From contig CAVUKA010000001.1 in assembly GCA_963741945.1 (NCBI GenBank), positions 736,001-800,000 on the forward strand: a stretch of DNA of 64,000 nucleotides, read 5' to 3'. Numbering within the stretch: position 1 is the first letter of the stretch; the number at the start of each line of letters is the position of its first letter. This DNA comes from an uncultured Gemmatimonadales bacterium (GTDB lineage Bacteria > Gemmatimonadota > Gemmatimonadetes > Longimicrobiales > RSA9). Below the pieces are notes generated by a model. That model had not been told where the DNA came from. It searched no databases and was given only the letters and a program-made list of their open reading frames with translations. Positions 1-64,000 of the stretch are shown here, piece by piece. The translations under genes and the position numbers were made by a program.

Positions 1-611
1 TCCATGGTCGGATCCGCCTCCATCTCCGAGATCATGGGCGTGGAGATGAAGCCCGGCCCGATGGCGTTGACGCGGAGACCCTGCTGCGCGTATTCCAGCG
101 CGGTGTTCTGGGTCAGCCCCACCAACCCGTGTTTCGCGGCCACGTACGCGGGGGCGCCGGCGAATCCGACCCTTCCCAGGATGGATGCCATGTTCACGAT
201 GCATCCGCCCCCGTTCTCGAGCATCCGCGGGATCTCGGCCCTCATGCAGTAGAACGGCCCGGAAAGATTGATTTCAATGACCCGGCGCCAGGCTTTCAGC
301 GGGTAGTCGGCCGTCGGTGCCTGATCGCCGCCGATCCCGGCGTTGTTGCACGCGAAGTCGAGCCGACCGTACCGCTCGACTGTGGCTGCGACCAGTGCTT
401 CGCACGCCTCGGGATCGGAGACATCCGCGCGGACGAAAGCAGCCTCGCCCCCTTCCTCCTCGATCCCCTGCGCTGCCGCCTCCCCGGCTTCCTCGTCCAC
501 GTCGGACAGGACTACGGAGGCGCCCATCGTCGCATACAGCTTCGCCGTGGCCAGACCGATCCCCGATGCCGCGCCGGTCACCATTCCCACGCGTCCATCA
601 AATTCCGCCAT
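1..611 (-). CDS. SDR family NAD(P)-dependent oxidoreductase (partial, runs off window start)
   Basis: Manual translation MAEFDGRVGMVTGAASGIG...NNAG...YVAAK...VNAIGPG shows the TGxxxGIG, NNAG and YxxxK motifs; GGAGAG RBS. Not in the ORF track. Confidence 0.9.
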   Translation of the reverse strand, partial: MAEFDGRVGMVTGAASGIGLATAKLYATMGASVVLSDVDEEAGEAAAQGIEEEGGEAAFVRADVSDPEACEALVAATVERYGRLDFACNNAGIGGDQAPTADYPLKAWRRVIEINLSGPFYCMRAEIPRMLENGGGCIVNMASILGRVGFAGAPAYVAAKHGLVGLTQNTALEYAQQGLRVNAIGPGFISTPMISEMEADPTM

Positions 612-754
612 TGTCTCTCCCGTGTCGGGTTCGGTGATTCAGCGATGGAAGAGCCGTACCGCTCCCAGGTGGACGGCCACGCCCGACAGCGCCACGCATA
701 TCGCGAGGGCGCCTCAGACGAACGGGTTTCGCCCGTCGCCGCCATGGTGGCCTG

Positions 755-2119
755 TCAGGTCGCGGAAGGCGCGTCCGCGGTCACGCGACCGCCCCCTCCC
801 GCCCGCCCCGCCTCCCCCGCCCGCACCAGCGCGTTGCGGAACAGCGGCGGTCCGATGAGCTGGTTCACCGCGATGACCGCCACGATGATGGTGGCCATGG
901 CCGGGCCGAACTGGGGAAACCGCTCGCGGATGATGTTGGCGATCCCGAGCGTCACGCCGGCCATGGCGATGAACCCCGTCCACGCGTGTCGCTCGATGGC
1001 GGGCCCGGCCCCGGCCAGTTTCGCGCCGGCGGCCGTGCTGATCCAGAGGCTGAAGCCGCGCGCCAGCAGCAGCACGAGCGCGATCTTCCACACGTGGGTC
1101 AGTGCGGCGAGATCGAGCATTGCGCCGGCGAGGGCGAAGAAGAGGGCATAGATCGGCAGGGAGTTCTTCTCCAGCGCGGCCAGCAGGCGGGCGCCTTCGG
1201 CGGAGAAGTTCTGCACGGTGAAGCCGGCGGCCATGGACAGGAGGATGAACTCGAGTCCCGCGGCTTCGGCGAGATGGACGGAGAGGAAGCCGGCGGCGAG
1301 GACGAGCGGGACCTGGTGCTGGGGCGCGCCACGCAGCAGGAGACTGATGGTGAAGCCGAAGAGCACGCCGAGGGCGAGGGAGAGGGTGATGGTGAACATC
1401 ACGGCCTCGAGCGCGTGCACATCGAAGTGGCTTCCCGGGCGCGCGACGACCACCGCCAGCGGGATCAGCAGCGCCGTGAGCATCAGGATGATCACGTCCT
1501 TGATGACGGTCACCCCGAGCACCACGTCGGTCATGGCGCCGCGCGCCTTCTCCTCGGTGATGACCGCGATGGTCGTGGCCGGCGACTTCGCCACGGCCAC
1601 CAGTCCGAAGAGCAGCGCCGCGGCCAGCGCGACCCTCGGCTGCTGCCCCGCGAGGAAGTCGAACAGTCCTCGCCCGAGGAGCACGGTCACCGCCGTGACG
1701 GAGAATACGATGAGCAGCTGCGACACCGTGATCAGGACGATGCTGCGCAACCGCTTCCGGACGGTGCGCATTCTCAGCTCCCCGCCCGCCGAGAGCGCGA
1801 TCAGGCTGAGCGCGATCTCGTTCAGGATGTCCAGGCGCCCGATGGAGGCGTGGTCGAGGATTCCGGTCACCTGTGGACCGACCACGATGCCGACCAGGAT
1901 GTACCCGGTGATCTGCGGCAGGGCCAGGCCGCGCACCACGCGCCCCGCGAGGTAGGAGGCGATGAGCAGGTAGCCGAGGCGCATCGTCGTCCCCGCCGGG
2001 CCGGCGTCGCCGGGGATCCGCACCACGAGGAAGGCCACGGCGGTAATGACGCTCAGCGTGAGCACGCGCCCGACCATCCGACGCCTGCGGGCCCGGCCCG
2101 TTGTCAGCGCGTCGCGCAT
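755..2119 (-). CDS. cation:proton antiporter (Na+/H+ exchanger family)
   Basis: Many TM segments; LPQITGYILVGIVVGP, AKSPATTIAV and VIKDV motifs; start MRDALT chosen by GGAGGA RBS. Confidence 0.8.
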   Translation of the reverse strand: MRDALTTGRARRRRMVGRVLTLSVITAVAFLVVRIPGDAGPAGTTMRLGYLLIASYLAGRVVRGLALPQITGYILVGIVVGPQVTGILDHASIGRLDILNEIALSLIALSAGGELRMRTVRKRLRSIVLITVSQLLIVFSVTAVTVLLGRGLFDFLAGQQPRVALAAALLFGLVAVAKSPATTIAVITEEKARGAMTDVVLGVTVIKDVIILMLTALLIPLAVVVARPGSHFDVHALEAVMFTITLSLALGVLFGFTISLLLRGAPQHQVPLVLAAGFLSVHLAEAAGLEFILLSMAAGFTVQNFSAEGARLLAALEKNSLPIYALFFALAGAMLDLAALTHVWKIALVLLLARGFSLWISTAAGAKLAGAGPAIERHAWTGFIAMAGVTLGIANIIRERFPQFGPAMATIIVAVIAVNQLIGPPLFRNALVRAGEAGRAGGGGRVTADAPSAT

Positions 2120-2276
2120 GGGTCCTCCCCGGTGAGCCGCAATAGTGGCCGGGCGGCGGGTCGAAGGCAATCACGCGGCCGGCCTGGCGTGGCCGTGGCG
2201 GCGAGGCCGGGGCGAGGCCCGGGCGGCGAGGACGAGCGCGCGGCCGGGGCGGCGAGGACGAGCGCGCGGCGAGGGC

Positions 2277-2777
2277 TCAGGCGTCGAGCCGGCGGCGGAC
2301 GCGCTCCACCAGCTCGGGAACCGGCGCATCGGCCGGGAGGGTGAGCGCGCCGGCGGGCGGCTCGAGCGCCGCGAACTGGGACGCCGCGAGCGCGGGCCCG
2401 AAGAAGTGGCCGCCCCGGCTGGCGAGGCGGCGCGCGGCCAGCGGGGGCGAGATTTCAAGGAAGACCAGGAGGACGCGGGGGTCGTCGCCCATCAGCGCCT
2501 GCCGGTAACGGCGCTTCAGCGCGGACGCGACCACGACGGCCGGCCGGTCGGCGTCGAGGTGATCGGTGATGGCCTCCCGGAGGGCGGCGAGCCAGGGAGC
2601 ACGGTCGCGATCCGTGAGCGGCTCGCCTCTGGCCATGCGCTCGACGTTCGCGGGCGGGTGGAGCGCGTCGCCTTCCACGAAGTCCCACCCCAGGCATTCC
2701 GCCAGCGCCCTGCCCACGGTGGTCTTTCCCGATCCCGCCACGCCCATGAGGAGAACGATCCGCTCCACGCGGGTCAC
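2277..2777 (-). CDS. gluconokinase, GntK/IdnK type
   Basis: MGVAGSGKTT P-loop, EGDALHPPANVERMARGEPLTDRDR, SALKRRYR, SQFAALEPP. Confidence 0.88.
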   Translation of the reverse strand: MTRVERIVLLMGVAGSGKTTVGRALAECLGWDFVEGDALHPPANVERMARGEPLTDRDRAPWLAALREAITDHLDADRPAVVVASALKRRYRQALMGDDPRVLLVFLEISPPLAARRLASRGGHFFGPALAASQFAALEPPAGALTLPADAPVPELVERVRRRLDA

Positions 2778-2784
2778 CCGTCGC

Positions 2785-3456
2785 TCATGCCCGCAGCGTG
2801 AAGGGCGGGTACTCGTCGCGGACCAGGAGCATGTACGCCTCGACTCGAACGCTCCACGCGAACACGCCGAGGGCGAAGCCGTACAGCGGCTCGGGATAGC
2901 GACCGGTGAGGAGGATGGCCGCCCAGGCCACGGCCGTGGTGAACGCCCATGCGAGGCTGAGCAGCCAGAGCAGGAACATGTGCGGCAGCGCGAGGAAGAA
3001 GCGGAGGAACACGGTCAGGCGGTTTCTGGCTCCCTCCGGCCACGCCAGCTCCAGCTGGGCCGGGTACGGGCCATCGCCGAACGGCGGGTACTCGTCGCGG
3101 AGCAGTGTCATGTAGGCGATGGCCCGCACGCGCCAGCGGAGGTAGAGCGCCGTGAACGGGCGCAGGCTCGCGGGGAACGTGCCGACCAGGACGATGGCGA
3201 ACCATGCGACGACGGCCACCAGCGTCGCCACCAGCCCCAGCACGCCGCCGGAGCCGTAGCCGATGTGCGCGCCCGACTCGCTCCCCCAGTCTGCGGCCAG
3301 GATCACCCCCACGGGTCCGCCCACGAGGATCAGGTGCGGCAGGGCGAGGAAGAAGCGGAAGGCGGTGGTCAGGCGGTTCCGACCCTCGAGTGCGGCCGGG
3401 ACGTTCACGGCCACCGGGTAATCGGCGGTCCGGCCCAGCGCTTCGGCGGACTCCAT
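2785..3456 (-). CDS. DUF4389 family membrane protein
   Basis: Duplicated RNRLTxxxRFFLALPH...AYMxLxRDEYPPF module. Confidence 0.8.
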   Translation of the reverse strand: MESAEALGRTADYPVAVNVPAALEGRNRLTTAFRFFLALPHLILVGGPVGVILAADWGSESGAHIGYGSGGVLGLVATLVAVVAWFAIVLVGTFPASLRPFTALYLRWRVRAIAYMTLLRDEYPPFGDGPYPAQLELAWPEGARNRLTVFLRFFLALPHMFLLWLLSLAWAFTTAVAWAAILLTGRYPEPLYGFALGVFAWSVRVEAYMLLVRDEYPPFTLRA

Positions 3457-3698
3457 GATCGCGGGCTCCTTGCTCGAGTGACGGCGGTTTGCCCTCTCCG
3501 GGGACAGTGGCTCTACGTATGGCTTCCGGCGAGCCTTCACACAACAGGCGGTCACCCAGCCCTCCCGCGTCCGACCGCGCCCGGCCGCGCCCGACCCTTG
3601 TGCCGTCCCATGCCCCGCCCGCATTCTTGATCCGGGACCGCGCCCCTCGGACCTCCGGCAATGCCACAGGCATCACCCCTCCGGACTGGAGTCTGGCC

Positions 3699-4181
3699 AT
3701 GCGGCGCAGCATCCGCTTCACCCTCAACGGCCGCCCCACCGAAGTGGACGCGGACCCGGGTCGCCGCCTGCTCTGGGTCCTCCGCACGGAGCTCGGGCTG
3801 ACCGGGACCAAGTACGGCTGCGGTGAGAGCTACTGCGGCGCGTGCACGGTCCTCGTGAACGGGAGCGCAGCGCGCTCCTGCATCCTCCCCATCAGCGGCG
3901 TGGATGGCGCCGAAGTCGTGACGATCGAGGGGCTGGCCGGCCCGGACGGCGAGCTCCACCCGGTCCAGCAGGCGTTCGTGGACCACGACGCGCTCCAGTG
4001 CGGCTACTGCACGCCGGGCATGATCCTCGGCGCGGTGGCGCTCCTGCGGCAGAACGGCGATCCCACCGAAGCCCAGATCCGCTCCGGTCTCGAGCCCCAC
4101 CTGTGCCGGTGCGGCACCCACGTCCGCGTGCTTGAAGCCGTCCACACCGCCGCCCGGTCCATGAAGGGGGGCGCCCCGTGA
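3699..4181 (+). CDS. 2Fe-2S subunit of molybdenum hydroxylase (IorA/CoxS-like)
   Basis: GTKYGCGESYCGACTV, QCGYCTPG, CRCG cysteine motifs. Confidence 0.92.
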   Translation: MRRSIRFTLNGRPTEVDADPGRRLLWVLRTELGLTGTKYGCGESYCGACTVLVNGSAARSCILPISGVDGAEVVTIEGLAGPDGELHPVQQAFVDHDALQCGYCTPGMILGAVALLRQNGDPTEAQIRSGLEPHLCRCGTHVRVLEAVHTAARSMKGGAP

Positions 4182-6316
4182 GCACCATGGACCGTAGACA
4201 GTTCGTCCTGACGGTGGGCGGCGGCCTGACCGTGCTCTTCACCGTGGATGTCTCGGGGCTGCTGGCCGCCCTCCCCGAAGACCAGCGGCGCGGCTATCCC
4301 ACCGACCTCAACGCCTATCTCCGGATCCACGCGGACGGGCGGGTCTCGCTGTTCACCGGGAAGATCGAAATGGGGCAGGGCGTGAACACGTCGCTGTCGC
4401 AGATGCTGGCCGAGGAGCTGGATGTCCCGCTCTCCGCCATCGACGCCGTCCTGGGCGACACGGACCTCTGCCCGTGGGACATGGGGACGTTCGGCTCCAT
4501 GACCACCCGCTTCTTCGGCCCGCCGCTCCGCCACGCCGGGGCGGAAGCCAGGTCCGCGCTGCTGGAGCTGGCGAGCGAGCGCCTGGGCGCTCCCATCGCC
4601 CGGCTCGACACGCGCGACGCGCGGGTCTTCGACGCGCGGGATCCCGGCACGTCCGTGGCCTACGCCGAGCTGGTACAGGGGCGGCAGCTGGAGCGGCGGG
4701 CGGGCGCGGCCGCCGCGGAGGAAGCCGGCAGCGCGGGCGTCGACGCGCCCCTGGAGCCGCTGGCAGAGCATACGGTGTGCGGCGTCGCCGAACATCGTGT
4801 GGACGGCCGGGACAAGGTCACGGGCGACGCCCTGTACGCGGGCGACATCCGCCTCCCCGACATGCTCTACGCCAGCATCCTCCGCCCGCCTGCCCACGGC
4901 GCGCGGCTGGTGGACGTGGACACCGGCCGGGCCGGGCTCATGGAGGACGCCCGGGTGGTCCGCGACGGCGATCTCGTCGCCGTGCTCCACCCGGCGCCGG
5001 ACGTGGCCATGGCGCTGGCCGACCGGATCGCGGCGAAATGGGAGGAGCCGGAGGCGACGGTGGACAACGCGTCCATCTTCAACCACCTCGTCGCGTCCGC
5101 GCCCCCGCCGAGGGTGGTGGCGGAGGCCGGAAACGTCGACGAGGGTCGGCGGCTGGGGACGCGTCGCGTGGGAAACACATACTACAACCACTACGTGGCC
5201 CACGCGCCCATGGAGCCGCACACCGCGCTGGCCCGCGTGGACGGGGATGGCGTGACCGTGTGGGCCTCCACGCAGACCCCCTTCCCCTGCCGCGACCAGG
5301 TGGCGAAGGCGCTGGGGGTGTCGCCCGGGACGGTGCGGGTCATCACGCCGTTCGTGGGCGGCGGGTTCGGCGGAAAGACCTACAACCAGCAGGCCGTGGA
5401 GGCGGCCCGGCTCGCGCAGCTGGCCGGGCGCCCGGTGCAGGTCATGTGGTCCCGCGGCGAGGAGTTCTTCTACGACCGCTTCCGCCCGGCCGCCGTGGTG
5501 AAGACCGCCGCGGCCCTCGACGACGCCGGGCGCCCGGTCCTCTGGGAGCTCGACACCCTCTACGCGGGCGACGGCGGCGCGGAGCCGGCGTACCGCTTCC
5601 CGCACGCGCGAGTGACGTCCGCGGGCGGGTGGCAGCGACAGGGAGAAGGGCAGCCGCTGGCGGTGGGGCCGTGGCGCGCTCCCGGCGCCAACACCAACAC
5701 GTTCGCCGCGGAGAGTCAGATCGACGCGCTGGCCGCGCTGGCCGGCCGCGACCCGGTGAGCTTCCGCCTCGACCACCTGGCCGATCCCCGCGCCGTCCGG
5801 ACGCTGCGCGCGGCCGCCGATCGCTTCGGCGGCGACTTCGCCCCCGCGCCCTCCGGCCGCGGCGTGGGCGTGGCCGTGGGGCTGGAAGTGGGGACGTGGG
5901 TGGCCGCGATCGCGAACGTGGCCGTGGACCGGGACAGCGGGCGCGTGCGCGTGGAGCGGATCGTCGCCGCGCAGGACATGGGCGAAGTGATCAACCCGGA
6001 GGGCGCGACGATGCAGGTCGAGAGCTGCCTCACCATGGGCCTCGGCTACGCCCTCGCCGAGGAGGTCCGCTTCCGCGGCGGCGCGGTGCTCGACCGCAAC
6101 TTCGGCACCTACCACCTCCCGCGCTTCTCCTGGGTTCCCGGGATCGAGGTGATCCTCATCGACAACCCGGACCTCTCGCCCCAGGGCGGCGGCGAGCCCG
6201 CCATCCCGGTGGTGGGCGCGGTGATCGCCAGCGCCATCCACGATGCCACCGGGGCCAGGCTGACCACGCTGCCCATGACGGCGGAGCGGGTGCGGGCGGC
6301 GGTGGCGGCGGTGTAG
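4178..6316 (+). CDS. molybdopterin-binding subunit, xanthine dehydrogenase / isoquinoline 1-oxidoreductase beta-like
   Basis: EMGQG, AHAPMEP, GGGFGGK, WRAPG, GGGEP motifs; GTGA overlap with small subunit; Tat-like MDRRQF. Confidence 0.9.
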   Translation: MSTMDRRQFVLTVGGGLTVLFTVDVSGLLAALPEDQRRGYPTDLNAYLRIHADGRVSLFTGKIEMGQGVNTSLSQMLAEELDVPLSAIDAVLGDTDLCPWDMGTFGSMTTRFFGPPLRHAGAEARSALLELASERLGAPIARLDTRDARVFDARDPGTSVAYAELVQGRQLERRAGAAAAEEAGSAGVDAPLEPLAEHTVCGVAEHRVDGRDKVTGDALYAGDIRLPDMLYASILRPPAHGARLVDVDTGRAGLMEDARVVRDGDLVAVLHPAPDVAMALADRIAAKWEEPEATVDNASIFNHLVASAPPPRVVAEAGNVDEGRRLGTRRVGNTYYNHYVAHAPMEPHTALARVDGDGVTVWASTQTPFPCRDQVAKALGVSPGTVRVITPFVGGGFGGKTYNQQAVEAARLAQLAGRPVQVMWSRGEEFFYDRFRPAAVVKTAAALDDAGRPVLWELDTLYAGDGGAEPAYRFPHARVTSAGGWQRQGEGQPLAVGPWRAPGANTNTFAAESQIDALAALAGRDPVSFRLDHLADPRAVRTLRAAADRFGGDFAPAPSGRGVGVAVGLEVGTWVAAIANVAVDRDSGRVRVERIVAAQDMGEVINPEGATMQVESCLTMGLGYALAEEVRFRGGAVLDRNFGTYHLPRFSWVPGIEVILIDNPDLSPQGGGEPAIPVVGAVIASAIHDATGARLTTLPMTAERVRAAVAAV

Positions 6317-6322
6317 GGGGAC

Positions 6323-7009
6323 ATGCCCATGAAGCGCGGCAGTGCGACGGCGAGCCGGCCGATCTTCCACCCGGACTACGCCGAGGAAGCGCGGTTCGGT
6401 GATGGCACGCGCGTGCGCGTGCGCCCGCTGCGCCCGGGCGACGCCGACCTGCTCCGGACGGGCTTCTCCCAGCTCTCGCCCGCGTCGCGCTACAGCCGGT
6501 TCTTCACTCCGAAATCAGCGCTGTCGGACAACGAAGTCGCGGCGCTCACCCGGATCGGCGGGGACGACCACTTCGCCGTGGGCGCGGCCCGCCTGGACGA
6601 TGATGGTCGGGAGATCGAGGGGCTGGGCGTGGCCCGGTTCATCCGCACGCCCGAGGATGCGGAAGTGGCGGAAGCGGCGGTCACGGTCATCGACGCGGCG
6701 CAGGGCCAGGGCCTAGGCACGCTGCTGCTGGAACGGCTGGCCGCGGCGGCGCTGGAGCGCGGGATCCGCCGTTTCCGCGGGGATGTCCTGGCTGGCAACC
6801 AGCCGATCCGGCGCATCGTGGAAGCGCACGGTGGCGCAGTGGAGCTGGAGGAGGGCGGTCAGCTGCGGGTGCTGGTGGAGCTCCCGCCCGATGTCGCGGA
6901 ACCGGGGGCCGGAGTCGGCCGCGGCCCCCTGCACGACCTGCTGTCTCTGGCGGCCCGGGGACTCATCGAGCTGCGGCTGAGCGAGCGGCTCCTTCACATC
7001 TGGCGGTGA
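6323..7009 (+). CDS. GNAT N-acetyltransferase (resembles the GNAT domain of protein lysine acetyltransferases)
   Basis: DGTRVRVRPLRPGD, LSPASRYSRFF, GVARFIR, AEAAVTVIDAAQGQGLG. Confidence 0.85.
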   Translation: MPMKRGSATASRPIFHPDYAEEARFGDGTRVRVRPLRPGDADLLRTGFSQLSPASRYSRFFTPKSALSDNEVAALTRIGGDDHFAVGAARLDDDGREIEGLGVARFIRTPEDAEVAEAAVTVIDAAQGQGLGTLLLERLAAAALERGIRRFRGDVLAGNQPIRRIVEAHGGAVELEEGGQLRVLVELPPDVAEPGAGVGRGPLHDLLSLAARGLIELRLSERLLHIWR

Positions 7010-7016
7010 GGCGACC

Positions 7017-8702
7017 ATGGAACCGATCTGGATCGAGCACTACGAGCCGGAAGTACCGCCCCAGCTTCAGCTGGAAGCGAAGACGGTGGTGGACTACCTG
7101 GACGCGTCCGCGGAACGCTGGGGCGCCAGGCCCGCGGTGACGCTCAAGGGGAAAACGCTCACGTGGTCGCAGCTGAAGGACCAGGTGGACCGCTTCGCCA
7201 CCGGACTGGCCGCTCTCGGCGTGAAGAAGGACAGCCGCGTCGCCCTCTGGCTCCCCAACCTGCCGCAGATGGTCATCGCCTATTTCGCCACGCTGCGCCT
7301 CGGCGCGCAGGTGGTGAACACCAACCCCCTCTACGTCGAGCGGGAAGTCGAGCACCAGTTCAACGACGCGGGCGTGAGCGTGGTGGTCACCCTCGACTAC
7401 CTGTGGTGGAACCGGCTCCGCGGGATCCGCGAGAAGACGGGAGTCCGCCACGTCATCGTCACCTCGATCCCCGACTACCTCCCCTTCCCGCTCAACCTGC
7501 TCGCGCCGCTGAAGCTGAAGAAGACCGGGCAGTACGTGAAGGTGCCGAAGGAGGAGGGTGTCCACTTCTTCAAGGACGTCGTCGCCGGCAATCCGCCGTC
7601 GCCGCCCACGGTGGACATTCCGCTGGACCACGTGGCCGTGCTCCAGTACACGGGCGGGACCACGGGCGTGTCGAAAGGCGCCATGCTCACGCACGGCAAC
7701 CTGTCGGCGAACGCGCAGCAGTGCCGCGCCTGGTTCCCGTCGCTCGAAGCCGGCGGCGAGACGCTGCTGGCGTGCCTGCCGTACTTCCACGTGTTCGGCA
7801 TGACCGTGTCCATGCTCTGGCCCGTGGTGCACGGCGCCCACATCGTGCTCGCCCCCAACCCGCGCGACATCAAGGACCTGGTGAAGAGCATCACCCGCTA
7901 CAGGGTCACCATCTTCCCGGCCGTGCCCGCGCTCTTCCTCGCCATCAACGAGTACCCGGGCATCGAGAAGCTCGACCTCTCCAGCATCAAGGGGTGCTTC
8001 TCCGGCTCCGCGCCGCTCCCCGTGGAGGTGCTCCAGCGCTTCGAGGAGCTGACGGGCGGGAAGATCACCGAGGGCTTCGGCCTCACCGAGACATCGCCCG
8101 TCACCCACGTCAACCCGCTCTACGGGCTCCGGAAGGTCGGCTCCGTGGGCATCCCGGTGGCGAACACGAACATGAAGGTCGTGGACGTGGAGACCGGCGA
8201 GACGGAGCTGCCGCTGGGCGAGGAAGGGGAGCTCTGCCTGCGCGGCCCGCAGGTCATGGTCGGCTACTGGAACCGCCCCGATGAAACCGCCGCCACGCTC
8301 CGCGACGGCTGGCTCTTCACCGGCGACCTCGCCCGCGTCGACGACGACGGCTACACGTTCATCGTCGGCCGCAAGAAGGACATGATCGACGCTTCCGGCT
8401 ACAACGTCTATCCCGACGAGGTCGACCAGGTGCTCTACGCCCACCCCGCCGTGCTCGAGGCCGCCACCATCGGAGTCCCCGACCCGCGGCGAGGCGAGAC
8501 GGTGAAGTCGTTCGTGGTCCTCAAGCCCGGGCACGACGCCACCGAGGAGGCCATCCTCGCCTACTGCCGCGAGCAGCTCGCACCCTTCAAGGTGCCACGC
8601 TCCATCGAGTTCCTGGACGAGCTCCCCAAGAGCTCCATGATGAAGATCCTGCGACGGGAGCTGCGGGAACGGGAGATCGCAAAGGAGAAGGCGCCCGCCT
8701 GA
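7017..8702 (+). CDS. long-chain-fatty-acid--CoA ligase (FadD-like)
   Basis: LQYTGGTTGVSKG, EGFGLTE, TGD, GRKKDMI, LPKSSMMKILRR AMP-binding motifs. Confidence 0.92.
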   Translation: MEPIWIEHYEPEVPPQLQLEAKTVVDYLDASAERWGARPAVTLKGKTLTWSQLKDQVDRFATGLAALGVKKDSRVALWLPNLPQMVIAYFATLRLGAQVVNTNPLYVEREVEHQFNDAGVSVVVTLDYLWWNRLRGIREKTGVRHVIVTSIPDYLPFPLNLLAPLKLKKTGQYVKVPKEEGVHFFKDVVAGNPPSPPTVDIPLDHVAVLQYTGGTTGVSKGAMLTHGNLSANAQQCRAWFPSLEAGGETLLACLPYFHVFGMTVSMLWPVVHGAHIVLAPNPRDIKDLVKSITRYRVTIFPAVPALFLAINEYPGIEKLDLSSIKGCFSGSAPLPVEVLQRFEELTGGKITEGFGLTETSPVTHVNPLYGLRKVGSVGIPVANTNMKVVDVETGETELPLGEEGELCLRGPQVMVGYWNRPDETAATLRDGWLFTGDLARVDDDGYTFIVGRKKDMIDASGYNVYPDEVDQVLYAHPAVLEAATIGVPDPRRGETVKSFVVLKPGHDATEEAILAYCREQLAPFKVPRSIEFLDELPKSSMMKILRRELREREIAKEKAPA

Positions 8703-8922
8703 GGCGACGGGGCTGACGTCGCCGGTGAGCCGCCCGGAGCCGATCGCCCCGGGTTCGTCGCCCCGGCGCAATGCGCCCGATTCCGCTATTGAGCACCTCG
8801 CCGCGGCGAGGCTAGCATGCGGACGGGAGGTGCGCACATGCCCGCACGCAAGGAGCAGAACGACGGCGGGCGGCGGGGTCCAGGTGGAACAAGCGGTCCG
8901 AAGGGTTCGGTTCACTCCCGAT

Positions 8923-9050
8923 GTCAGGATCCGGTCAGGATTTCTGGCCGATTCGGCCGAAATCGAGGACTTCCGGAGCCATCCACTCCCCGGCAGGTCA
9001 GGGTGTGGTCAGGGTGCGGTCAGGGTGCGGTCAGGGTCGCGGCTCAGATT
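8923..9050 (+). promoter_or_regulatory. 11-bp-phased GTCAGG direct repeats (putative SARP operator) with candidate -10 CAGATT
   Basis: GTCAGG at 8923, 8934 and at 8997, 9008, 9019, 9030; CAGATT at 9045-9050. Confidence 0.65.
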
Positions 9051-9131
9051 CCATGTGCGGGCATGACCCCGCGCACGGAACCGACACCCTGCGGCACGCG
9101 AAGGTGCGCGCCTGCGACCCCGGAGGTCCTC

Positions 9132-12100
9132 ATGGCTGGAAAGACTTCTCTGCTCCGCCCCGCACGGGTCGGAGTGCTTCTTCTGACTACCCTGGCCCTG
9201 GCATGCCAGGACCGGGATCCGACCAGCCTGCTGGGACCCGACGGTCCGGCCATGCAGGTCGCCAGCGCACCGGTGGTGAACAGCGTCGCGGATCCCGGCG
9301 ATGGGACGTGCGATGACACCGAGTGCACGCTGCGGGAGGCGATCGCCTTCGCGTCCGCGGGCGCGGAGATCACGTTCGATCCCGCCCTGACGGACACGGG
9401 GTCGAAGATACTCGACCTGGACGTGGCTTCGGGCGCCCTGGCGATCGCCAAGAACCTCACCATCACCGGCCCGGGTTCGAACAAGGTGATCATCAGAGCG
9501 CCCGGCTCCCCGACATATGCCCAGGTGTTCAGCATAGGGGCGGGGACGGTTTGGATCTCGGGACTCGGCATCACCCACGGCTACCACGTTTATGGCGGCG
9601 GCGTCTTCGTCGGAACCGGGGCGACCCTCACGCTCGATCACTGCTCTGTCACCGGGAACACCGCCACCACTTCCGGGGGCGGGATCGAAAACCGGGGGAC
9701 GCTGACGGTCACGAACAGCGAGATTGCCGTCAATCAGGGTGGGAGCCTCGGTGCCGGTGGGATCAACAACCAGGCCGGAGCCGTCCTCACCGTCGCGAAC
9801 AGCACCATAGCAGGTAACCAGGCGTTGCTCGGTGCGGGGATCGAGAACAGAGGGACGCTCATCGTCACGAACAGCACGATCAGCGACAACACGGCGACCA
9901 CAACAGGCGCCGGGCTCTCCATCGATGCCGGCACGTTGACGATGGTGAACAGCACCGTGACCGGGAACCAGGCCGCGAGCTATGGTGGCGGGATCAAGAT
10001 CGCCTCGAGCGACGCGCGCATCATCCTCAGCACGATCACCGGGAACCGCGGGGGCAACTCCGCGGCGGTCGGGGGCGGGGGGATCTACTCCACCCAGAGC
10101 GGGTCGACGCAGACCTACGTGAAGGGCAGCATCATCTGGGGCAACACGCTCTCGGACGGCAGCACGGCGAACGACGTGGCGGCGAGCAGCTCCAGCGGCT
10201 TCTCGAGCCTGGGCTACAATCTCGTCGGAGCGGCCGGCGCCAACGTGAATTTCACGGCCAATTTCATCTCCACCGGAGACCAGACGGGGGTCGCCAGCGC
10301 CAGCCTGGGCGAGCTGACCGTGGACGGCGGATCGACGGCGACGTACGCGCTGCTCCCAGGCAGCCCGGCGCTCGACCAGATCCCCGCCGCCAGCTGCACG
10401 GACCACACGGGTGCGGCCGTCAGCACCGACCAGCGTGGGATCACGCGGCCGCAGGGCACCGCCTGCGACGTGGGGGCGTACGAGAAGGTGGTGATCATGG
10501 CCCAGGATCCCGGCGCGCCCGTGGTGAACACGCGCGCGGACCACTCCGACGGATCCTGCGACACGGGCGACTGCACGCTGCGCGAGGCGATCTCGTACGC
10601 CAGCAGCGGCGCCACCATCACGTTCGCCGTCACCGGTGACATCGATCTTGCGTCGACGCTGATCATCAACAAATCGCTGATCATCCGCGGACCCGGGGCC
10701 GAGAGCCTTTCTCTGCGGGGTCAGAATTCCTATCGAGTGTTCGAGATCTACAACTTTTCCGAGGCGATTGCCGTCGAGTTGCACGGGATGACTGTACGCG
10801 ACGGGCGTGCAACGAACGTTAGCGGTGGTGGAATGAACATCAGCTACGCCACCGCGCTCCTGGACAGCGTGGTCGTCAGAGACAACACCGTTACGGGTAC
10901 CGGCTCCCTCTTCGGGGCAGGCATCAACGTCTTCCAAGCGACCGTCACCGTGCGGAACAGCACGATCACGGGCAACTCGTTTTCCGGAGATGCCGGGATG
11001 CAGGATGGCGGTGGGATCGCCTTCGGCGTTGGGGCCTTGACGGTGGAGAACAGCGCCATCAGCGGGAACAGTGCGCATGGCGGAGGCGGAATCCGCGTCT
11101 TGAATGGCGTGGCGACGGTGCGGAATTCCACCGTGAGCGGGAACAGCGGCTCGTGGCTCGGTGGTGGAGTTTACATCTCAGACGGGACGCTGAACGTAGA
11201 ATTCAGCACGGTGGCGGGGAATTCCGGGTACACGGGGGGTGGCGTATACGCTGAAGGGGGCGCGACCGTGCTCTCGGCGGCCCTCCTGGCGGACAATACC
11301 TGCGTTACTTCGGGTTTGAATGCGAAACCAGACCTTGGGGATCCCAGTGGGCGCGTCACGGCTACCTACACGTTGATCGAGAGCGCGTCGGGTCATTCGT
11401 TCACCGACGGCGCCAACGGGAACATCGTCGGCGTTGACCCGGGGCTCGGGCCGTTGGCCGACAACGGCGGCTTCACGTGGACCCACGCCCTCGCCACGGA
11501 GAGCGCGGCGATCGACCAGATACCCTCTGGCACCATCGGCTGTGGTAGCACCGTCGACACCGACCAGCGCGGCGTGAGCCGGCCACAGGGTGATGCGTGC
11601 GACATCGGCGCGTACGAGACGGTGGGCCTCCCCACACCGGACTTCACCTTCAATCTCTCGACGCTGCCAGCGAAGACGTACGGCGACGCGGCGTTCAGCG
11701 TGGCGGACTACGCGAGCAGCACCAACAGCGGCGGTGCCATCACGTTCGCGCTGGGCGAGGGCAGCGCCGGTTGCTCGGTGACCTCCGCGGGCGAGGTGAC
11801 GATCAACGGGGCGGCCGTGGATCCGGCATCCTGTGTGATCGCAGCGTCGCTGGCGGCGGATGCGACCTACGCGGCCGCGGGGCCGCTCTCGCAGAGCTTC
11901 AACATCGCGAAAGCGTCCACCACGGTCAGCATCAACAACGTGCCATCGAGCGCCACGGTCGGCGAGACCTTCACGCCGACGTACACGTCTCCGAGTGACG
12001 GGACGAAGTCCACGACCTCGAGCACGACCGGCGTCTGCACCGTGAGCGGCGGTGTCGTTAGCTACATCGCCGCCGGCACGTGCACTCTGGTGGCGCACGT

Positions 12101-14356
12101 GGCCGCAGGAACGAACTGGCTCGCGGCCGACGGCGCGCCGCAGGGCTTCACGGTGTCGCCGCCGACGCCGATCACGCCGAACTTCACCTTCGTCCTCCCC
12201 GCTCTGTCGAATACATACGGGGACGGGCCGTTCAGCGTGGCGAGCTACGCGAACAGCACCAATAGCAATGGCGCTATCACGTTCGCCGTGGGCAACAGCA
12301 GCGCCGGTTGCTCGGTGACCTCCGCGGGCCAGGTGACGATCACCGGCGCGGCAGTCGGCGACGCGTACTGCATGATCGAAGCGTCGCTGGCGGCGGCCGG
12401 CGTCTACACCGCCGCGGGTCCGCTCTCGCAGAGCTTCCAGATCGCGAAGGCGGCGCCCGTGCAGGTCGTGATCCAAGTACTGCCGTTGGGTGCTCAGGTC
12501 GGCGGCGGGTTCCCGGCGACGGTCGAGACGGACGGAGACGGGGCGACATCGGTGACGTCGAGCACTCTGACCGTCTGCACGGCGAGCGGCGTTGATGTGA
12601 GCTACATCGCCGCCGGGACCTGCACCCTCGTGGCGCACGTGGCGGAGGGCCCCAACTTCACCTCGGCCGACGGCGGTCCCCAGAGCTTCGTGGTGTCCCC
12701 GGCCGCGCCGATCGCCCCGAACTTCACCTTCAACCTCTCGACGCTGCCGGCGAAGACGTACGGTGACGCGGCGTTCAGTGTGGCGGGCTTCGCGAGCAGC
12801 ACCAACAGTACCGGGGCGATCACGTTCGCGCTGGGCGCGAGCAGCGCCGGTTGCTCGGTGACCTCCGCGGGCGAGGTGACGATCACCGGGGCGGCGGTGG
12901 ATCCCGCATCCTGTGTGATCACAGCGTCGCTGGCGGCGGATGGGACCTACGCGGCCGCGGGGCCGCTCACGCAGAGCTTCAACATCACGAAGGCGTCCAC
13001 CACGGTCAGCATCAACAACGTGCCATCGAGCGCCACGGTCGGCGAGACCTTCACGCCGACGTACACGTCTCCGAGTGACGGGACGAAGTCCACGACCTCG
13101 AGCACGACCGGCGTCTGCACCGTGAGCGGCGGTGTCGTTAGCTACATCGCCGCCGGCACGTGCACTCTGGTGGCGCACGTGGCCGCAGGAACGAACTGGC
13201 TCGCGGCCGACGGCGCGCCGCAGGGCTTCACGGTGTCGCCGCCGACGCCGATCACGCCGAACTTCACCTTCGTCCTCCCCGCTCTGTCGAATACATACGG
13301 GGACGGGCCGTTCAGCGTGGCGAGCTACGCGAACAGCACCAATAGCAATGGCGCTATCACGTTCGCCGTGGGCAACAGCAGCGCCGGTTGCTCGGTGACC
13401 TCCGCGGGCCAGGTGACGATCACCGGCGCGGCAGTCGGCGACGCGTACTGCATGATCGAAGCGTCGCTGGCGGCGGCCGGCGTCTACACCGCCGCGGGTC
13501 CGCTCTCGCAGAGCTTCCAGATCGCGAAGGCGGCGCTAACGGTGACCGCCAACGACGCGACCATCACCTACCTCGACGCTACCCCGACGTTCAGCGTGGG
13601 CTACAGCGGCTTCGTGATCCCGGAGGCGCAGGTTCGCTGAGCGGCACCCTGGCGTACGAGTTCACCGGGACCGGCACGACGAGCTACGGCTCCTCGACGA
13701 CGCCGCCCACGAACGCGGGCACGTACTCCATCACGCCGAGCGGCCTCACCTCGGCCAACTACAGCTTCAGCTACGTGGCCGGGACGTACACCATCAACCA
13801 GGGCACGCCCGACCTGGCCGTATTGAACTGGCCCGCTAGCGGCACGGTGGGTGGCCAGTTCCTGCCCACCGTCGAGGCAGACGGCGACGGAGCGACCTCG
13901 GTGACCTCGACCACCGAGACCATCTGCAGCGTGAACACGTCCACCGGCTACGTCAGCTTCGTCGCCGCCGGGACCTGCACGCTCACGGCGCATGTGGCGG
14001 AGGGCACGAACTACCTGGCGGCGGACGGTAATCCGTACAGCTTCCAGATCGTCGAGGCGCCGGTCACCGAGTTCTCCAGCAGCTGCACGTACAGGATCCA
14101 GCCGCGCAGCAACATGCTGCAGGTCAAGATCGCGTGGGAGAACGCGGATCCCGGCGTGACCATGATCGAGCTCGATAACGGCCTGGATGTCACCAAGGAG
14201 ATCACGCCGACCGTTACCGGCACCTTAGGGGTGAACCTGAAGGGCGAGAGCGGGAACGTGTCATACCGGCTGTGGGGTGGGGAGACGAAGAAGTCCGAGC
14301 CCACGCCGCTCATGGAGCTGACGGCCTGCACGGCGGAGGAGCCTCCGGTCGACTGA
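9132..14356 (+). CDS. giant surface lipoprotein: two CSLREA/beta-helix/choice-of-anchor-Q modules, Ig-like repeats, MBG domain (frameshift near 13625)
   Basis: Lipobox LALAC; CTLREAI twice; DQRGxxRPQGxACDxGAYE twice; repeated ~90-aa Ig-like units. Frame stops at 13640 but the MBG sequence (SLSGTLAY...AGTYSITPSGLTSANY) continues in another frame to 14356. Confidence 0.8.
11639..13536 (+). repeat. intragenic tandem modules, 540-bp period with 1080-bp higher-order duplication
   Basis: 11913-12456 identical to 12993-13536 (544 bp, line-by-line comparison); 11639-11912 nearly identical to 12719-12992. Confidence 0.95.
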
Positions 14357-14366
14357 CCCGTTCACC

Positions 14367-14400
14367 CTCATGGCGGGCCGGTGACCCGGCCCGCCATGAG
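14367..14400. terminator. perfect 15-bp stem hairpin after the surface protein gene
   Basis: CTCATGGCGGGCCGG-TGAC-CCGGCCCGCCATGAG; no clear U tract. Confidence 0.6.
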
Positions 14401-14558
14401 GCCCGGCCGCACTTTGCATCGACCCGTTCTCGTGGCGGGATCGGGGGGGCGTGCGCCCCGATCCCGTTGCTTTCATCCCCCGCCGACGGTAACGTGACGA
14501 CAGACCCGCGCGGCACCCCCTGGCCTGAAGCCGCGCGGTCGTACCGGGGCACGATACC

Positions 14559-17498
14559 GTGCTACACCTGCGCACGCTCGGCGTGCTGGACTTCCGCAAG
14601 TCGGCCGGGTCCAGTGTCGGGATGCTCCTCGCTCAGCCGAGGAGCATGGCCCTTCTCATCTATCTCCTCGTGGCACGTCCCCGCGGATACGTCCGTCGCG
14701 ACACGCTCTGCGCCATGTTCTGGCCGGACGCCGACGACGAGCACGCGCGCAGCGCGCTCAGCCAGGCGCTCACCCGGCTGCGCCGGGCTGCGGGCACGGC
14801 GATCGTGGAGACCAGGGGCAAGGACGAGGTAGGGGTGCCCCCGGACACCGTCGCTTGCGATGTCCTGGATTTCGACGCGGCCCTCACTGCTGGCGACTAC
14901 GCCACGGCCCTCGATCTCTACAAGGGTCCGTTCCTTTCCGGGTTCCACGCGAGCGGCGCGGACGGGTTCGAGGCGTGGGCGGCCACGGAGCGAGACCGCC
15001 TCCGCTCCGCGGCCGCGGGTGCCGCACGGCGGCTTGCGCACGCACAGCTGGAGGAAGGCCGGCCGAGAGAGGCGGCGCAGACGGCCGGGCGCGCGCTGAG
15101 CCTGGCGCCCGAGAGCGAGGCCGTGGCGGGTGAGCTGGTGCGCGCCGTCGCGGCCGCCGGAGACCGGGTGGGCGCCCTCGCGGTGTACGAGGCCTGGGTC
15201 CGAGAGCTGGCTCGCGAGCTGGACATGGAGCCGTCGCCCGAGTTCGTGGCGCTGGTGAGCACGCTCCGGGATGCACCGGGCGACCCGCCGAGAGACGGCC
15301 CGCCGGATCGTGTGCCGCCGCTCGGGGAAACCGACGCCGGACACCACCGGCCCCAGGCCACCGTCGCCGCGCCGGCCGCGCCCGCACCAGATCCAGGGGC
15401 CGGGTCGGCCGCCGCGAGCCCACCGCCTCGGCTCCCGGACCGGGGCCGCACCTTCCGCTTCCGTGATCGTCTCGTCATCGGCGGCGTGGCCACCGCCATC
15501 CTTCTCCTGGTCGGCTGGGGCGTGCTCCGCGCCAGCCTCCTGTCGTCCGGCATCACGGTGGAAGCGAACGGCCGGGCCGCATCGCCCCTGGCCCGCGGCG
15601 ACTGGCTGCTGGTGGCGGACTTCGACATGCCGGGCGCGGACACGGCGCTGGCGCTCGCGTTCCAGACGCTGCTGATCCAGGACCTGAGCTCGGCGGGGTA
15701 CGCGAGCGTGGTGGGCGGGCTCGGCGCATTCACGCGGAGCGCGCTGCAGACGGTGCTCGAGCGCATGCGGCTCGCACCGGACACCCGCATCGACGCGCCG
15801 CTGGCGTGCCAGATCGCCGAGCGGGAGGGCGCCGCCGGCGTCCTGGCCGGGCGGGTCCTGCCGGTGGGCAGGGACTACGTGCTCTCCGCTTCGGTGCTGA
15901 CGGGTCCGGAGTGCCAGGAGCGGATCCACGCGAGCACGGTGGCGTCGTTCGACGATCTTTCGCGGGCGGTTACGGCGCTGTCGCGGGAGATGCGGGAGCG
16001 GCTGGGCGAGTCGCGGTCGAGCATCCGGAGCAGCCCGCCTCTACCCCCGACCACGAGCGCGCGCGTCGAAGCGCTGCGGGCGGCCGGCCGCTACATCTCC
16101 GACGCCCGGTACTGGCGCGACGCCGAGCATGGCGACGAGCCGCTGCTGGAAGCGATCCGGATCGAGCCGGACTTCGCCTTCGCCCATTTCATGCTGGCCA
16201 TCCACTACCAGCGGCTGGGCCGCTTCGACCGGGTCATGCCGCACATGCTGCGGGCGTACGCGCTGCGGGAAGAGCTGCCGCGGGTCGGCCGCCGCGGGAT
16301 GGAAGCGCTCTACGACCGCTACGTCGCCTCGGATCTGGACGCCGCGGAGACGGCGGCGAAGGACGCGCTGGCCGCGGACCCGATGTCCGCTGACGCCTCC
16401 ATACCGTTCCTCGAGGACATCGCGCTCTGGCGAGGCGACTGGCAACGGGCGCTGGACCTCTCGCTCCAGCACCTCCGGACCAGCCCCAGCGGGATCGGCG
16501 CGGATCTGTCCCTGGCGCGCGGCGGCATGGCCGCGGCGGCGCTGGGCCGCACCGCCCTCGCCGACAGCCTGTTCCGCGTCCGCACCATGGTAGGCCGCCG
16601 CGCCGGGATCGAGCTCGACCCGGCCACCGAACTCCTCCACCACCTCCTGCGCCGCGACTGGCAGCGCGCCGCGGCCTACTGCGCGACGACCGCGACGAAC
16701 GATGCCTGTCCCTACGTCGATCTGGCCCGCGGGAAGCTCGCGGCCGCCGCGCGGGGGCTGCAGCAGGTCCTCGCGGACACCGGCCGCACGCACCCGTGGG
16801 ATCGCGCCGTCGCCGTGGCGGGGCTCGCCCACATCGCAGAGCTGACGGGGCAGCCCGAGCGCGTGGCGGGCCTCCTGCAGCGCGCCCGGGTCGCCCTCCC
16901 CGACACGGGCATCGCGCGGGCGCCCATGCACCTGAGCCGCTTCCTGGTGTGCGCGGCCGCCGCCGAGCTCGGCCGCAGTGACGGAGTGCCGGCGTGCGCG
17001 GTGGAGGGAGAGGACACGGGGCGCTGGGACGCGGACCCGTCATTCACGGTCCTGCTCCGCAGCGGTGCGTGGAGCCGCCGCCTCCTGGCCGTGCGCGCCC
17101 TCGAGCGGGGCGACGCGGCGAGTGCCCTCCTCCGGGACGACGACGCCATCCGCAGCAACTTCGGCAACCACGTCCTGGCGGATCACCTCATCCGCGCCCT
17201 TTCCTTCGACGCCCTCCAGCGCCCCGACTCCGCCCTCTCGCAGTACATCGAGGCGACGCGAATCGAGCGCGACGGCGCTTTCCCCACCGCCGGGGGCATC
17301 CTCTTCCCTCTCGCCCCCGTCTACCGCCGGATCGGCGAGCTGGCGGAGGACGCCGGGGACGCGCCCACGGCGGTCCGCTACTACGACGCGTTCACGGAGC
17401 TCTGGGCGGAGGCGGACCCCGTGCTGCAGCCGCAGGTCCGCTCGGTTGCGCAGCGCGCGGCCAGCCTGATGGACCGGCGGATCGGCCTGTCGCCCTGA
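14559..17498 (+). CDS. SARP/BTAD transcriptional activator with TM helix and C-terminal TPR-like extracytoplasmic region
   Basis: LRTLG...RDTLCAMFWPD...ARSALSQALTRLRR, LYKGPFLSGF...FEAWAATER, RELDMEPSPE; TM LVIGGVATAILLLVGWGVL; helical repeats ending FTELWAEADP. Confidence 0.85.
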   Translation: MLHLRTLGVLDFRKSAGSSVGMLLAQPRSMALLIYLLVARPRGYVRRDTLCAMFWPDADDEHARSALSQALTRLRRAAGTAIVETRGKDEVGVPPDTVACDVLDFDAALTAGDYATALDLYKGPFLSGFHASGADGFEAWAATERDRLRSAAAGAARRLAHAQLEEGRPREAAQTAGRALSLAPESEAVAGELVRAVAAAGDRVGALAVYEAWVRELARELDMEPSPEFVALVSTLRDAPGDPPRDGPPDRVPPLGETDAGHHRPQATVAAPAAPAPDPGAGSAAASPPPRLPDRGRTFRFRDRLVIGGVATAILLLVGWGVLRASLLSSGITVEANGRAASPLARGDWLLVADFDMPGADTALALAFQTLLIQDLSSAGYASVVGGLGAFTRSALQTVLERMRLAPDTRIDAPLACQIAEREGAAGVLAGRVLPVGRDYVLSASVLTGPECQERIHASTVASFDDLSRAVTALSREMRERLGESRSSIRSSPPLPPTTSARVEALRAAGRYISDARYWRDAEHGDEPLLEAIRIEPDFAFAHFMLAIHYQRLGRFDRVMPHMLRAYALREELPRVGRRGMEALYDRYVASDLDAAETAAKDALAADPMSADASIPFLEDIALWRGDWQRALDLSLQHLRTSPSGIGADLSLARGGMAAAALGRTALADSLFRVRTMVGRRAGIELDPATELLHHLLRRDWQRAAAYCATTATNDACPYVDLARGKLAAAARGLQQVLADTGRTHPWDRAVAVAGLAHIAELTGQPERVAGLLQRARVALPDTGIARAPMHLSRFLVCAAAAELGRSDGVPACAVEGEDTGRWDADPSFTVLLRSGAWSRRLLAVRALERGDAASALLRDDDAIRSNFGNHVLADHLIRALSFDALQRPDSALSQYIEATRIERDGAFPTAGGILFPLAPVYRRIGELAEDAGDAPTAVRYYDAFTELWAEADPVLQPQVRSVAQRAASLMDRRIGLSP

Positions 17499-17537
17499 TC
17501 CCGCCCGTTCGCCGCGCGCGCGGCCGGCGATCCCCGG

Positions 17538-17566
17538 TTGACCCGACGGCCACCCGAATCGAGATT
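17538..17566 (+). promoter_or_regulatory. sigma70-like promoter of tRNA-Thr
   Basis: TTGACC-N17-GAGATT ending 10 nt before the tRNA. Confidence 0.55.
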
Positions 17567-17576
17567 CCTCCCCGTC

Positions 17577-17649
17577 GCCGGGTTAGCTCAGTTGGCAGAG
17601 CAGCTGATTTGTAATCAGCAGGTCGGGGGTTCGAGTCCCCCACCCGGCT
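17577..17649 (+). tRNA. tRNA-Thr(TGT)
   Basis: Acceptor GCCGGGT/ACCCGGC, D-arm TAGCTCAGTTGGCAGAGC, anticodon arm GCTGA-TTTGTAA-TCAGC, T-loop GGTTCGAGTCC; CCA not encoded. Confidence 0.97.
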
Positions 17650-17656
17650 TGCGGCC

Positions 17657-18511
17657 TTACTCGACCCGGATCTGGCGCACCATGCCATGCATGACGTGCG
17701 GCTTGCCGTCCTTCGCGTCAGGGAAGAAGCAGAGCAGGCCGTAGTCGCCCGGCTCCAGGTCGACCTCGAGCAGGTTCGCCTCGCCCGGGCCGAGCGGGGC
17801 GACGCCGGTGATCACCGTGCCGGGGGCGGGTCCCTGCCGCCCACCCATCTCCCAGGCGACGACGTCGGCGGCCACTTTCCCTTCGTTCAGCTTGACCAGC
17901 ACCACTTCGTGTGGCTGGGCCGCGGCGTTCGTCACGCGGACGATGTGGTGCCCGGCAGTGAGCGGGTGGTCGAGGTCGTAGCCGTAGTCCTTGAGCGTCA
18001 TGGTCGCGTCCGCTTCCGGGAGCGGCGCCGTTGCAGCGGACGTCCCGGCCGTCACGGTGAGCGGGCGCACCATCCCATGGGCGACGTGCGGCTTCCCGTC
18101 GACGGCCGACGGGATCATGCAGAGAACGGCGTACTGCCCCGCCTTCAGGTCCATGTAGTCCACCACGGGCCGGTCGGGCGCGCCGGGCGTGTTGGGCCCG
18201 CCGACGATCTCGGCCCAGGACGGGGGCGCTCCCGCGGCCTGCATCGCCTGCATGAACTCGTCGTAGCTGTGGCCGTCAGCGATCCTCAGGAAAATGGCGT
18301 GGTGGAACTCCGGTCCCTGATTGACGAGCCGGACCCGCGTGGGGCCGGCGGGCACGGACTCGGGCATGTCATAGGCGAAGTCGCGCGCCGTGATGGTGAG
18401 CTCGTGGAGCACGGCTGCGGGCGACGCCGCCGCCTGGGCGTTCAGGGTTCCGGCGACGAGCAGGAGTCCGACGGCGAGTGCGGCGCCGAACCGATGGGCG
18501 AGGGGCTTCAT
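17657..18511 (-). CDS. secreted tandem cupredoxin-like protein
   Basis: Signal peptide; two H...C-x-x-P-x6-PH-x3-GM motifs (LCMIPSAVDGKPHVAHGM, LCFFPDAKDGKPHVMHGM). Confidence 0.75.
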   Translation of the reverse strand: MKPLAHRFGAALAVGLLLVAGTLNAQAAASPAAVLHELTITARDFAYDMPESVPAGPTRVRLVNQGPEFHHAIFLRIADGHSYDEFMQAMQAAGAPPSWAEIVGGPNTPGAPDRPVVDYMDLKAGQYAVLCMIPSAVDGKPHVAHGMVRPLTVTAGTSAATAPLPEADATMTLKDYGYDLDHPLTAGHHIVRVTNAAAQPHEVVLVKLNEGKVAADVVAWEMGGRQGPAPGTVITGVAPLGPGEANLLEVDLEPGDYGLLCFFPDAKDGKPHVMHGMVRQIRVE

Positions 18512-18676
18512 GCCAACCTCCGGGAGAGTCTCGGGTCCGCCCGCGCGCCAGGAGCGGGCGCGGGCGCTTCGCGCGGCGTAGGGGCACAAGGAAAGCGCGC
18601 GCGGAACGGAGCCGGGCCGGGCCAGGCTGCGAGGTTCCCGTGCGCGCCGTCGGCTCCGCCGCAAGCCGACGCGTGA

Positions 18677-18705
18677 ACCATGCAGCCGCGATCTCGCGGA
18701 GTCAA
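18677..18705 (-). promoter_or_regulatory. sigma70-like promoter with palindromic spacer upstream of cupredoxin gene
   Basis: TTGACT-N17-CATGGT on minus strand; CCGCGA-N2-TCGCGG at 18686-18699. Confidence 0.45.
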
Positions 18706-18733
18706 GGATCCCGGCGCGGTAACGCCGTGAGCT

Positions 18734-19838
18734 GCAGGGCCAGGCTCCAAAATCCACATTCTGGCTGGTTCGATGCGTTCCACCTTCATTCCGCGAAAGG
18801 CCTCTTCCCGCTCCGGAAGATATTCGAAACACATTGCGGGCTGATGTGCAGGTAGTGCGCGATCGCACGACCGGTGTATCCCGCGTCGCCCATCCGCTGG
18901 ACGACTGCCCGGCGGGCGCGAACCACCGGGCGCGCTTTGGACGCGGACCTGAGCTGCTCGACGGAAACGCGAGGAGAAAGTTGTGCCAGCGTCCGGTTCG
19001 CGATCTCGGTGAGGTCCTGGCGGGGAGCATTTCCGCCCCGAGACGCGTTAGCCCTGGGACAACCAAACAGCGGAACGAACGTCCTGGACCAGTAAGCGTC
19101 GCCGGCGAGCACCCGCGGGCGTTCTTCCAGGCAATACCCATCTGGGTCCATGTCCTCGCCCTTGGCATCAGAAGCGTCCGCTCGGTCCTTTTCAATCTGC
19201 CACGCCACCCAGCGGCTGTACGTCTTCCGCATCTGCTCGATCGCGAGCCCTTCCTTTTCCGCGAAGAGCATGAGCCCGATCTCGGGCCGACATACGCGGG
19301 CGATGGAAAGGGGCCAAGCTTTGCCTTTCGTGTACATGGCGTGGGAAGTCCAGCGATAGAGCTCGGGTTCGCCGACAAGACCCGCGCGTACTGGATTGAG
19401 GTTCGTATACACGATGGCGGTGCGGATGTAATCGGGGTCCTGGCAGTGCCGGTCCCGATACCGCCGCTCGAACACATGACCCTCGACCCGATGCACGCGC
19501 TGCACGAGCTTCGCCACGCGCGTCAACAGAGGCTGCATTAGGCGGTCGTGAGGCAGCTCGCGCTGTCGCAGGACCAGGTGCAGGTGGTTCGGCATGATCG
19601 CCCACGCGAGGAGCTGGGCATCGCCATGTTCCAGTGCCTCCGCGATATAGCCGGCGATGGCGGACCGAAGCGGAGGTGTGAAGAAGGCCCTATGGCCCTG
19701 GGTCCGGGTGGTCAGGTGGAATACCGCCCCGGGCATGTACGATCGGTGCGCGCGTGGCATGCGGGCAGGAATAGGCGACGACCTGGGGCATCACCATAGC
19801 GGAAGTGGCCACATGTGGATTGTGGAGCCTGGCCCTGC
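18734..19838. mobile_element. HUH transposase unit bounded by 26-bp inverted repeats
   Basis: 18734-18759 GCAGGGCCAGGCTCCAAAATCCACAT and 19813-19838 reverse complement with 1 mismatch; interior looks less GC-rich. Confidence 0.7.
18786..19760 (-). CDS. Y1 HUH (RAYT/IS200-like) transposase with C-terminal DnaA-like HTH
   Basis: MPR...PGAVFHLTTR, IMPNHLHL (HUH), GHVFERRY, YTNLNPVRAGLV...YRWTS; C-terminal VVRARR...IAHYLHISPQCVS. Confidence 0.85.
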   Translation of the reverse strand: MPRAHRSYMPGAVFHLTTRTQGHRAFFTPPLRSAIAGYIAEALEHGDAQLLAWAIMPNHLHLVLRQRELPHDRLMQPLLTRVAKLVQRVHRVEGHVFERRYRDRHCQDPDYIRTAIVYTNLNPVRAGLVGEPELYRWTSHAMYTKGKAWPLSIARVCRPEIGLMLFAEKEGLAIEQMRKTYSRWVAWQIEKDRADASDAKGEDMDPDGYCLEERPRVLAGDAYWSRTFVPLFGCPRANASRGGNAPRQDLTEIANRTLAQLSPRVSVEQLRSASKARPVVRARRAVVQRMGDAGYTGRAIAHYLHISPQCVSNIFRSGKRPFAE

Positions 19839-19857
19839 CGTTGCTACTCAGCCGTTG

Positions 19858-21330
19858 CTACTCCGCCAGCTTCCAGCGCGCCCCCTGCGGCGTGTCTTCC
19901 AGGATGACGCCGCGCTCCGCGATCTCGTCGCGGATGGCGTCGGCGCGGGCGAAGTCCCGGTCCTGCCGGGCCTGCTGGCGGTCGGCGATCTTCTCCTCGA
20001 TCCACGACACCAGCTCGGGATCCGGCCCCTCCCGCCGGTCGGCGAGCTCGACCAGGCCGAGCACGTCGTCGATGGAGGACAGCGCGGACCGGACCCGCTC
20101 CAGCGCTGCGTGCGGAACGGCCCCCGCGCCGTCGAGCGCGGCATTGACCTGGCGGATGAACGTGAACAGTGCGGCGAGGGCGGCGGGCGTGTTCAGGTCG
20201 TCGTCGAGGGCGGCCTCGAAGTCGGCCAGCGCGGCGTCGGCCAGGGCGGGGAGTCCGCCGTCCGCGCTCGTGCCGCTCTCCTGGCGAGCGGCCGCGTCGC
20301 CATGGCCCTCCGCCGCGGCGGACGCCTGCGCCAGCCGATCCCGGAAATCCAGGATCCGCCGGGTAGCGGCGCGAGCGTCGTCGAGGGCGCTGTAGGAGAA
20401 GCGGAGCTCCTTGCGGTAGTGGGCGGAGAGGAGGAGGTAGCGGAGCGCCACGGCGGGGTAGCCGGCGTCGAGGATGTCGGAAACGCGCACGACGTTGCCG
20501 AGCGACTTCGACATCTTCTCGGTGTCCATCATGAGGTGCCGGGCGTGAAGCCAGTAGCGGACGAACGGCTGCCCGGTGGCGCCCTCGGACTGGGCGATCT
20601 CGTCCTCGTGATGGGGAAAGACCAGGTCCTCGCCGCCCGTGTGGATGTCGAACGTCTCGCCCAGGTGGGCCATGCTCATGGCAGAGCACTCCAGGTGCCA
20701 CCCCGGGCGACCCTCGCCCCAGGGCGACGCCCACGCGGCGCCGACCTCCCGGTCCGCATCCTTCGCGGCCTTCCAGAGCGCGAAATCGCGGGCGTCGGCC
20801 TTCTCGTACTCGTCGCTGGCCACGCGCTCGCCCTGGCGGACTTCATCGAGGGGGATGCGCGATAGCTTGCCGTAGCCATCGAAGGAGGAGATGTCGTAAT
20901 AGACGGAGCCGTCCTCGGCGCGGTAGGCGTGGCCGTTCTCCACCAGCCGGTCCACCAGCCCGCGCATGGCGTCGAGGCTGTCGGTCGCCCGGGGATAGAG
21001 GTCGGCCGGGCGCACGCCGAGGCGGTCGAGCTCCGCCATGAAGCCATCGACGAACGGGGCAGTGTACTCGGCGATGGGGACGCCGGCGGCGAGGGCGTTG
21101 GCGATGATCTTGTCGTCCACGTCGGTCAGGTTCATGACGAAGCGGACGTCATAGCCCTTCCACTCCAGGTAGCGGTGGAGCAGGTCGTCGAAGAGGAAGG
21201 TGCGGTAGTTCCCCACGTGCGGGAGCTGGTAGACGGTGGGGCCGCACGCGTACAGGCCGACCCGCCCCGGGTGGAGCGGCTCGAACGGCTCGACCGCGCG
21301 GGTCAGGGTGTTGTAGAACCGCAAGGACAT
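19858..21330 (-). CDS. cysS: cysteine--tRNA ligase
   Basis: CGPTVY, HVGN, GRPGWHLECSAM, FPHHEDE, KMSKS. Confidence 0.97.
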   Translation of the reverse strand: MSLRFYNTLTRAVEPFEPLHPGRVGLYACGPTVYQLPHVGNYRTFLFDDLLHRYLEWKGYDVRFVMNLTDVDDKIIANALAAGVPIAEYTAPFVDGFMAELDRLGVRPADLYPRATDSLDAMRGLVDRLVENGHAYRAEDGSVYYDISSFDGYGKLSRIPLDEVRQGERVASDEYEKADARDFALWKAAKDADREVGAAWASPWGEGRPGWHLECSAMSMAHLGETFDIHTGGEDLVFPHHEDEIAQSEGATGQPFVRYWLHARHLMMDTEKMSKSLGNVVRVSDILDAGYPAVALRYLLLSAHYRKELRFSYSALDDARAATRRILDFRDRLAQASAAAEGHGDAAARQESGTSADGGLPALADAALADFEAALDDDLNTPAALAALFTFIRQVNAALDGAGAVPHAALERVRSALSSIDDVLGLVELADRREGPDPELVSWIEEKIADRQQARQDRDFARADAIRDEIAERGVILEDTPQGARWKLAE

Positions 21331-21353
21331 CGGATCCGTGTGTTCCGGTGGCG

Positions 21354-22370
21354 TCAGCTGTCGTCCCTCTCCGCAGCGGCGCGGGCGAGACCCGGGTTCT
21401 GCTCCCCGTCGGTGCCCCAGTAAAGCGTCCGGTGGGGGAACGGGATCTCGATCCCCTCGGCGTCCAGCCGCTTCTTGATCCTGCGGCGGTACTGGCGGGC
21501 CACGTCCCACTGCTTGAGCGGGAGCGTCTTGAACATGACGCGGATCACCACGGCGGAGTCATCGAAGCGCTCCACGCCCGGGACGGTGGGCTCCTCCACG
21601 ATGAGCGGCTTCCAGTCGGGATCCTCGGCCAGCTGGAGGGCCTCGTCGCGCATGATCTCCATGACCCGATCCACGTCCTCCTTGTAGGCGACGCCGATCT
21701 CCAGCACCGCCCGGGACCAGTTCTTGGTCATGTTGCTCAGCACGTCCACCGACCCGTTCGGGATGACGTGGACCACGCCATTGATGTCGCGCAGGACCAT
21801 GGTCCGGAGCGTCATCTTCTCCACGAGCCCGGATGTCTGTCCCACGCGCACCACGTCGCCGACGGCGAACTGCCCCTCCACGAGCATGAAGCCGCCGGCA
21901 ATCAGGTCCTTCACCAGCGTCTGGGCGCCGAAGGAGAAGGCCAGCCCGAGCACGCCCACGCCGGCCAGCAGCGGCCCGATCTCGATGAATGTGCCCAGGA
22001 TCATGAGGGCGGCGAGCGTGGCGATGGCGATGAGCCCGACATTGTTCAGCAGGCTCGCCATGGTCTGCGCGCGCTGCTCGCGCAGCCGCCGGCGCACCAG
22101 GTCGGGGTCGTCCACCTCCCGCTGCAGCCGGTTCGTGAACACCTTCAGCAGCCGGTAAGCCACGAGGGCCAGCAGGATGATGACGGCGATCCGGATCAGG
22201 TCGGCGACGAAAACCGGCCAGTTGACGAGCGCCGAGAGGCCCTGCGCCCGGGCCGCTTCGAACCGCCCCGCCACGGTGTCCACGATCTGTTCCACGTTCC
22301 TGGCCATGCCGCCCGTATCACGGGTCGGCTGCTGCTGAATGGCCAGGAGGCTGCCCAGGAGTGCCGGCAT
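21354..22370 (-). CDS. small-conductance mechanosensitive channel (MscS family)
   Basis: GLAFSFGAQTLVKDLIAG, QFAVGDVV, IPNG, IEIPFP. Confidence 0.9.
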   Translation of the reverse strand: MPALLGSLLAIQQQPTRDTGGMARNVEQIVDTVAGRFEAARAQGLSALVNWPVFVADLIRIAVIILLALVAYRLLKVFTNRLQREVDDPDLVRRRLREQRAQTMASLLNNVGLIAIATLAALMILGTFIEIGPLLAGVGVLGLAFSFGAQTLVKDLIAGGFMLVEGQFAVGDVVRVGQTSGLVEKMTLRTMVLRDINGVVHVIPNGSVDVLSNMTKNWSRAVLEIGVAYKEDVDRVMEIMRDEALQLAEDPDWKPLIVEEPTVPGVERFDDSAVVIRVMFKTLPLKQWDVARQYRRRIKKRLDAEGIEIPFPHRTLYWGTDGEQNPGLARAAAERDDS

Positions 22371-22796
22371 CTACCTCAGGATCCGGATCTGCGAAACGCG
22401 CCAGCCGCTCTCCTCGCGCACCAGGCCGAGGAAGACCGTGTGGCGCTCCGTGGCCACGCCGCCGGCGGGCCGCAGCTCCCAGCGGAGCTCCGCGAACGCG
22501 CGGTCATCCACGCCGGCCACCCGCTCGCTCATCCCGGGGATCACGGCCACCGTCTCGCGGTTCGCGAACACGCCGCGCAGCGCCGCAGAGAGCTTCCGGC
22601 CGGCGATCAGCCCCATCGGCTCTCCCTCGATCTCCACCTCGATGCCGCCGCTGGCGCCGTACTCGGCCAGAGCGGCCGCGTTCCCGTGCTCCCAGAGCGA
22701 CGACACGCGCTGGAGCATCGGCCCGAGGGGGTCCTGAGCCAGTAGCGCCGCGGGAGATGCGGCGAGCATCAGCGCGGCGACCAGCGCCCGGGTCAC
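22371..22796 (-). CDS. secreted hypothetical protein (possibly NTF2-like)
   Basis: Signal peptide, overlap with pyrF stop, C-terminal GWRVSQIR. Confidence 0.6.
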   Translation of the reverse strand: MTRALVAALMLAASPAALLAQDPLGPMLQRVSSLWEHGNAAALAEYGASGGIEVEIEGEPMGLIAGRKLSAALRGVFANRETVAVIPGMSERVAGVDDRAFAELRWELRPAGGVATERHTVFLGLVREESGWRVSQIRILR

Positions 22797-23515
22797 GAGG
22801 CGGCGCCGCTTTCCCCGGCCGCGGCCACTTCGGCCATGATCTGCTCCACCACGCCGGCCGGATCATCGGCCTCGTAGACCGGACGTCCGACCACGAGGTA
22901 GTCGCTGCCCGCCTTCTCGGCTTCCGCGGGCGTGGCGATGCGCACCTGGTCGCCGACGACTTCGCCGGCCAGGCGGATGCCGGGGGTGACGACGACGAAG
23001 CCGGCGCCGTGCTTTCGCTTGAGCGCCTCGACTTCGAGCGCGGAGGAAACCACGCCATCGAGGCCGACTTCGGCAGCGAGGCCGGCGAGGCGGCCCACAT
23101 CGTCGCGGAGCGACCGCAGCTCCTTGCCCCAGACTTCCTCCACGTCCGCGGCGGTGACGGACGTGAGCAGGGTGACGCCGAGGAGAAGGGGGCTGTCCTC
23201 GTCGTCGGCGTCCACCACCTCCCGCGCGGCTTCCATCATGGCGCGGCCGCCGGACGCGTGCAGGGTGAGCATGTCCACGCCCAGCTCCCGCGCGGCTGCG
23301 GTGGCCCGGGCCACGGTGTGCGGGATGTCGTGATACTTGAGGTCGAGGAACACCCGCTTGCCCCGGTCCTTGAGCTCCTGGACGAGCGCCGGCCCTTCGC
23401 GCGTGAAGAGCTGTACGCCCACCTTGTAGTAGTCGGAGGTCTCACCGAGGCGTGCCACGAGCCCGAGCGCCTCGTCGGCGGTCGGCAGGTCCAGGGCAAT
23501 GATCAGGCTCTTCAT
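22793..23515 (-). CDS. pyrF: orotidine-5'-phosphate decarboxylase
   Basis: IIALD, FLDLKYHDIPHTV, TPGIR, VVGRP. Confidence 0.96.
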   Translation of the reverse strand: MKSLIIALDLPTADEALGLVARLGETSDYYKVGVQLFTREGPALVQELKDRGKRVFLDLKYHDIPHTVARATAAARELGVDMLTLHASGGRAMMEAAREVVDADDEDSPLLLGVTLLTSVTAADVEEVWGKELRSLRDDVGRLAGLAAEVGLDGVVSSALEVEALKRKHGAGFVVVTPGIRLAGEVVGDQVRIATPAEAEKAGSDYLVVGRPVYEADDPAGVVEQIMAEVAAAGESGAAS

Positions 23516-24447
23516 CGATCGTCTCGTTTATCGTCCAGACGCCCGGTCCCGACGAGGGCCTGGACGTGGGAGATGCCGTTTCTGCGGCCGTACTGCCGCA
23601 GTTCTTTCAATACCCGTTCCGCTGCACGCGGGTCCGCGAATGTAGCGGTTCCGATCGCGACGAGGGATGCCCCCGCGAGCAGGTACTGTACCGCGTCCTC
23701 CCCCGTCCGGATACCACCCACCCCGATGATGGGGACACCCACGCGCTGGCGTACGGCCCAGACGGCGTGGACACCCATGGGCAGGATCCCCGGCCCGCTC
23801 ACGCCCCCCGTCCCGGCGCCCAGGACCGAGCGGCGCGTGTCCAGATCGAAGAGCAGCCCCGGGAAGGTGTTGATGAGCGTCAGTCCGTCGGCGCCGGCGG
23901 CCACGGCCGCCTCGGCGGTTCCGCCGATGTCCGGCAGGTTCGGCGCCAGCTTCACGACGAGCGGGCGCCGGGTCCTCGTCCGAACGGCCGCCACCACCTC
24001 GTGCAGGAGGTCGTTGCGCGCGCAGAACGCGGCGCCCCCCTCCTTCACGTTCGGGCAGGAGACGTTCAGCTCGTATCCGAGGAACCCGTCCTCGCCGTCC
24101 AGCCCGTCCACGACGGCCACGTAGTCGTCGACCACGGCGCCGGCAACGTTCACCAGCACCTGCGCGGAGCGGAGCCGGTCGCGGAGCCACGGCAGCTTCT
24201 CCGCCCGGAACGCGTCCAGCCCCACGTTCGCCAGGCCAATGGAGTTGAGCATCCCGGCCCAGTACTCCGCCGCCCGGAGCGGCGGGTTCCCCCGCCGCGG
24301 CTCCGGCGTGACCGCCTTGGTGACCAGCCCACCGAGCGCGTCCAGATTCAGCAGCCGATCGAGCTCCCGGCCGTAGCCCGCGGTACCGCCCGCGAGGAGG
24401 ATTGGATTCTGGAAGCGCGCGCCGAAGACCTCCTGGTCGAGCTTCAC
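23512..24447 (-). CDS. pyrD: dihydroorotate dehydrogenase, family 1
   Basis: MLNSIGLAN, ELNVSCPNV, VKLAPN, LINT, GGVSG; GTG start. Confidence 0.93.
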   Translation of the reverse strand: MKLDQEVFGARFQNPILLAGGTAGYGRELDRLLNLDALGGLVTKAVTPEPRRGNPPLRAAEYWAGMLNSIGLANVGLDAFRAEKLPWLRDRLRSAQVLVNVAGAVVDDYVAVVDGLDGEDGFLGYELNVSCPNVKEGGAAFCARNDLLHEVVAAVRTRTRRPLVVKLAPNLPDIGGTAEAAVAAGADGLTLINTFPGLLFDLDTRRSVLGAGTGGVSGPGILPMGVHAVWAVRQRVGVPIIGVGGIRTGEDAVQYLLAGASLVAIGTATFADPRAAERVLKELRQYGRRNGISHVQALVGTGRLDDKRDDR

Positions 24448-24454
24448 GGCGCCA

Positions 24455-25651
24455 TCACCGGCCGGCGCCCGTCCAGAGACCGTCGTACTCGCGGAAGAAA
24501 TCGTCCACCGCGTCCGCAACCCCGCCGGCCAGCTTGAGCTGGAAGGCGCCAGAGCCGAGCAGGCGCTCCTCGGCCGGGTTCGAGATGAACGCGAGCTCCA
24601 CCAGCACCGCGGGCATGAACGCGCCCACGAGGACCCGGAAGCCTGCCTGCTTCACCCCGCGGTCGGCCCCTTCGTGGAAGGGCGCGAACTCCCGCTGCAC
24701 CAGACCGGACAGCGTGTGCGACGCGCGGATGTAGAAGTCGTTCCGCAGGTTGCTGAGGATGAGCGAGAGGTCGTCGGTGTCCGTGACGGTGCGCCCCGGC
24801 GACTCGTACGCGATGGCCGCGTTCTCCATCTCCGCCACCCGGCGCTCGTCCTCGGTCCGGGCGGTGGACAGGAAGAAAGTCTCGAACCCCTTCACTCGCC
24901 GGTCCCGGAAATTGTTGGCGTGGATGGAGATGAACAGCCCCGGACGGTCCCCGCGCCACTGGTTGGCCAGGTGCGGGCGCTGCGCCAGTGGGATGAGCGT
25001 GTCCGTGGTCCGCGTCAGCCGGACCTCGTAGCCCCGCGCGGTCAGCTCTTTCGCCAGCCGCTTCGAGACCTGGAGCACCACGTCCTTCTCCTTCACCCCG
25101 CTCGGGCCTATCGCCCCCGGGTCGTGGCCGCCGTGTCCGGGGTCGATCACCACCAGGGGCGACGGCGCCGGCCGCCCCAGCGCGGGCGGCGAGGCGGTGG
25201 CCGCGGGCGACGACGGCTTCGCGGCGGCCGCGCGGTCACCGCGCGTGAGGCGGAGGTGCCCGGCGTCGTATGCGACCAGGTCGCCGTGGTGCTTCGGAAG
25301 CCACTCGGCGAAGAGCTGGTGTGGCAGGTAGAAGACGCCGCCCTCGCGGTACGCCGGGTCGACCAGCTGCCACGGCCTGCCCCCCGACGTGAAGAACGGC
25401 GACCCCGTATGGAAGAGGAGCGTGTCCGCGTCGAAGACCACGCGTGCGCCATCGGGCGTGTCGCCCACGACGGCGCCGAGGGCGCGCAGCACCCAGGAAG
25501 GGTAGGCCGGGTAGCCCCGGTGCATGGCCACGGACGCAGTGACGGGATCGCCGACACCCGTGACTTCGAGCGCCGGAGGCAGCGTCTGCGCGGCCGCGGG
25601 CGCGGCGAACAGCAGGACGGGCAGCAGCGCCGACCTCCATCGCCGTCGCAT
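24455..25651 (-). CDS. N-acetylmuramoyl-L-alanine amidase (Amidase_3)
   Basis: IDPGHGGHDPGA, EKD, FISIHAN, PAVLVELAFISN. Confidence 0.92.
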   Translation of the reverse strand: MRRRWRSALLPVLLFAAPAAAQTLPPALEVTGVGDPVTASVAMHRGYPAYPSWVLRALGAVVGDTPDGARVVFDADTLLFHTGSPFFTSGGRPWQLVDPAYREGGVFYLPHQLFAEWLPKHHGDLVAYDAGHLRLTRGDRAAAAKPSSPAATASPPALGRPAPSPLVVIDPGHGGHDPGAIGPSGVKEKDVVLQVSKRLAKELTARGYEVRLTRTTDTLIPLAQRPHLANQWRGDRPGLFISIHANNFRDRRVKGFETFFLSTARTEDERRVAEMENAAIAYESPGRTVTDTDDLSLILSNLRNDFYIRASHTLSGLVQREFAPFHEGADRGVKQAGFRVLVGAFMPAVLVELAFISNPAEERLLGSGAFQLKLAGGVADAVDDFFREYDGLWTGAGR

Positions 25652-26118
25652 CAGTATCGCCCCAGCTCCCGTTCCATCTCCCGCTCGTGGGTGCGCCGCT
25701 TCAGGGTCTCGCGCTTGTCGTGCAGCTTCTTCCCGCGGGCCAGCGCGAGCTCGATCTTGGCGTAGCCCCGGCGGAAATAGAGCTCCAGCGGGACGAGCGC
25801 GAGCCCCTTCTCCTGGACGGCGCCCACCAGGCGACGGATCTCCGGCGCGCGAAGCAGCAGCTTTCGGGGGCGCGTCGGGTCCGCGTTCCAGCGCGACGCC
25901 GGGTCGTAGGGCGTCACGTGCATGCCGTGCAGCCAGACCTCGCCGCCATCCACGCGCGCGAACGCTTCCGACAGGCTGGCCTTCCCGCCCCGGATGGATT
26001 TCACTTCGGGGCCGTGCAGCACGAGGCCGGCCTCGAACGTCTCGAGGATCTCGAATTCGTGGCGCGCCTTCTTGTTGCGCACCACCACTTTCTTCCCGTC
26101 CGGCCGTCCGCTCGACAT
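25651..26118 (-). CDS. smpB: SsrA-binding protein
   Basis: NKKARHEF, EAGLVL.G.EVKS, RKLLL, GKKLHDKR. Confidence 0.97.
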   Translation of the reverse strand: MSSGRPDGKKVVVRNKKARHEFEILETFEAGLVLHGPEVKSIRGGKASLSEAFARVDGGEVWLHGMHVTPYDPASRWNADPTRPRKLLLRAPEIRRLVGAVQEKGLALVPLELYFRRGYAKIELALARGKKLHDKRETLKRRTHEREMERELGRY

Positions 26119-26180
26119 GCGGCTAATCTAGCGGGATGCGGAAACGAGGACGAGCGGGGGTCTGGCGACGCCCCGGCCGC

Positions 26181-27246
26181 TCACCCGAGTCGCTCCTTCT
26201 GCCGTCGACGCGTTCGCCGCATCGCGACCACCTGCGCCACTTCCCCGCCCAGGATGAAGACGACGGCACTGTAATAGATCCAGAGCACGAGGATGATGAA
26301 GGTGGCGATGTTGCCCCATGCGGAGCGGTAATTGGCGAGGTTCGTGACATACCAGCTGAAGGCGTACTTGAGCGCTTCGCCGATCACGCCGGTGAACGTC
26401 GCGGCGATCACGGCAGTGGTCCAGCGGATCCGCCTGGGCGGGAGATAGCGGTAGACCAGGAAGAACATGAACCAGATGGTGAGGAGCGCAACGAGCTGCG
26501 GCCACCATTGTCGTGCGACGGTCACCAGCGGGCTGGCGGATGAATCGATGCGCAGCACGCCGGAGACGAACTCGGCGCCGAGCCGGAGGCCGAGCGTGAG
26601 GGAGACGTTGAGGGCGAACAATGTCCCGGCCGCGAACACCATCTCTGATGTCGAAGATCTTGCCCGAGATGATGTTGCGCCCCTCGGCGATGTCGAAGAT
26701 CTCGCGCAGCACCGTCCGCAGCGTGCCGACCAGACGGGTGGCCACCCAGAGGAAGAAGAGCGTACCGACGCTCAGGATCCCCGTCCCGTTCGCGGCCAGA
26801 CCGTTCAGCGTCTGCTGGACGTTGATATTGACCGCGGCGGGGATGATCCGGCTGAGATAGTTCAGCAGCGTCTGCTCGGCATTCGCACCCTGGAAGCGGA
26901 GCACGGTGCCGGCGATCCCGACCACCGCAATGACCAGCGGGAGGAACGCCACCAGGACGTTGAAGGCAATGGCGCCCGCGAGGAAGAAGATGTTGTCCTC
27001 CTCGCCCTTGTGCCACACGCCCCGGAACAGCTCGCCCGTGGCGTGGCCGAAGCGCGCGGACCACGGCTCGGGCGCCCGCCGGGGCGGCGGCGGAGGGGGC
27101 GGCTCGACGCCGAGGCTCTCTGCGGAGATGCGGGACCGGGTGGGGCGGTTCGCGTCCGACCCGTCGATGGCGTGCGATTCGGCCCGCGCGGTGTCCGGCG
27201 GGTCAGTCCCCTCCTGGGCACCTGCGCGCCCGGCGGAATCGTTCAT
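26181..27246 (-). CDS. YihY/BrkB family membrane protein (frameshift near 26645)
   Basis: AGAIAFN...PL N-terminal half in one frame; YRYLP...YRSAWG...LWIYYS...LGGE C-terminal half in another. Confidence 0.8.
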
Positions 27247-27257
27247 CCGTCACCGAA

Positions 27258-27722
27258 TCACGCTCCGGAGGTCTCGTCCGGTGCGGCCGGTTCCTCGGCC
27301 GGGAACTCGGGCTCGGCGGCGAGCTCCTCGGCGGGCGAACGCGGCGTGGAGCGGGCCGCCTCGTAGCCGGAGCGGAACGCGGCCGTGGACTCCCGGAGTC
27401 GTCGCTCCATGTCCTCCCGTGACTTGCGCGCGGCCACGCGGCCGGCGTCCACCGCCTGCCGGGCATCGTCCAGCCCGTCCTCGAACTGCCGGCGGACGTC
27501 GTCCACCGTTTCCGAGACAGTGTCCTGGACCTCCCGGATCCGCCCTTCCAGCTCGCCCCGCATCCGGTTCATGCCGTCACCCAGCTCGCGGCGCGTCTCG
27601 CGGCCGGACTTCGGCGCGAACAGCAGCGCGGCGCCGGCGCCGAGGAGCAGTCCCCAGACGAACGTGCCGAAGCTGCCGCTTCTGCGCTCGATGATGATGT
27701 AGCCCTCGTCGTGCTCGGCCAT
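27258..27722 (-). CDS. YtxH domain protein
   Basis: GLLLGAGAALLFAPKSGRETR. Confidence 0.88.
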   Translation of the reverse strand: MAEHDEGYIIIERRSGSFGTFVWGLLLGAGAALLFAPKSGRETRRELGDGMNRMRGELEGRIREVQDTVSETVDDVRRQFEDGLDDARQAVDAGRVAARKSREDMERRLRESTAAFRSGYEAARSTPRSPAEELAAEPEFPAEEPAAPDETSGA

Positions 27723-27759
27723 GGTTCCTCCTGTCCGTTGCTTGACGCCGCGGCGCGCC

Positions 27760-29103
<1,344 letters not shown>

Positions 29104-29144
29104 ATCCTTGCTATTCCTTGTGTTCGGATCACGAGAAAGCACGC

Positions 29145-29170
29145 TGGTGCCGGTCAATGGTGCCGGTCAA
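29145..29170. repeat. 13-bp tandem direct repeat upstream of the response regulator
   Basis: TGGTGCCGGTCAA twice, exact. Confidence 0.8.
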
Positions 29171-29194
29171 ATTACCCGCGGGCGAGACAAAGGG

Positions 29195-29896
29195 TCAAGC
29201 AGATCCGGTGCGGGGCAGCAGGACGGAGGCGACGGTGCCTTCCCCGCCGGGGCCGGCCTCCAGACGGAGCGTCCCACCCGCGCTCCGGACCAGGCGATGG
29301 CATATGGCAAGTCCCAGGCCCGCGCGCCCTTCGCGCGCGGCCGCGGCTCGATCGGGGACCTCCCTGGCCAGCTCGGCGGAGATGCCGGGGCCGTCATCCG
29401 TGATGATGAGCATCACGCCCTTCGGCGTGCGCCGGATCTCCGTGGTGACGCGGCCGCCCTCTGCGGCGGCGTCGATGGCGTTGTCCACCAGGTTCAGCAC
29501 GACCAGCGCCAGGTCCTCCCCCCCCATGCCGACGAGCCCGCCGCGGCCGGGGCGGTGCTGATAGTCCAGCTTCCGGATCCGGGTGCGGGCGCCCAGAACG
29601 GGGAGCAGCTCCTCGAACACGCGGTCCGGGTCCGTCGCCTCGCGCTGGGGCCAGGGGCGCACCAGGCGCAGCAGCGATTCGATCAGGGCATGGACGCGGT
29701 GCAGCTCCGACTCCACCGCGGCCGCGCGCCGCACCACCGCCTCGGTGTCGTGATCGCCGGCGCGTCGCTTCACCAGCTCGAGGTTGATGACCATGGCGTG
29801 GAGCGGGTTCTTGATCTCATGGGCGAGGTCATCCGCCCAGCGGGAGACCAGGTCCATGCGGTTGCTGCGCAGCTCCAGCCACTCCCGTTCAGCCAT
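29195..29896 (-). CDS. histidine kinase core without sensor domain
   Basis: LAHEIKNPL, NLVDNAIDA, DDGPGI, GLGLAIC. Confidence 0.85.
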   Translation of the reverse strand: MAEREWLELRSNRMDLVSRWADDLAHEIKNPLHAMVINLELVKRRAGDHDTEAVVRRAAAVESELHRVHALIESLLRLVRPWPQREATDPDRVFEELLPVLGARTRIRKLDYQHRPGRGGLVGMGGEDLALVVLNLVDNAIDAAAEGGRVTTEIRRTPKGVMLIITDDGPGISAELAREVPDRAAAAREGRAGLGLAICHRLVRSAGGTLRLEAGPGGEGTVASVLLPRTGSA

Positions 29897-29950
29897 GCAC
29901 CCCCTCACACACTCCCGACCGGCAGCGATCGACGTACGCGGGCATGCGGC

Positions 29951-31354
29951 TCAGCCGACGATCCAGCGGGGATCAGGGTCGGGGATCTCCGCCGGCTCGA
30001 CGCCGGGGCGCCCCATCTGCCCGTACGTCAGCGTTTTCCCGAGCTCCACGCCCGGCTGGTTGAGCGGGTCGATCCCGTAGAGCGCACCGGCGTAGACCGT
30101 TGCGATCTCGAGCATCATGAGCAGCTCGCCAATGGAATGCGCATCGAGGCGCGGCACCGTGAGCGTCATGTTCATGCGACCCCGCTCCGCCAGCGCCGCG
30201 GCCGTGGCTCGCCGCTCCGCGTCCAGCAGGCCGCCCAGCGTGTGGCCGCCGAGGTAGCCGAGGGCGGGGACGTCGCCGTACAGAGACGGGATCTCCACAT
30301 CGCGGGCGCGCTCGCCCACCGCCAGGAAGGTGATGGTCTTGTCGAACGGCCCCTCCATGTAGAGCTGCACCTGCGAGTGCTGGTCCGTGGCACCGAGCGC
30401 TTTCACCGGCGTCGGCCCCGTGAAGACGTCCTCGCCCGAGCGGCTCTGGCGCTTGCCCAGGCTCTCCGCCCACAGCTGCCGGAACCAGTCGCCCACGGAA
30501 TACAGGCGGTCGCTGTACGGCATCATGACGTGGATGCCCGCGTCCGCCTCCGTGTCCGCCAGCCACTGGAGCGTGGCGAACAGCCCCGCCGGGTTCTGCC
30601 CCAGGCGGTCGGTCCGGCACCGCTCCGCCATGGCGGCCGCCCCGGCCAGGAGCCCGTCGACATCGATCCCGACGAGCGCCGCAGGGAGCAGCCCCACCGC
30701 CGACAGGACGCTGAAGCGGCCACCCACGTTCGGCGGCACCGCGAACGTGGGCACGCCCTCGTGGCGCGCGATGGTGCGGAGCACGCCCTTCTCCGGGTCC
30801 GTGGTGAAGACGAAATGGCGCCCGATGGCGCCCTCGTCCGTGAGCAGCGGAGCAAGACGGTCCCGGACCACCAGGTACTGGGACATGGTCTCGGCCGTCG
30901 TGCCGGACTTGCTCACCACGTCGAACAGCGTCCGCCCCAGGTCTAGGCGGTCCAGCAGCGGCCCCACGGTCTCCGGGTCGACGTTGTCCAGCACGTACAG
31001 GCGCGGAAGGTGGTCACGCCCTTCGTCGTCCCGATCGTTCCAGTCCGGCCCGTGCAGCGCGTGCAGGAGCGCCGTCGAGCCCAGGGCCGAGCCGCCGATC
31101 CCCAGCACGACCACGTTTTCGGAGAAGCCGCCCACGCGGTCCGCGTACACCTGGATCTCCGACGCCAGCGCCGCCTGGCCCGGCAGCTCGAAGAAGCCAA
31201 GCTCGCCCGACGACCGGCGTCGCTCCACGTCCGCGTGCGCCTCCCGGAACCGCTCGCCCGCCTCGCCCAGCGCTTCGGGGGAGAGTCCGTGGCCACCCAG
31301 GCGGGGCGACATCATGTTCCCGTAATCCAGCGACACCCTCGTGTGATCAGTCAT
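29951..31354 (-). CDS. pgi: glucose-6-phosphate isomerase
   Basis: GIGGSALG, SKSGTTAET, VGGRFSVLS, QLWAESLGK, DQHSQVQ, QPGVELGK. Confidence 0.96.
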   Translation of the reverse strand: MTDHTRVSLDYGNMMSPRLGGHGLSPEALGEAGERFREAHADVERRRSSGELGFFELPGQAALASEIQVYADRVGGFSENVVVLGIGGSALGSTALLHALHGPDWNDRDDEGRDHLPRLYVLDNVDPETVGPLLDRLDLGRTLFDVVSKSGTTAETMSQYLVVRDRLAPLLTDEGAIGRHFVFTTDPEKGVLRTIARHEGVPTFAVPPNVGGRFSVLSAVGLLPAALVGIDVDGLLAGAAAMAERCRTDRLGQNPAGLFATLQWLADTEADAGIHVMMPYSDRLYSVGDWFRQLWAESLGKRQSRSGEDVFTGPTPVKALGATDQHSQVQLYMEGPFDKTITFLAVGERARDVEIPSLYGDVPALGYLGGHTLGGLLDAERRATAAALAERGRMNMTLTVPRLDAHSIGELLMMLEIATVYAGALYGIDPLNQPGVELGKTLTYGQMGRPGVEPAEIPDPDPRWIVG

Positions 31355-31441
31355 GTCCGTAGAGTATTCCGTTCGCCGATGAGGAACCAGCCCGAGCGCA
31401 CCGAGCGACGCACCGACCCCCGCACACCTCGCCCGACAACC

Positions 31442-31546
31442 TCTCTCCAGGTGGCGAGACCGCGCGAGCGATCTGTCCCGCAAGCCACTGTCCCAACACT
31501 CCGTGCGCCGCCGATCACCAGGCCGGGATCTCTCCAGCTGGAGAGA
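31442..31546. promoter_or_regulatory. two copies of an 18-bp palindrome upstream of pgi
   Basis: TCTCTCCAGCTGGAGAGA (31529-31546, perfect) and TCTCTCCAGGTGGCGAGA (31442-31459, 16/18). Confidence 0.5.
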
Positions 31547-31590
31547 GTCCCGCGGGAGCACGAAGTCTCCCCGCAAGTCGCCGGCCCGGC

Positions 31591-32370
31591 TCAGCCGGGG
31601 AACTCGACGGTGAGCCCGTCGTAGGCGGGGCGCACGTCGTCGGGGAGGCCGCGCTCCAGCTCGGCGTGGCGAACGCGGTGGGTCATGTGGGTGAGATACG
31701 TCCGCTCGGCGCCGATTTCGTGGGCGAGCTCCACGGCCTCTTCCACGTTCAGGTGCGTGGGGTGCGGGTTGCCGAACCAGAGGGCGTTCAGGACGAGGGT
31801 GTGGACGCCCTCGAGGGCCTCGCGCGTGCCCGGTCCGAGCGTCTTGGCGTCCGTGATGTAGCCGAGGCCGCCCACGCGGAAGCCGAACACGGTCATGGGG
31901 CCGTGCTCGACGGGGAGGGCGCGGAAATCGAACGGGCCGACCGCCACGTGGTCGAGGGCGTCGAAGGAGCGGAGCCGCAGCTCCGGTTTGGTGGTGCCGG
32001 ATGGGGGTCGGAAGTCGCTGAAGATGTAGCCGAAGCGCTGCTCCAGCAGGTGGCGGCACTCGGCGCCGGCGAACACGTCCAGGCGACGGCGGCGGTGCGC
32101 CGAGATCGCCCGCAGGTCATCCACGCCGTGGATGTGGTCGGCGTGGCAATGCGTGATCCAGACGGCGTCGATGGCGCCGACGCCGGCGCCGGTGAGCTGG
32201 AGCCGGAGCTCCACCGGCGTATCCACCAGCACGGTTCCGCGCTCGTCGTGCACCAGGACGGCGTGGCGCGTGCGGTGGTCTCGCGGGTCGTCGGACGTGC
32301 ACGTGGGGCAGCGGCAGCCGATGACCGGGATCCCGAAGGATGTGCCCGTGCCCAGGAACGTCAGCTTCAC
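31591..32370 (-). CDS. MBL-fold metallo-hydrolase, PhnP-like
   Basis: LGTGTSFGIPVIGC.C..C.S, THCHADH, YITD, THMTH, AYDG. Confidence 0.9.
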   Translation of the reverse strand: MKLTFLGTGTSFGIPVIGCRCPTCTSDDPRDHRTRHAVLVHDERGTVLVDTPVELRLQLTGAGVGAIDAVWITHCHADHIHGVDDLRAISAHRRRRLDVFAGAECRHLLEQRFGYIFSDFRPPSGTTKPELRLRSFDALDHVAVGPFDFRALPVEHGPMTVFGFRVGGLGYITDAKTLGPGTREALEGVHTLVLNALWFGNPHPTHLNVEEAVELAHEIGAERTYLTHMTHRVRHAELERGLPDDVRPAYDGLTVEFPG

Positions 32371-33800
32371 AGCGCCTCGATGCGAAGGAGGTTCGTGGAT
32401 CCGACGGTCATGAAGAAGGGGACGCCGGCGGTGACGGGGACGCGATCGCCCGGCGAGGCGAGGCCCATGGCGAGGATGGCCTGCCGGGCGCAGGCGAAGA
32501 TCTCGTCGTAATTGGGCTCGCCTTCGATCCGGCAGAGCACGGGGCGCACGCCCCAGACCAGCCCGAGCTGCCGGTACACCTTCAGGTTGTTGCACACCCC
32601 GATCACGGGCACGGGCGGACGGTAGCTGGACACCAGCCGCGACGTGAAGCCGCTGCGGGTGAGCGTCACGATGATGGGCGCGCCGAGGAGTCGCACCGCT
32701 TCGACGGTGGCGGCGGCAATGGCGTGCTCCGTGGGCGTGGCGCCGGAGCGGAGGTGGTCCGACGTGGGCATGTCGTACTTGGGACCTTCGGCGAACGCCG
32801 GCGTTCTCTCGATGGCGCGAGCGATCCGCACCATGGCCTCCACGGCCAGGACCGGGTGCTTCCCCATGGCCGTCTCGCCGGAAAGCATCACCGCATCGGT
32901 GCCATCGAAGAGCGCGTTCGCCACGTCGCTGGCTTCGGCCCGCGTGGGCCGCTCGTTCTCCATCATGGATTCCAGCATCTGTGTGGCGGTGATCACCGGC
33001 CGCGCGTGCAGGTTGGCCGACTGGATGATGCGTTTCTGCGCGACGGGCACCTGCTCGAACGGGAGCTCCACGCCCAGGTCGCCCCGCGCAACCATGACCG
33101 CGTCCGTCCGCTCCAGGATCTCGTCCAGGTGCTCGAGGGCCACGTCCTTCTCGATCTTCGCCACGATCAGGATGTCGTCCGGGATCAGGGAGCGGAGCTC
33201 GTCCAGGTCCGTTGGCCGCTGCACGAACGAGAGCCCGATGAAGTCGACGCCGGCCTCCACCGCCATGGCCAGGTCCGTGCGATCCTTGGCCGTCAGCGCC
33301 GGCGTGCTCACGCGGACGCCCGGGAGATTGATGCCCTTGTTCGGCAGGAGCAGCCCGCCCCGGAGCACGGTGGCCCGGACGCGGGGCGCCTCGCTCGCGA
33401 CGACGCTCAGCTCCAGCTTGCCGTCGTCCAGGAGGACGTGGTCGCCGGGGCCCAGGTCGTCGGCCAGCTCCGGGTAGGTGGTGGGGATCTCGTCGCCCGT
33501 CGCTCCGGCCTCCGGAGCGAGCACGACCGTGTGCCCTTCCTCCAGGGTGACGGCCGCGCGCATGGCGCCGACCCGGATCTTGGGACCCGCCAGGTCGGCC
33601 AGCACCGCGATCGGGACGTCCATCCGCGCGGCCAGCTCGCGGACCCAGCCGATCACGCGCCGGTGCTCGTCATGGGTGCCATGGGCCATGTTGATCCGGA
33701 TCACGTTCACGCCTGCCCGGCAAATGGCCTCGATCCCGTCCCGCGACGACGTGGCCGGCCCCACCGTGGCCACGACCTTCGTCCTGAGTGCTTCCGTCAT
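32367..33800 (-). CDS. pyk: pyruvate kinase
   Basis: TKVVATVGP, AKIE, MVARGDLGVE, TQMLESM, PTRAE, MLSGETA. Confidence 0.97.
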   Translation of the reverse strand: MTEALRTKVVATVGPATSSRDGIEAICRAGVNVIRINMAHGTHDEHRRVIGWVRELAARMDVPIAVLADLAGPKIRVGAMRAAVTLEEGHTVVLAPEAGATGDEIPTTYPELADDLGPGDHVLLDDGKLELSVVASEAPRVRATVLRGGLLLPNKGINLPGVRVSTPALTAKDRTDLAMAVEAGVDFIGLSFVQRPTDLDELRSLIPDDILIVAKIEKDVALEHLDEILERTDAVMVARGDLGVELPFEQVPVAQKRIIQSANLHARPVITATQMLESMMENERPTRAEASDVANALFDGTDAVMLSGETAMGKHPVLAVEAMVRIARAIERTPAFAEGPKYDMPTSDHLRSGATPTEHAIAAATVEAVRLLGAPIIVTLTRSGFTSRLVSSYRPPVPVIGVCNNLKVYRQLGLVWGVRPVLCRIEGEPNYDEIFACARQAILAMGLASPGDRVPVTAGVPFFMTVGSTNLLRIEAL

Positions 33801-35411
33801 CCGTCCCCCCACACGACCTCGCCGCCGACCACCGTGACCACCGCCCGCATCTCCAGCAGCGCCTCCGGCGCCATGCCCAGGGGGTCACCGTCCCAGGCGA
33901 CGAAGTCGGCGAACGTCCCCGGGGCGAGCCGCCCCTGGCGGCCATCTCCCGCTGCACGGGCCGCGCCGGCGGTGTAGCCGGCCAGCGCCCGAACGGCCGG
34001 GATTCGCTCGTCCGGGTGCCACCCGTCGGCCGGCTCGCCCGCCAGATCGCGCCGGGTCACTGCGGCGTAGAGCCCGTGACGGGGATCGGGGGGCTCCACC
34101 GGCGCATCCGATCCCAGCGCCAGCGTGGCGCCGGCCGCTTCCAGCGAGCGGAAGGGGTACGCGTCGCGCGCCCGGTCCCCCCAGTGACGGTCGGCCGCCC
34201 GCCAGTCGGTCATCAGAATGCGACGGCTGGACGGAGCAGATCGCGCTGCGCAGCGTCGGGTGTGGCGCCGATCCCAGATGGTCGCGGCGGATCAACTGGG
34301 CGTGCTCGATCCGGTGCGGCACCGGCCCGGTGAGGGAGCCGCCCTCGGCGTGCAGCACGTCCAGCACCAGGTCGTTGGCGGCGTCGCCGATGGCGTGGAC
34401 GGTCATGGCCAGGCCCGCCGCCGAGCCCCGGCGCACGGCGGCGCGGAACTCGTCGGGCGGGAGCGTGGAGACGCCCCGGTCGTCATCGGTGCCCTCGTAC
34501 GGAGCACGCATCCACGCGGTCCGGGAGCCGAGCGCGCCGTCCAGGAACATCTTGATCCCGCCGACCCGCAGCCAGTCACCGCCGAAGCCGCTGCGCAGGC
34601 CCAGGCGGATGGCCTCGTCCAGCTTCGCCAGTGGCAGGTGCTGGAGGACGCGCAGGCGGAGCTCGTCGGAGGCGCGTGCCATTTCCAGCAGCCCCAGCGA
34701 ATCCGGTTCCACCGTATGCACGCCCGTGACACCCAGGCGGTGCAGCGCGGCCTGGCCCGCCAGAAGCGCGTCGCGCCGCTCCCGTTCGGTTGCCGCGGGC
34801 GCGGCGGCCGTGAGAAGCGGGACGGCGTTGTCGCGCAGGACGCCCGTCGGCTCGCCACTGGCGTCCCTCACGATGCGACCGCCGGCGGGGGATGGCGTAT
34901 CGCGATCGATGCCGGCCAGGCGAAGCGCCGCGCTGCTGGCCCAGACCGAGTGCATGTCGTGGCTGTGCAGCAGCACCGGGCGGCCGGGGAGCGCCGCATC
35001 GAGGTGACGGCGGTGCGGCGGCGCCTTCCAGCGGTGCGGATCCCAGCCCCGGCCGACCACCCAGCCCGAAGCGTCGCCGGTGCGTCCCTGCCCCCCGGCG
35101 AGCGCGTGCTCGGCCACGCGTGTGGCGGCTTGCTCGGGCGACGTGGTGATCGTGAGATCCACGGCGAGAAGCGACAGCGCCCATTCCACCAGGTGGACGT
35201 GTGCGTCCGTGAGCCCCGGCGTGATCGTGAGGTTCGGAAGATCCAGGCGCCGGGCATCGCCGGCCATCGCCTCCAGCTGGTGGCCATCGCCCACGGCCAG
35301 AACACGACCATCGCGCACCAGCACGGCGCCGGCGGGAGCCGCATCGGTGCCCGGGGCCGCGTGGACGCGGGAGGCCCGGATCAGGAGCATGGGTTTGGAG
35401 TCCGTCGCCAT
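33797..35411 (-). CDS. amidohydrolase, YtcJ-like (frameshift near 34217)
   Basis: PGLTDAHVH, KMFLDGALGSRTA, HAIGD, RIEHAQ, then GSDAPV...YT...ADFV in another frame. Confidence 0.85.
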
Positions 35412-35582
35412 GGCCGTGACCGATCGTTCGGGGAGCGCCGGACCGCGCGCGGTGGAAAACCGGGGCGTCAGACCGTACCTTGTCGCGTCCCTGCGCGGGA
35501 GCGGCGCGATCTCGGGCGAAATCGTACCAGCGCCGCCCGGCGCGCGCAAACAGGCAGACTCCTTGCACCACCACCGGCCCGA

Positions 35583-36725
35583 ATGCAGCTGATCGGAAAC
35601 ATACGCGAGCTGGAAACCCTGGCGGACCGCCTGGCGGGCGAGCCGCTCGTCGCCGCGGACACGGAAGCAGCCGGGTACCACCGTTACCTCGACTCGCTGT
35701 GCCTCGTGCAGCTGTCCACGCGCCACGAGACGTGGCTCGTGGACACGGTGGCACTCGGGTCACTGAACCCGCTGGCCGACGTCTTCGAGGACCCGGCCGT
35801 GGAGATCCTGTTCCACGACGCCGACTACGACCTCCGACTGCTGGACCGCGACTTCGGCATGCATGTCGCCGGCCTGTTCGACACCAAGATCGCCGCGCGT
35901 TTCGTGGGCGAGCGATCGTTCGGGCTCGCCAGCCTGCTGGAAGACGAGCTCGGGATCGCGCTGGAAAAGAAGTACCAGCGCGCCGACTGGGCCCGACGTC
36001 CGCTCCCGGAGGACATGCTGGAATACGCCGCCATGGACACGCGCTACCTCCCCCAGCTCCGGGACGTGCTCCGGTCCCGCCTGGAGGAGATGGGACGACT
36101 GGCCTGGGCCGAGGAGGAGTTCCGCATCACCGAGAAGACGCGCTGGGAACCGCCCGACGATGCCGACCCGGCGTTCCTGCGCATCAAGGGCACGCGCGAC
36201 CTCGACGGCCGCGGCCTGGCCGCGCTGCGGGAGCTGTACGCGTGGCGCGAACAGGTGGCGGAGGAGCGCGACGTGGCCCCCTTCCGCGTCCTCAACAACG
36301 AGGCCCTGGTGGAGGTGGCCCGGAGCATGCCCCACCGCACGCAGGAGCTCGACGACGTGCAGCGGCTCTCGGCGGGGAACGCCCGCCGGTACGGCGACGC
36401 CCTCGTGGCCGCCGTCGAGCGCGCCCGGGCTCTCCCGGACTCCGAGCTCCCGGAGCGGCCGCGACCCCCGCGGCGACCCCCGCGGGATCCGGAGTTCGAA
36501 CGGGAGGTGGACCGGCTGAAGAAGGCGCGGGACCAGCAGGCCCAGCGACTGGGGCTCGACCGGGGTTTCCTCATGCCCCGCTCACAGCTCGAAGCGGTGG
36601 CACGGACGCGGCCTGGCTCCCTCGAGGCGCTCGCGGGAGTCGACGGCATGCGAGAATGGCAGGTGGAAGCCCTCGGGGGCGCCCTCCTGGAAGAGCTGCA
36701 CGGGAACGGAACGAGAGAGAACTAG
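35583..36725 (+). CDS. rnd: ribonuclease D (3'-5' exonuclease with HRDC domains)
   Basis: ADTE, LCLVQLST, HDADYD, FDTKIAA, DWARRPL...YAAMD, WREQVAEERD. Confidence 0.9.
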   Translation: MQLIGNIRELETLADRLAGEPLVAADTEAAGYHRYLDSLCLVQLSTRHETWLVDTVALGSLNPLADVFEDPAVEILFHDADYDLRLLDRDFGMHVAGLFDTKIAARFVGERSFGLASLLEDELGIALEKKYQRADWARRPLPEDMLEYAAMDTRYLPQLRDVLRSRLEEMGRLAWAEEEFRITEKTRWEPPDDADPAFLRIKGTRDLDGRGLAALRELYAWREQVAEERDVAPFRVLNNEALVEVARSMPHRTQELDDVQRLSAGNARRYGDALVAAVERARALPDSELPERPRPPRRPPRDPEFEREVDRLKKARDQQAQRLGLDRGFLMPRSQLEAVARTRPGSLEALAGVDGMREWQVEALGGALLEELHGNGTREN

Positions 36726-36739
36726 AACGCGGAGGCCTC

Positions 36740-37117
36740 ATGGGCGCGGATATTGTCGAGCGCGGCGACATCTCGGTCTACCTGGTCGCGGGTGTGCCGA
36801 AGAGCTTCAAACGGAAGCTGCAGAAGTTCGTGGAGAATGAAGCCAAGGAAGATGGCGACGTCTACATGCTGGATGACGAGCTGTCGGAATGGGTCATCTC
36901 GCACATCCGGAACGAGAAGCGCGGCGGCCGCGACCGCACGCCCGCTTCCGCGGCCCTGTGGCGCGCCTACGCCGCCCTCAGCGCCGCGCGCTACCACCTC
37001 CAGCATTCGCCTGCAGAGGAAGAACGCGTGCGGACGCTGCGCAACCAGGTCGAGGACATCTGGCGCGAGCTCAGCCCCATGTTCGACGAGGAGGGCGAGC
37101 CCGAGCTGGAGGGCTGA
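36740..37117 (+). CDS. hypothetical protein
   Basis: GGAGG RBS, normal codon usage, MGADIVERGD... Confidence 0.7.
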   Translation: MGADIVERGDISVYLVAGVPKSFKRKLQKFVENEAKEDGDVYMLDDELSEWVISHIRNEKRGGRDRTPASAALWRAYAALSAARYHLQHSPAEEERVRTLRNQVEDIWRELSPMFDEEGEPELEG

Positions 37118-37155
37118 GCCGCCAGGGCCGGAGGGGCCCGGGTCGCCTGCCTGTC

Positions 37156-37180
37156 GGGTTCTGTTTGCGGGAGTTGTTGG
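37156..37180 (+). repeat. solo copy of 25-bp IS1595-end-like motif
   Basis: GGGTTCTGTTTGCGGGAGTTGTTGG between convergent genes; 37151-37180 matches 46277-46306 at 29/30. Confidence 0.85.
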
Positions 37181-37199
37181 CTGGCCGCCCGCCCACCCG

Positions 37200-37703
37200 C
37201 TACGGCATCGGCAGCGCGCCCCCGCCGCCACGCCACGGGTCGAAGCCGAACGTGTAGTAGTCGCTCGGGCGGCCCGTCACCGCTTCCGCGGCCTCGCCGA
37301 GTCGCGCCACCGTGTCTCCGTCCTCGCCGGCACCTTCCGCCGCGGCCTGGATCGACACCAGCAGCTCGCGCACGTCATCCGGCCGAAGCAGCACGTACGA
37401 CCGAGGGTCCTCCGCCTCGCCGCGCCGGTGGACGACGAGCTCCACCTGGTCCGCGTCCGCCGAGAGCTTCCATACGTCGTTCGTTTTCTTCAGCAGCTTG
37501 TCCGACGTCTTCACCTCGGCGTGCACCGCCTTCACCAGGCGCTTCACGTCCACATCCGCGCCCTCGCCCCTGCGCGCGCCGAAGCGCTGCCCCAGCTCAC
37601 GCGGGTCGCTGTCCTCCGCCCGGGACACCGCCCGGTTCATTAGCCCGCCCACCTGGGCGTAGATCCCGACCACGAGCGGGACGGGGTCGATTACGATCCG
37701 CAT
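37200..37703 (-). CDS. hypothetical protein
   Basis: AGGAGA RBS, normal codon usage. Confidence 0.7.
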   Translation of the reverse strand: MRIVIDPVPLVVGIYAQVGGLMNRAVSRAEDSDPRELGQRFGARRGEGADVDVKRLVKAVHAEVKTSDKLLKKTNDVWKLSADADQVELVVHRRGEAEDPRSYVLLRPDDVRELLVSIQAAAEGAGEDGDTVARLGEAAEAVTGRPSDYYTFGFDPWRGGGGALPMP

Positions 37704-37977
37704 TGAGACTGTCTCCTTGTTCCGCTTCCATCATCCTTACGACGTCGACCGCCGGACCACGACCACCCCACTGAGGCCGCGCCACCACGGCCACTCCACA
37801 CCGGCCAGTCCCATTCATCGACCGTCCTGCGCCGGCCGCCCCACAGTCTGGCGGCCGACGCCTCGCTCGTCCAGGCAGCGGGGTGGCGCGCGGCACCCCG
37901 CCCGCTCATCTTTTCCTGCCGCCAGTGGGCCCGGACGCGCCGGTTCCGCCCCACGCAAGACTTCTGCAAGGAACAGC

Positions 37978-38418
37978 ATGAAGCGTACACCCGCCCTCGT
38001 CATCGCCTGCGCGGCCGCACTCACGCTGTCGGCGTGCAAGGACGTTGGTCTGGACGTCAACATCCCCGTGGAGGAAGCCGCCACGCGGCCGCAGTCGCAG
38101 CTGATGGCGGCGGTCCACGCTCCGCCGCGAACGCCGGTTCCCCCCATCGTGATCGACGGGCGGCGCTGGGTGGCCTCGGGCTTCCCCCTGCAGCTCGTTG
38201 CGCGGGATCTACAGCCGATCGGCGCCGCGACCGGGGAGACCGTGTACGCGCGGAAATGGGACTCCGCACCCTACGACGAGGTGTTCACCCAGGCCCCGCC
38301 GGACGTGGCCGCTTCGGGAACCACCGCGCTCGAGGCCATCATCCACCCGCGGCCGTGGCTGTCCTACGCGCCGGTGGTGGGAAGGACCGGGCCAGTCCCC
38401 GCTCGGGCCGGAGACTGA
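37978..38418 (+). CDS. hypothetical lipoprotein
   Basis: MKRTPALVIACAAALTLSAC lipobox. Confidence 0.75.
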   Translation: MKRTPALVIACAAALTLSACKDVGLDVNIPVEEAATRPQSQLMAAVHAPPRTPVPPIVIDGRRWVASGFPLQLVARDLQPIGAATGETVYARKWDSAPYDEVFTQAPPDVAASGTTALEAIIHPRPWLSYAPVVGRTGPVPARAGD

Positions 38419-38427
38419 CCGCCCGCT

Positions 38428-38556
38428 GCGGCGGGGCCGGGCGGCGCGGAGCCGGGCGGCGGGGGGGCGGGCGGCGCGGGGCCGGGCGGCGCGGGGCCGG
38501 GCGGCGCGGGGCCGGGCGGCGCGGGGCCGGGCGGCGCGGGGCCGGGCGGCGCGGGG
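38428..38556. repeat. 15-bp tandem repeat (GCGGCGCGGGGCCGG), about 8 copies
   Basis: Five perfect copies at 38471-38545 plus degenerate flanking copies. Confidence 0.92.
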
Positions 38557-38591
38557 AAGTCGGCGAGGGGGAGGGCGGGTGGCCGCTCGCG

Positions 38592-38924
38592 CTATGCGCC
38601 AGCCTCGCGCTCGAGCGCCGAGCGGGAGACCGCGTGGTGCGATCCGTGCCACACCACGGCGCCTGAGCGCAGCAACAGCGCCTGCGGCGACGCGTGGCGG
38701 ACGCCGAGTTCCCGCTCGACGGCTCGCGACAGCGGTCGATCGCGAACCACATCCACTTCGTAGATCGGCACGTCCGGGTGTGCTGCGGCGAACGCCAGGA
38801 CTTCGCGGCGAGCCATGGAGGAGACGCCGCACAGTGGGCTGTGCTTGTAGATGAGCGCCAGCGGCTCGCGCAGCGCCTCGGCCAGTCCGCTTTCCGTCGT
38901 CAGCCGCTTCGGCTCCCCAGCCAC
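38592..38924 (-). CDS. ytxJ: bacillithiol system redox-active protein YtxJ-like
   Basis: IYKHSPLCGVS, RPLSRAV...GVRHASPQ, WHGSH. Confidence 0.8.
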   Translation of the reverse strand: MAGEPKRLTTESGLAEALREPLALIYKHSPLCGVSSMARREVLAFAAAHPDVPIYEVDVVRDRPLSRAVERELGVRHASPQALLLRSGAVVWHGSHHAVSRSALEREAGA

Positions 38925-38963
38925 ACGTCCCTCCGCTCTGCGGCGGCGGCCGTCCGGCCGCCC

Positions 38964-39305
38964 TTAGTCGCCGATGTCGAACAGGATGCTGTCGGACGAC
39001 GAGCCGGGTTTCCGCTCGCGCGCGCCACTCCCGGGCTCCGGGTCACCGGAGCCGGGCGGGAGCGTCCTCTCTTCCTGCCGCCGCGCCACCAGCCGCTCGA
39101 GGAAACGTTGCTGGTCCTGCAGGTCGTCGAGGCGCGCCTCGAGGCGCGTGAGCGCGGTTTCGATCCGCTCCATGTCCACGGCCGGCAGCGAGGGCTCCCG
39201 TCGGCTCTCCAGCGTCCGGTGGTCCCGACCGATCCACTGGAGCCCCCGCACGAGCACGAGGACGCCGGCCACGATCGTAAAAACGAACATCATGAATCCG
39301 ATCAC
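38964..39305 (-). CDS. small membrane-anchored coiled-coil protein
   Basis: N-terminal TM, RLEARLDDLQDQQRFLERL. Confidence 0.65.
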   Translation of the reverse strand: MIGFMMFVFTIVAGVLVLVRGLQWIGRDHRTLESRREPSLPAVDMERIETALTRLEARLDDLQDQQRFLERLVARRQEERTLPPGSGDPEPGSGARERKPGSSSDSILFDIGD

Positions 39306-39353
39306 GTTTCCTCCGGCGCTGCGGCTTCCGCTCTCCCGCGTCCGCGGTTCGCG

Positions 39354-39632
39354 CTAGAACAGCTTCCCACCAAGCGACGGCTCCTTGTCCGTGCGCGTGC
39401 CCAGCTTCACGAACGTGGCGATACGCGCGGTCCCTTCCGCGTGCAGCGTCTCGTGAACCCGCTGGATCGCTGCCAGGATGTCGCCGAGCTCGCCTTCCAT
39501 GTTGGTGCCGTTCGCGTGCAGCTCGACGTGCACCCCGGATCCGGCGAGGATCTGGTGGGCCCGCTTCACTTCGGCGCGCACCGACACGCCCGCCCCGATG
39601 GGGATCACCTGTACTTCCGCCGTCGCCTTCAT
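39354..39632 (-). CDS. MTH1187/YkoF thiamine-binding family protein
   Basis: VIPIGAGVSV, HANGTNMEGE, GTRTDK. Confidence 0.85.
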   Translation of the reverse strand: MKATAEVQVIPIGAGVSVRAEVKRAHQILAGSGVHVELHANGTNMEGELGDILAAIQRVHETLHAEGTARIATFVKLGTRTDKEPSLGGKLF

Positions 39633-39647
39633 CGCCGCACCATCAGC

Positions 39648-39818
39648 TCAGGCGACGGGGGGCGTCAGCACCAGGAGCACCGCCAGCGGCGCCTTCCCGC
39701 CCCCGGGATCCTGGTCCGGTTTCGGCGTCGGGTCCCGTTGCGGGCCCGTTGTGTCCCTGCACGCGGTCACGCCGGCCCCCAGCACGAGGGCCATCGCCAG
39801 CACGAGAGTCCGCTTCAT
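39648..39818 (-). CDS. small lipoprotein
   Basis: MKRTLVLAMALVLGAGVTAC, GGAGG RBS, ATGA overlap with upstream gene. Confidence 0.6.
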   Translation of the reverse strand: MKRTLVLAMALVLGAGVTACRDTTGPQRDPTPKPDQDPGGGKAPLAVLLVLTPPVA

Positions 39819-40594
39819 GCTTCCGCCTCCGCGCGGAAGACGAGACTGCAGCACGTCACACCCGCCTCCGCTTTCTCGAGTTCCGATACATCCACTGAAA
39901 CCTGCCTGGAAACGCCCGCCGCGGCAATCCGGTCCGCGGTCCGCGGATGGCCTGCGGCCAGGAGCACGGCGTCGCCCACGCGCAGCACGTTGGCGGCGAC
40001 GGGCTCCCCCGCGGCCACCTCTACAACGCGCAGGTCGCGGAACGTGCGACGATCCACCCAGTCGGGGTTCAGCACCACCATGTCGTCCGCGGCGACCGAG
40101 ACGGCAGACTTCAGGTGCAGGCAGCCGCGCACCGGGACGCGCCTCACCTGGTACCCGAACGGCTCCAGCGTCTCCTGGAGCTGGCGCGCGCCCTCCAGGT
40201 CGGTCCGCTCCGACGCCCCCACGAACACGAGGTTTCCGACCACCAGCACGTCACCGCCATCGACACGCCCGGGGGCCTCGATGTGGCGAACGGTGCGGTG
40301 GCGCGCCAGCGCCTCCGCCACTCCTGTGACCTCCCCCCTCCGCGAAAGGGCGCCCGGCCGGGTCACGACGGCCACCTCGTCCACCACCACGGCCACATCC
40401 TCGACGAACACGCTGTCGGGGTGATCCGGCGCATCCGGCAGCCGCCGCACTTCACAGCCGAGATCGCGCAGCGCCCGTTCGTACGTCGCGTGCTGGGCGC
40501 GGGCGACCTCGAGGTCGATCGGCTCGCGGGGCAGGTGCGTCAGCTCGCACTCGGCGAGGCGCGGGCTCACCGCGCGCGTGTATGCGATCCACAT
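39815..40594 (-). CDS. dimethylargininase (DDAH / amidinotransferase family)
   Basis: PDSVFVED, SRRGE, DGGDVL, LHLKS, EKAEAGVTCCS. Confidence 0.92.
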   Translation of the reverse strand: MWIAYTRAVSPRLAECELTHLPREPIDLEVARAQHATYERALRDLGCEVRRLPDAPDHPDSVFVEDVAVVVDEVAVVTRPGALSRRGEVTGVAEALARHRTVRHIEAPGRVDGGDVLVVGNLVFVGASERTDLEGARQLQETLEPFGYQVRRVPVRGCLHLKSAVSVAADDMVVLNPDWVDRRTFRDLRVVEVAAGEPVAANVLRVGDAVLLAAGHPRTADRIAAAGVSRQVSVDVSELEKAEAGVTCCSLVFRAEAEA

Positions 40595-40620
40595 GGCTCC
40601 CTCCGCTTCCACGTCCGTGC

Positions 40621-41160
40621 TCATCCGCCAGCCGTTAAACGCGCGTCACCCAGCCGGTACACGCTGATGGTCGCGTCGCCCACACGGTGCCGCTCGGCGG
40701 AGCCGGGCAGATGATGGTCGGCGGCGTGCTCCACGGCCAGCACGGTCGCGAATGGGACATCGATCCAGCGCTCCACCAGCCGGTCCGTCTGGCGGGAGCC
40801 GTACGGCGGGTCGGCCAGCACCAGCTCGTAGGCGTGGGGAGAAAGCATGAACGCGAATCGGAGGGCATCGCGCTTGAACACCCGCGCCCGCGATTTCGCG
40901 CGCAGCGCGGCGACGTTCGCCTTCAGCGCGTGCAGCGTCGAGGGATTGTTCTCGACGAAGTCCACCGACGCGGCGCCGCGCGAAAGCGCCTCGAGCCCGA
41001 CGGCCCCCGTCCCGGCGTAGAGCTCCAGCACACGGGCGCCCGCCAGGTCCGGCTGCAGCAGCTCGACCCACCGGTCGCGCACCGCTTCCGCCGTCGGACG
41101 GACCCGTCCGGCCGGGGACGTGAGGTCCGTCCCCGCCCACTTCCCGGCAATGATCCTCAC
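40621..41160 (-). CDS. rsmD: RsmD family rRNA methyltransferase
   Basis: MRIIAG, RPT...VR, LYAGTGAVGLEALSRGA, DPPY. Confidence 0.85.
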   Translation of the reverse strand: MRIIAGKWAGTDLTSPAGRVRPTAEAVRDRWVELLQPDLAGARVLELYAGTGAVGLEALSRGAASVDFVENNPSTLHALKANVAALRAKSRARVFKRDALRFAFMLSPHAYELVLADPPYGSRQTDRLVERWIDVPFATVLAVEHAADHHLPGSAERHRVGDATISVYRLGDARLTAGG

Positions 41161-41519
41161 CGGGCGCGGAGCCCGTTGCGGTGCAGCGACAGCGCAGCTT
41201 CGAACCGCTCGCGCGCCTCCGCTTCCGTCTCACCTGTCGCCACGCAGCCGGGGAAGCCGTCGGCGTGTGCCGAAAAACCGGTCCGCGTCGCTTCGAGAAC
41301 AGGTGCGGCCTCCGCGTCCGGGTCCACCGGAGGCGCCGCCCCGGCCGCGCGCGAGCGGGCGGCATCGGCCGCCTGCGGGCCCAGCTCGTGGGTGTGCCCC
41401 ACCCAGACGGTGACCACGCCGGGCCTGTCCCCATGGACGTACTGGCGGCAGGCGCCTTCGGTGTCGCCCAGGTACCAGCCGTCGTCCTTCAAGCTCTTCA
41501 GCAGGTGTCGACCTTCCAT
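41157..41519 (-). CDS. HicA-like/HicB-like fusion protein
   Basis: N-half LKSLKDDGWYL...GACRQYVHGDRPGVVTV (HicA-like); C-half LEATRTGFSAHADGFPGCVATGETEAEARERFEAALSLH (HicB-like). Confidence 0.75.
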   Translation of the reverse strand: MEGRHLLKSLKDDGWYLGDTEGACRQYVHGDRPGVVTVWVGHTHELGPQAADAARSRAAGAAPPVDPDAEAAPVLEATRTGFSAHADGFPGCVATGETEAEARERFEAALSLHRNGLRAR

Positions 41520-41658
41520 GGTCCGGAATATAGGGGGGCGCCGCACCGATGGGCGAGCCCGGCGCGGCCGGCGGGGAGAGCGTCCGGGGGGCGGGAAGGC
41601 GCCGGGGTTGAAATGCGGGAAGCGGCCGGCGCAGACCGCCACCCGCCGGCAGCCGCGC

Positions 41659-43251
<1,593 letters not shown>

Positions 43252-43292
43252 AGCCCCGGATGGTCGCGGAAACGAAGCTCGAGATCAAGCCA

Positions 43293-44063
43293 TCAGTGGC
43301 CGCCGACCCGGACGCTCAGGCGCAGCGTGCTCGACACGGGGATGCCGTCGTGGAGGCGGGGTGCGTACTCCCAGTCGCGCGGAAATTCGATCAGGTACTG
43401 GTCGATGGTGTGATACCCCGTGGGGTGCGGCAGCTGCACGTCCATGACACGGCCCTGCTCGTCCAGGCTGATGAGCACATCGAAGCGGCGCCCCCGGTTC
43501 TCCAGGTACTCCACGTATTCCCGGCTGGTCAGCATCGGGAGGCGAATTCCCGGGAGGCGGCGCAACGGGTACGCGTCGCAGACCACCGACGGCAGCACGG
43601 CATCCAGGCGCCCGGCCACCAGCCGCAGCTGCACGCCCGAGCCCCCGCGCCAGTCCTCGACCAGCGACTCCTGCAGCAGGTGCACCAGCTCCGCCGTCTG
43701 GACCGGCGCCATGGTGCTGGACAGGACCCGGACCCAGTCCAGCCGGCCATCGTCCGCGTACCGCAACGACAGCAGCACCGTATCTCCGGGCGCATCGGCG
43801 GCGCCGCGGGCCCAGAGCGCGATGTTCCCGGCCGTCCCCGCTCGCGCCAGGTCGGTCAGCGCGGGCACTTCACCACGCCGGCCCACGTGATCACAGCGAC
43901 GTCCTGTCACACCCGGAACAGCAAAGCTCGCCGGTACCGGCTCCTGTTCCGGCCGCGGCCCACCCCCGCACGCGCTCGCCAGTGCCGGCAGGACCAGCAC
44001 CATCGTCGCCAACGGCGCGCGAAGACTGGCCGCGCGCCGAAGCCGTCGCCGGCTCCACTCCAT
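43293..44063 (-). CDS. lipoprotein with TonB C-terminal-like domain
   Basis: LASAC lipobox; ISLDEQGRVMDV...TG...ID...WEYAP...DGIPV; start uncertain. Confidence 0.6.
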   Translation of the reverse strand: MEWSRRRLRRAASLRAPLATMVLVLPALASACGGGPRPEQEPVPASFAVPGVTGRRCDHVGRRGEVPALTDLARAGTAGNIALWARGAADAPGDTVLLSLRYADDGRLDWVRVLSSTMAPVQTAELVHLLQESLVEDWRGGSGVQLRLVAGRLDAVLPSVVCDAYPLRRLPGIRLPMLTSREYVEYLENRGRRFDVLISLDEQGRVMDVQLPHPTGYHTIDQYLIEFPRDWEYAPRLHDGIPVSSTLRLSVRVGGH

Positions 44064-44165
44064 CGGTATCAATAGCATACAGTATGGTGGCGCACTGCGG
44101 GCCGCCGTTCAAGGCCGACGCCGCCCCACTCGACTCCGCTTTCCTGCGCCGCCACCACGAGCGGC

Positions 44166-44194
44166 TTGCGGCCACGCCCGTGCTGGACTACGCT
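44166..44194 (+). promoter_or_regulatory. sigma70-like promoter of cold-shock gene
   Basis: TTGCGG-N17-TACGCT, implying a ~110-nt 5' UTR. Confidence 0.45.
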
Positions 44195-44308
44195 GGATGC
44201 GCCGATCGCGGGACCCGGGGAACGGCTCCGGGGTCGCCGCGCGAAGCACGATCCTTGCGACGCTTCCCCGCGACAGTTCACCCACAGCCCACAGGTACAG
44301 AGCAAATC

Positions 44309-44527
44309 ATGGCGCGAGAGACCGGTACAGTCGTGCGATTCATGGACGACAAGGGTTACGGCTTCATCCAGCCCGACAAGGGCGGCAAGGACGTCTTCGT
44401 TCACCACTCCAGCATCGAGGGAAGCGGCTTCAAGTCCCTCGCGCAGGGCGAGCGGGTCGAGTACGAGCTGGTGCAGGATCCGAAGGGTCCGCGGGCAGAG
44501 AACGTCGTCCGAGTGGAAGAGGGCTAA
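44309..44527 (+). CDS. cold-shock protein
   Basis: KGYGFI, DVFVHHS, GFKSL, KGPRAENV. Confidence 0.95.
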   Translation: MARETGTVVRFMDDKGYGFIQPDKGGKDVFVHHSSIEGSGFKSLAQGERVEYELVQDPKGPRAENVVRVEEG

Positions 44528-44586
44528 GCTTACAGCCCCGGGCCTGCCTCCGACGTCGGCAGGCCACTTCATCCGCTTCCGCTTTC

Positions 44587-44623
44587 CTCACGGGCACGCG
44601 CAGGGGATGCGTGTGCCCGTGAG
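44587..44623 (+). terminator. 16-bp stem hairpin downstream of csp
   Basis: CTCACGGGCACGCGCA-GGGGA-TGCGTGTGCCCGTGAG. Confidence 0.5.
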
Positions 44624-44733
44624 CGACGTCTGTTCTGCCCGCCCATGGGAGCCGGATGCGGTGGGAGCGCCGGGGCCCCGCCCTCGGTGATGGTGCTCGC
44701 CGCGGCCCGGTCGGCTGGCTAGAATCCCGCCCC

Positions 44734-46053
44734 ATGCCGAATCGGATCCGCACCTCCCTTGGCCGCGCCTTCCGCGCGCTCCGGCGACGAAACTACAGGC
44801 TGCTGTTCGTCGGTCAGGCCATCTCCCTGACGGGGACGTGGATGCAGCAGCTGGCGTTGAGCTGGCTGGTCTATCGGCTGACCGGCTCCGCCTTCTTCCT
44901 CGGGCTGGTGGCGTTCGCGGGCCAGTTGCCCGGGTTCGTCATTGCCCCGCTGGCCGGGGTGCTGGCGGACCGGTGGAACCGTCACCGCATCGTGATGACC
45001 ACGCAGAGCCTCGGAATGGTGCAGGCCGTGGCCATTACGGTCCTGGTCCTCGGCGGCTGGGTCCAGGTCTGGCACATCGTGGCGCTGGCAGCATTGCTCG
45101 GCGTGGTCACGGGCGTGGACATACCGGCGCGCCAGGCGCTGTTCGTCGACCTCGTCGAAGGCGACCGCGAAGACCTCGCCAATGCCATCGCGCTGAACTC
45201 CTCCCTGTTCAATGCGACCCGCCTGATCGGTCCATCGCTTGGCGGCTTCCTCATCGCCGAGCTGGGGGAAGGTCCGGTCTTCGCGATCAATGCGGTCAGC
45301 TATGTGGCCGTGATCGCGAGCCTCGCCGCCATGCGGCTGCCCCCGCTGGTGCCGGGGGCCGCCACGGGGAGCGTGCTGGAGCGCCTGCGCGAGGGCTTCG
45401 GCTACGCCGCCGAGTTCCAGCCCATACGGGCGTTGCTCCTACATCTCGGCGCCGTGGCGCTCGTGGGTATGCCGTACGTGGTACTGCTCCCCGTTTTCGC
45501 CGACACTGTGCTCGGCGGCGGTGCACGCACCCTCGGGTTGCTCATGTCCGGCGCGGGGCTGGGGGCGCTCATCGGCGCGCTCTGGCTGGCGACGCGGCCC
45601 AGCGTGCGCGGCTTGAGCCTCGTCATCACCGTCGCCGCAGCCGTGTTCGGTGTGGGGCTGGTCTGCTTTTCTGCCAGTCGCGCGCTCCCGCTGTCCATGG
45701 CGCTCCTCGTGGTCACGGGCGGCGGAATGATGGTCATGTCCGCGTCCACCAACACCGTCCTCCAGACTGTGGTGCCGCCCGCTCTCCGCGGCCGCGTCAT
45801 GAGCCTTTACACCATGGCATTCATGGGCATGGGGACGATAGGCTCTCTCGCGGCCGGCTGGCTCGCGACGCGCTTTGGCGCACCGCCCACCGTGGCACTC
45901 GGAGGCCTCGGCTGCATCGCCGCCGCAGCCTGGTTCGCCCGACAACGCGCCGCGCTGCGGGACCATGTCCGTCCCATCTACCGGGAGCTCGGCATCATAC
46001 CCGAAGTCGCTTCCGGCCTCCTCAACGCGAGCGAGTTGCGAACGCGAGGCTGA
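44734..46053 (+). CDS. MFS transporter (MFS_3/EntS-like)
   Basis: GQAISLTGTWMQ, GVLADRWNR, NAIALNS, LRGRVMS. Confidence 0.9.
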   Translation: MPNRIRTSLGRAFRALRRRNYRLLFVGQAISLTGTWMQQLALSWLVYRLTGSAFFLGLVAFAGQLPGFVIAPLAGVLADRWNRHRIVMTTQSLGMVQAVAITVLVLGGWVQVWHIVALAALLGVVTGVDIPARQALFVDLVEGDREDLANAIALNSSLFNATRLIGPSLGGFLIAELGEGPVFAINAVSYVAVIASLAAMRLPPLVPGAATGSVLERLREGFGYAAEFQPIRALLLHLGAVALVGMPYVVLLPVFADTVLGGGARTLGLLMSGAGLGALIGALWLATRPSVRGLSLVITVAAAVFGVGLVCFSASRALPLSMALLVVTGGGMMVMSASTNTVLQTVVPPALRGRVMSLYTMAFMGMGTIGSLAAGWLATRFGAPPTVALGGLGCIAAAAWFARQRAALRDHVRPIYRELGIIPEVASGLLNASELRTRG

Positions 46054-46281
46054 CGGCCGGGAGCGACGCCCCCGATACCGGACGTTCCGCGGCGATGATC
46101 GGCCCCCAGCGCATCGCAGGAGCGGCCGGGTGCGGCCGGCGAGGCACGGTGCGGCCGGCGAGGCCAAGTGTGGCCGACAAAGTCCGGTGCGGTCTGTCGG
46201 TACGAAGGACGACGAGGGTGCAAGCACAGCCCCCGGGCGAGCGGCCGCGCTGTCGCGCTCTCCGGAGGCCACCAGGCTGTC

Positions 46282-47694
46282 GGGTTCTGTTTGCAGGAGT
46301 TGTTGGACCCCTCTTCCGATGATCTCCCATGAGCCTGTGCGGTGGGGTTCTGTTGGCGGGCATTGTTGGGATCACACGACGCGGTCTGCCGCCCCACGCT
46401 CGCAGCACGGAGGAGAATGTCCCCCCTAGCCATGGAAGTGCCCGGCGCGGCGAGGCACAGTGCTCCCCATGGCGCACCGCCCACCCCTTTCCTCACGGAG
46501 CATCCGTGCCGAGCCAGGCACGATCCGACGATGCGCACCAATGCCGCCGTTGGTGCCAACGCCGCACCGCGCTGTCAATCGGCCGCGCTGCGATCTCTTC
46601 CCGCAGCTGCGGCTGCAGTCGATCCCATTCCCGTTCAATGAGTTTCGCCGGACCGCCTTCGGCCATCGACGGCCCTGCCCCCGCTGCGGCGGGATCCGCG
46701 TATACGGGTGGGGCGGATTCCGCGGACGTCGTCGCTTTCGCTGTGTCGCATGCGGCCGCACATTCAGCGACTTCACCGGCACGCCGCTCCAACACCTGAA
46801 ACGCCTGGACCGCTGGCTCCCCTTCTGCGCTGTGTTCGGCATGGGACTGACCGTCCGTCGCACAGCCAGCCTCCTGGGCATCGACCCGACGACATCGTTT
46901 CGCTGGCGACACCGCCTCCTCGGCCCCGTCGTCGCCAGCGAGCATTATCCGCTCTCCGGGTTCGTGGATTGGGGCGATGCCTGGTTCACGTTCTCCGAGA
47001 AGGGCAGCCGAAGGCTCGATCGCCCGGCGAGGCGGCGGGCGCCACCTTTCTGGAGCGGCGGCGAGCCGCGCACATACGTGCTCCTGGCCAACGACAGCCA
47101 GGGGCGCGCCGTTGGGCGGCACGTTGGAGCGCGGCGGCCGGGGCGGACCACGGTGCTGGAGCTCGTGATCCCGCGCGTTGCGCCGGGTACTACGCTGCTC
47201 ACCGAGTGCGGACCGTTCGGGGACGGCGCCCGCATCGCCCGGCTCACGGGATTGCCCTGGCGCTGGCGACGCAAGCTCGATCGCGCCACCGCCCCATCCC
47301 TCGAGCCGCTCCGGGTCTACACCTCCCGCCTGAAACGGTGGATGCGGCCATTTCACGGGGTCGCGACGCGCTACCTCGATCACTACCTCGGGTGGTTCAG
47401 GCTCGTCGACGGTCCGCTCGTTGAAGCCGGCGACCCGGTCCCGGCGGCGCTCATCCTGTCCTCCGGCCGCTTCCCCTGACCTGCCGGCAGGGTCCTCGGC
47501 GGCGGATGCCGGATCCGAGGATTGGAGGGCGGCCAGAGGGGTTCAGGTCGCCCGCCAGGCACGCCAGCAGGTTGGATCGGCCGCCAGCGTCGGGGTCCAG
47601 GCCGCGCACCCCACAATTCCCGCGAACAGAACCCCATGGGGCTGATCGCCGACGCTGCCCCACTGCCCCAACAACTCCCGCCAACAGAACCCCA
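46282..47694. mobile_element. IS1595 (ISPna2-like) derived element with doubled inverted ends
   Basis: Motif copies at 46282-46306 and 46345-46369 (+), 47610-47634 and 47668-47692 (-); 46343-46370 vs 47667-47694 match 26/28; no target duplication seen. Confidence 0.75.
46541..47479 (+). CDS. IS1595-family transposase homolog, catalytic residues apparently lost
   Basis: Zn ribbon CPRC...CVACGRTF, TGTPL, HTH TSFRWRHRLL, SRLKRWMRPFHGVATRYLDHYLGWF; start uncertain. Confidence 0.82.
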   Translation: MPPLVPTPHRAVNRPRCDLFPQLRLQSIPFPFNEFRRTAFGHRRPCPRCGGIRVYGWGGFRGRRRFRCVACGRTFSDFTGTPLQHLKRLDRWLPFCAVFGMGLTVRRTASLLGIDPTTSFRWRHRLLGPVVASEHYPLSGFVDWGDAWFTFSEKGSRRLDRPARRRAPPFWSGGEPRTYVLLANDSQGRAVGRHVGARRPGRTTVLELVIPRVAPGTTLLTECGPFGDGARIARLTGLPWRWRRKLDRATAPSLEPLRVYTSRLKRWMRPFHGVATRYLDHYLGWFRLVDGPLVEAGDPVPAALILSSGRFP

Positions 47695-47837
47695 GTGAAT
47701 CGAGGGGTTGGCCTCCACCTCCGCTGGGCTTAGGGTGCGATATCATGAGTGCCCGGGGCGGATCGCCGGGGGCCCGCGTCTGGTCGCCGAGCTGGCAGGC
47801 GCGGCGATATCCCAACGCTCGGAGGAGAAACCGAACG

Positions 47838-48032
47838 ATGGCGGAGATCGAGTACGAACGCGAGAACGAGCGCGTGGTCATTGCCAGGCAGGATGGTGAG
47901 GAGGTCGCCCGGATCGTAGAGGTCCCCGGCACGAACGTGACGAGCTTCCGCATGAAGGATGGCAGCAAGCGCGGCGATCGGGTGGCCGACCTGGAGGAGG
48001 CCAAGAAGCGGATCGAGAGCTACCTCAGCTGA
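47838..48032 (+). CDS. small hypothetical protein (64 aa)
   Basis: GGAGGAG RBS, strongly biased codon usage, hairpin after stop. Confidence 0.7.
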   Translation: MAEIEYERENERVVIARQDGEEVARIVEVPGTNVTSFRMKDGSKRGDRVADLEEAKKRIESYLS

Positions 48033-48036
48033 CCGG

Positions 48037-48070
48037 AGTCACGGGCCCCCGAGCCTCGGGGGCCAGACTC
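48037..48070. terminator. hairpin between convergent genes
   Basis: GAGTC..GGCCCCCGAG/CTCGGGGGCC..GACTC. Confidence 0.5.
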
Positions 48071-48088
48071 GCCCCTGACGACGGCGGC

Positions 48089-48718
48089 TCAGGCAACTTC
48101 CGGCGTGATGATGTCGACCGCGCGCCAGCAGTACCAGGCGACGGCGCTCCTCCACGGCCGATAGCCGACCCCGATCCATTCCATCTCTTTCGGCGCCGGC
48201 GGCGCTTCCAGCCCCAGCACGCGGGCCATCCCGGCACGCACACCCAGATCGCCCACGGGCCATACGTCCGGGCGCCGGAGATCGAATAGCAGGTACATCT
48301 GGGCGGTCCATGGCCCAATGCCGCGAACACGCGTAAGCCTGGCGACCACTTCAGCGTCCGTGAGATCGTCCAGGTCACCGAGCGGTACGTCGCCGGAAAG
48401 CGACCGGGCGGCCAGGTCCTGGATCGCCGCGGCTTTCGCCCCGGACAGTCCGGCGGCGCGCAGCACTCCGTCGCCCGCGCCCAGCACGGACTCCGGCGAA
48501 ACGTCGCCGTCGAGCGCCGAGACGAAGCGGCCGTGGACGGTGCGCGCGGCCGCGCCAGCCAACTGCTGATACACGATCGCCGCCGACAGCGACTGGAACG
48601 CGTCACCCCTGGGCGGCCGCAGCCGAACCGGTCCCACCCGCTCCACCAGCGGACCGAATCCGGGATCCCCGCGCAGTCGCTCTGTCGCCTCCGGCCAGAC
48701 CGTCACCTCTTCATTCAT
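48089..48718 (-). CDS. DNA-3-methyladenine glycosylase II family (AlkA-like)
   Basis: IVYQQL, GLSGAK, VRGIGPWTA (HhH), PVGDLGV, PWRS. Confidence 0.92.
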   Translation of the reverse strand: MNEEVTVWPEATERLRGDPGFGPLVERVGPVRLRPPRGDAFQSLSAAIVYQQLAGAAARTVHGRFVSALDGDVSPESVLGAGDGVLRAAGLSGAKAAAIQDLAARSLSGDVPLGDLDDLTDAEVVARLTRVRGIGPWTAQMYLLFDLRRPDVWPVGDLGVRAGMARVLGLEAPPAPKEMEWIGVGYRPWRSAVAWYCWRAVDIITPEVA

Positions 48719-48905
48719 CCGGCGCCTTTCGTTCACTCGGCGTCCCATCGGGGGCCGAAAATGAAGCCGAGTGGACCCGGTCGCAACGGCCCCACGCCAG
48801 ACCGGCGGGGGAGAGCCGCGGGATCCCGAGGCGTTTGCCGCCGATCTCCCCTGCCCGCATCTTCCACGCTCCAACTGAACGATCCGAGACTTTTCGAGAG
48901 GAATC

Positions 48906-51164
48906 ATGCGACACCGTCTCGTCACCTTCGCGGCGCTGGCCGGCGCCGCGGCCTTAACGGCGTGCGGCGGCGGAGCCGTACGCGCTCCGGCAGCCATGAG
49001 CTCGCCCGTCCCTGCCCGCTCGAACGTGTACGCCCCGGATTCGCTGACCCGGGCCGATTACGCACGGGCCGAGCAGTTCCTGCCGGGGAACCTCCAGGAC
49101 AGCGTTTTCGGGACGCGCGTCTCACCTACGTGGCTTCCCGATGGCCGCGTCTGGTATCGGCACCCCACGCCATCCGGCGAGCAGGTCGTGGTGGTGACAC
49201 CGTCCACGGGTGACGTCGAGCGCCTGAGCGCCGATGATTCCCGCGCTCGGGCGCTCGCACCGGCGGACACAGGATGGGCGGCGTCGGACGACGGCAGGGC
49301 ATGGCTCCGGAACGCGGTGGTGTCGCCGGATGGGAAGTGGGCCGCGTTCCTGCAGGATCACGACCTGTGGCTCCGCGACCTCGCCACCCAGCGCGATTAC
49401 CCGCTGACCACGAACGGCGAGGACGGGTACGGCTACGCCACCAACAACGCCGGCTGGGTGCGGAGCGACCGCCCGGTGCTCCGCTGGTCGCCGGACTCCC
49501 GTCGCATCGCGACATTCCGCCACGACGCCCGTGGCGTGGGCCGCATGGTCGTGGCGCACACCCGCGCAGGACATCCGGTGGTGGACTCGTGGCGCTATCC
49601 CCTGCCCGAAGACACGGTGATCTTCCGCATCGAGCGGCTGGTGGTGGACGTTTCGAACCCCGCGTCGCCTTCCGTGGTCCGCTTCAAGATGCCCCCCGAC
49701 CCACACCGCTCCTCGGTATGCGACCACGTGTACTGCAATGGCACCTTCGCGGACCTGGAGTGGACGCCGGATGGCCGGCGCGTGGCGTTCGTCTCCACCT
49801 CCCGCGACCACAAGCGAGCCACGCTGAGGGTGGCCGACGCCGTCACCGGCAATGTCCGGACCGTCCTGGAAGAAACCTCGCCGACATTCCTCGAGACCGG
49901 CTACGACCGCTGGAACTGGCGGCTCCTTCCCGACAGCCACGAGGTGATCTGGTACTCGCGGCGCGACGATTGGGGCAAGCTCTACCTGTACGACCTGGAC
50001 TCCGGCGATCTGAAGCACGCGATCGGCCCCGGTCACTACAATGTTCTGGACGTGCTGCGCGTGGATCCCGATACGCGCACCCTCTGGTTCGTGGCCGACG
50101 GCGCTCGGGACGGAAACCCGTACTTCACCGATTTCTACCGCGTCAGCCTCGACGGCGGGGCGCCAACCCTGCTCACCGCCGAGAGCGCGAATCACGAGAT
50201 CTCCCTGTCGCCGGACGGCCGCTGGTTCGTGGACAGCTATTCGACCCCCACGGAGCCGCCCGCTACCGTGCTGCGCGACACGCGCGACGGCCGCATCGTC
50301 GCCCGGCTGGAGAAGGCTGACGTCTCTCGCCTCCTCGCCGCCGGCTGGCAACCTCCGATGCCGTTCACCGTGAAAGCCAGGGATGGGAAGACAGACCTGT
50401 ACGGCCTGCTGTTCCGGCCCACGCGCTTCGATCCCTCGAAGAAGTACCCTGTGATCAACTACGTGTACCCTGGCCCGCAGAGCGGGAGCGTGAGTACGTG
50501 GGGGTGGAGCGCCGCGCGCCGCGATCACCAGTCGCTGGCGGAGCTCGGATTCGTCGTGGTGGCGCTGAACGCCATGGGGGGGCCGATGCGCACGCAGTCG
50601 TTCCAGGCCACCTACTACGGCGACATGGGTGACAACGGGCTCCCGGACCAGATCGCGGGGATTGAGCAGCTGGCCGAGCGCTACCCGTGGATGGACCTGG
50701 ATCGCGTCGGCATCTGGGGACACTCGGGCGGCGGGTTCGCATCCACCAATGCCATCCTCCGGTACCCGGACTTCTACAAGGTGGCAGTCAGCGAGGCAGG
50801 AAATCACGACAACCGGGTGTATGAGGACGACTGGGGGGAGAAGTGGCAGGGGCTGCTTCGCGACCTCGGCGATGGCACGACGACCTACGACAACCAGGCG
50901 AACCAGCGCCTCGCGGGCAACCTGAAGGGGAAGCTGTTGCTGGCCCATGGCGCCGTGGACGACAACGTGCCGTACTTCAACACCCTGCTCGTGGTCCAGG
51001 CGCTGATCGACGCCAACAAGGACTTCGACCTGATCATCTTCCCGGACCAGCGACACGGGTTCGCCATGACGCCGTACATGATCCGGCGACGTTGGGACTA
51101 CTTCGTCCGGAACCTGCTCGGGGCCGAGCCACCGGCCGGGTACGAGATCGGCGCGGAACGCTAA
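48906..51164 (+). CDS. S9 family dipeptidyl peptidase IV-like lipoprotein
   Basis: LTAC lipobox, YPGP, GHSGGG, HGAVDDNV, QRHG. Confidence 0.93.
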   Translation: MRHRLVTFAALAGAAALTACGGGAVRAPAAMSSPVPARSNVYAPDSLTRADYARAEQFLPGNLQDSVFGTRVSPTWLPDGRVWYRHPTPSGEQVVVVTPSTGDVERLSADDSRARALAPADTGWAASDDGRAWLRNAVVSPDGKWAAFLQDHDLWLRDLATQRDYPLTTNGEDGYGYATNNAGWVRSDRPVLRWSPDSRRIATFRHDARGVGRMVVAHTRAGHPVVDSWRYPLPEDTVIFRIERLVVDVSNPASPSVVRFKMPPDPHRSSVCDHVYCNGTFADLEWTPDGRRVAFVSTSRDHKRATLRVADAVTGNVRTVLEETSPTFLETGYDRWNWRLLPDSHEVIWYSRRDDWGKLYLYDLDSGDLKHAIGPGHYNVLDVLRVDPDTRTLWFVADGARDGNPYFTDFYRVSLDGGAPTLLTAESANHEISLSPDGRWFVDSYSTPTEPPATVLRDTRDGRIVARLEKADVSRLLAAGWQPPMPFTVKARDGKTDLYGLLFRPTRFDPSKKYPVINYVYPGPQSGSVSTWGWSAARRDHQSLAELGFVVVALNAMGGPMRTQSFQATYYGDMGDNGLPDQIAGIEQLAERYPWMDLDRVGIWGHSGGGFASTNAILRYPDFYKVAVSEAGNHDNRVYEDDWGEKWQGLLRDLGDGTTTYDNQANQRLAGNLKGKLLLAHGAVDDNVPYFNTLLVVQALIDANKDFDLIIFPDQRHGFAMTPYMIRRRWDYFVRNLLGAEPPAGYEIGAER

Positions 51165-51251
51165 CATCGACGCGACGCGGAAGGGGGCGTCCGGTGGGCG
51201 GCGGCCGGGCGCCCTCCCGCGCTCGACGGCTTCGCATCAGCAGGAGGTGGG

Positions 51252-51845
51252 ATGGACGACACGAAAGGGCGATCGGTCCCGACTCGCGGGATCGAGGTCT
51301 GGCTCCCCGAGTGGGTGCACGAAGCCATGCCGGCGGCGGGCGTCCTCGAGTCTGTCGAGGACCGCATGCGCCTGGTGATCGAGCTGTCGCGTGAGAACGT
51401 GCTCCGCCGCGAGGGAGGCCCGTTCGCGGCAGCCGTATTCGAACGAGACACGGGTCGGCTGGTCAGTGTGGGGTTGAACAGCGTCGAGCGACTGAGGAAC
51501 TCCGCGCTCCACGCCGAGATGACGGCCCTCATGTTCGCGCAGCAGCGCCTTGGTGTGTTCACGCTTGCGGCAGAGGGCCTGCCGGCGCACGAGCTGGTGT
51601 CCTCGTGCGCCCCATGCGCCATGTGCCTGGGCGCCGTTCTGTGGAGCGGCGTGCGGAGGCTGGTTTGGGGCGCGGGGCGTGAAGATGCCCTCCGGATCCA
51701 GTTCGACGAGGGCCCGGTCTTTCCGGAGTCCATCCGCTACGTGGAGGAGCGAGGCGTCGAGATGATGCCGCACGTTCTGCGCGAGGAAGCCCGCGCGGTC
51801 CTGCAGCTCTATGCCGGGCGTGGCGGGCTCATCTACAACGGGTAG
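51252..51845 (+). CDS. nucleoside deaminase (CDA/TadA/guanine deaminase fold)
   Basis: GGPFAA, HAE, PCAMC. Confidence 0.9.
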   Translation: MDDTKGRSVPTRGIEVWLPEWVHEAMPAAGVLESVEDRMRLVIELSRENVLRREGGPFAAAVFERDTGRLVSVGLNSVERLRNSALHAEMTALMFAQQRLGVFTLAAEGLPAHELVSSCAPCAMCLGAVLWSGVRRLVWGAGREDALRIQFDEGPVFPESIRYVEERGVEMMPHVLREEARAVLQLYAGRGGLIYNG

Positions 51846-51862
51846 ACCGGGGCGCGCGCCCG

Positions 51863-51948
51863 GCGCTCTGTTCGCGGGAGTTGTTGGACACGCGCGCTCC
51901 GAGGTCGGACACGGCCGGCGGCGGGGCGCTGTTCGCGGGAGTTGTTGG
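51863..51948 (+). repeat. tandem pair of the 25-bp IS1595-end-like motif
   Basis: GCGCTCTGTTCGCGGGAGTTGTTGG (51863-51887) and GGGCGCTGTTCGCGGGAGTTGTTGG (51924-51948), 36-nt spacer. Confidence 0.88.
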
Positions 51949-51964
51949 GCCACCCATCACCCCC

Positions 51965-52711
51965 TCACGGCGCCACCGCTCCGTAAAGCCGCGGCAGATC
52001 CTGCACCGTCACGATTCCCAGCAGTTTCTCCGATGACGCGCCGGTGGACGTGACGAGCACCGCCTCCAGCCGCCGGCCGCGCGCCGGCGCTTCCGTGAAC
52101 AGTCGCACCACGTCCGCCACCAGGCGGTCGCGCGACACGAGGTCGAAGCGCTTCACCCCGTTCCCGAACTCCAGGACCTCCCGCACGGGCTCCTCGTGAA
52201 GGGTGTCAAGCGGCCCGGCCAGCTTCGTGGCGATCCAGCGCGCAATGGCATGGGCGGTGAGCAGGCCGATCAGCTCGTCGCCGGCGTACACGGGCAGTCG
52301 CGTGAACCCGCCCTTCACCATCCGCTCCGCGGCTTCCCCGATCGGGTCCTCCGCCGAGCAGGTCACCACCGGTCGGGACATGGCCTCGTCGATCCGAGGG
52401 GGGTGGACGAGCAGGGCGACGATGGCGTCGAGCCGCTCCACCGTCGCACCGTGCGGCTCCGCGATCACGTACCCGCCGCCCCTGTCGTGGACGATGGCGT
52501 TCCGCAGGTCGGCGAACTCCAGCAGGTCCTCTTCGACCGCCCGCACGACGACGTTGCGTTTCGCCGCCTGCCTCACCATCCAGCGGAACGAGTCCTTGGA
52601 CGACGTCCCCAGCATCCGCTTCAACGCGTCTTCCGCCTGTGCGAACGCGATCAGGAATCGATCAGAATTCGTCTCGGCCACGGCCCCCTCACCGTCGGTT
52701 TCGGCAATCAC
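51965..52711 (-). CDS. CBS domain protein
   Basis: LRNAIVH N-terminal motif, FTRLPV...GLLT, LLGIVTVQDL. Confidence 0.85.
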   Translation of the reverse strand: MIAETDGEGAVAETNSDRFLIAFAQAEDALKRMLGTSSKDSFRWMVRQAAKRNVVVRAVEEDLLEFADLRNAIVHDRGGGYVIAEPHGATVERLDAIVALLVHPPRIDEAMSRPVVTCSAEDPIGEAAERMVKGGFTRLPVYAGDELIGLLTAHAIARWIATKLAGPLDTLHEEPVREVLEFGNGVKRFDLVSRDRLVADVVRLFTEAPARGRRLEAVLVTSTGASSEKLLGIVTVQDLPRLYGAVAP

Positions 52712-52742
52712 GGCCGCAACATACGACGCCCGACGCCGTCGG

Positions 52743-53537
52743 TCACGGCAGCTTCAAGCCCACCCACTCGGCTGGGCCGGCAGTGGCGGGGGCGACGAGG
52801 AGGACCACGCGCCCACCCCGGAACGCCGGCCGAAGCCGATTCCCCAGCTGGACGACGCCGCGACGCACCGCTGCCCCCGTCGCAAGGACCCGGACCTCGT
52901 CGACGCCGCGGGCCCGGATCTCGGCCACCGTGTGGAGACCGCCGAACGGGTCCGGCCAGGGCCAGCCGCGACGATGGACGACGCGCCCATCGTCGCCAGT
53001 GAGGCGGAGCCCGGCGGCGGCGAGCGCACCGATGACGCCATCCTCGGTGCCGCCGAGCCCTTCCAGCTCGAGCCCGAGCTGTCGGGCCAGGCGGCGGGCT
53101 TCAGCCTGGGGGACCGGCTCGCGTTGGCAGCGGCGACCGAACGCGACGAGCGGACAGGGGACCGGCGGGGCGGGATCGGGCGGCGCAGCCAACAACTCCC
53201 GCGAACAGAGCTCGACGGGGGCCACCACCACCCCCGGATCGCTGCCCTCAGGCGCGAACTCCCGGATGGCGTTCCGGAGGAACTCCATGAGCACGGCCGG
53301 CAGTGGGGCCTCCAGCGTCCGACGGTGCTCCCCCGTCGCGGTCACGTCGATGGACGCTGCCCCGTTCTGGCTGGTGAAGGGGATGCGTGGATCCTTGAGC
53401 AGCTGGTGGCGGAGGACGATGTCGGCTTCGAACCCCGCCGGCAGAGTCTCGGCAATGCTGCGCGCCAGCTGGTTTGTCCCCGGCGCCCCGATGATGTCGG
53501 TGTCGTCGAGCCCGATGATCAGCTTCCGGCTAATCAA
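52743..53537 (-). CDS. TiaS (tRNA-Ile2 agmatinylcytidine synthetase) N-terminal-like protein
   Basis: IIGLDDTD...[35 protein letters not shown] start overlapping upstream stop. Confidence 0.7.
53189..53213 (-). repeat. 25-bp motif copy inside coding sequence
   Basis: CCAACAACTCCCGCGAACAGAGCTC, read as ELCSRELL. Confidence 0.85.
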
Positions 53538-54483
53538 TGGGTTTGAGCCCTGCGAGGATCGCCTCCCGTCGTGGCTCGAGGAAAGGCGGAAGCACGACCT
53601 TCTCGCCCAGCGTATCAGGGCTCTCGTCCACGGCGAAGCCGGGGCCGTCCGTCGCGATCTCGAAGAGGACGCCGTTGGGCTCACGAAAATACAGGCTGCG
53701 GAACCAGAAACGGTCCACGGGCCCGGAGTTGGGAACGCCCATCTCCCCCAACCGCCCGACCCACTGCTCGTACTCCTGCGTGTCCGGGGTGCGGAACGCC
53801 ACGTGGTGCACGCCGCCCGCGCCTTGCCGGGACGGGGGGAGGTCGGGCTGGACGGCCACGTGGAGCTCGCCCTGCGGGCCGTCGGCGCCCATCCGAAACA
53901 CGTGGACGCCGGCGGGTCCATGGATCTCGTCCGCGTAATCCCGCGCCAGCTCCATGCCGAGCACCTGCGTCAGCAGGACATTGGTGGGCTGGAGCGTTGG
54001 CGCGCTCATGACGATCGGCCCGAGCCCCCGGATCTGGTGCTCCGCGGGCACCGGGCAGCCGTCCCAGTACGCGGGCGCATCGCCGGCGCCGCCGTCGTCC
54101 ACCAGCGAGAGCCGCTGCCCTTCGGGGTCGTCGAAGTCCATGGTCGCGCGGCCGTCCCGCTCCACGATGTCGCCGTGGATCACACCGCTGCGGTCCAGGT
54201 GCTCGAGCCACCACTCGAGCGATTCGGCGCCGTCCACCCGCATGTGCGTTCGGACGAGGCTGCGCGTGCCGCGGCGCTCCCGGGGCACCGGCCAGTCGAA
54301 GAAGGTGATGTCCGTACCGGGATTCCCACGGCCGTCGGCGTAGAAGAGGTGGTAGGCGGACACGTCGTCCTGATTCACGCTCCGCTTCACCAGGCGGAGG
54401 CCGAGGACTCGCGTGTAGAAGCGATAGTTCTCCCGGACGTCTGCGGTGATGGCCGTGAGGTGGTGGACGCCGCGCAGCTCCAT
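53530..54483 (-). CDS. ring-cleaving dioxygenase (MhqO-like, VOC fold)
   Basis: [57 protein letters not shown]. Confidence 0.92.
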
Positions 54484-54499
54484 GGCGATGCTCTCCGTG

Positions 54500-55123
54500 T
54501 CAGGGGCTCGGGGGCGGACGCCTGCCGCCCGGGGGGTCGCGGAGCTGGAACCAGGCGAGCGCACTGATCCCGCCGGCAACCAGCCCGGCGGCAGCATAGG
54601 TCCAGACCGCCTGGGAAAGCCAGAGCGTGAAGGGGCGGGGGCCGGCCAGCCCGCCCACCCCGACCGCCTTGGTCACCGCCCGCACCAGGAACGCGAGCGT
54701 GTTGGCGGCCCCACCGCCGAGAAGGAAGGCCAGGTGGAGGCGGGCACCGTGTCGTCCGTACCGGAGGGCGAGGTCGAGCAGCGGTCCCGTGGCCAGCAGG
54801 CTCGTGAGGGCGCCCGGTCCGGGGAACGCAAAGCCCATGAGACCGAAGCCGGCGAGCCCGGCGGCGGCCCCCATCCCCATGGCCGTGCCCGCCGCCCGTC
54901 GCGGGACGAGGGCGAAGCCGAAGGCCATCGGGAAAACGGCGAAGACAATGTGGTGTCCGGGAATCCGGAGCCCGAGATCCACGAACATGGTCAACGCCGC
55001 CGCGATGATCCCGAGGCCCACGAGCGCGGTGAGCTCGACGGCCCGCACACGAGCGCCCCCCGCGAGCGTCGGGACGCGGGACTGTCCGCGCAACGCGTCA
55101 TCGACGGTCAAGACGTACGGCAT
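54500..55123 (-). CDS. integral membrane protein, ECF S-component-like
   Basis: About 6 TM segments, LRIPGH motif; family assignment tentative. Confidence 0.55.
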
Positions 55124-55136
55124 CGCTTCTCCGTTC

Positions 55137-57176
55137 TCACCAGCCCAGCCGCGCGCCGAGGAAGAGCGTGCGGGTCGCCTGGGGCGAGCCGTATTCCTCC
55201 TCGTACGCGACGTCGAACAGGTTGTCGGCGCCCGCGTAGACCTCCGCCCGCGTCCCGGGCAGGTTCTGCGCCAGCTGCACGCCGATGATGGTGTAGTCCG
55301 GCAACTTCCCCTTCTCGACCGGCTCCTGACGCGAATAGTAATACTGCCCGGCCACGTGCAGCCCTGTCGCGGTGGCCTTCAGTCCGAACGGGAACGTGTA
55401 GCGCGTCTCGAGCGTCGCCCGGTGGCTTGGACGGTACTGCAGCTCCTGCCGCTCCGCACCGGCCGACAGGTCCACCGCGTCCATGAACGTGTAGCCGCCG
55501 CGGACGACCAGCGCGTCCACCGGCCTTGCCTCCGCCGACAGCTCCACGCCCGTGAACCGGTAGCGCTGGAAGTTGGCGAACGGCTCGTCGCGGGACGGCC
55601 GCTCGATATAGTCGCGGACCGTCATGCGGAAGAGGGTCACGTCCACGGCCCCCGCCTCCATCTCGTGCCTCGCCCCCGCTTCCACCACCTCCGCGCGCTC
55701 CGTCGTCAGCGACGCGTTCCCCGCCTCCTCGTCGTAGAGCTGGCGGATGGTGGGGAACCGGAACTTCCGGGCGGCGGCGACGCGCAGCCGCGTGCGCCGG
55801 GAGGCATCGAAGCTGAGCGCGCCCATGTACCCGTCCGCGCCGGACATCCGCTTCTCGCCGGCGATGGTATCGGCCGCAGCGTCGCGCCGCATCCAGTGAT
55901 GCATGTACCCGGCGACGAGCCCCACCCTCGCAGTGGGGCGCAGCTGGTACTCCAGCGCCATGCCATAGCGGGCGAGCGCCCGCTCGTCGGTGTAGCCGCG
56001 CACATCCCAGGCCCGGTCCCGTCCCGAGCCGACCGCAACATCCCGCACGCGGAGGTCCACGCTCCACGCGTCTCGCTCGGCGGACAGCGCCAGAGCGAGT
56101 CGTCCGATAGCCCCGCTGGCCGTGACGGCCTGGACCCCCACTCCCGTCAGCCGCGTCCGCGACCGCGAGTCGTAGGTCCCGCGCGCGTTCACGTCCGACA
56201 TGGCGCTGTACGTGGAGTCGTCGTAGCGCGCCTCGTGCAGCGCCAGCCCATTAAGGTACGCCCACGAGCGCAGCCGCGGCCCGGCGGCCGCGCCCAGCGA
56301 CGCGGCGAGCTGGGCGAACCCGTCATCACGCCCTTCGACCCGCTCGAACGTGGGATTCCGGGCGAACGGGTCGGAGCGGTCCGTCACCACGCCTGGCGGG
56401 ATCCCGTACCCGCCGTGCCCGAGTCCGGCCGTGAGTCCCAGGTCCAGGTCGCTCCGCGGCGACGCCGTGACCAGCACCATTCCCGACACCCGCTCTCTGT
56501 CGCTGTTCGCCCGCTCCGCCGCGCTCCCCGCCGGCCCGACCGTCGGAGAGCCGACCACGGATGGGAAGCCGTCGACCGACGATGCGCTCCCCGAAACGAA
56601 CGCCGACACCGCGCCGCCCCCTCCGCCCGCACGCATGGAAGCCAGCCGGCCGCGCACGTCTCGCACTTCGCCCCTGGCTTCACCGGAGAAGCCACGGCCA
56701 CCGGAGCGCGTGATGATGTTGATCGTGCCCGCCAGACCCCCTTCGCCGTACAGCACGGACCCGGTGCCCGTGGTCACCTTGATGCGCGCGATCTCTTCCG
56801 CCGGAATGAACGCCGGGTCGAACTGGCCGTCGTAGGTCGAGTTCAGCGGAATCCCGTTCAGCAGTAACAGAACGTGCCTCGAGCGAAGCCCCCGCAGGTC
56901 CACCCGCGGCACACCCTGGCCGCCCGTGCGGATGTTCATCCCCGGCACCAGCACCAGCGCCTCGTCCAGCGTGCGGGCGCCGATCGCCTCAATCTCCTGA
57001 GCCGTGATGACGCGCACGGTGGCGGCCGCTTCCGAGACCGGCCGATCCACGCTGGCGACGATCTCCCCCATGTCGTACGCGGGCGGAGCCGGCTCCTGGG
57101 CGCTCACGCCGCCTTCCGCGGCGGTCAGCACGGCGAGAAGGGGGGCGACAGCGACAGCAGGCCAACGAGCTCTCAC
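55137..57176 (-). CDS. TonB-dependent receptor
   Basis: VITAQEIE..GARTLDEAL..VPG, LRG, LLLNGIP plug; NLFD..Y...RTLFLGARLGW C-terminus. Confidence 0.92.
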   Translation of the reverse strand: MRARWPAVAVAPLLAVLTAAEGGVSAQEPAPPAYDMGEIVASVDRPVSEAAATVRVITAQEIEAIGARTLDEALVLVPGMNIRTGGQGVPRVDLRGLRSRHVLLLLNGIPLNSTYDGQFDPAFIPAEEIARIKVTTGTGSVLYGEGGLAGTINIITRSGGRGFSGEARGEVRDVRGRLASMRAGGGGGAVSAFVSGSASSVDGFPSVVGSPTVGPAGSAAERANSDRERVSGMVLVTASPRSDLDLGLTAGLGHGGYGIPPGVVTDRSDPFARNPTFERVEGRDDGFAQLAASLGAAAGPRLRSWAYLNGLALHEARYDDSTYSAMSDVNARGTYDSRSRTRLTGVGVQAVTASGAIGRLALALSAERDAWSVDLRVRDVAVGSGRDRAWDVRGYTDERALARYGMALEYQLRPTARVGLVAGYMHHWMRRDAAADTIAGEKRMSGADGYMGALSFDASRRTRLRVAAARKFRFPTIRQLYDEEAGNASLTTERAEVVEAGARHEMEAGAVDVTLFRMTVRDYIERPSRDEPFANFQRYRFTGVELSAEARPVDALVVRGGYTFMDAVDLSAGAERQELQYRPSHRATLETRYTFPFGLKATATGLHVAGQYYYSRQEPVEKGKLPDYTIIGVQLAQNLPGTRAEVYAGADNLFDVAYEEEYGSPQATRTLFLGARLGW

Positions 57177-57339
57177 GGGCGGCGCTCCAGGGCGGCAGGA
57201 TCAGGACAGTCATGAAGAGCAGGCGAGCGCACGCCTGTCAATGCGCCTCGCCGTCCGCGGGACGCGCGCAAGACTGGCGCCTCGTCGCGGCGTCGGCTAG
57301 GCTCTCGCCAATGCCCAGTCGAACATCGGGGAGGTGGCC

Positions 57340-58023
57340 TTGAGCGCGGAACCAGCCGGCGAGAAGGCCCGGCGGGAGATGACGTTTCTGCTGGCCGGGC
57401 CGGAACGGCGGGTGCTCGTCGCCATGGCTCGCCGTCTCCCGCCGTGGCTCACTTCGGACCACCTCACGATCATCGGCGTGTTTGGCGCCGTCGGCGTCGC
57501 CGCCGGGTACGCCCTGTCCGGGCGCGGCCCCGGCTGGCTCTGGCTCGCCACGGGGATGCTGGTGGTCAACTGGTTCGGCGACAGTCTGGATGGCACCGTC
57601 GCCCGGGTCCGCCATTGCGAGCGCCCCAAGTACGGCTACTACATCGACCACGCCGTCGATGCGCTCACCACCGCCCTCATTGCCGGCGGCATCGGCTTCT
57701 CCCCGTTCGTCTCGCTCTGGGTCTCACTCCTGGTGGTGATCGTCTATCTGATGCTCTCCATCAACGTCTACCTGGAGTCCGCCGTCTACGGAGTGTTCAA
57801 CATCTCGTACGGCATCTTCGGACCCACGGAGGGACGCATCGTGCTGGCCGTCGTGAACACCGCGCTCTACTTCGCCGTGCTCAACGGCCTGTCGGCGACC
57901 GCGATCCAGCCCGTCGCCGACCCCGTGGTCAGCGCCGGCGTTGGCGTGATGTTCCTCATGCTCGTGGTTCGCTTCGCCCGCAACCTCCGTGTCCTCGGCG
58001 CCCGCGAGCCACTCGAGCGATAG
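57340..58023 (+). CDS. CDP-alcohol phosphatidyltransferase family protein
   Basis: GDSLDGTVAR...YGYYIDHAVD, GPTEGR; TTG start chosen by RBS. Confidence 0.9.
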   Translation: MSAEPAGEKARREMTFLLAGPERRVLVAMARRLPPWLTSDHLTIIGVFGAVGVAAGYALSGRGPGWLWLATGMLVVNWFGDSLDGTVARVRHCERPKYGYYIDHAVDALTTALIAGGIGFSPFVSLWVSLLVVIVYLMLSINVYLESAVYGVFNISYGIFGPTEGRIVLAVVNTALYFAVLNGLSATAIQPVADPVVSAGVGVMFLMLVVRFARNLRVLGAREPLER

Positions 58024-58132
58024 GCAGGCGCGCGAGGAGCCGAGCCCCGGCGGTCGCGGCCGGGACCGACCGTCGCGCTGCCGCGACCGGTGGCCGATAT
58101 TGAGCGGCACCACAGTCGAGCGGAGAGAGCAC

Positions 58133-59212
58133 ATGAGCGATGGGAGAATGGGGCAGGCGGGCGACGGCGAAGGCGCAGGGGGCGCCGCCAACAATTCCCG
58201 CGAACAGAACCCCAGTGATCTGGGCCGCCGCGCGTTTGTGCGGGCGGCTGCTGGCGCGGCGGCGACACTGACCGGCGCCGGCCTGCTGTCCGCGCCGCTA
58301 CTGGGCGCCAGCACCAGCCGCGGGCGCCGCGCCGCCGGCCACCGTCCCCCGGCGCTCGCGCCCGAGCCGTGGGGCAGTCTCGTCCCCGTCGCCGAAGACG
58401 CCTGGGCAGTGATCTCGACGCCGCTGGCGTCCGGCCCCGAAGCCCGGCGCACGGTGTGCAACGGCGGGCTGGTCGCCGGCAAGGACGCGGTGCTCGCGAT
58501 CGAGGGGTTCGCCTCGCCCGCCGGCGCCACGTGGCTCGCGGCGGAAGCTGAGCGGCTGGTCGGCCGTCCCCCCACGCATGTCGTGCTGACACATTACCAC
58601 GCCGATCATACGGGCGGCACCGTGGGCTACGTCCGCGACGGCGCGCCGCCCACGATGCTCGCGACCGAGACCACTCGCCGCCTGACGGCCCGGCACGAGG
58701 CCGAGCTGCGCGATGGCGCCAGGGCCGCTCCGCCGGTGCTGCTCCCCGACCACCTGATCCCGGATCAGGGCGATCCCGTCGAGCTCGACCTGGGCGGCCG
58801 GCACGTCCGGCTCGTGGGGCGCGCGGGGCACACGCCCAGCGATCTGGTGGTCGAGCTCGGCGACGCCCCCGTGATCTTCACGGGAGACCTGGTCTGGATC
58901 GGCATGTTCCCGAACTACGTGGACGCCATCCCCTCCCTGCTCTCCCGCAACGTGCGGGCGTTGCGCGCGCAGAACGCCGAGACCTACGTCTCCGGCCACG
59001 GGACGCTGGGCACGCCCGCAGATCTCGACCGCTACATCGCCCTGCTGGACCATGTCGAGACCGCAGCCCGCCGTGCCGTCGACGCCGGCCTCCCCGTAGA
59101 ACAGGCCGCGGCCGATTATACGATCCCGGCGTCGCTCGGGTCGTGGCACATGTTCTCCCCGCGCTACGCCGAGATGGCGTTCAGGGCCTGGGCCCGGGAG
59201 CTGGCGGACTAG
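58133..59212 (+). CDS. Tat-exported MBL-fold metallo-hydrolase
   Basis: GRRAFV twin-arginine, THYHADH, GHTPSD, TGDL, SGHG. Confidence 0.88.
   Translation: MSDGRMGQAGDGEGAGGAANNSREQNPSDLGRRAFVRAAAGAAATLTGAGLLSAPLLGASTSRGRRAAGHRPPALAPEPWGSLVPVAEDAWAVISTPLASGPEARRTVCNGGLVAGKDAVLAIEGFASPAGATWLAAEAERLVGRPPTHVVLTHYHADHTGGTVGYVRDGAPPTMLATETTRRLTARHEAELRDGARAAPPVLLPDHLIPDQGDPVELDLGGRHVRLVGRAGHTPSDLVVELGDAPVIFTGDLVWIGMFPNYVDAIPSLLSRNVRALRAQNAETYVSGHGTLGTPADLDRYIALLDHVETAARRAVDAGLPVEQAAADYTIPASLGSWHMFSPRYAEMAFRAWARELAD
58188..58212 (-). repeat. 25-bp motif copy within the 5' end of the MBL gene
   Basis: CCAACAATTCCCGCGAACAGAACCC followed by CAGTGA as at 47693. Confidence 0.85.
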
Positions 59213-59431
59213 GCGCGTAAGCCGCGCCCCGACCCATGCCGCCCGTCCTCACCCGCCCCGTCGCGGCGGCGCCGGCGAGGCTGGCCGCGTCCGGCGCGGT
59301 GGCCCGGCCGGCGGCACCGACTGCCGCGGCGGCCGCCCCTCGCAAGCCGGCTTCGCCCGTTCCGGTACCGCGCGCCCCGGCCGCCGCCGCTTCCCGCCTG
59401 GTCCTCTTCCCATTCCGCACCCCTCCCGCTG

Positions 59432-59746
59432 CTACCGCACCATGGTGAGCAGCATCTTGAACCGCTTCTCCGCCCTGACCGCGTGCGGACGATGTGCGGG
59501 CAGGATGATCCCCTCGCCCGCCGCCACCTCGAACCAGTCCTCGCCGATCCGGATGTTCGCCTCACCGTCGATCACGTGCAGCAACGCCGCGAACGGGGTG
59601 GTGTGCTCGCTGAGCTCCTCACCCTCCGCAAACGCGAACGCCGTTGTGTTGCCACCCTTCTCCGCCACCAGCTTCCGGCTCACCACCGAGCCCTCCTGGT
59701 AGGCGATGAGGTCGGCCATCGGCGTCGGCACTTCGAGTACTCCCAT
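59432..59746 (-). CDS. cupin domain protein
   Basis: YQEGSVVS, FAFAEGEELSEHT, PHAVRA..RFKMLL. Confidence 0.88.
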   Translation of the reverse strand: MGVLEVPTPMADLIAYQEGSVVSRKLVAEKGGNTTAFAFAEGEELSEHTTPFAALLHVIDGEANIRIGEDWFEVAAGEGIILPAHRPHAVRAEKRFKMLLTMVR

Positions 59747-59898
59747 CCTGTCCCTCCCATTGGATCTCCGTCGGCCGTGCTCCACGCACGCCCACGGCAG
59801 AATACGATGGGCAAATACCAATCCCGCCGCGAGCCTGCCGGTCGAACCGCGGATCGGCCCTGCACCCGATCCCCCCTTCCTGCTAGATTCCCGCCGCC

Positions 59899-61887
59899 AT
59901 GATCTCCGTATCGAACCTGTCCAAGTCCTTCGGCGCGCAGACGCTCTTCGAGGGGGCCAGCTTCCAGCTGAACCCCGGGGAGCGGTACGGGCTGGTGGGC
60001 GCCAACGGCTCCGGCAAGACCACGCTGCTGCGGATCCTCGCGGGCGACGAGGATCCGTCGTCGGGTTCCGTCGCCATCCCGTCACGCGCGAACCTCGGCG
60101 TCCTCCGACAGGACCAGTTCCTGTACGAGGACGAGGAGATCCTGGCCGTGGCCATGCGCGGCAACGCGGAGCTGTGGAGCGCCATCGTGGAGAAGGAGCG
60201 GCTGCTCGCCCGCGCGTCCGAGGACTTCGACGCGGGGCGGTACGGCCGGCTCGAGGAGACCATCGAGCGGCACGATGGCTACGCCGCCGAGGCCAGGGCA
60301 GCGGAGATCCTGGAGGGTCTCGGCATTCCAGCGGAAGTCCATCGTCGTCCGCTCTCCACGCTCTCGGGCGGTTTCAAGCTGCGCGTGCTCCTCGCCCAGG
60401 CGCTGGCGGGAAAGCCGGACGCGCTGCTGCTCGATGAGCCCACCAACCACCTGGACATCGTCTCGATCCGCTGGCTCGAGAAGTTCCTCCGCGATTTCTC
60501 CGGGCCCGCGCTGGTGATCTCCCACGACCACCGCTTCCTCGACAATGTGGTCAGCCAGATCCTGGACGTGGACTATCGTACGGTCACGCTCTATCGGGGC
60601 AATTACAGCGACTTCATCGAAGCGAAGCGGGACGAGCGGGAGCGGCGGGAGAAGGAGATCGAGTCGAGGGAGAAGGAGATCGCGCACCACCAGCTCTTCG
60701 CGGACCGGTTCCGCGCCAAGGCGAGCAAGGCCCGACAGGCCCAGAGCAAGCTGAGGCTCATCGAGAAGAAGGCCGGAGAGCTGGAGCCGCTCGCGCCCTC
60801 GTCGCGCCGTTACCCGACATTCCGTTTCCACCCTCGCCGCCCGCCCGGGCGCGAGGTCCTGGAGGCCACGGGGGTCGAGAAGTCGTATGGCGAGAACCGG
60901 GTGCTCCACGGTGTCGACCTCCAGGTCCGACGAGGCGACCGGCTGGCCATCATCGGGCCGAACGGCATCGGCAAGTCCACGCTCCTGAAGATCCTGGTGG
61001 GCGAGCTCGAGCCGGACGCGGGGGAAGTCGAGTGGGGCTATGCCACGCAGCCGGGCTATTTCGCGCAGGACCACCACGAGCAACTGGGCGAGGAAGCCAT
61101 CACGGCACAGCAGTGGATCGCGCACCACGCACCGGGGCTCACCACGAGCTATCTGCGCGGCGCCATGGGCATGGTCCTGTTCTCTGGCGACGAGGCGGAG
61201 AAGCGTCTGTCGGCGCTCTCCGGCGGCGAGGCCGCCCGCCTCGCCTTCTGCCGCCTGGCCCTCGCCCGCCCCAACGTCCTCGTCCTCGATGAGCCGACCA
61301 ATCACCTGGACATGGAATCCATCGAGGCGCTCGTGGACGGCCTGCGCGAGTTCGATGGCACCCTGATCCTCGTCTCTCACGACCGCTGGTTCGTGAGCCA
61401 GCTCGCCGACCGGATCGTCGAGATCTCCCGCGACGGCATCCGGGACTATCGCGGCACGTACGAGGAGTACGTCCACGCCCTCGGCGATGACCACCTGGAC
61501 GCCGATGCCGTCCTGGAGCAGGCGCGCTCGGGAAAGCGGAAGGAGAAGGCCGGGAAAGCCGCGGGCGAGAACGGCGCGCGGCAGTCGCCATCGGCCCGCA
61601 CGTCCAGAGACCGCCGGGGCGACGCCGCGAGCCCCCCGCCGCTGCCGCTGAACCCGTTCAAGCTGAAGCTGCGCCGCGACGAGATCACGGAGCGGATCCA
61701 CGCCGCGGAGACTCGCCTGGCCGAGATCGAGCGCGCGTTCACCGATCCCGGCCTGTACTCCGCGGATCGAGTCGATGAGGTGCGGGCGCTCGAGGAGGAG
61801 CGCGAGGCTGTCGGCTCCCGGGTGGAAGCGCTCATGGTGGAATGGGAGGACGTGGAGAAGCGGCTGGAAGAGTCCGATCAGCCGTAG
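59899..61887 (+). CDS. ABC-F family ATPase (YbiT-like)
   Basis: Two NBDs (GANGSGKTT, GPNGIGKST, LSGG, LDEPTNHLD), no TM. Confidence 0.93.
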   Translation: MISVSNLSKSFGAQTLFEGASFQLNPGERYGLVGANGSGKTTLLRILAGDEDPSSGSVAIPSRANLGVLRQDQFLYEDEEILAVAMRGNAELWSAIVEKERLLARASEDFDAGRYGRLEETIERHDGYAAEARAAEILEGLGIPAEVHRRPLSTLSGGFKLRVLLAQALAGKPDALLLDEPTNHLDIVSIRWLEKFLRDFSGPALVISHDHRFLDNVVSQILDVDYRTVTLYRGNYSDFIEAKRDERERREKEIESREKEIAHHQLFADRFRAKASKARQAQSKLRLIEKKAGELEPLAPSSRRYPTFRFHPRRPPGREVLEATGVEKSYGENRVLHGVDLQVRRGDRLAIIGPNGIGKSTLLKILVGELEPDAGEVEWGYATQPGYFAQDHHEQLGEEAITAQQWIAHHAPGLTTSYLRGAMGMVLFSGDEAEKRLSALSGGEAARLAFCRLALARPNVLVLDEPTNHLDMESIEALVDGLREFDGTLILVSHDRWFVSQLADRIVEISRDGIRDYRGTYEEYVHALGDDHLDADAVLEQARSGKRKEKAGKAAGENGARQSPSARTSRDRRGDAASPPPLPLNPFKLKLRRDEITERIHAAETRLAEIERAFTDPGLYSADRVDEVRALEEEREAVGSRVEALMVEWEDVEKRLEESDQP

Positions 61888-62171
61888 CCCGGTCCCGGCC
61901 GCCGCGTGAACGAAAGCGGGAGCAGCCGGGCCAGCCGGAGCGGCGGGCGGGATGGCCGCCGAAGGTCCGTGGGCTCGGGCCGGGGATCGCCGATCGGGTC
62001 CAGGAACCAGATGCCCGTCCCCGCCAGCGGATCGGCGGGCTCACGGTCGTCGAGCCAGACCACGCGCAGCGGCCGCCGGGGATCGGGGCGCAGCGCGCCC
62101 AGACCCGCCGCTTCCACCACGCCGGCCACCGCCGCCGCCAGCATCCCCCGCCAGATCTTCCGCTGCTTCAC
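61878..62171 (-). CDS. hypothetical protein
   Basis: GGAGG RBS before GTG; otherwise unsupported. Confidence 0.35.
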   Translation of the reverse strand: MKQRKIWRGMLAAAVAGVVEAAGLGALRPDPRRPLRVVWLDDREPADPLAGTGIWFLDPIGDPRPEPTDLRRPSRPPLRLARLLPLSFTRRPGPGYG

Positions 62172-62230
62172 GCTCGCCTCCGGTCCCGGACTTCGCCCGC
62201 CCCAAGGAAGCTAACGCCACCCGATCGGGA

Positions 62231-62857
62231 CTACAGCCGGGCAATGGCGACGAAGTGACAGACGCTCCCGCCGAGCACGAAGAGGTGCCAGATCACGTGC
62301 GCGTACCGAATCCCATCCAGGTGGTACAGGAGCGTACCGGCCGTGTAGATCACGCCCCCCGCCACCAGCCACGCCAGCGTCGCTGGCGCCAGCTGGTGGA
62401 TCAGCGGCAGCCCCACCAGCAGCCCCAGCCACGCCATTCCCAGGTACATCACCGTCGAGAAGCGCGGGAAGCGGTCCAGGAAGTTCAGCTTGAAGACGAT
62501 GCCCGCCGCAGCCATCCCCCACATCGCCACCAGCAGCGTCCAACCCCAGGGCCGCCGCAGCCGCAGCAGCAGGAAGGGCGTGTACGACCCCGCGATCAGC
62601 AGGTAGATGGCCGAGTGGTCCAGCACACGGAGCGCCTGCTTCAGACCGCGCGACCGCGCGGCATGATAGAGCGTGGACGCCGTGTAGAGCAGCACCAGCG
62701 TGGCCCCGTACACGGTGTACGCCAGCAGCCGCCACCCGTCTCCCCGGCTCACCGCCTCGCCCACCAGGTAGCCGGCGCCCACCGCCGCGATCAGCGCCCC
62801 CGCACCGTGCGTGACGCTGTGGAAGAGCTCCTCCCGCTCCGTGTAGAATCCGTCCAT
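62231..62857 (-). CDS. hemolysin III / PAQR family membrane protein
   Basis: EE...SVTHG, STLYH, LDHSAIYLLIAGSYTPF, HVIWHLFVL. Confidence 0.93.
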   Translation of the reverse strand: MDGFYTEREELFHSVTHGAGALIAAVGAGYLVGEAVSRGDGWRLLAYTVYGATLVLLYTASTLYHAARSRGLKQALRVLDHSAIYLLIAGSYTPFLLLRLRRPWGWTLLVAMWGMAAAGIVFKLNFLDRFPRFSTVMYLGMAWLGLLVGLPLIHQLAPATLAWLVAGGVIYTAGTLLYHLDGIRYAHVIWHLFVLGGSVCHFVAIARL

Positions 62858-63037
62858 TGCGCACCTCTCGGCACCACTCCTCTGCAACGGCGGGGCCAGT
62901 CCTGCCCCTTTGGCGTGGAGGGGCGGACAGGCCCGTCCTCGTCCGGGCCGCCACGGCCGAAACCAGGCGCACGCCCGCGCCGTACTGCTCCACGACGGCG
63001 GTGCAGCCGTCCCGTACCCCCGTGCCCGGAGCCGTTC

Positions 63038-64000
63038 ATGTCTGCCGCAATGCGCCGTTTCTGCCCCGTATGCCTTTCGCTCCCCATCCTGCTGGCCATT
63101 CTCCCGGTCCCTCCGGTGGCCGCGCAGGGGTTGAAGCTCACCGCGGGTGATGTGGGACTCGGCATCGGCCCGGTCCCCCGCGTCGACGGTCTTCGCCTGA
63201 ACTTCCGCGACGACTACCGCTTCGAGCAGGTCCGGGGCATCAACGCCACGATCTGGGCTCCCCGCGAAGACGTCACCGGCAGGGTCCAGGGGCTTGCGCT
63301 CGGGCTCCCGCTGACGGGTGCCGGGGAGATCGAGGGCGTCGCGCTGGGGGCCGGCGTGGCCGCCTTCGAAGCGTTTCATGGCCTGGCGCTCGCGATGATT
63401 GGAATGGGAGCAGGGGAGGAGATCCAGGGCGTGGTGCTGAGCGGGATCGGCGCCGGCACCGGTGGCAGCGCGAAAGGGATCCTGGCCGCGGGCGCGGGTG
63501 TGGGTGCGGGCGGGGACGTGACCGGGATTCTGGTGGGCGGCATCGGCGCGGGCACCGGGGGTGCGCTCCAGGGGATCGCCGTGGGCGGCGTGGGCGTGGG
63601 CGCAGGCGAAAGCGTTACCGGTCTGTTGGTGGGTGGCGTGGGCGCGGGTACCGGCGGAAATCTGGACGGTATCGGCCTGGGCGGCGTCGGCGTGGGCGCG
63701 GGCGGAAACGTGCAGGGTATCCTCGCGGGCGGCATTGGCGCCGGTGCGGGGGGCGACGTGCGAGGGCTGGCCGCGGGCGGGATCGGGGTCGGCGCGGGCG
63801 GAGACCTGACCGGGCTGGCGCTGGGCGGGGCGGGCGTGGGGGCGGGCGGATCGCTTCGCGGCATCGCGTTTTCGCTCGGCGGCATTGGCGCGGGAGGCGA
63901 CCTGGTCGGCCTTTCGGTGGCGGGTCTCGGCGTGGGTGCCGGGGGTGAGCTGCGCGGCCTGGCGGTGGCCGGGCTGGCCGTGGGCGCGCCGGAAATCACG
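63038..64000 (+). CDS. secreted glycine-rich 16-aa repeat protein (partial, runs off window end)
   Basis: Manual translation: signal peptide, VDGLRLNFRD, then repeats such as GGDVTGILVGGIGAGT; not in the ORF track. Confidence 0.8.
   Translation, partial: MSAAMRRFCPVCLSLPILLAILPVPPVAAQGLKLTAGDVGLGIGPVPRVDGLRLNFRDDYRFEQVRGINATIWAPREDVTGRVQGLALGLPLTGAGEIEGVALGAGVAAFEAFHGLALAMIGMGAGEEIQGVVLSGIGAGTGGSAKGILAAGAGVGAGGDVTGILVGGIGAGTGGALQGIAVGGVGVGAGESVTGLLVGGVGAGTGGNLDGIGLGGVGVGAGGNVQGILAGGIGAGAGGDVRGLAAGGIGVGAGGDLTGLALGGAGVGAGGSLRGIAFSLGGIGAGGDLVGLSVAGLGVGAGGELRGLAVAGLAVGAPEIT

Follow-up and report, generated by a model that had tools for sequence, protein, structure and literature searches.

An IS1595-type transposase homologue lacking its catalytic triad and a local family of putative cognate sites in an uncultured Gemmatimonadales bacterium

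Introduction

Few cases are known in which a bacterial transposase was retained in a new role that no longer involves cutting. The standard example of a repurposed transposase, RAYT with its REP sequences, is built on a different enzyme from the one considered here: RAYTs are domesticated IS200/IS605-type transposases, and they keep their catalytic residues. In eukaryotes, SETMAR is a domesticated DDE transposase that still binds its old ends (Hsmar1/MADE1). The insertion sequences of the IS1595 family have a target-site duplication of 8 bp. A full-text literature search on domesticated or catalytically inactive IS1595 transposases pointed to eukaryote or ciliate work and surveys, with no prokaryotic case among the papers listed.

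Here we describe a transposase homologue and a set of short sites in a 64,000-nucleotide stretch of the genome of an uncultured Gemmatimonadales bacterium (hereafter the window). With the IS1595 insertion sequences, this locus shares homologous terminal repeats and a gene that lies between inverted ends, and the protein layout (Zn ribbon, HTH and the PF12762/NF033547 domain) appears to be shared as well. It differs from them in that its clade lacks the D-D-N triad, its ends are doubled or arrayed and not single, the element has neither an 8-bp target duplication nor near-identical copies, the third-position GC of the gene is host-like, and its Pfam scores fall below the cut-off (PF12762, 23 bits versus 27; PF12760, 19.8 versus 25.4). 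As in the REP/REPIN-RAYT systems, inverted short repeats flank a transposase-derived gene of low copy number, singlets and inverted doublets occur elsewhere, and each variant of the gene is matched by a distinct variant of the repeat; unlike in those systems, the protein has a DDE/RNase-H-like fold and not an HUH-Y1 one (the family matches being IS1595 and IS1), the catalytic residues of its clade are lost, and there are 12 + 8 copies within ~100 kb as opposed to tens to hundreds genome-wide. SETMAR offers the likeness of a transposase-derived DNA-binding module retained together with scattered end-derived sites, whereas the present case is bacterial, IS1595-derived and unfused, with all three catalytic residues gone.

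Judging from the sequence comparisons below, we consider it somewhat likelier than otherwise that the motif is the predicted cognate site of a non-cutting, transposase-derived DNA-binding protein, the site having come from an IS1595-type terminal inverted repeat. On this reading, which we favour, the sites resemble a REP/RAYT system on a small local scale.

Results

Sites in the window and the gene they flank

A consensus scan of the window with up to 3 mismatches returned exactly nine matches, five on the + and four on the − strand (Table 1), and none in each of 100 dinucleotide-preserving shuffles; all nine copies listed in a preliminary description of this DNA are thus present at the positions and on the strands claimed. 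The copies of its 25-bp motif are real, but the length of the unit has to be revised, as the conserved block spans ~30 bp (about −4 to +26). Doublets are frequent among the copies, with a spacing of 58–63 bp. As had been reported, two loci (37156 and the doublet 51863/51924) lie between convergent genes. Target duplications are absent: the 8 bases outside 46282 differ from those outside 47692, the inner pair likewise, and none was found at the other pairs. The 53189 site is translated within its reading frame as 10 residues of the linker, and the 58188 site precedes the twin-arginine motif and falls in a 30-bp in-frame difference from the same-genus genome G001. The genes around the sites have unrelated housekeeping functions.

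Table 1. Transposase homologue and motif copies in the window (window coordinates)
Feature	Position	Strand	Context
Solo site (type 1)	37156..37180	+	Between convergent genes
Outer left site L1, gene-flanking set	46282..46306	+	
Inner left site L2	46345..46369	+	63 bp from L1
IS1595-type transposase homologue without D-D-N triad	46541..47479	+	312 aa from ATG at 46541
Inner right site R2	47610..47634	−	
Outer right site R1	47668..47692	−	58 bp from R2
Direct doublet, first site	51863..51887	+	Between convergent deaminase gene and CBS gene
Direct doublet, second site	51924..51948	+	61 bp from first site
Site within reading frame of TiaS-TCKD-like gene	53189..53213	−	Variable linker
Site in N-terminal coding region of metallo-beta-lactamase-fold gene with Tat signal	58188..58212	−	

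The distance from inner left to inner right site is 1265 bp in both clusters, which we treat as coincidence; a second copy of the element, as these equal distances might suggest, was rejected, the interiors being unrelated and containing conserved host genes.

The protein encoded at 46541..47479 (records P0001, residues 3–312, and P0002, 312 aa) combines a Zn ribbon and an HTH with an RNase-H-like (integrase-like) fold, and its AF2 model (pLDDT 86, pTM 0.83) finds its best PDB structure matches in Mos1, ISCth4, the PFV and HIV integrases and Sleeping Beauty. A homodimer prediction reached a median score of 0.33 against a mark of 0.42, a value that carries no weight in either direction. The D/D/N columns read G, E and R, with the acidic residues D141/D144, E220 and E255 adjoining the canonical positions. 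NCBIfam NF033547 scores the protein at 76.4 bits (cut-off 75), compared with 37.5 for a paralogue elsewhere in the assembly and 186–198 for active relatives.

Small, local site families in the genome

The preliminary description had proposed a dispersed REP-like family, a proposal that does not hold on the genome scale. With up to 4 mismatches allowed, the 4.09-Mb assembly contains 12 copies, every one of them in the 116 kb from 773156 to 889674 of contig C1, and a second motif variant is present in 8 copies within 70 kb on contig C3, where they surround the paralogue. The genome-wide count is 12 + 8, and the members of each set gather around the gene copy to which they belong. A degenerate core pattern found 19 sites (11 on C1, 8 on C3), and none in a reversed-genome control. 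It had also been stated that the copies do not form MITE-like inverted pairs, which is correct for the window but not for the rest of the genome, where five such pairs occur: one of the window variant (at 153 kb in window numbering along the contig) and four of the second variant. All five have their tips outward, measure 83–547 bp and, like MITEs, are short non-coding units between parental inverted repeats, yet other MITE hallmarks are missing, in that there is no target duplication, the pair interiors and spacers are mutually unrelated, and the assembly (96.7% complete) holds no intact homologue, only two matching loci with no PF12762 match above the cut-off.

One pair of copies stands apart from the rest. 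The 37156 site is part of a ~80–90-nt module (GC hairpin, site and C-rich tail) that is also found at the 73252 copy, the two agreeing at 24 of 25 bases in the core and 18 of 19 in the tail, with hairpins that resemble each other; among the 20 sites, extended flank homology went beyond the shuffle maximum for this pair only, and from its sequence the pair looks recently duplicated. Such near-identity suggests a recent copying event, which a dead enzyme does not explain, and this counts against the reading we favour. So does the position of the six loci away from the gene, three of which occupy gaps between convergent genes, where no promoter is available for regulation.

Several other roles for the sites were considered and rejected. 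No GC-skew switch lies near the site clusters on either contig, which argues against a role at the replication origin or terminus. At the element, 0 promoter-like sites and a single terminator-like site, not above shuffles, give no backing to a function as promoter or terminator, and Rfam at gathering score gave no match in window positions 36000–60000. Hairpin formation is not a general property of the sites, as the inverted pairs fold well (z −3.1 and −11.4), as their symmetry dictates, but neither the direct doublet nor the solo site does so (+1.2 each).

A deep clade without the catalytic triad

At least 381 database proteins match the window protein at E ≤ 0.001. The D-D-N triad is lost in 120 of its 121 top homologues versus two of 21 active-type relatives, and the lone triad-bearing homologue (P0095) groups with a Janthinobacterium IS. 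In the clade, G/H/A, R/G/A and R predominate at the three triad columns, and the only near-invariant acidic residue, D75, is in the DNA-binding part. In a quick IQ-TREE tree of 50 rows, a single branch (SH-aLRT 100, length 0.91) separates the intact sequences from all others, and the branches on the dead side are deep. By these comparisons the window protein is a member of a deep dead clade, found in Gemmatimonadota-type genomes, that retains Zn ribbon, HTH and integrase-like fold; the earlier proposal that the transposase is catalytically dead is supported, and the loss of the triad extends from the window protein to nearly all of its clade.

The window protein is 27–38% identical to active relatives from Janthinobacterium, Nitrosomonas, Pseudomonas and Bacillota. 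Multi-copy relatives of 1031–1068 bp in Janthinobacterium, Pseudomonas and an alphaproteobacterial MAG have the ends GGCTCTGTCAtCGG, GGCTCTGTCCGCG or GGCTCTGTTCGCG, and in Janthinobacterium the copy L017 is bordered by an 8-bp duplication, ATAAAAAA, present on both sides. A comparison of the terminal repeats of this family and of the active relatives sets GGCTCTGT(T/C)... against (G)GG(T/C)TCTGTT.... The proposed descent of the motif from transposon ends is supported: the motif shares homology with terminal repeats of IS1595-type elements from other phyla, such as the last of the three ends above. The link drawn to the ISPna2 group is not supported: the active relatives carry D-D-N, which we take to be a mark of the IS1595 subgroup and not of ISPna2.

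Co-occurrence of protein and sites in related genomes

Among 41 related genomes the protein is present in 15, comprising 14 of the 24 from the same family and none of the 16 from two sister families. The core pattern occurs at least twice in 11 genomes, every one of them protein-positive, and in the 26 protein-negative genomes it has no match (24 genomes) or one match (two genomes); where protein-positive genomes have fewer than two matches, variant sites adjoin the gene in three of four. Motif and dead transposase thus co-occur across these genomes, as the preliminary description would lead one to expect, and each paralogue has its own motif variant, so that recognition of the sites by the protein is the natural reading.

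The arrangement around the gene also recurs: + sites lie upstream and − sites downstream of it at L006–L009, L087–L089, L092 and L094–L096, the flanking sites sometimes forming arrays of 3–4, and the ~58–63 bp spacing is found again in several genomes, within arrays as well as in doublets of either kind, direct or inverted. At L049, a 33%-identical homologue occupies the syntenic slot of the window gene. Two observations count against the favoured reading. In one relative (G013) the sites are unclustered and distributed over two contigs, and the patchy distribution within the family (14 of 24), taken with the 1–4 very divergent gene copies per genome, resembles the dynamics of mobile elements.

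Conservation and turnover in a same-genus genome

In G001, the C3 paralogue is present at the same locus, with flanks 78–84% identical. The orthologous proteins are 53% identical (dN/dS 0.30, with dS near saturation), six neighbouring genes have dN/dS values of 0.05–0.22, and the non-synonymous evolution of the gene is 2–10 times faster than that of its neighbours, a further point against the favoured reading. The upstream inverted site pair of this paralogue is kept in G001 at 19 of 21 bases, amid unalignable DNA, and a 2-nt difference between the sites of the two genomes is mirrored in both arms and at all other sites (8/8 and 5/5). A fixed orthologous locus is therefore found for the C3 paralogue; the window gene is absent at the syntenic place, where a different 1-kb segment replaces window positions 44584–47786. 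Loss of catalysis thus goes together with retention of the fold and the DNA-binding part, under purifying selection as judged by dN/dS between the C3 paralogue and its orthologue, which is the pattern of domestication.

The scattered copies present a different picture. None of the five orthologous places compared in G001 (37156, 51863/51924, 58188, 73252 and the element) holds a copy: the counterpart of 37156 is a 4-nt gap without a site, and at the doublet a segment of ~107 bp is missing. With all five locations empty, the copies behave as gained or lost DNA, which, like the absence of the window gene, speaks against the favoured reading. When the same doublet was followed into distant genera, one of 24 genomes (G019) matched at E ≤ 1e-30, with 44% identity, and the core pattern had no match on the matching contig.

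Discussion

Origin and role of the sites

On the reading that we favour, the protein would bind the ~30-bp sites through its Zn-ribbon/HTH part, and its dead catalytic domain may pair them, without cutting, as in a transposase paired-end complex. Autoregulation or looping could then result from the doubled inverted sites that flank the gene of this protein, and the solo sites, the direct doublets ~60 bp apart and the inverted doublets would be end copies that arose nearby and undergo turnover from one species to another. Most of the copies away from the gene are probably tolerated passengers and not a regulon; their placement in convergent gaps and tolerant linkers, their absence from the sister species and the missing link to GC skew agree with tolerated copies no less than with useful ones.

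An unlikely account is that all of this is ordinary IS debris. The gene would then be a copy in decay or of repressor type, and the other motifs would be solo ends and internally deleted, MITE-like remnants, moved by an active IS1595-type transposase elsewhere in the population, now or recently. The copies are indeed missing at orthologous places in G001, they occupy tolerated positions (convergent gaps, a signal-peptide N-region, a protein linker), the gene is patchily distributed, two copies look newly duplicated, and the close opposite-strand pairs of the relatives, spaced 42–518 bp, are all transposon-like, with tips outward in 14 of 14 and reversed in none. Debris of this kind, however, sits poorly with an assembly without an intact homologue and with pairs whose interiors and spacers are unrelated and which lack the duplications that the active relative has (none versus 8 bp). 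The site variant of each set is moreover the one that flanks the resident dead gene, and not that of a foreign element. Lastly, the dead clade combines age and diversity with full-length proteins (triad missing in 120 of 121, dN/dS 0.3, one orthologous locus kept), a persistence that is not expected of decaying copies.

Returning to a resident, non-cutting protein, a bolder version of this idea seems to us about as improbable as debris: a DDE lineage would have lost its triad once, long ago, and its end-derived sites would still be copied nearby, co-evolving with each gene, in a partnership of REPIN/RAYT type whose enzyme is a dead DDE transposase. Here either the copying would proceed by non-DDE chemistry or the dead protein would act as a guard, sitting on the ends of active relatives that invade. 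The puzzle that this locus poses is indeed where new copies of a site come from without the chemistry of its enzyme.

A shade less probable again is that the dispersed copies are themselves functional, as predicted binding sites with a nucleoid-organizing, insulating or regulatory role that benefits the host, as for REP/RAYT. The 12 copies of the window variant are 88–96% identical to the consensus, a similarity well beyond what neutral DNA of equal age would retain (the sister species has a synonymous divergence of 0.6–0.8), but recent copying explains it equally well; the recurrent ~58–63 bp spacing is offset by pair spacings that range so widely across genomes. Clustering around the gene and the pairing of protein with site variants would suit such a role, which is harder to square with sites so few (12 + 8), none conserved at the five locations compared in the sister species, unrelated to any GC-skew switch and neighboured by unrelated housekeeping functions. 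That the element is still autonomously mobile, cutting and joining with residues other than the canonical triad (D141/D144, E220 and E255 being nearby), is very improbable, for despite a unit of gene and inverted ends retained almost everywhere in the clade, the signs of recent copying and these acidic residues of the window copy, the latter are not conserved and the paralogue has none of them, the near-invariant D75 belongs to the DNA-binding part, target duplications are absent, and the two genes of the assembly (proteins 44–46% identical) are not near-identical copies.

Implications

If the non-cutting protein that we favour does bind its sites, the locus would show, on a small and testable scale, how a transposase together with its ends turns into a DNA-binding protein and its sites. 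Beyond this genome, what matters is a large IS1595-type clade that lacks catalytic residues and still has its DNA-binding parts and end sequences, with small local site families that here match each gene copy. Annotation pipelines label such genes ‘IS1595 family transposase’, which for the dead clade is probably misleading.

The repeat family and its distribution

The preliminary description reported nine copies of a 25-bp motif, and we recover all nine in the window, at the same positions and on the same strands, with GGGTTCTGTTCGCGGGAGTTGTTGG at ≤3 mismatches (table below); each of 100 dinucleotide-preserving shuffles of the window yielded 0 matches. Comparing copies together with their flanks gives a conserved unit of ~30 bp, extended similarity being generally absent. 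At ≤4 mismatches the source assembly (4.09 Mb, 70% GC, 8 contigs) holds 12 copies, all at 773156–889674 of contig C1, on which the window spans 736001–800000; nine of them are in the window. A degenerate core pattern (CTGT-N3-C-N-GGA-N2-TGT-N-G) matches 19 sites, 11 being C1 copies and 8 lying on contig C3, and finds 0 in the reversed genome used as control. The eight C3 sites, at 618–688 kb, are of a second variant, GGTTTCTGTCACCGGGAACTGTTGG; all of them (8/8) form inverted pairs with tips outward, at separations of 58, 59, 233 and 522 bp. As these are two small sets, each clustered round one gene, the family is not genome-wide. The REP/RAYT analogy drawn initially holds for layout but fails for scale and for enzyme type, here a dead DDE-fold protein.

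The surroundings are ordinary genes, among them those for RF3, an RNase D-like protein, DPP-IV, a deaminase, a CBS protein, a glyoxalase and a TonB receptor. No GC-skew switch lies near the clusters, Rfam gives no match, and promoter or terminator signals at the element do not exceed those in shuffles. Separately, in both 46345–47610 and 51924–53189 exactly 1265 bp separate the inner (+) site from the (−) site that follows, the DNA inside being unrelated (the transposase-like gene versus the CBS gene and part of a TiaS-like gene).

Repeat sites and associated features (window numbering unless a contig or locus is given; numbers beyond 64000 continue along C1; individual window sites from the consensus search)
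Feature	Position	Strand	Remarks
IS1595-type transposase homolog	46541–47479		ATG at 46541; 312 aa; ORF between flanking sites
Element sites upstream of gene	46282, 46345	+	direct
Element sites downstream of gene	47610, 47668	−	inverted
Doublet	51863/51924	+	direct
Inverted site	53189	−	1265 bp beyond the doublet
Solo copies	37156, 58188	+, −	
Other C1 copies	73252; 153592/153650		the latter an inverted pair
Larger module of two solo sites	37118–37200; C1 ~809150–809300 (locus L002 4150–4360)		between convergent genes
Sole other homolog in assembly (paralog)	C3 645595–646413		44–46% identical to window protein
Site arrays in related genomes, upstream + downstream of gene	loci L006, L007, L088		4 + 1, 3 + 3, 3 + 4; steps 50–60 bp
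ORF with 'IGLDDTD' start region	52743–53530	−	weak TiaS TCKD domain match, E 0.009
Metallo-beta-lactamase-fold protein	58100–59212	+	twin-arginine signal

Origin of the sites in transposon ends

A scan of species-representative genomes for relatives confirmed 522, of which 80 were kept, and those with multiple copies include Janthinobacterium, Nitrosomonas mobilis, Pseudomonas taeanensis, an alphaproteobacterial MAG and others. Copy-versus-copy comparison bounds their elements at 1031–1068 bp, with ends GGCTCTGTCAtCGG, GGCTCTGTCCGCG or GGCTCTGTTCGCG and, at one delimited copy, an 8-bp flanking duplication. Given these ends, the window motif is homologous to the terminal repeats of multi-copy IS1595-type elements, as its proposed descent from transposon ends would have it. 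In general, an 8-bp target duplication is a trait of the IS1595 family, and a D-D-N triad is linked to the IS1595 subgroup. On P. taeanensis contig_12 (L052/L054), two 100%-identical 1031-bp copies lie inverted, ~12 kb apart, with swapped flanks, which suggests either that they bound a composite transposon or that an inversion took place between them.

Loss of catalysis in a retained fold

The window gene has host-like third-position GC, and its protein matches the Pfam IS1595 DDE domain and Zn ribbon weakly, both below cut-off, and barely passes NCBIfam NF033547 (76.4 against 75). A PF12762 profile search of the assembly gave no match above cut-off, and six active-type query proteins recovered only the window and C3 loci. 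The multi-copy relatives retain D (GIVEaDETYF), D (LLvTDG) and N (HIQNVNaY.SRLK), none of which is conserved in the alignment of the window protein and nine Gemmatimonadota-type loci. D-D-N is present in 19/21 active-type relatives versus 1/121 top homologs of the window protein, that one grouping with a Janthinobacterium element; the triad's absence from the window protein and 120 of these homologs upholds the earlier view of a catalytically dead transposase. In a quick IQ-TREE run on 50 rows, a single branch (SH-aLRT 100) separates the intact sequences from the rest, among which the branches are deep.

Fully or nearly invariant parts are the Zn ribbon, the HTH sequence FRWRH, SEKG and GVATRYL..YL.W, and an AF2 model from 120 sequences is confident (pLDDT 86, pTM 0.83), its best PDB matches being Mos1, ISCth4, retroviral integrases and Sleeping Beauty. 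From sequence and model, window-type proteins are predicted to have kept the fold and lost the chemistry. Among the titles and abstract openings returned by a literature search, we found no prokaryotic case of a domesticated or catalytically inactive IS1595-type transposase.

Co-occurrence and locus architecture

Across 41 related genomes (source genome and the unpublished G017 included), the protein occurs in 15: the source, 14/24 others of the same family and 0/16 in two sister families. The anticipated co-occurrence of motif and dead transposase is found, as all 11 genomes with at least two core-pattern matches are protein-positive, while the 26 protein-negative genomes have none (24) or one (2). 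Four protein-positive genomes have fewer than two matches: G001, from the same genus, G009, G010 and G018; the first three, which were inspected, have variant sites beside the gene. At almost all loci inspected, the gene is preceded by (+) sites and followed by (−) sites, with arrays in some. Close opposite-strand pairs lacking a gene are tips-outward in 13/13 cases (one in G017) plus one further, spaced 42–518 bp.

Turnover in the window, constraint at the paralog

G001 contig C2 is syntenic with window 40500–60400 (75–80% identity), yet window 44584–47786, comprising an MFS_3 transporter gene and the element, is missing there with no remnant; in its place is 1 kb (G001:C2:640541–641540) with a different, membrane-protein-like gene of ~0.75 kb on the other strand. 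Conserved genes bound this slot, whose content varies; in it, locus L049 has a 33%-identical homolog. Also missing from G001 are a ~107-bp segment with the 51863/51924 doublet, ~80 nt carrying 37156, and, at 58188, exactly 30 bp in frame; the last site lies in the Tat signal peptide of the metallo-beta-lactamase-fold protein, whose N-region is 10 codons longer than in G001 because of the motif copy. No motif stands at the place in G001 corresponding to 73252. Site 53189 falls in a variable, low-complexity protein linker where no clean indel can be drawn, the ORF (52743–53530) being otherwise conserved in G001. The sole more distant genome with a CBS gene ortholog has no core-pattern match on the contig that carries it.

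The paralog, which adjoins one variant site pair, occupies the same locus in G001, with flanks 78–84% identical. The two proteins are 53% identical (Nei-Gojobori dN 0.42, dS 1.4); with dS close to saturation, their ratio of 0.30 is only rough. For six pairs of neighbouring genes the ratio is 0.05–0.22 at dS 0.6–0.8. Both arms of the inverted pair upstream are kept in a region otherwise unalignable, and a 2-nt difference (CACCGGG vs CAGAGGG) is repeated in both arms and common to all other sites of each genome (8/8 and 5/5). G001 further carries three identical sites as true tandem 58-bp units (G001:C1:624252–624388; L102 4252–4388), 11 kb away and immediately before the start of an FAD-oxidoreductase-like gene; no such triple was found in the corresponding region of the source genome.

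We regard the following as firm: the sites derive from transposon ends, the dead transposase homolog is clade-wide, sites and protein pair as cognates, their clustering is local, and one gene is conserved together with an operator-like pair. The transposase-derived protein may bind and pair its putative sites without cutting, and sites round the gene could serve in its autoregulation. For the dispersed copies, tolerated passengers are a better fit than a regulon.

The 37156/73252 module

Sites 37156 and 73252 agree at 24/25 core bases and at 18/19 bases of a tail rich in C, and the GC hairpins upstream of them are similar. The order is GC-rich hairpin, site, tail; the tail, whose opposite strand is rich in G-runs, ends at the downstream convergent gene's stop codon. 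Since other copies lack this tail, it seems that a ~90-nt module was recently copied, and this module is no end of the kind a transposase defines. Window 38431–38556 consists of 8.4 copies of a 15-bp tandem repeat, GCGGGGCCGGGCGGC, matching at 94%.

Follow-up and report, generated by a model that had tools for sequence, protein, structure and literature searches.

What becomes of a transposase whose gene stays open after the residues of its active site have changed? The question is posed by a gene at positions 46541-47479, forward strand, of the window analysed here, a stretch of 64,000 nt that corresponds to positions 736001-800000 of contig 1 of the source genome (G000; 4.09 Mb, 70% GC). Eukaryotes are well known to have domesticated DDE-type transposases. 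To our knowledge, the well-documented bacterial cases of domestication are of other types, for example RAYT and the TnpB-derived TldR. An earlier note on this DNA had proposed that the gene encodes an intact but catalytically dead IS1595 transposase, kept for DNA binding as a repressor or architectural protein for a dispersed motif. Here we report on the gene, its relatives and the repeats that surround it.

A complete gene of degenerate IS1595 type

The frame is uninterrupted over 312 codons from ATG 46541 to TGA 47479 (312 aa), as had been claimed, and the strings quoted from it, VDWGDA, LLTEC, SLEPLRVYTSRLK and FHGVATRYL..YLGWF, are all present in the translation. Two alternative starts lie in the same open frame, GTG 46460 (339 aa) and ATG 46469, giving a start uncertainty of 72-81 nt; because ATG 46469 yields a protein beginning MAH, as in a trio of orthologues from another genus, the real start may be this one, 72 nt ahead of 46541. 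A simple scan, of a kind that may be ill suited to this phylum, showed no sigma-70-like promoter at the gene. GC at codon positions 1, 2 and 3 is 0.69, 0.59 and 0.83, and the third position of host genes is at 0.85-0.90.

The product carries a zinc ribbon (C46/C49/C68/C71), a helix-turn-helix (HTH) around FRWRHR at residues 120-125, a degenerate RNase-H-like region at 137-284 and a C-terminal motif, W267..F271.GVATRYL..YL.W285. The protein scores 75.9 bits against the NCBIfam model for IS1595 transposases (NF033547, cut-off 75) and 31.5 bits against that for the IS1/IS1595 zinc-binding domain (NF050000, cut-off 28), and falls under the cut-offs of Pfam PF12762 (DDE_Tnp_IS1595; 23 bits, cut-off 27) and PF12760 (19.8 bits, cut-off 25.4). 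All family matches in Pfam and NCBIfam are of IS1595/IS1 types, with no match to HUH-Y1 enzymes (IS200/IS605-type), and the region of the catalytic domain aligns end to end with relatives that have an intact triad. Judged by these profiles and alignments, the IS1595 homology is real but degenerate, and an RNase-H-like fold is probably retained. A PDB sequence search with the family profile returned zinc-finger noise only (E of at least 0.0025), and PADLOC gave no match for the protein, its paralogue or a small downstream ORF. Where members of the protein's clusters are named, they belong to Longimicrobiales. As a side observation, leads from a protein atlas indicate that clusters with a low share of PF12762 occur also in Bacteroidota and Actinomycetota.

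Loss of the catalytic triad

The first reading of the active site had relied on an ISPna2-type pattern, which we replaced by an alignment to the nearest triad-intact IS1595 relatives. These were multicopy elements of Pseudoduganella, Massilia and other Pseudomonadota; near triad-intact relatives were seen also in Janthinobacterium and Aromatoleum. Their reference motifs are EADETY, L(V/A)(T/S)DG and H(V/L)Q(N/T)VN(A/S)YH(S/G)RFK. In the D, D and N columns of this alignment our protein has G145, C223 and R258, and the lysine seven residues past the N column is retained. The claim that all three D-D-N positions are changed (D to G, D to C and N to R) was therefore correct.

We then asked how the triad fares among homologues, which came from a first search (1135 proteins at E ≤ 1e-3 among 8000 scored) and a second one (3427 cluster representatives at E ≤ 1e-3, 215 of them at ≤ 1e-30). 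When 250 homologues from both searches were aligned, 164 had none of the three residues, 32 the first D only, 12 the second D only, 12 the third residue only, two the second and third, and 28 all three. A FastTree tree with midpoint rooting, built on the trimmed alignment, puts the 28 triad-intact proteins in a single clade of 30 tips (support 0.976); the full triad occurs in none of the 220 homologues outside it. Given this distribution, a single old loss is the simplest history.

The D/D/N columns are 100% conserved in the 28 triad-intact homologues, and among the remaining 222 no residue exceeds 25%, 14% and 38%, respectively. Eight positions in and around the active site (E143, D145, E146, D223, H242, H253, Q255 and N258) show the same pattern, with 93-100% conservation in the intact set against 14-50% for the commonest residue in the triad-less set. 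The zinc cysteines, RWRH, S.KG and the C-terminal W..F.GVA..YL..YL.W are conserved at 93-100% in the triad-less set, in which W57, R63, S76-D77 and K87 of the N-terminal part are conserved exclusively. C46, C49, C68 and C71 show no variation among 124 sequences, and the zinc cysteines and C-terminal motif remain invariant across hundreds of clusters at 30-50% identity.

On this conservation pattern, relaxation is targeted at the active site, and the DNA-binding and C-terminal parts have been kept. The retention of zinc ribbon, HTH and C-terminal motif asserted in the earlier note thus holds well beyond this one protein (at least 93% conservation across the triad-less set). Its further inference, that selection acts on DNA binding and not on catalysis, stands in so far as catalytic positions are relaxed and DNA-binding parts conserved. 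DDE chemistry is almost certainly impossible for the protein.

Selection and distribution

The source genome holds two copies of the family at 46% identity, the second being a paralogue on contig 3 (P0039), which has its own repeat flavour, clustered around it in the same way. P0039 is syntenic in a genome of the same genus (G001), where the flanking genes are 78-93% and the gene itself 52-59% identical in translation; NG86 dN/dS for this pair is 0.23, with dS near saturation. The orthologue trio, from three species of another genus, is syntenic at 80-82% amino acid identity and has NG86 dN/dS of 0.14-0.21 at dS 0.56-0.83. The end repeats of the trio are identical at 26-27 of 30 positions on the left and 27 of 28 on the right, and the adjoining non-coding DNA at only 19-31 of 58, 19 of 91 and 30 of 60. 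Low dN/dS, together with repeats kept amid diverged DNA, indicates that protein and ends are both under purifying selection with the unit in place. Other paralogue pairs gave 0.13-0.44 (0.13 for L009/L020 of genome G017), and all seven pairs measured lie within that range.

Across the taxonomic family, a match at E ≤ 1e-15 was found in 41 of 73 genomes (27 of 44 high-quality ones), with a genus-structured distribution: 7/7, 3/3 and 4/5 genomes in some genera and 0/3 in three others. In a sample of 196 genomes of the phylum outside the family, two had a match, one of them with a triad-intact copy. Genomes carry one to seven copies. In one genome the seven copies share just 43-58% identity, amino acid identity within a genome peaked at 62-65%, and near-identical copies were absent from the 73 genomes searched. 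The clade is an old, triad-less one, largely of Longimicrobiales-type Gemmatimonadota, with single, mutually diverged copies that each have a cognate repeat flavour of their own.

These data bear on the proposal that the gene is a neutral relic, a dead insertion sequence heading to decay whose frame is open by chance in GC-rich DNA. The weak Pfam scores would suit a relic, as would the frequency of long spurious ORFs in DNA of 70% GC; moreover, this copy has no orthologue, and selection on it is consequently not directly measurable. Against a relic, 69 of 70 family-wide matches are free of internal stops, dN/dS stays at 0.13-0.44 in seven of seven pairs, the zinc cysteines and C-terminal motif persist through hundreds of diverged clusters, and the codon-position GC of the gene is host-like. 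We consider neutral decay very improbable; the orthologues, for which dN/dS and synteny had been named as a check, give no sign of it (0.14-0.21 in the trio, 0.23 for the orthologue of the paralogue).

Terminal inverted repeats around the gene

The gene is flanked by two plus two inverted copies of a motif of about 27-30 nt, 84-93% complementary. On the left these are an outer copy at 46279-46306 (+ strand; GTCGGGTTCTGTTTGCAGGAGTTGTTGG) and, 63 nt after it, an inner copy at 46343-46370 (+); on the right, inverted relative to the left copies, they are an inner copy at 47609-47639 (- strand) and, 58 nt from it, an outer copy at 47667-47697 (-). The left repeats lie 59-171 nt ahead of the candidate start codons. 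The 15-nt core of the repeat has 15 matches within the window against 3.1 expected. Between the units of the window's own doublets the alignment covers the repeat core only. Among listed sequencing runs, none of RNA contained this DNA. Contigs from two DNA runs of one study were fragmentary and contained no joints; where they break off, at 47634 and 47688, they continue only into further copies of the repeat.

Active relatives show what such ends look like in a mobile element. They form units of 1054-1100 bp, present in 5-7 copies per genome at 89-100% nucleotide identity, with ends GGCTATGTCACCGTTAGCTGTGG or GGCGCTGTCACCCGAGCCTGTGG; they are flanked by 8-bp duplications (ATTTTCTT, GAGAAATT), which are present at loci L048, an Aromatoleum element, and L049. 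The window repeat GGGTTCTGTTCGCGGGAATTGTTGG and the paralogue's repeat GGTTTCTGTCACCGGGAACTGTTGG both align with these ends. Inverted repeats starting with GG, a feature of IS1595 elements, are present at our gene, and a consensus CCAT(C/G) precedes the GG, extending repeat conservation about 3-5 nt beyond the canonical GG terminus. By this alignment the window motif and the ends of active relatives are homologous, and the motif is a terminal inverted repeat belonging to the element itself. This is the new element in our account: what had been described as a "dispersed motif" is the element's end repeat, which flanks the gene as two plus two inverted copies. A genome-wide dispersal of the motif did not hold up, as only 12 copies exist, all near the gene.

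Repeat layout was surveyed with nhmmer among 33 related loci of other genomes, 32 of which were readable (L018 is incomplete). In 15 loci the gene has the repeat on both sides, upstream (+) and downstream (-), and in four an inverted pair sits just upstream of it. Mean repeat identity is 80% within a locus versus 65% between loci, and for 25 of 42 repeat copies the nearest copy is from the same locus. Since repeats are more alike within loci than between them, each gene has its own repeat flavour. The full triad is missing in 31 of the 32 readable loci.

That the repeat and the ends of active relatives are homologous also invites the idea of a guard kept by the host, in which a binding-only protein similar to InsA of IS1 would block the ends of incoming IS1595 elements, with the resident repeats serving self-regulation only. 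InsA is described as a competitor of the IS1 transposase at both ends that almost abolishes transposition (PMC12428005), and triad-intact relatives are nearly absent from the phylum sample, with a full triad in one of the 32 readable loci. Two observations speak against a guard: G000 has no active relative that would select for one, and the repeat flavour of each paralogue is private and fast-diverging, which suits self-recognition better than protection from a common invader. We regard this explanation as distinctly improbable.

Satellite repeats in the source genome and its sister species

A repeat profile search of G000 gave 23 matches at E ≤ 10: 12 of the flavour of our gene (type A), eight of the paralogue's flavour (type B) and three weak ones. 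All 12 type-A copies are on contig 1 between 773,153 and 889,675, with the gene at 782.5-783.5 kb; they span 117 kb, from 9 kb upstream to 106 kb downstream of it. The eight type-B copies form four inverted pairs, all on contig 3 between 618,100 and 688,071 (70 kb), around the paralogue at 645.6-646.4 kb.

Within the window, a solo repeat at 37153-37181 (+) lies between two convergent gene ends, in about 90 nt missing from the same-genus genome. A doublet at 51860-51948 (+), two direct copies with a 64-nt period, begins just past a stop codon and belongs to about 100 nt missing from that genome; together with a solo repeat at 53188-53218 (-), inverted relative to the doublet, it brackets a CBS-domain gene. 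A further solo repeat at 58187-58216 (-) is in frame in the N-terminal region of a gene for a Tat-signal metallo-beta-lactamase-fold protein and is, compared with the same-genus orthologue, a clean extra stretch of exactly 30 nt that preserves the frame. Most satellites are placed between convergent gene ends and not at promoters. Mobile repeats tend to be tolerated between convergent gene ends. This placement, like the promoter scan without a match, counts against the reading favoured below. Two other readings of these sites were considered and rejected. The 58-64-nt period might suggest a CRISPR-like array, yet the "spacers" are themselves duplicated in arrays of at least three units, which identifies these as tandem duplications of 50-60-nt units. 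The interval 51860-53218 might be taken for the remnant of a second gene copy, but it contains the CBS-domain gene, with no further homologue in the genome.

No type-A repeat was found at E < 1 in 160 kb of collinear G001 sequence, and the type-A copies of G000 lie at synteny breaks or in extra stretches relative to it. Around the paralogue that both genomes share, the flavour is CAGAGGG in G001 versus CACCGGG in G000; the G001 satellites occupy other sites, including three tandem copies, and those of G000 have no counterpart there. As the satellites are lineage-specific and yet have the flavour of the resident gene in both sister species, the copies were made after triad loss. Such arrival of flavour-matched repeats near the gene does not fit a quiet host regulator.

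Signs of mobility

Together with a gene for an MFS transporter, our gene occupies a 3.2-kb stretch in place of which G001 has 1.0 kb with a different small gene, and this copy has no orthologue in G001. In the genus of the trio, one genome has 316 bp without the element between the same flanks that enclose 1736 bp with the element in the trio. Apart from the same-genus pair, the loci share no flanking genes. Precise empty sites were sought in sister genomes, where intergenic DNA is too diverged to define boundaries except in the 30-nt case. No 8-bp duplication was seen at our element (best 4-6 of 8, within the null) or at its satellite pairs. Direct repeats of 8 bp do occur at the expected offset in two of about 23 related loci, L008 (8/8) and L013 (7/8), where a null from mismatched flanks gives P = 0.004 per pair for at least seven matches, or 0.2 expected in 47 pairs; the proteins of both loci lack the triad. 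The missing copy in the same genus, the lineage-specific satellites and the duplication-like repeats of two relatives all argue against simple domestication.

They would fit a working mobile system of very low activity, which would use non-canonical residues or a helper nuclease, copy near its donor and resemble REP/RAYT systems on a DDE scaffold, whole units being moved rarely and short repeat units more often. Such a system would account for flavour-matched, lineage-specific satellites that cluster at each paralogue, with the sister species having its own flavour and sites; for the clean extra stretches, one of exactly 30 nt; for the 8-bp direct repeats of L008 and L013 despite their triad-less proteins; and for the absence of our copy in the same genus and of the element between the same flanks in another. 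It is opposed by the active site, where conservation of an acidic residue is seen neither in the three catalytic columns nor close to them (in the triad-less set acidic residues account for 20%, 21% and 4%), and by the lack of near-identical copies in 73 genomes, with identity within a genome reaching 62-65% at most. Nor did a search of G000 find a triad-intact relative that could act in trans, and neither our element nor its satellites have flanking duplications. For the growth of the arrays no transposase is required, since it proceeds by tandem duplication of 50-60-nt units. Tandem duplication explains arrays and not new sites kilobases away, and for this reason we retain the mobile explanation as a rather unlikely alternative.

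A related and doubtful proposal is that the triad-less clade as a whole keeps making end repeats of 28-30 nt near its genes, as a repeat-and-keeper system of REP/RAYT kind, of independent origin, on a DDE scaffold without DDE chemistry. Every paralogue would look after a private flavour of the repeat. Copying would then proceed through a non-canonical active site, or through recruited host nuclease or replication-repair enzymes.

Comparison with known systems

Like IS1595 elements, the gene has a single ORF that encodes a zinc ribbon at the N-terminus, an HTH and a C-terminal region resembling the DDE_Tnp_IS1595 domain, if at a score under the Pfam cut-off, in a unit of about 1.0-1.4 kb (PMC8101967; ISfinder groups). 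It differs from them in lacking the D-D-N triad, near-identical copies and the 8-bp duplication, and in having its ends doubled on both sides. With triad, duplication and recent copies all missing, it is not to be classed among the active members of that family.

InsA, the DNA-binding part of the IS1 transposase, offers the nearest functional parallel. It is reported to bind both ends of IS1 and to repress the left-end promoter (PMC12428005), and our protein has the same zinc-binding N-terminus of IS1/IS1595 type (NF050000). InsA is, however, a short product of an active IS1, which also makes transposase by frameshifting, whereas our protein is kept at full length and has no active form in G000. 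By analogy, InsA would be the protein that it most resembles in its working.

In genomic layout the resemblance is to RAYT (TnpA-REP) genes, which occur as single or few diverged copies flanked by cognate short repeats (PMC5581495; PMC8266576). REP and REPIN sequences likewise occupy extragenic space, often at the 3' ends of genes, singly, in doublets or as inverted pairs, and each RAYT paralogue has its own repeat flavour (PMC5581495). RAYTs are nevertheless described there as HUH-Y1 enzymes whose catalytic residues are intact and whose REPs number tens to hundreds across the genome (PMC5581495); our protein has a triad-less scaffold of DDE type, and each gene has 8-12 repeat copies, all in its neighbourhood.

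TldR proteins, nuclease-dead repressors derived from TnpB, provide a precedent for a transposon-encoded protein that has lost catalysis and was kept as a sequence-specific DNA binder (10.1101/2023.11.30.569447). According to the same source TldR is RNA-guided and has left its transposon, whereas our protein would read DNA directly and is still located between its old ends. Domesticated transposases of IS1595/Merlin type in eukaryotes belong to the same superfamily, and in some conserved copies conservation does not extend to the DDE motif (PMC8101967; PMC3558436). Those domesticates are found in eukaryotic hosts, unlike ours, and retained cognate ends are not among the features reported in the available text of PMC8101967.

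Proposed function

Taking these lines of evidence together, we favour, with a probability of roughly 0.55, the reading that the gene is a catalytically inert descendant of an IS1595 transposase that still recognises its own terminal inverted repeats. DNA cutting and joining would have been lost, and recognition of the repeats would be effected through the retained zinc ribbon and helix-turn-helix. The protein would bind the two plus two repeats around its gene as well as the nearby satellites, and the doubled ends and satellites would add binding sites. In the manner of InsA, it may silence a promoter of its own beside the left repeat, and it may occupy or bridge the ends, bridging being conjecture. 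Binding of the repeats by zinc ribbon and HTH, drawn largely from the parallel with InsA, is the best-supported mechanism among those proposed. This may benefit the host, through regulation, local DNA bridging or a block on active relatives that arrive, or it may serve no more than the persistence of the module itself.

Conclusions

Our literature searches found no account of a bacterial triad-less IS1595 clade. In public records the genes of this clade are named "IS1595 family transposase" or "hypothetical protein", and they pass the NCBIfam cut-off though DDE transposition is almost certainly impossible for them, a point of consequence for annotation. For specialists, the surprise lies in the unexplained, lineage-specific spread of repeats after triad loss. 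The gene is likely a bacterial example of a transposase turned DNA-binding protein, and its clade is a natural series for the transition from transposase to site-specific DNA-binding protein and for the co-evolution of protein and site.

Gene content around the element

We find that the element, the triad-less IS1595-type gene with its flanking inverted end repeats, lies beside an MFS_3 transporter gene (window 44656-46053), and that the two together (window 44584-47787) stand in place of a 1.0-kb stretch of the same-genus genome G001 which carries a different, small membrane-protein-like gene. The sister species differ here by a local swap in gene content, with the MFS_3 gene and element in one and the small membrane-protein-like gene in the other. 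Directly beyond the right repeats is a 95-codon ORF (window 47745-48032) with no match in Pfam or PADLOC. Its DNA is 77% conserved at the nucleotide level in the same-genus genome, which lacks the element, and the ORF therefore does not belong to the unit.

End repeats at other loci

Within the window, the minus-strand CBS-domain gene at 51965-52753 has end repeats on both sides: a doublet lies at the gene's 3' end, and a single copy in inverted orientation lies some 440 nt upstream of the gene. The bracketed interval (51860-53218) measures 1.36 kb, the same size as the element, and no transposase remnant was found inside it. Further along (window 58133-58330), a gene for a metallo-beta-lactamase-fold protein with a Tat signal (GRRAFV) has the 30-nt end repeat embedded in its reading frame. 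The repeat encodes the peptide ANNSREQNPS, N-terminal to the twin arginines, and precisely these 10 codons are missing from the orthologue in the same-genus genome.

The triad-less paralogue P0039 (46% identical; source-genome contig 3, 645595-646714, locus L002), has a cstA-like gene immediately upstream. Ahead of P0039 stands an inverted pair of 31-nt repeats in the paralogue's own flavour, which are 97% complementary and separated by a 25-nt spacer. This pair could double as a hairpin where the cstA transcript ends. G001 has three tandem copies of its own flavour (contig 1, 624244-624388, L127) with a period of 57-59 nt and similar spacers; the matching place in the source genome is without a repeat.

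Variant and look-alike relatives

In four genomes of one genus (G228, G229, G230 and G232), all matches to the query protein end near residue 250-256, within open frames of 369-645 aa, and they may represent a variant form whose C-terminus is different or longer. Among look-alike clusters in the protein atlas with only 20-32% of members reaching PF12762 (the Pfam family DDE_Tnp_IS1595), Bacteroidota and Actinomycetota are listed as commonest, which hints at degenerate IS1595-type clades in other phyla.
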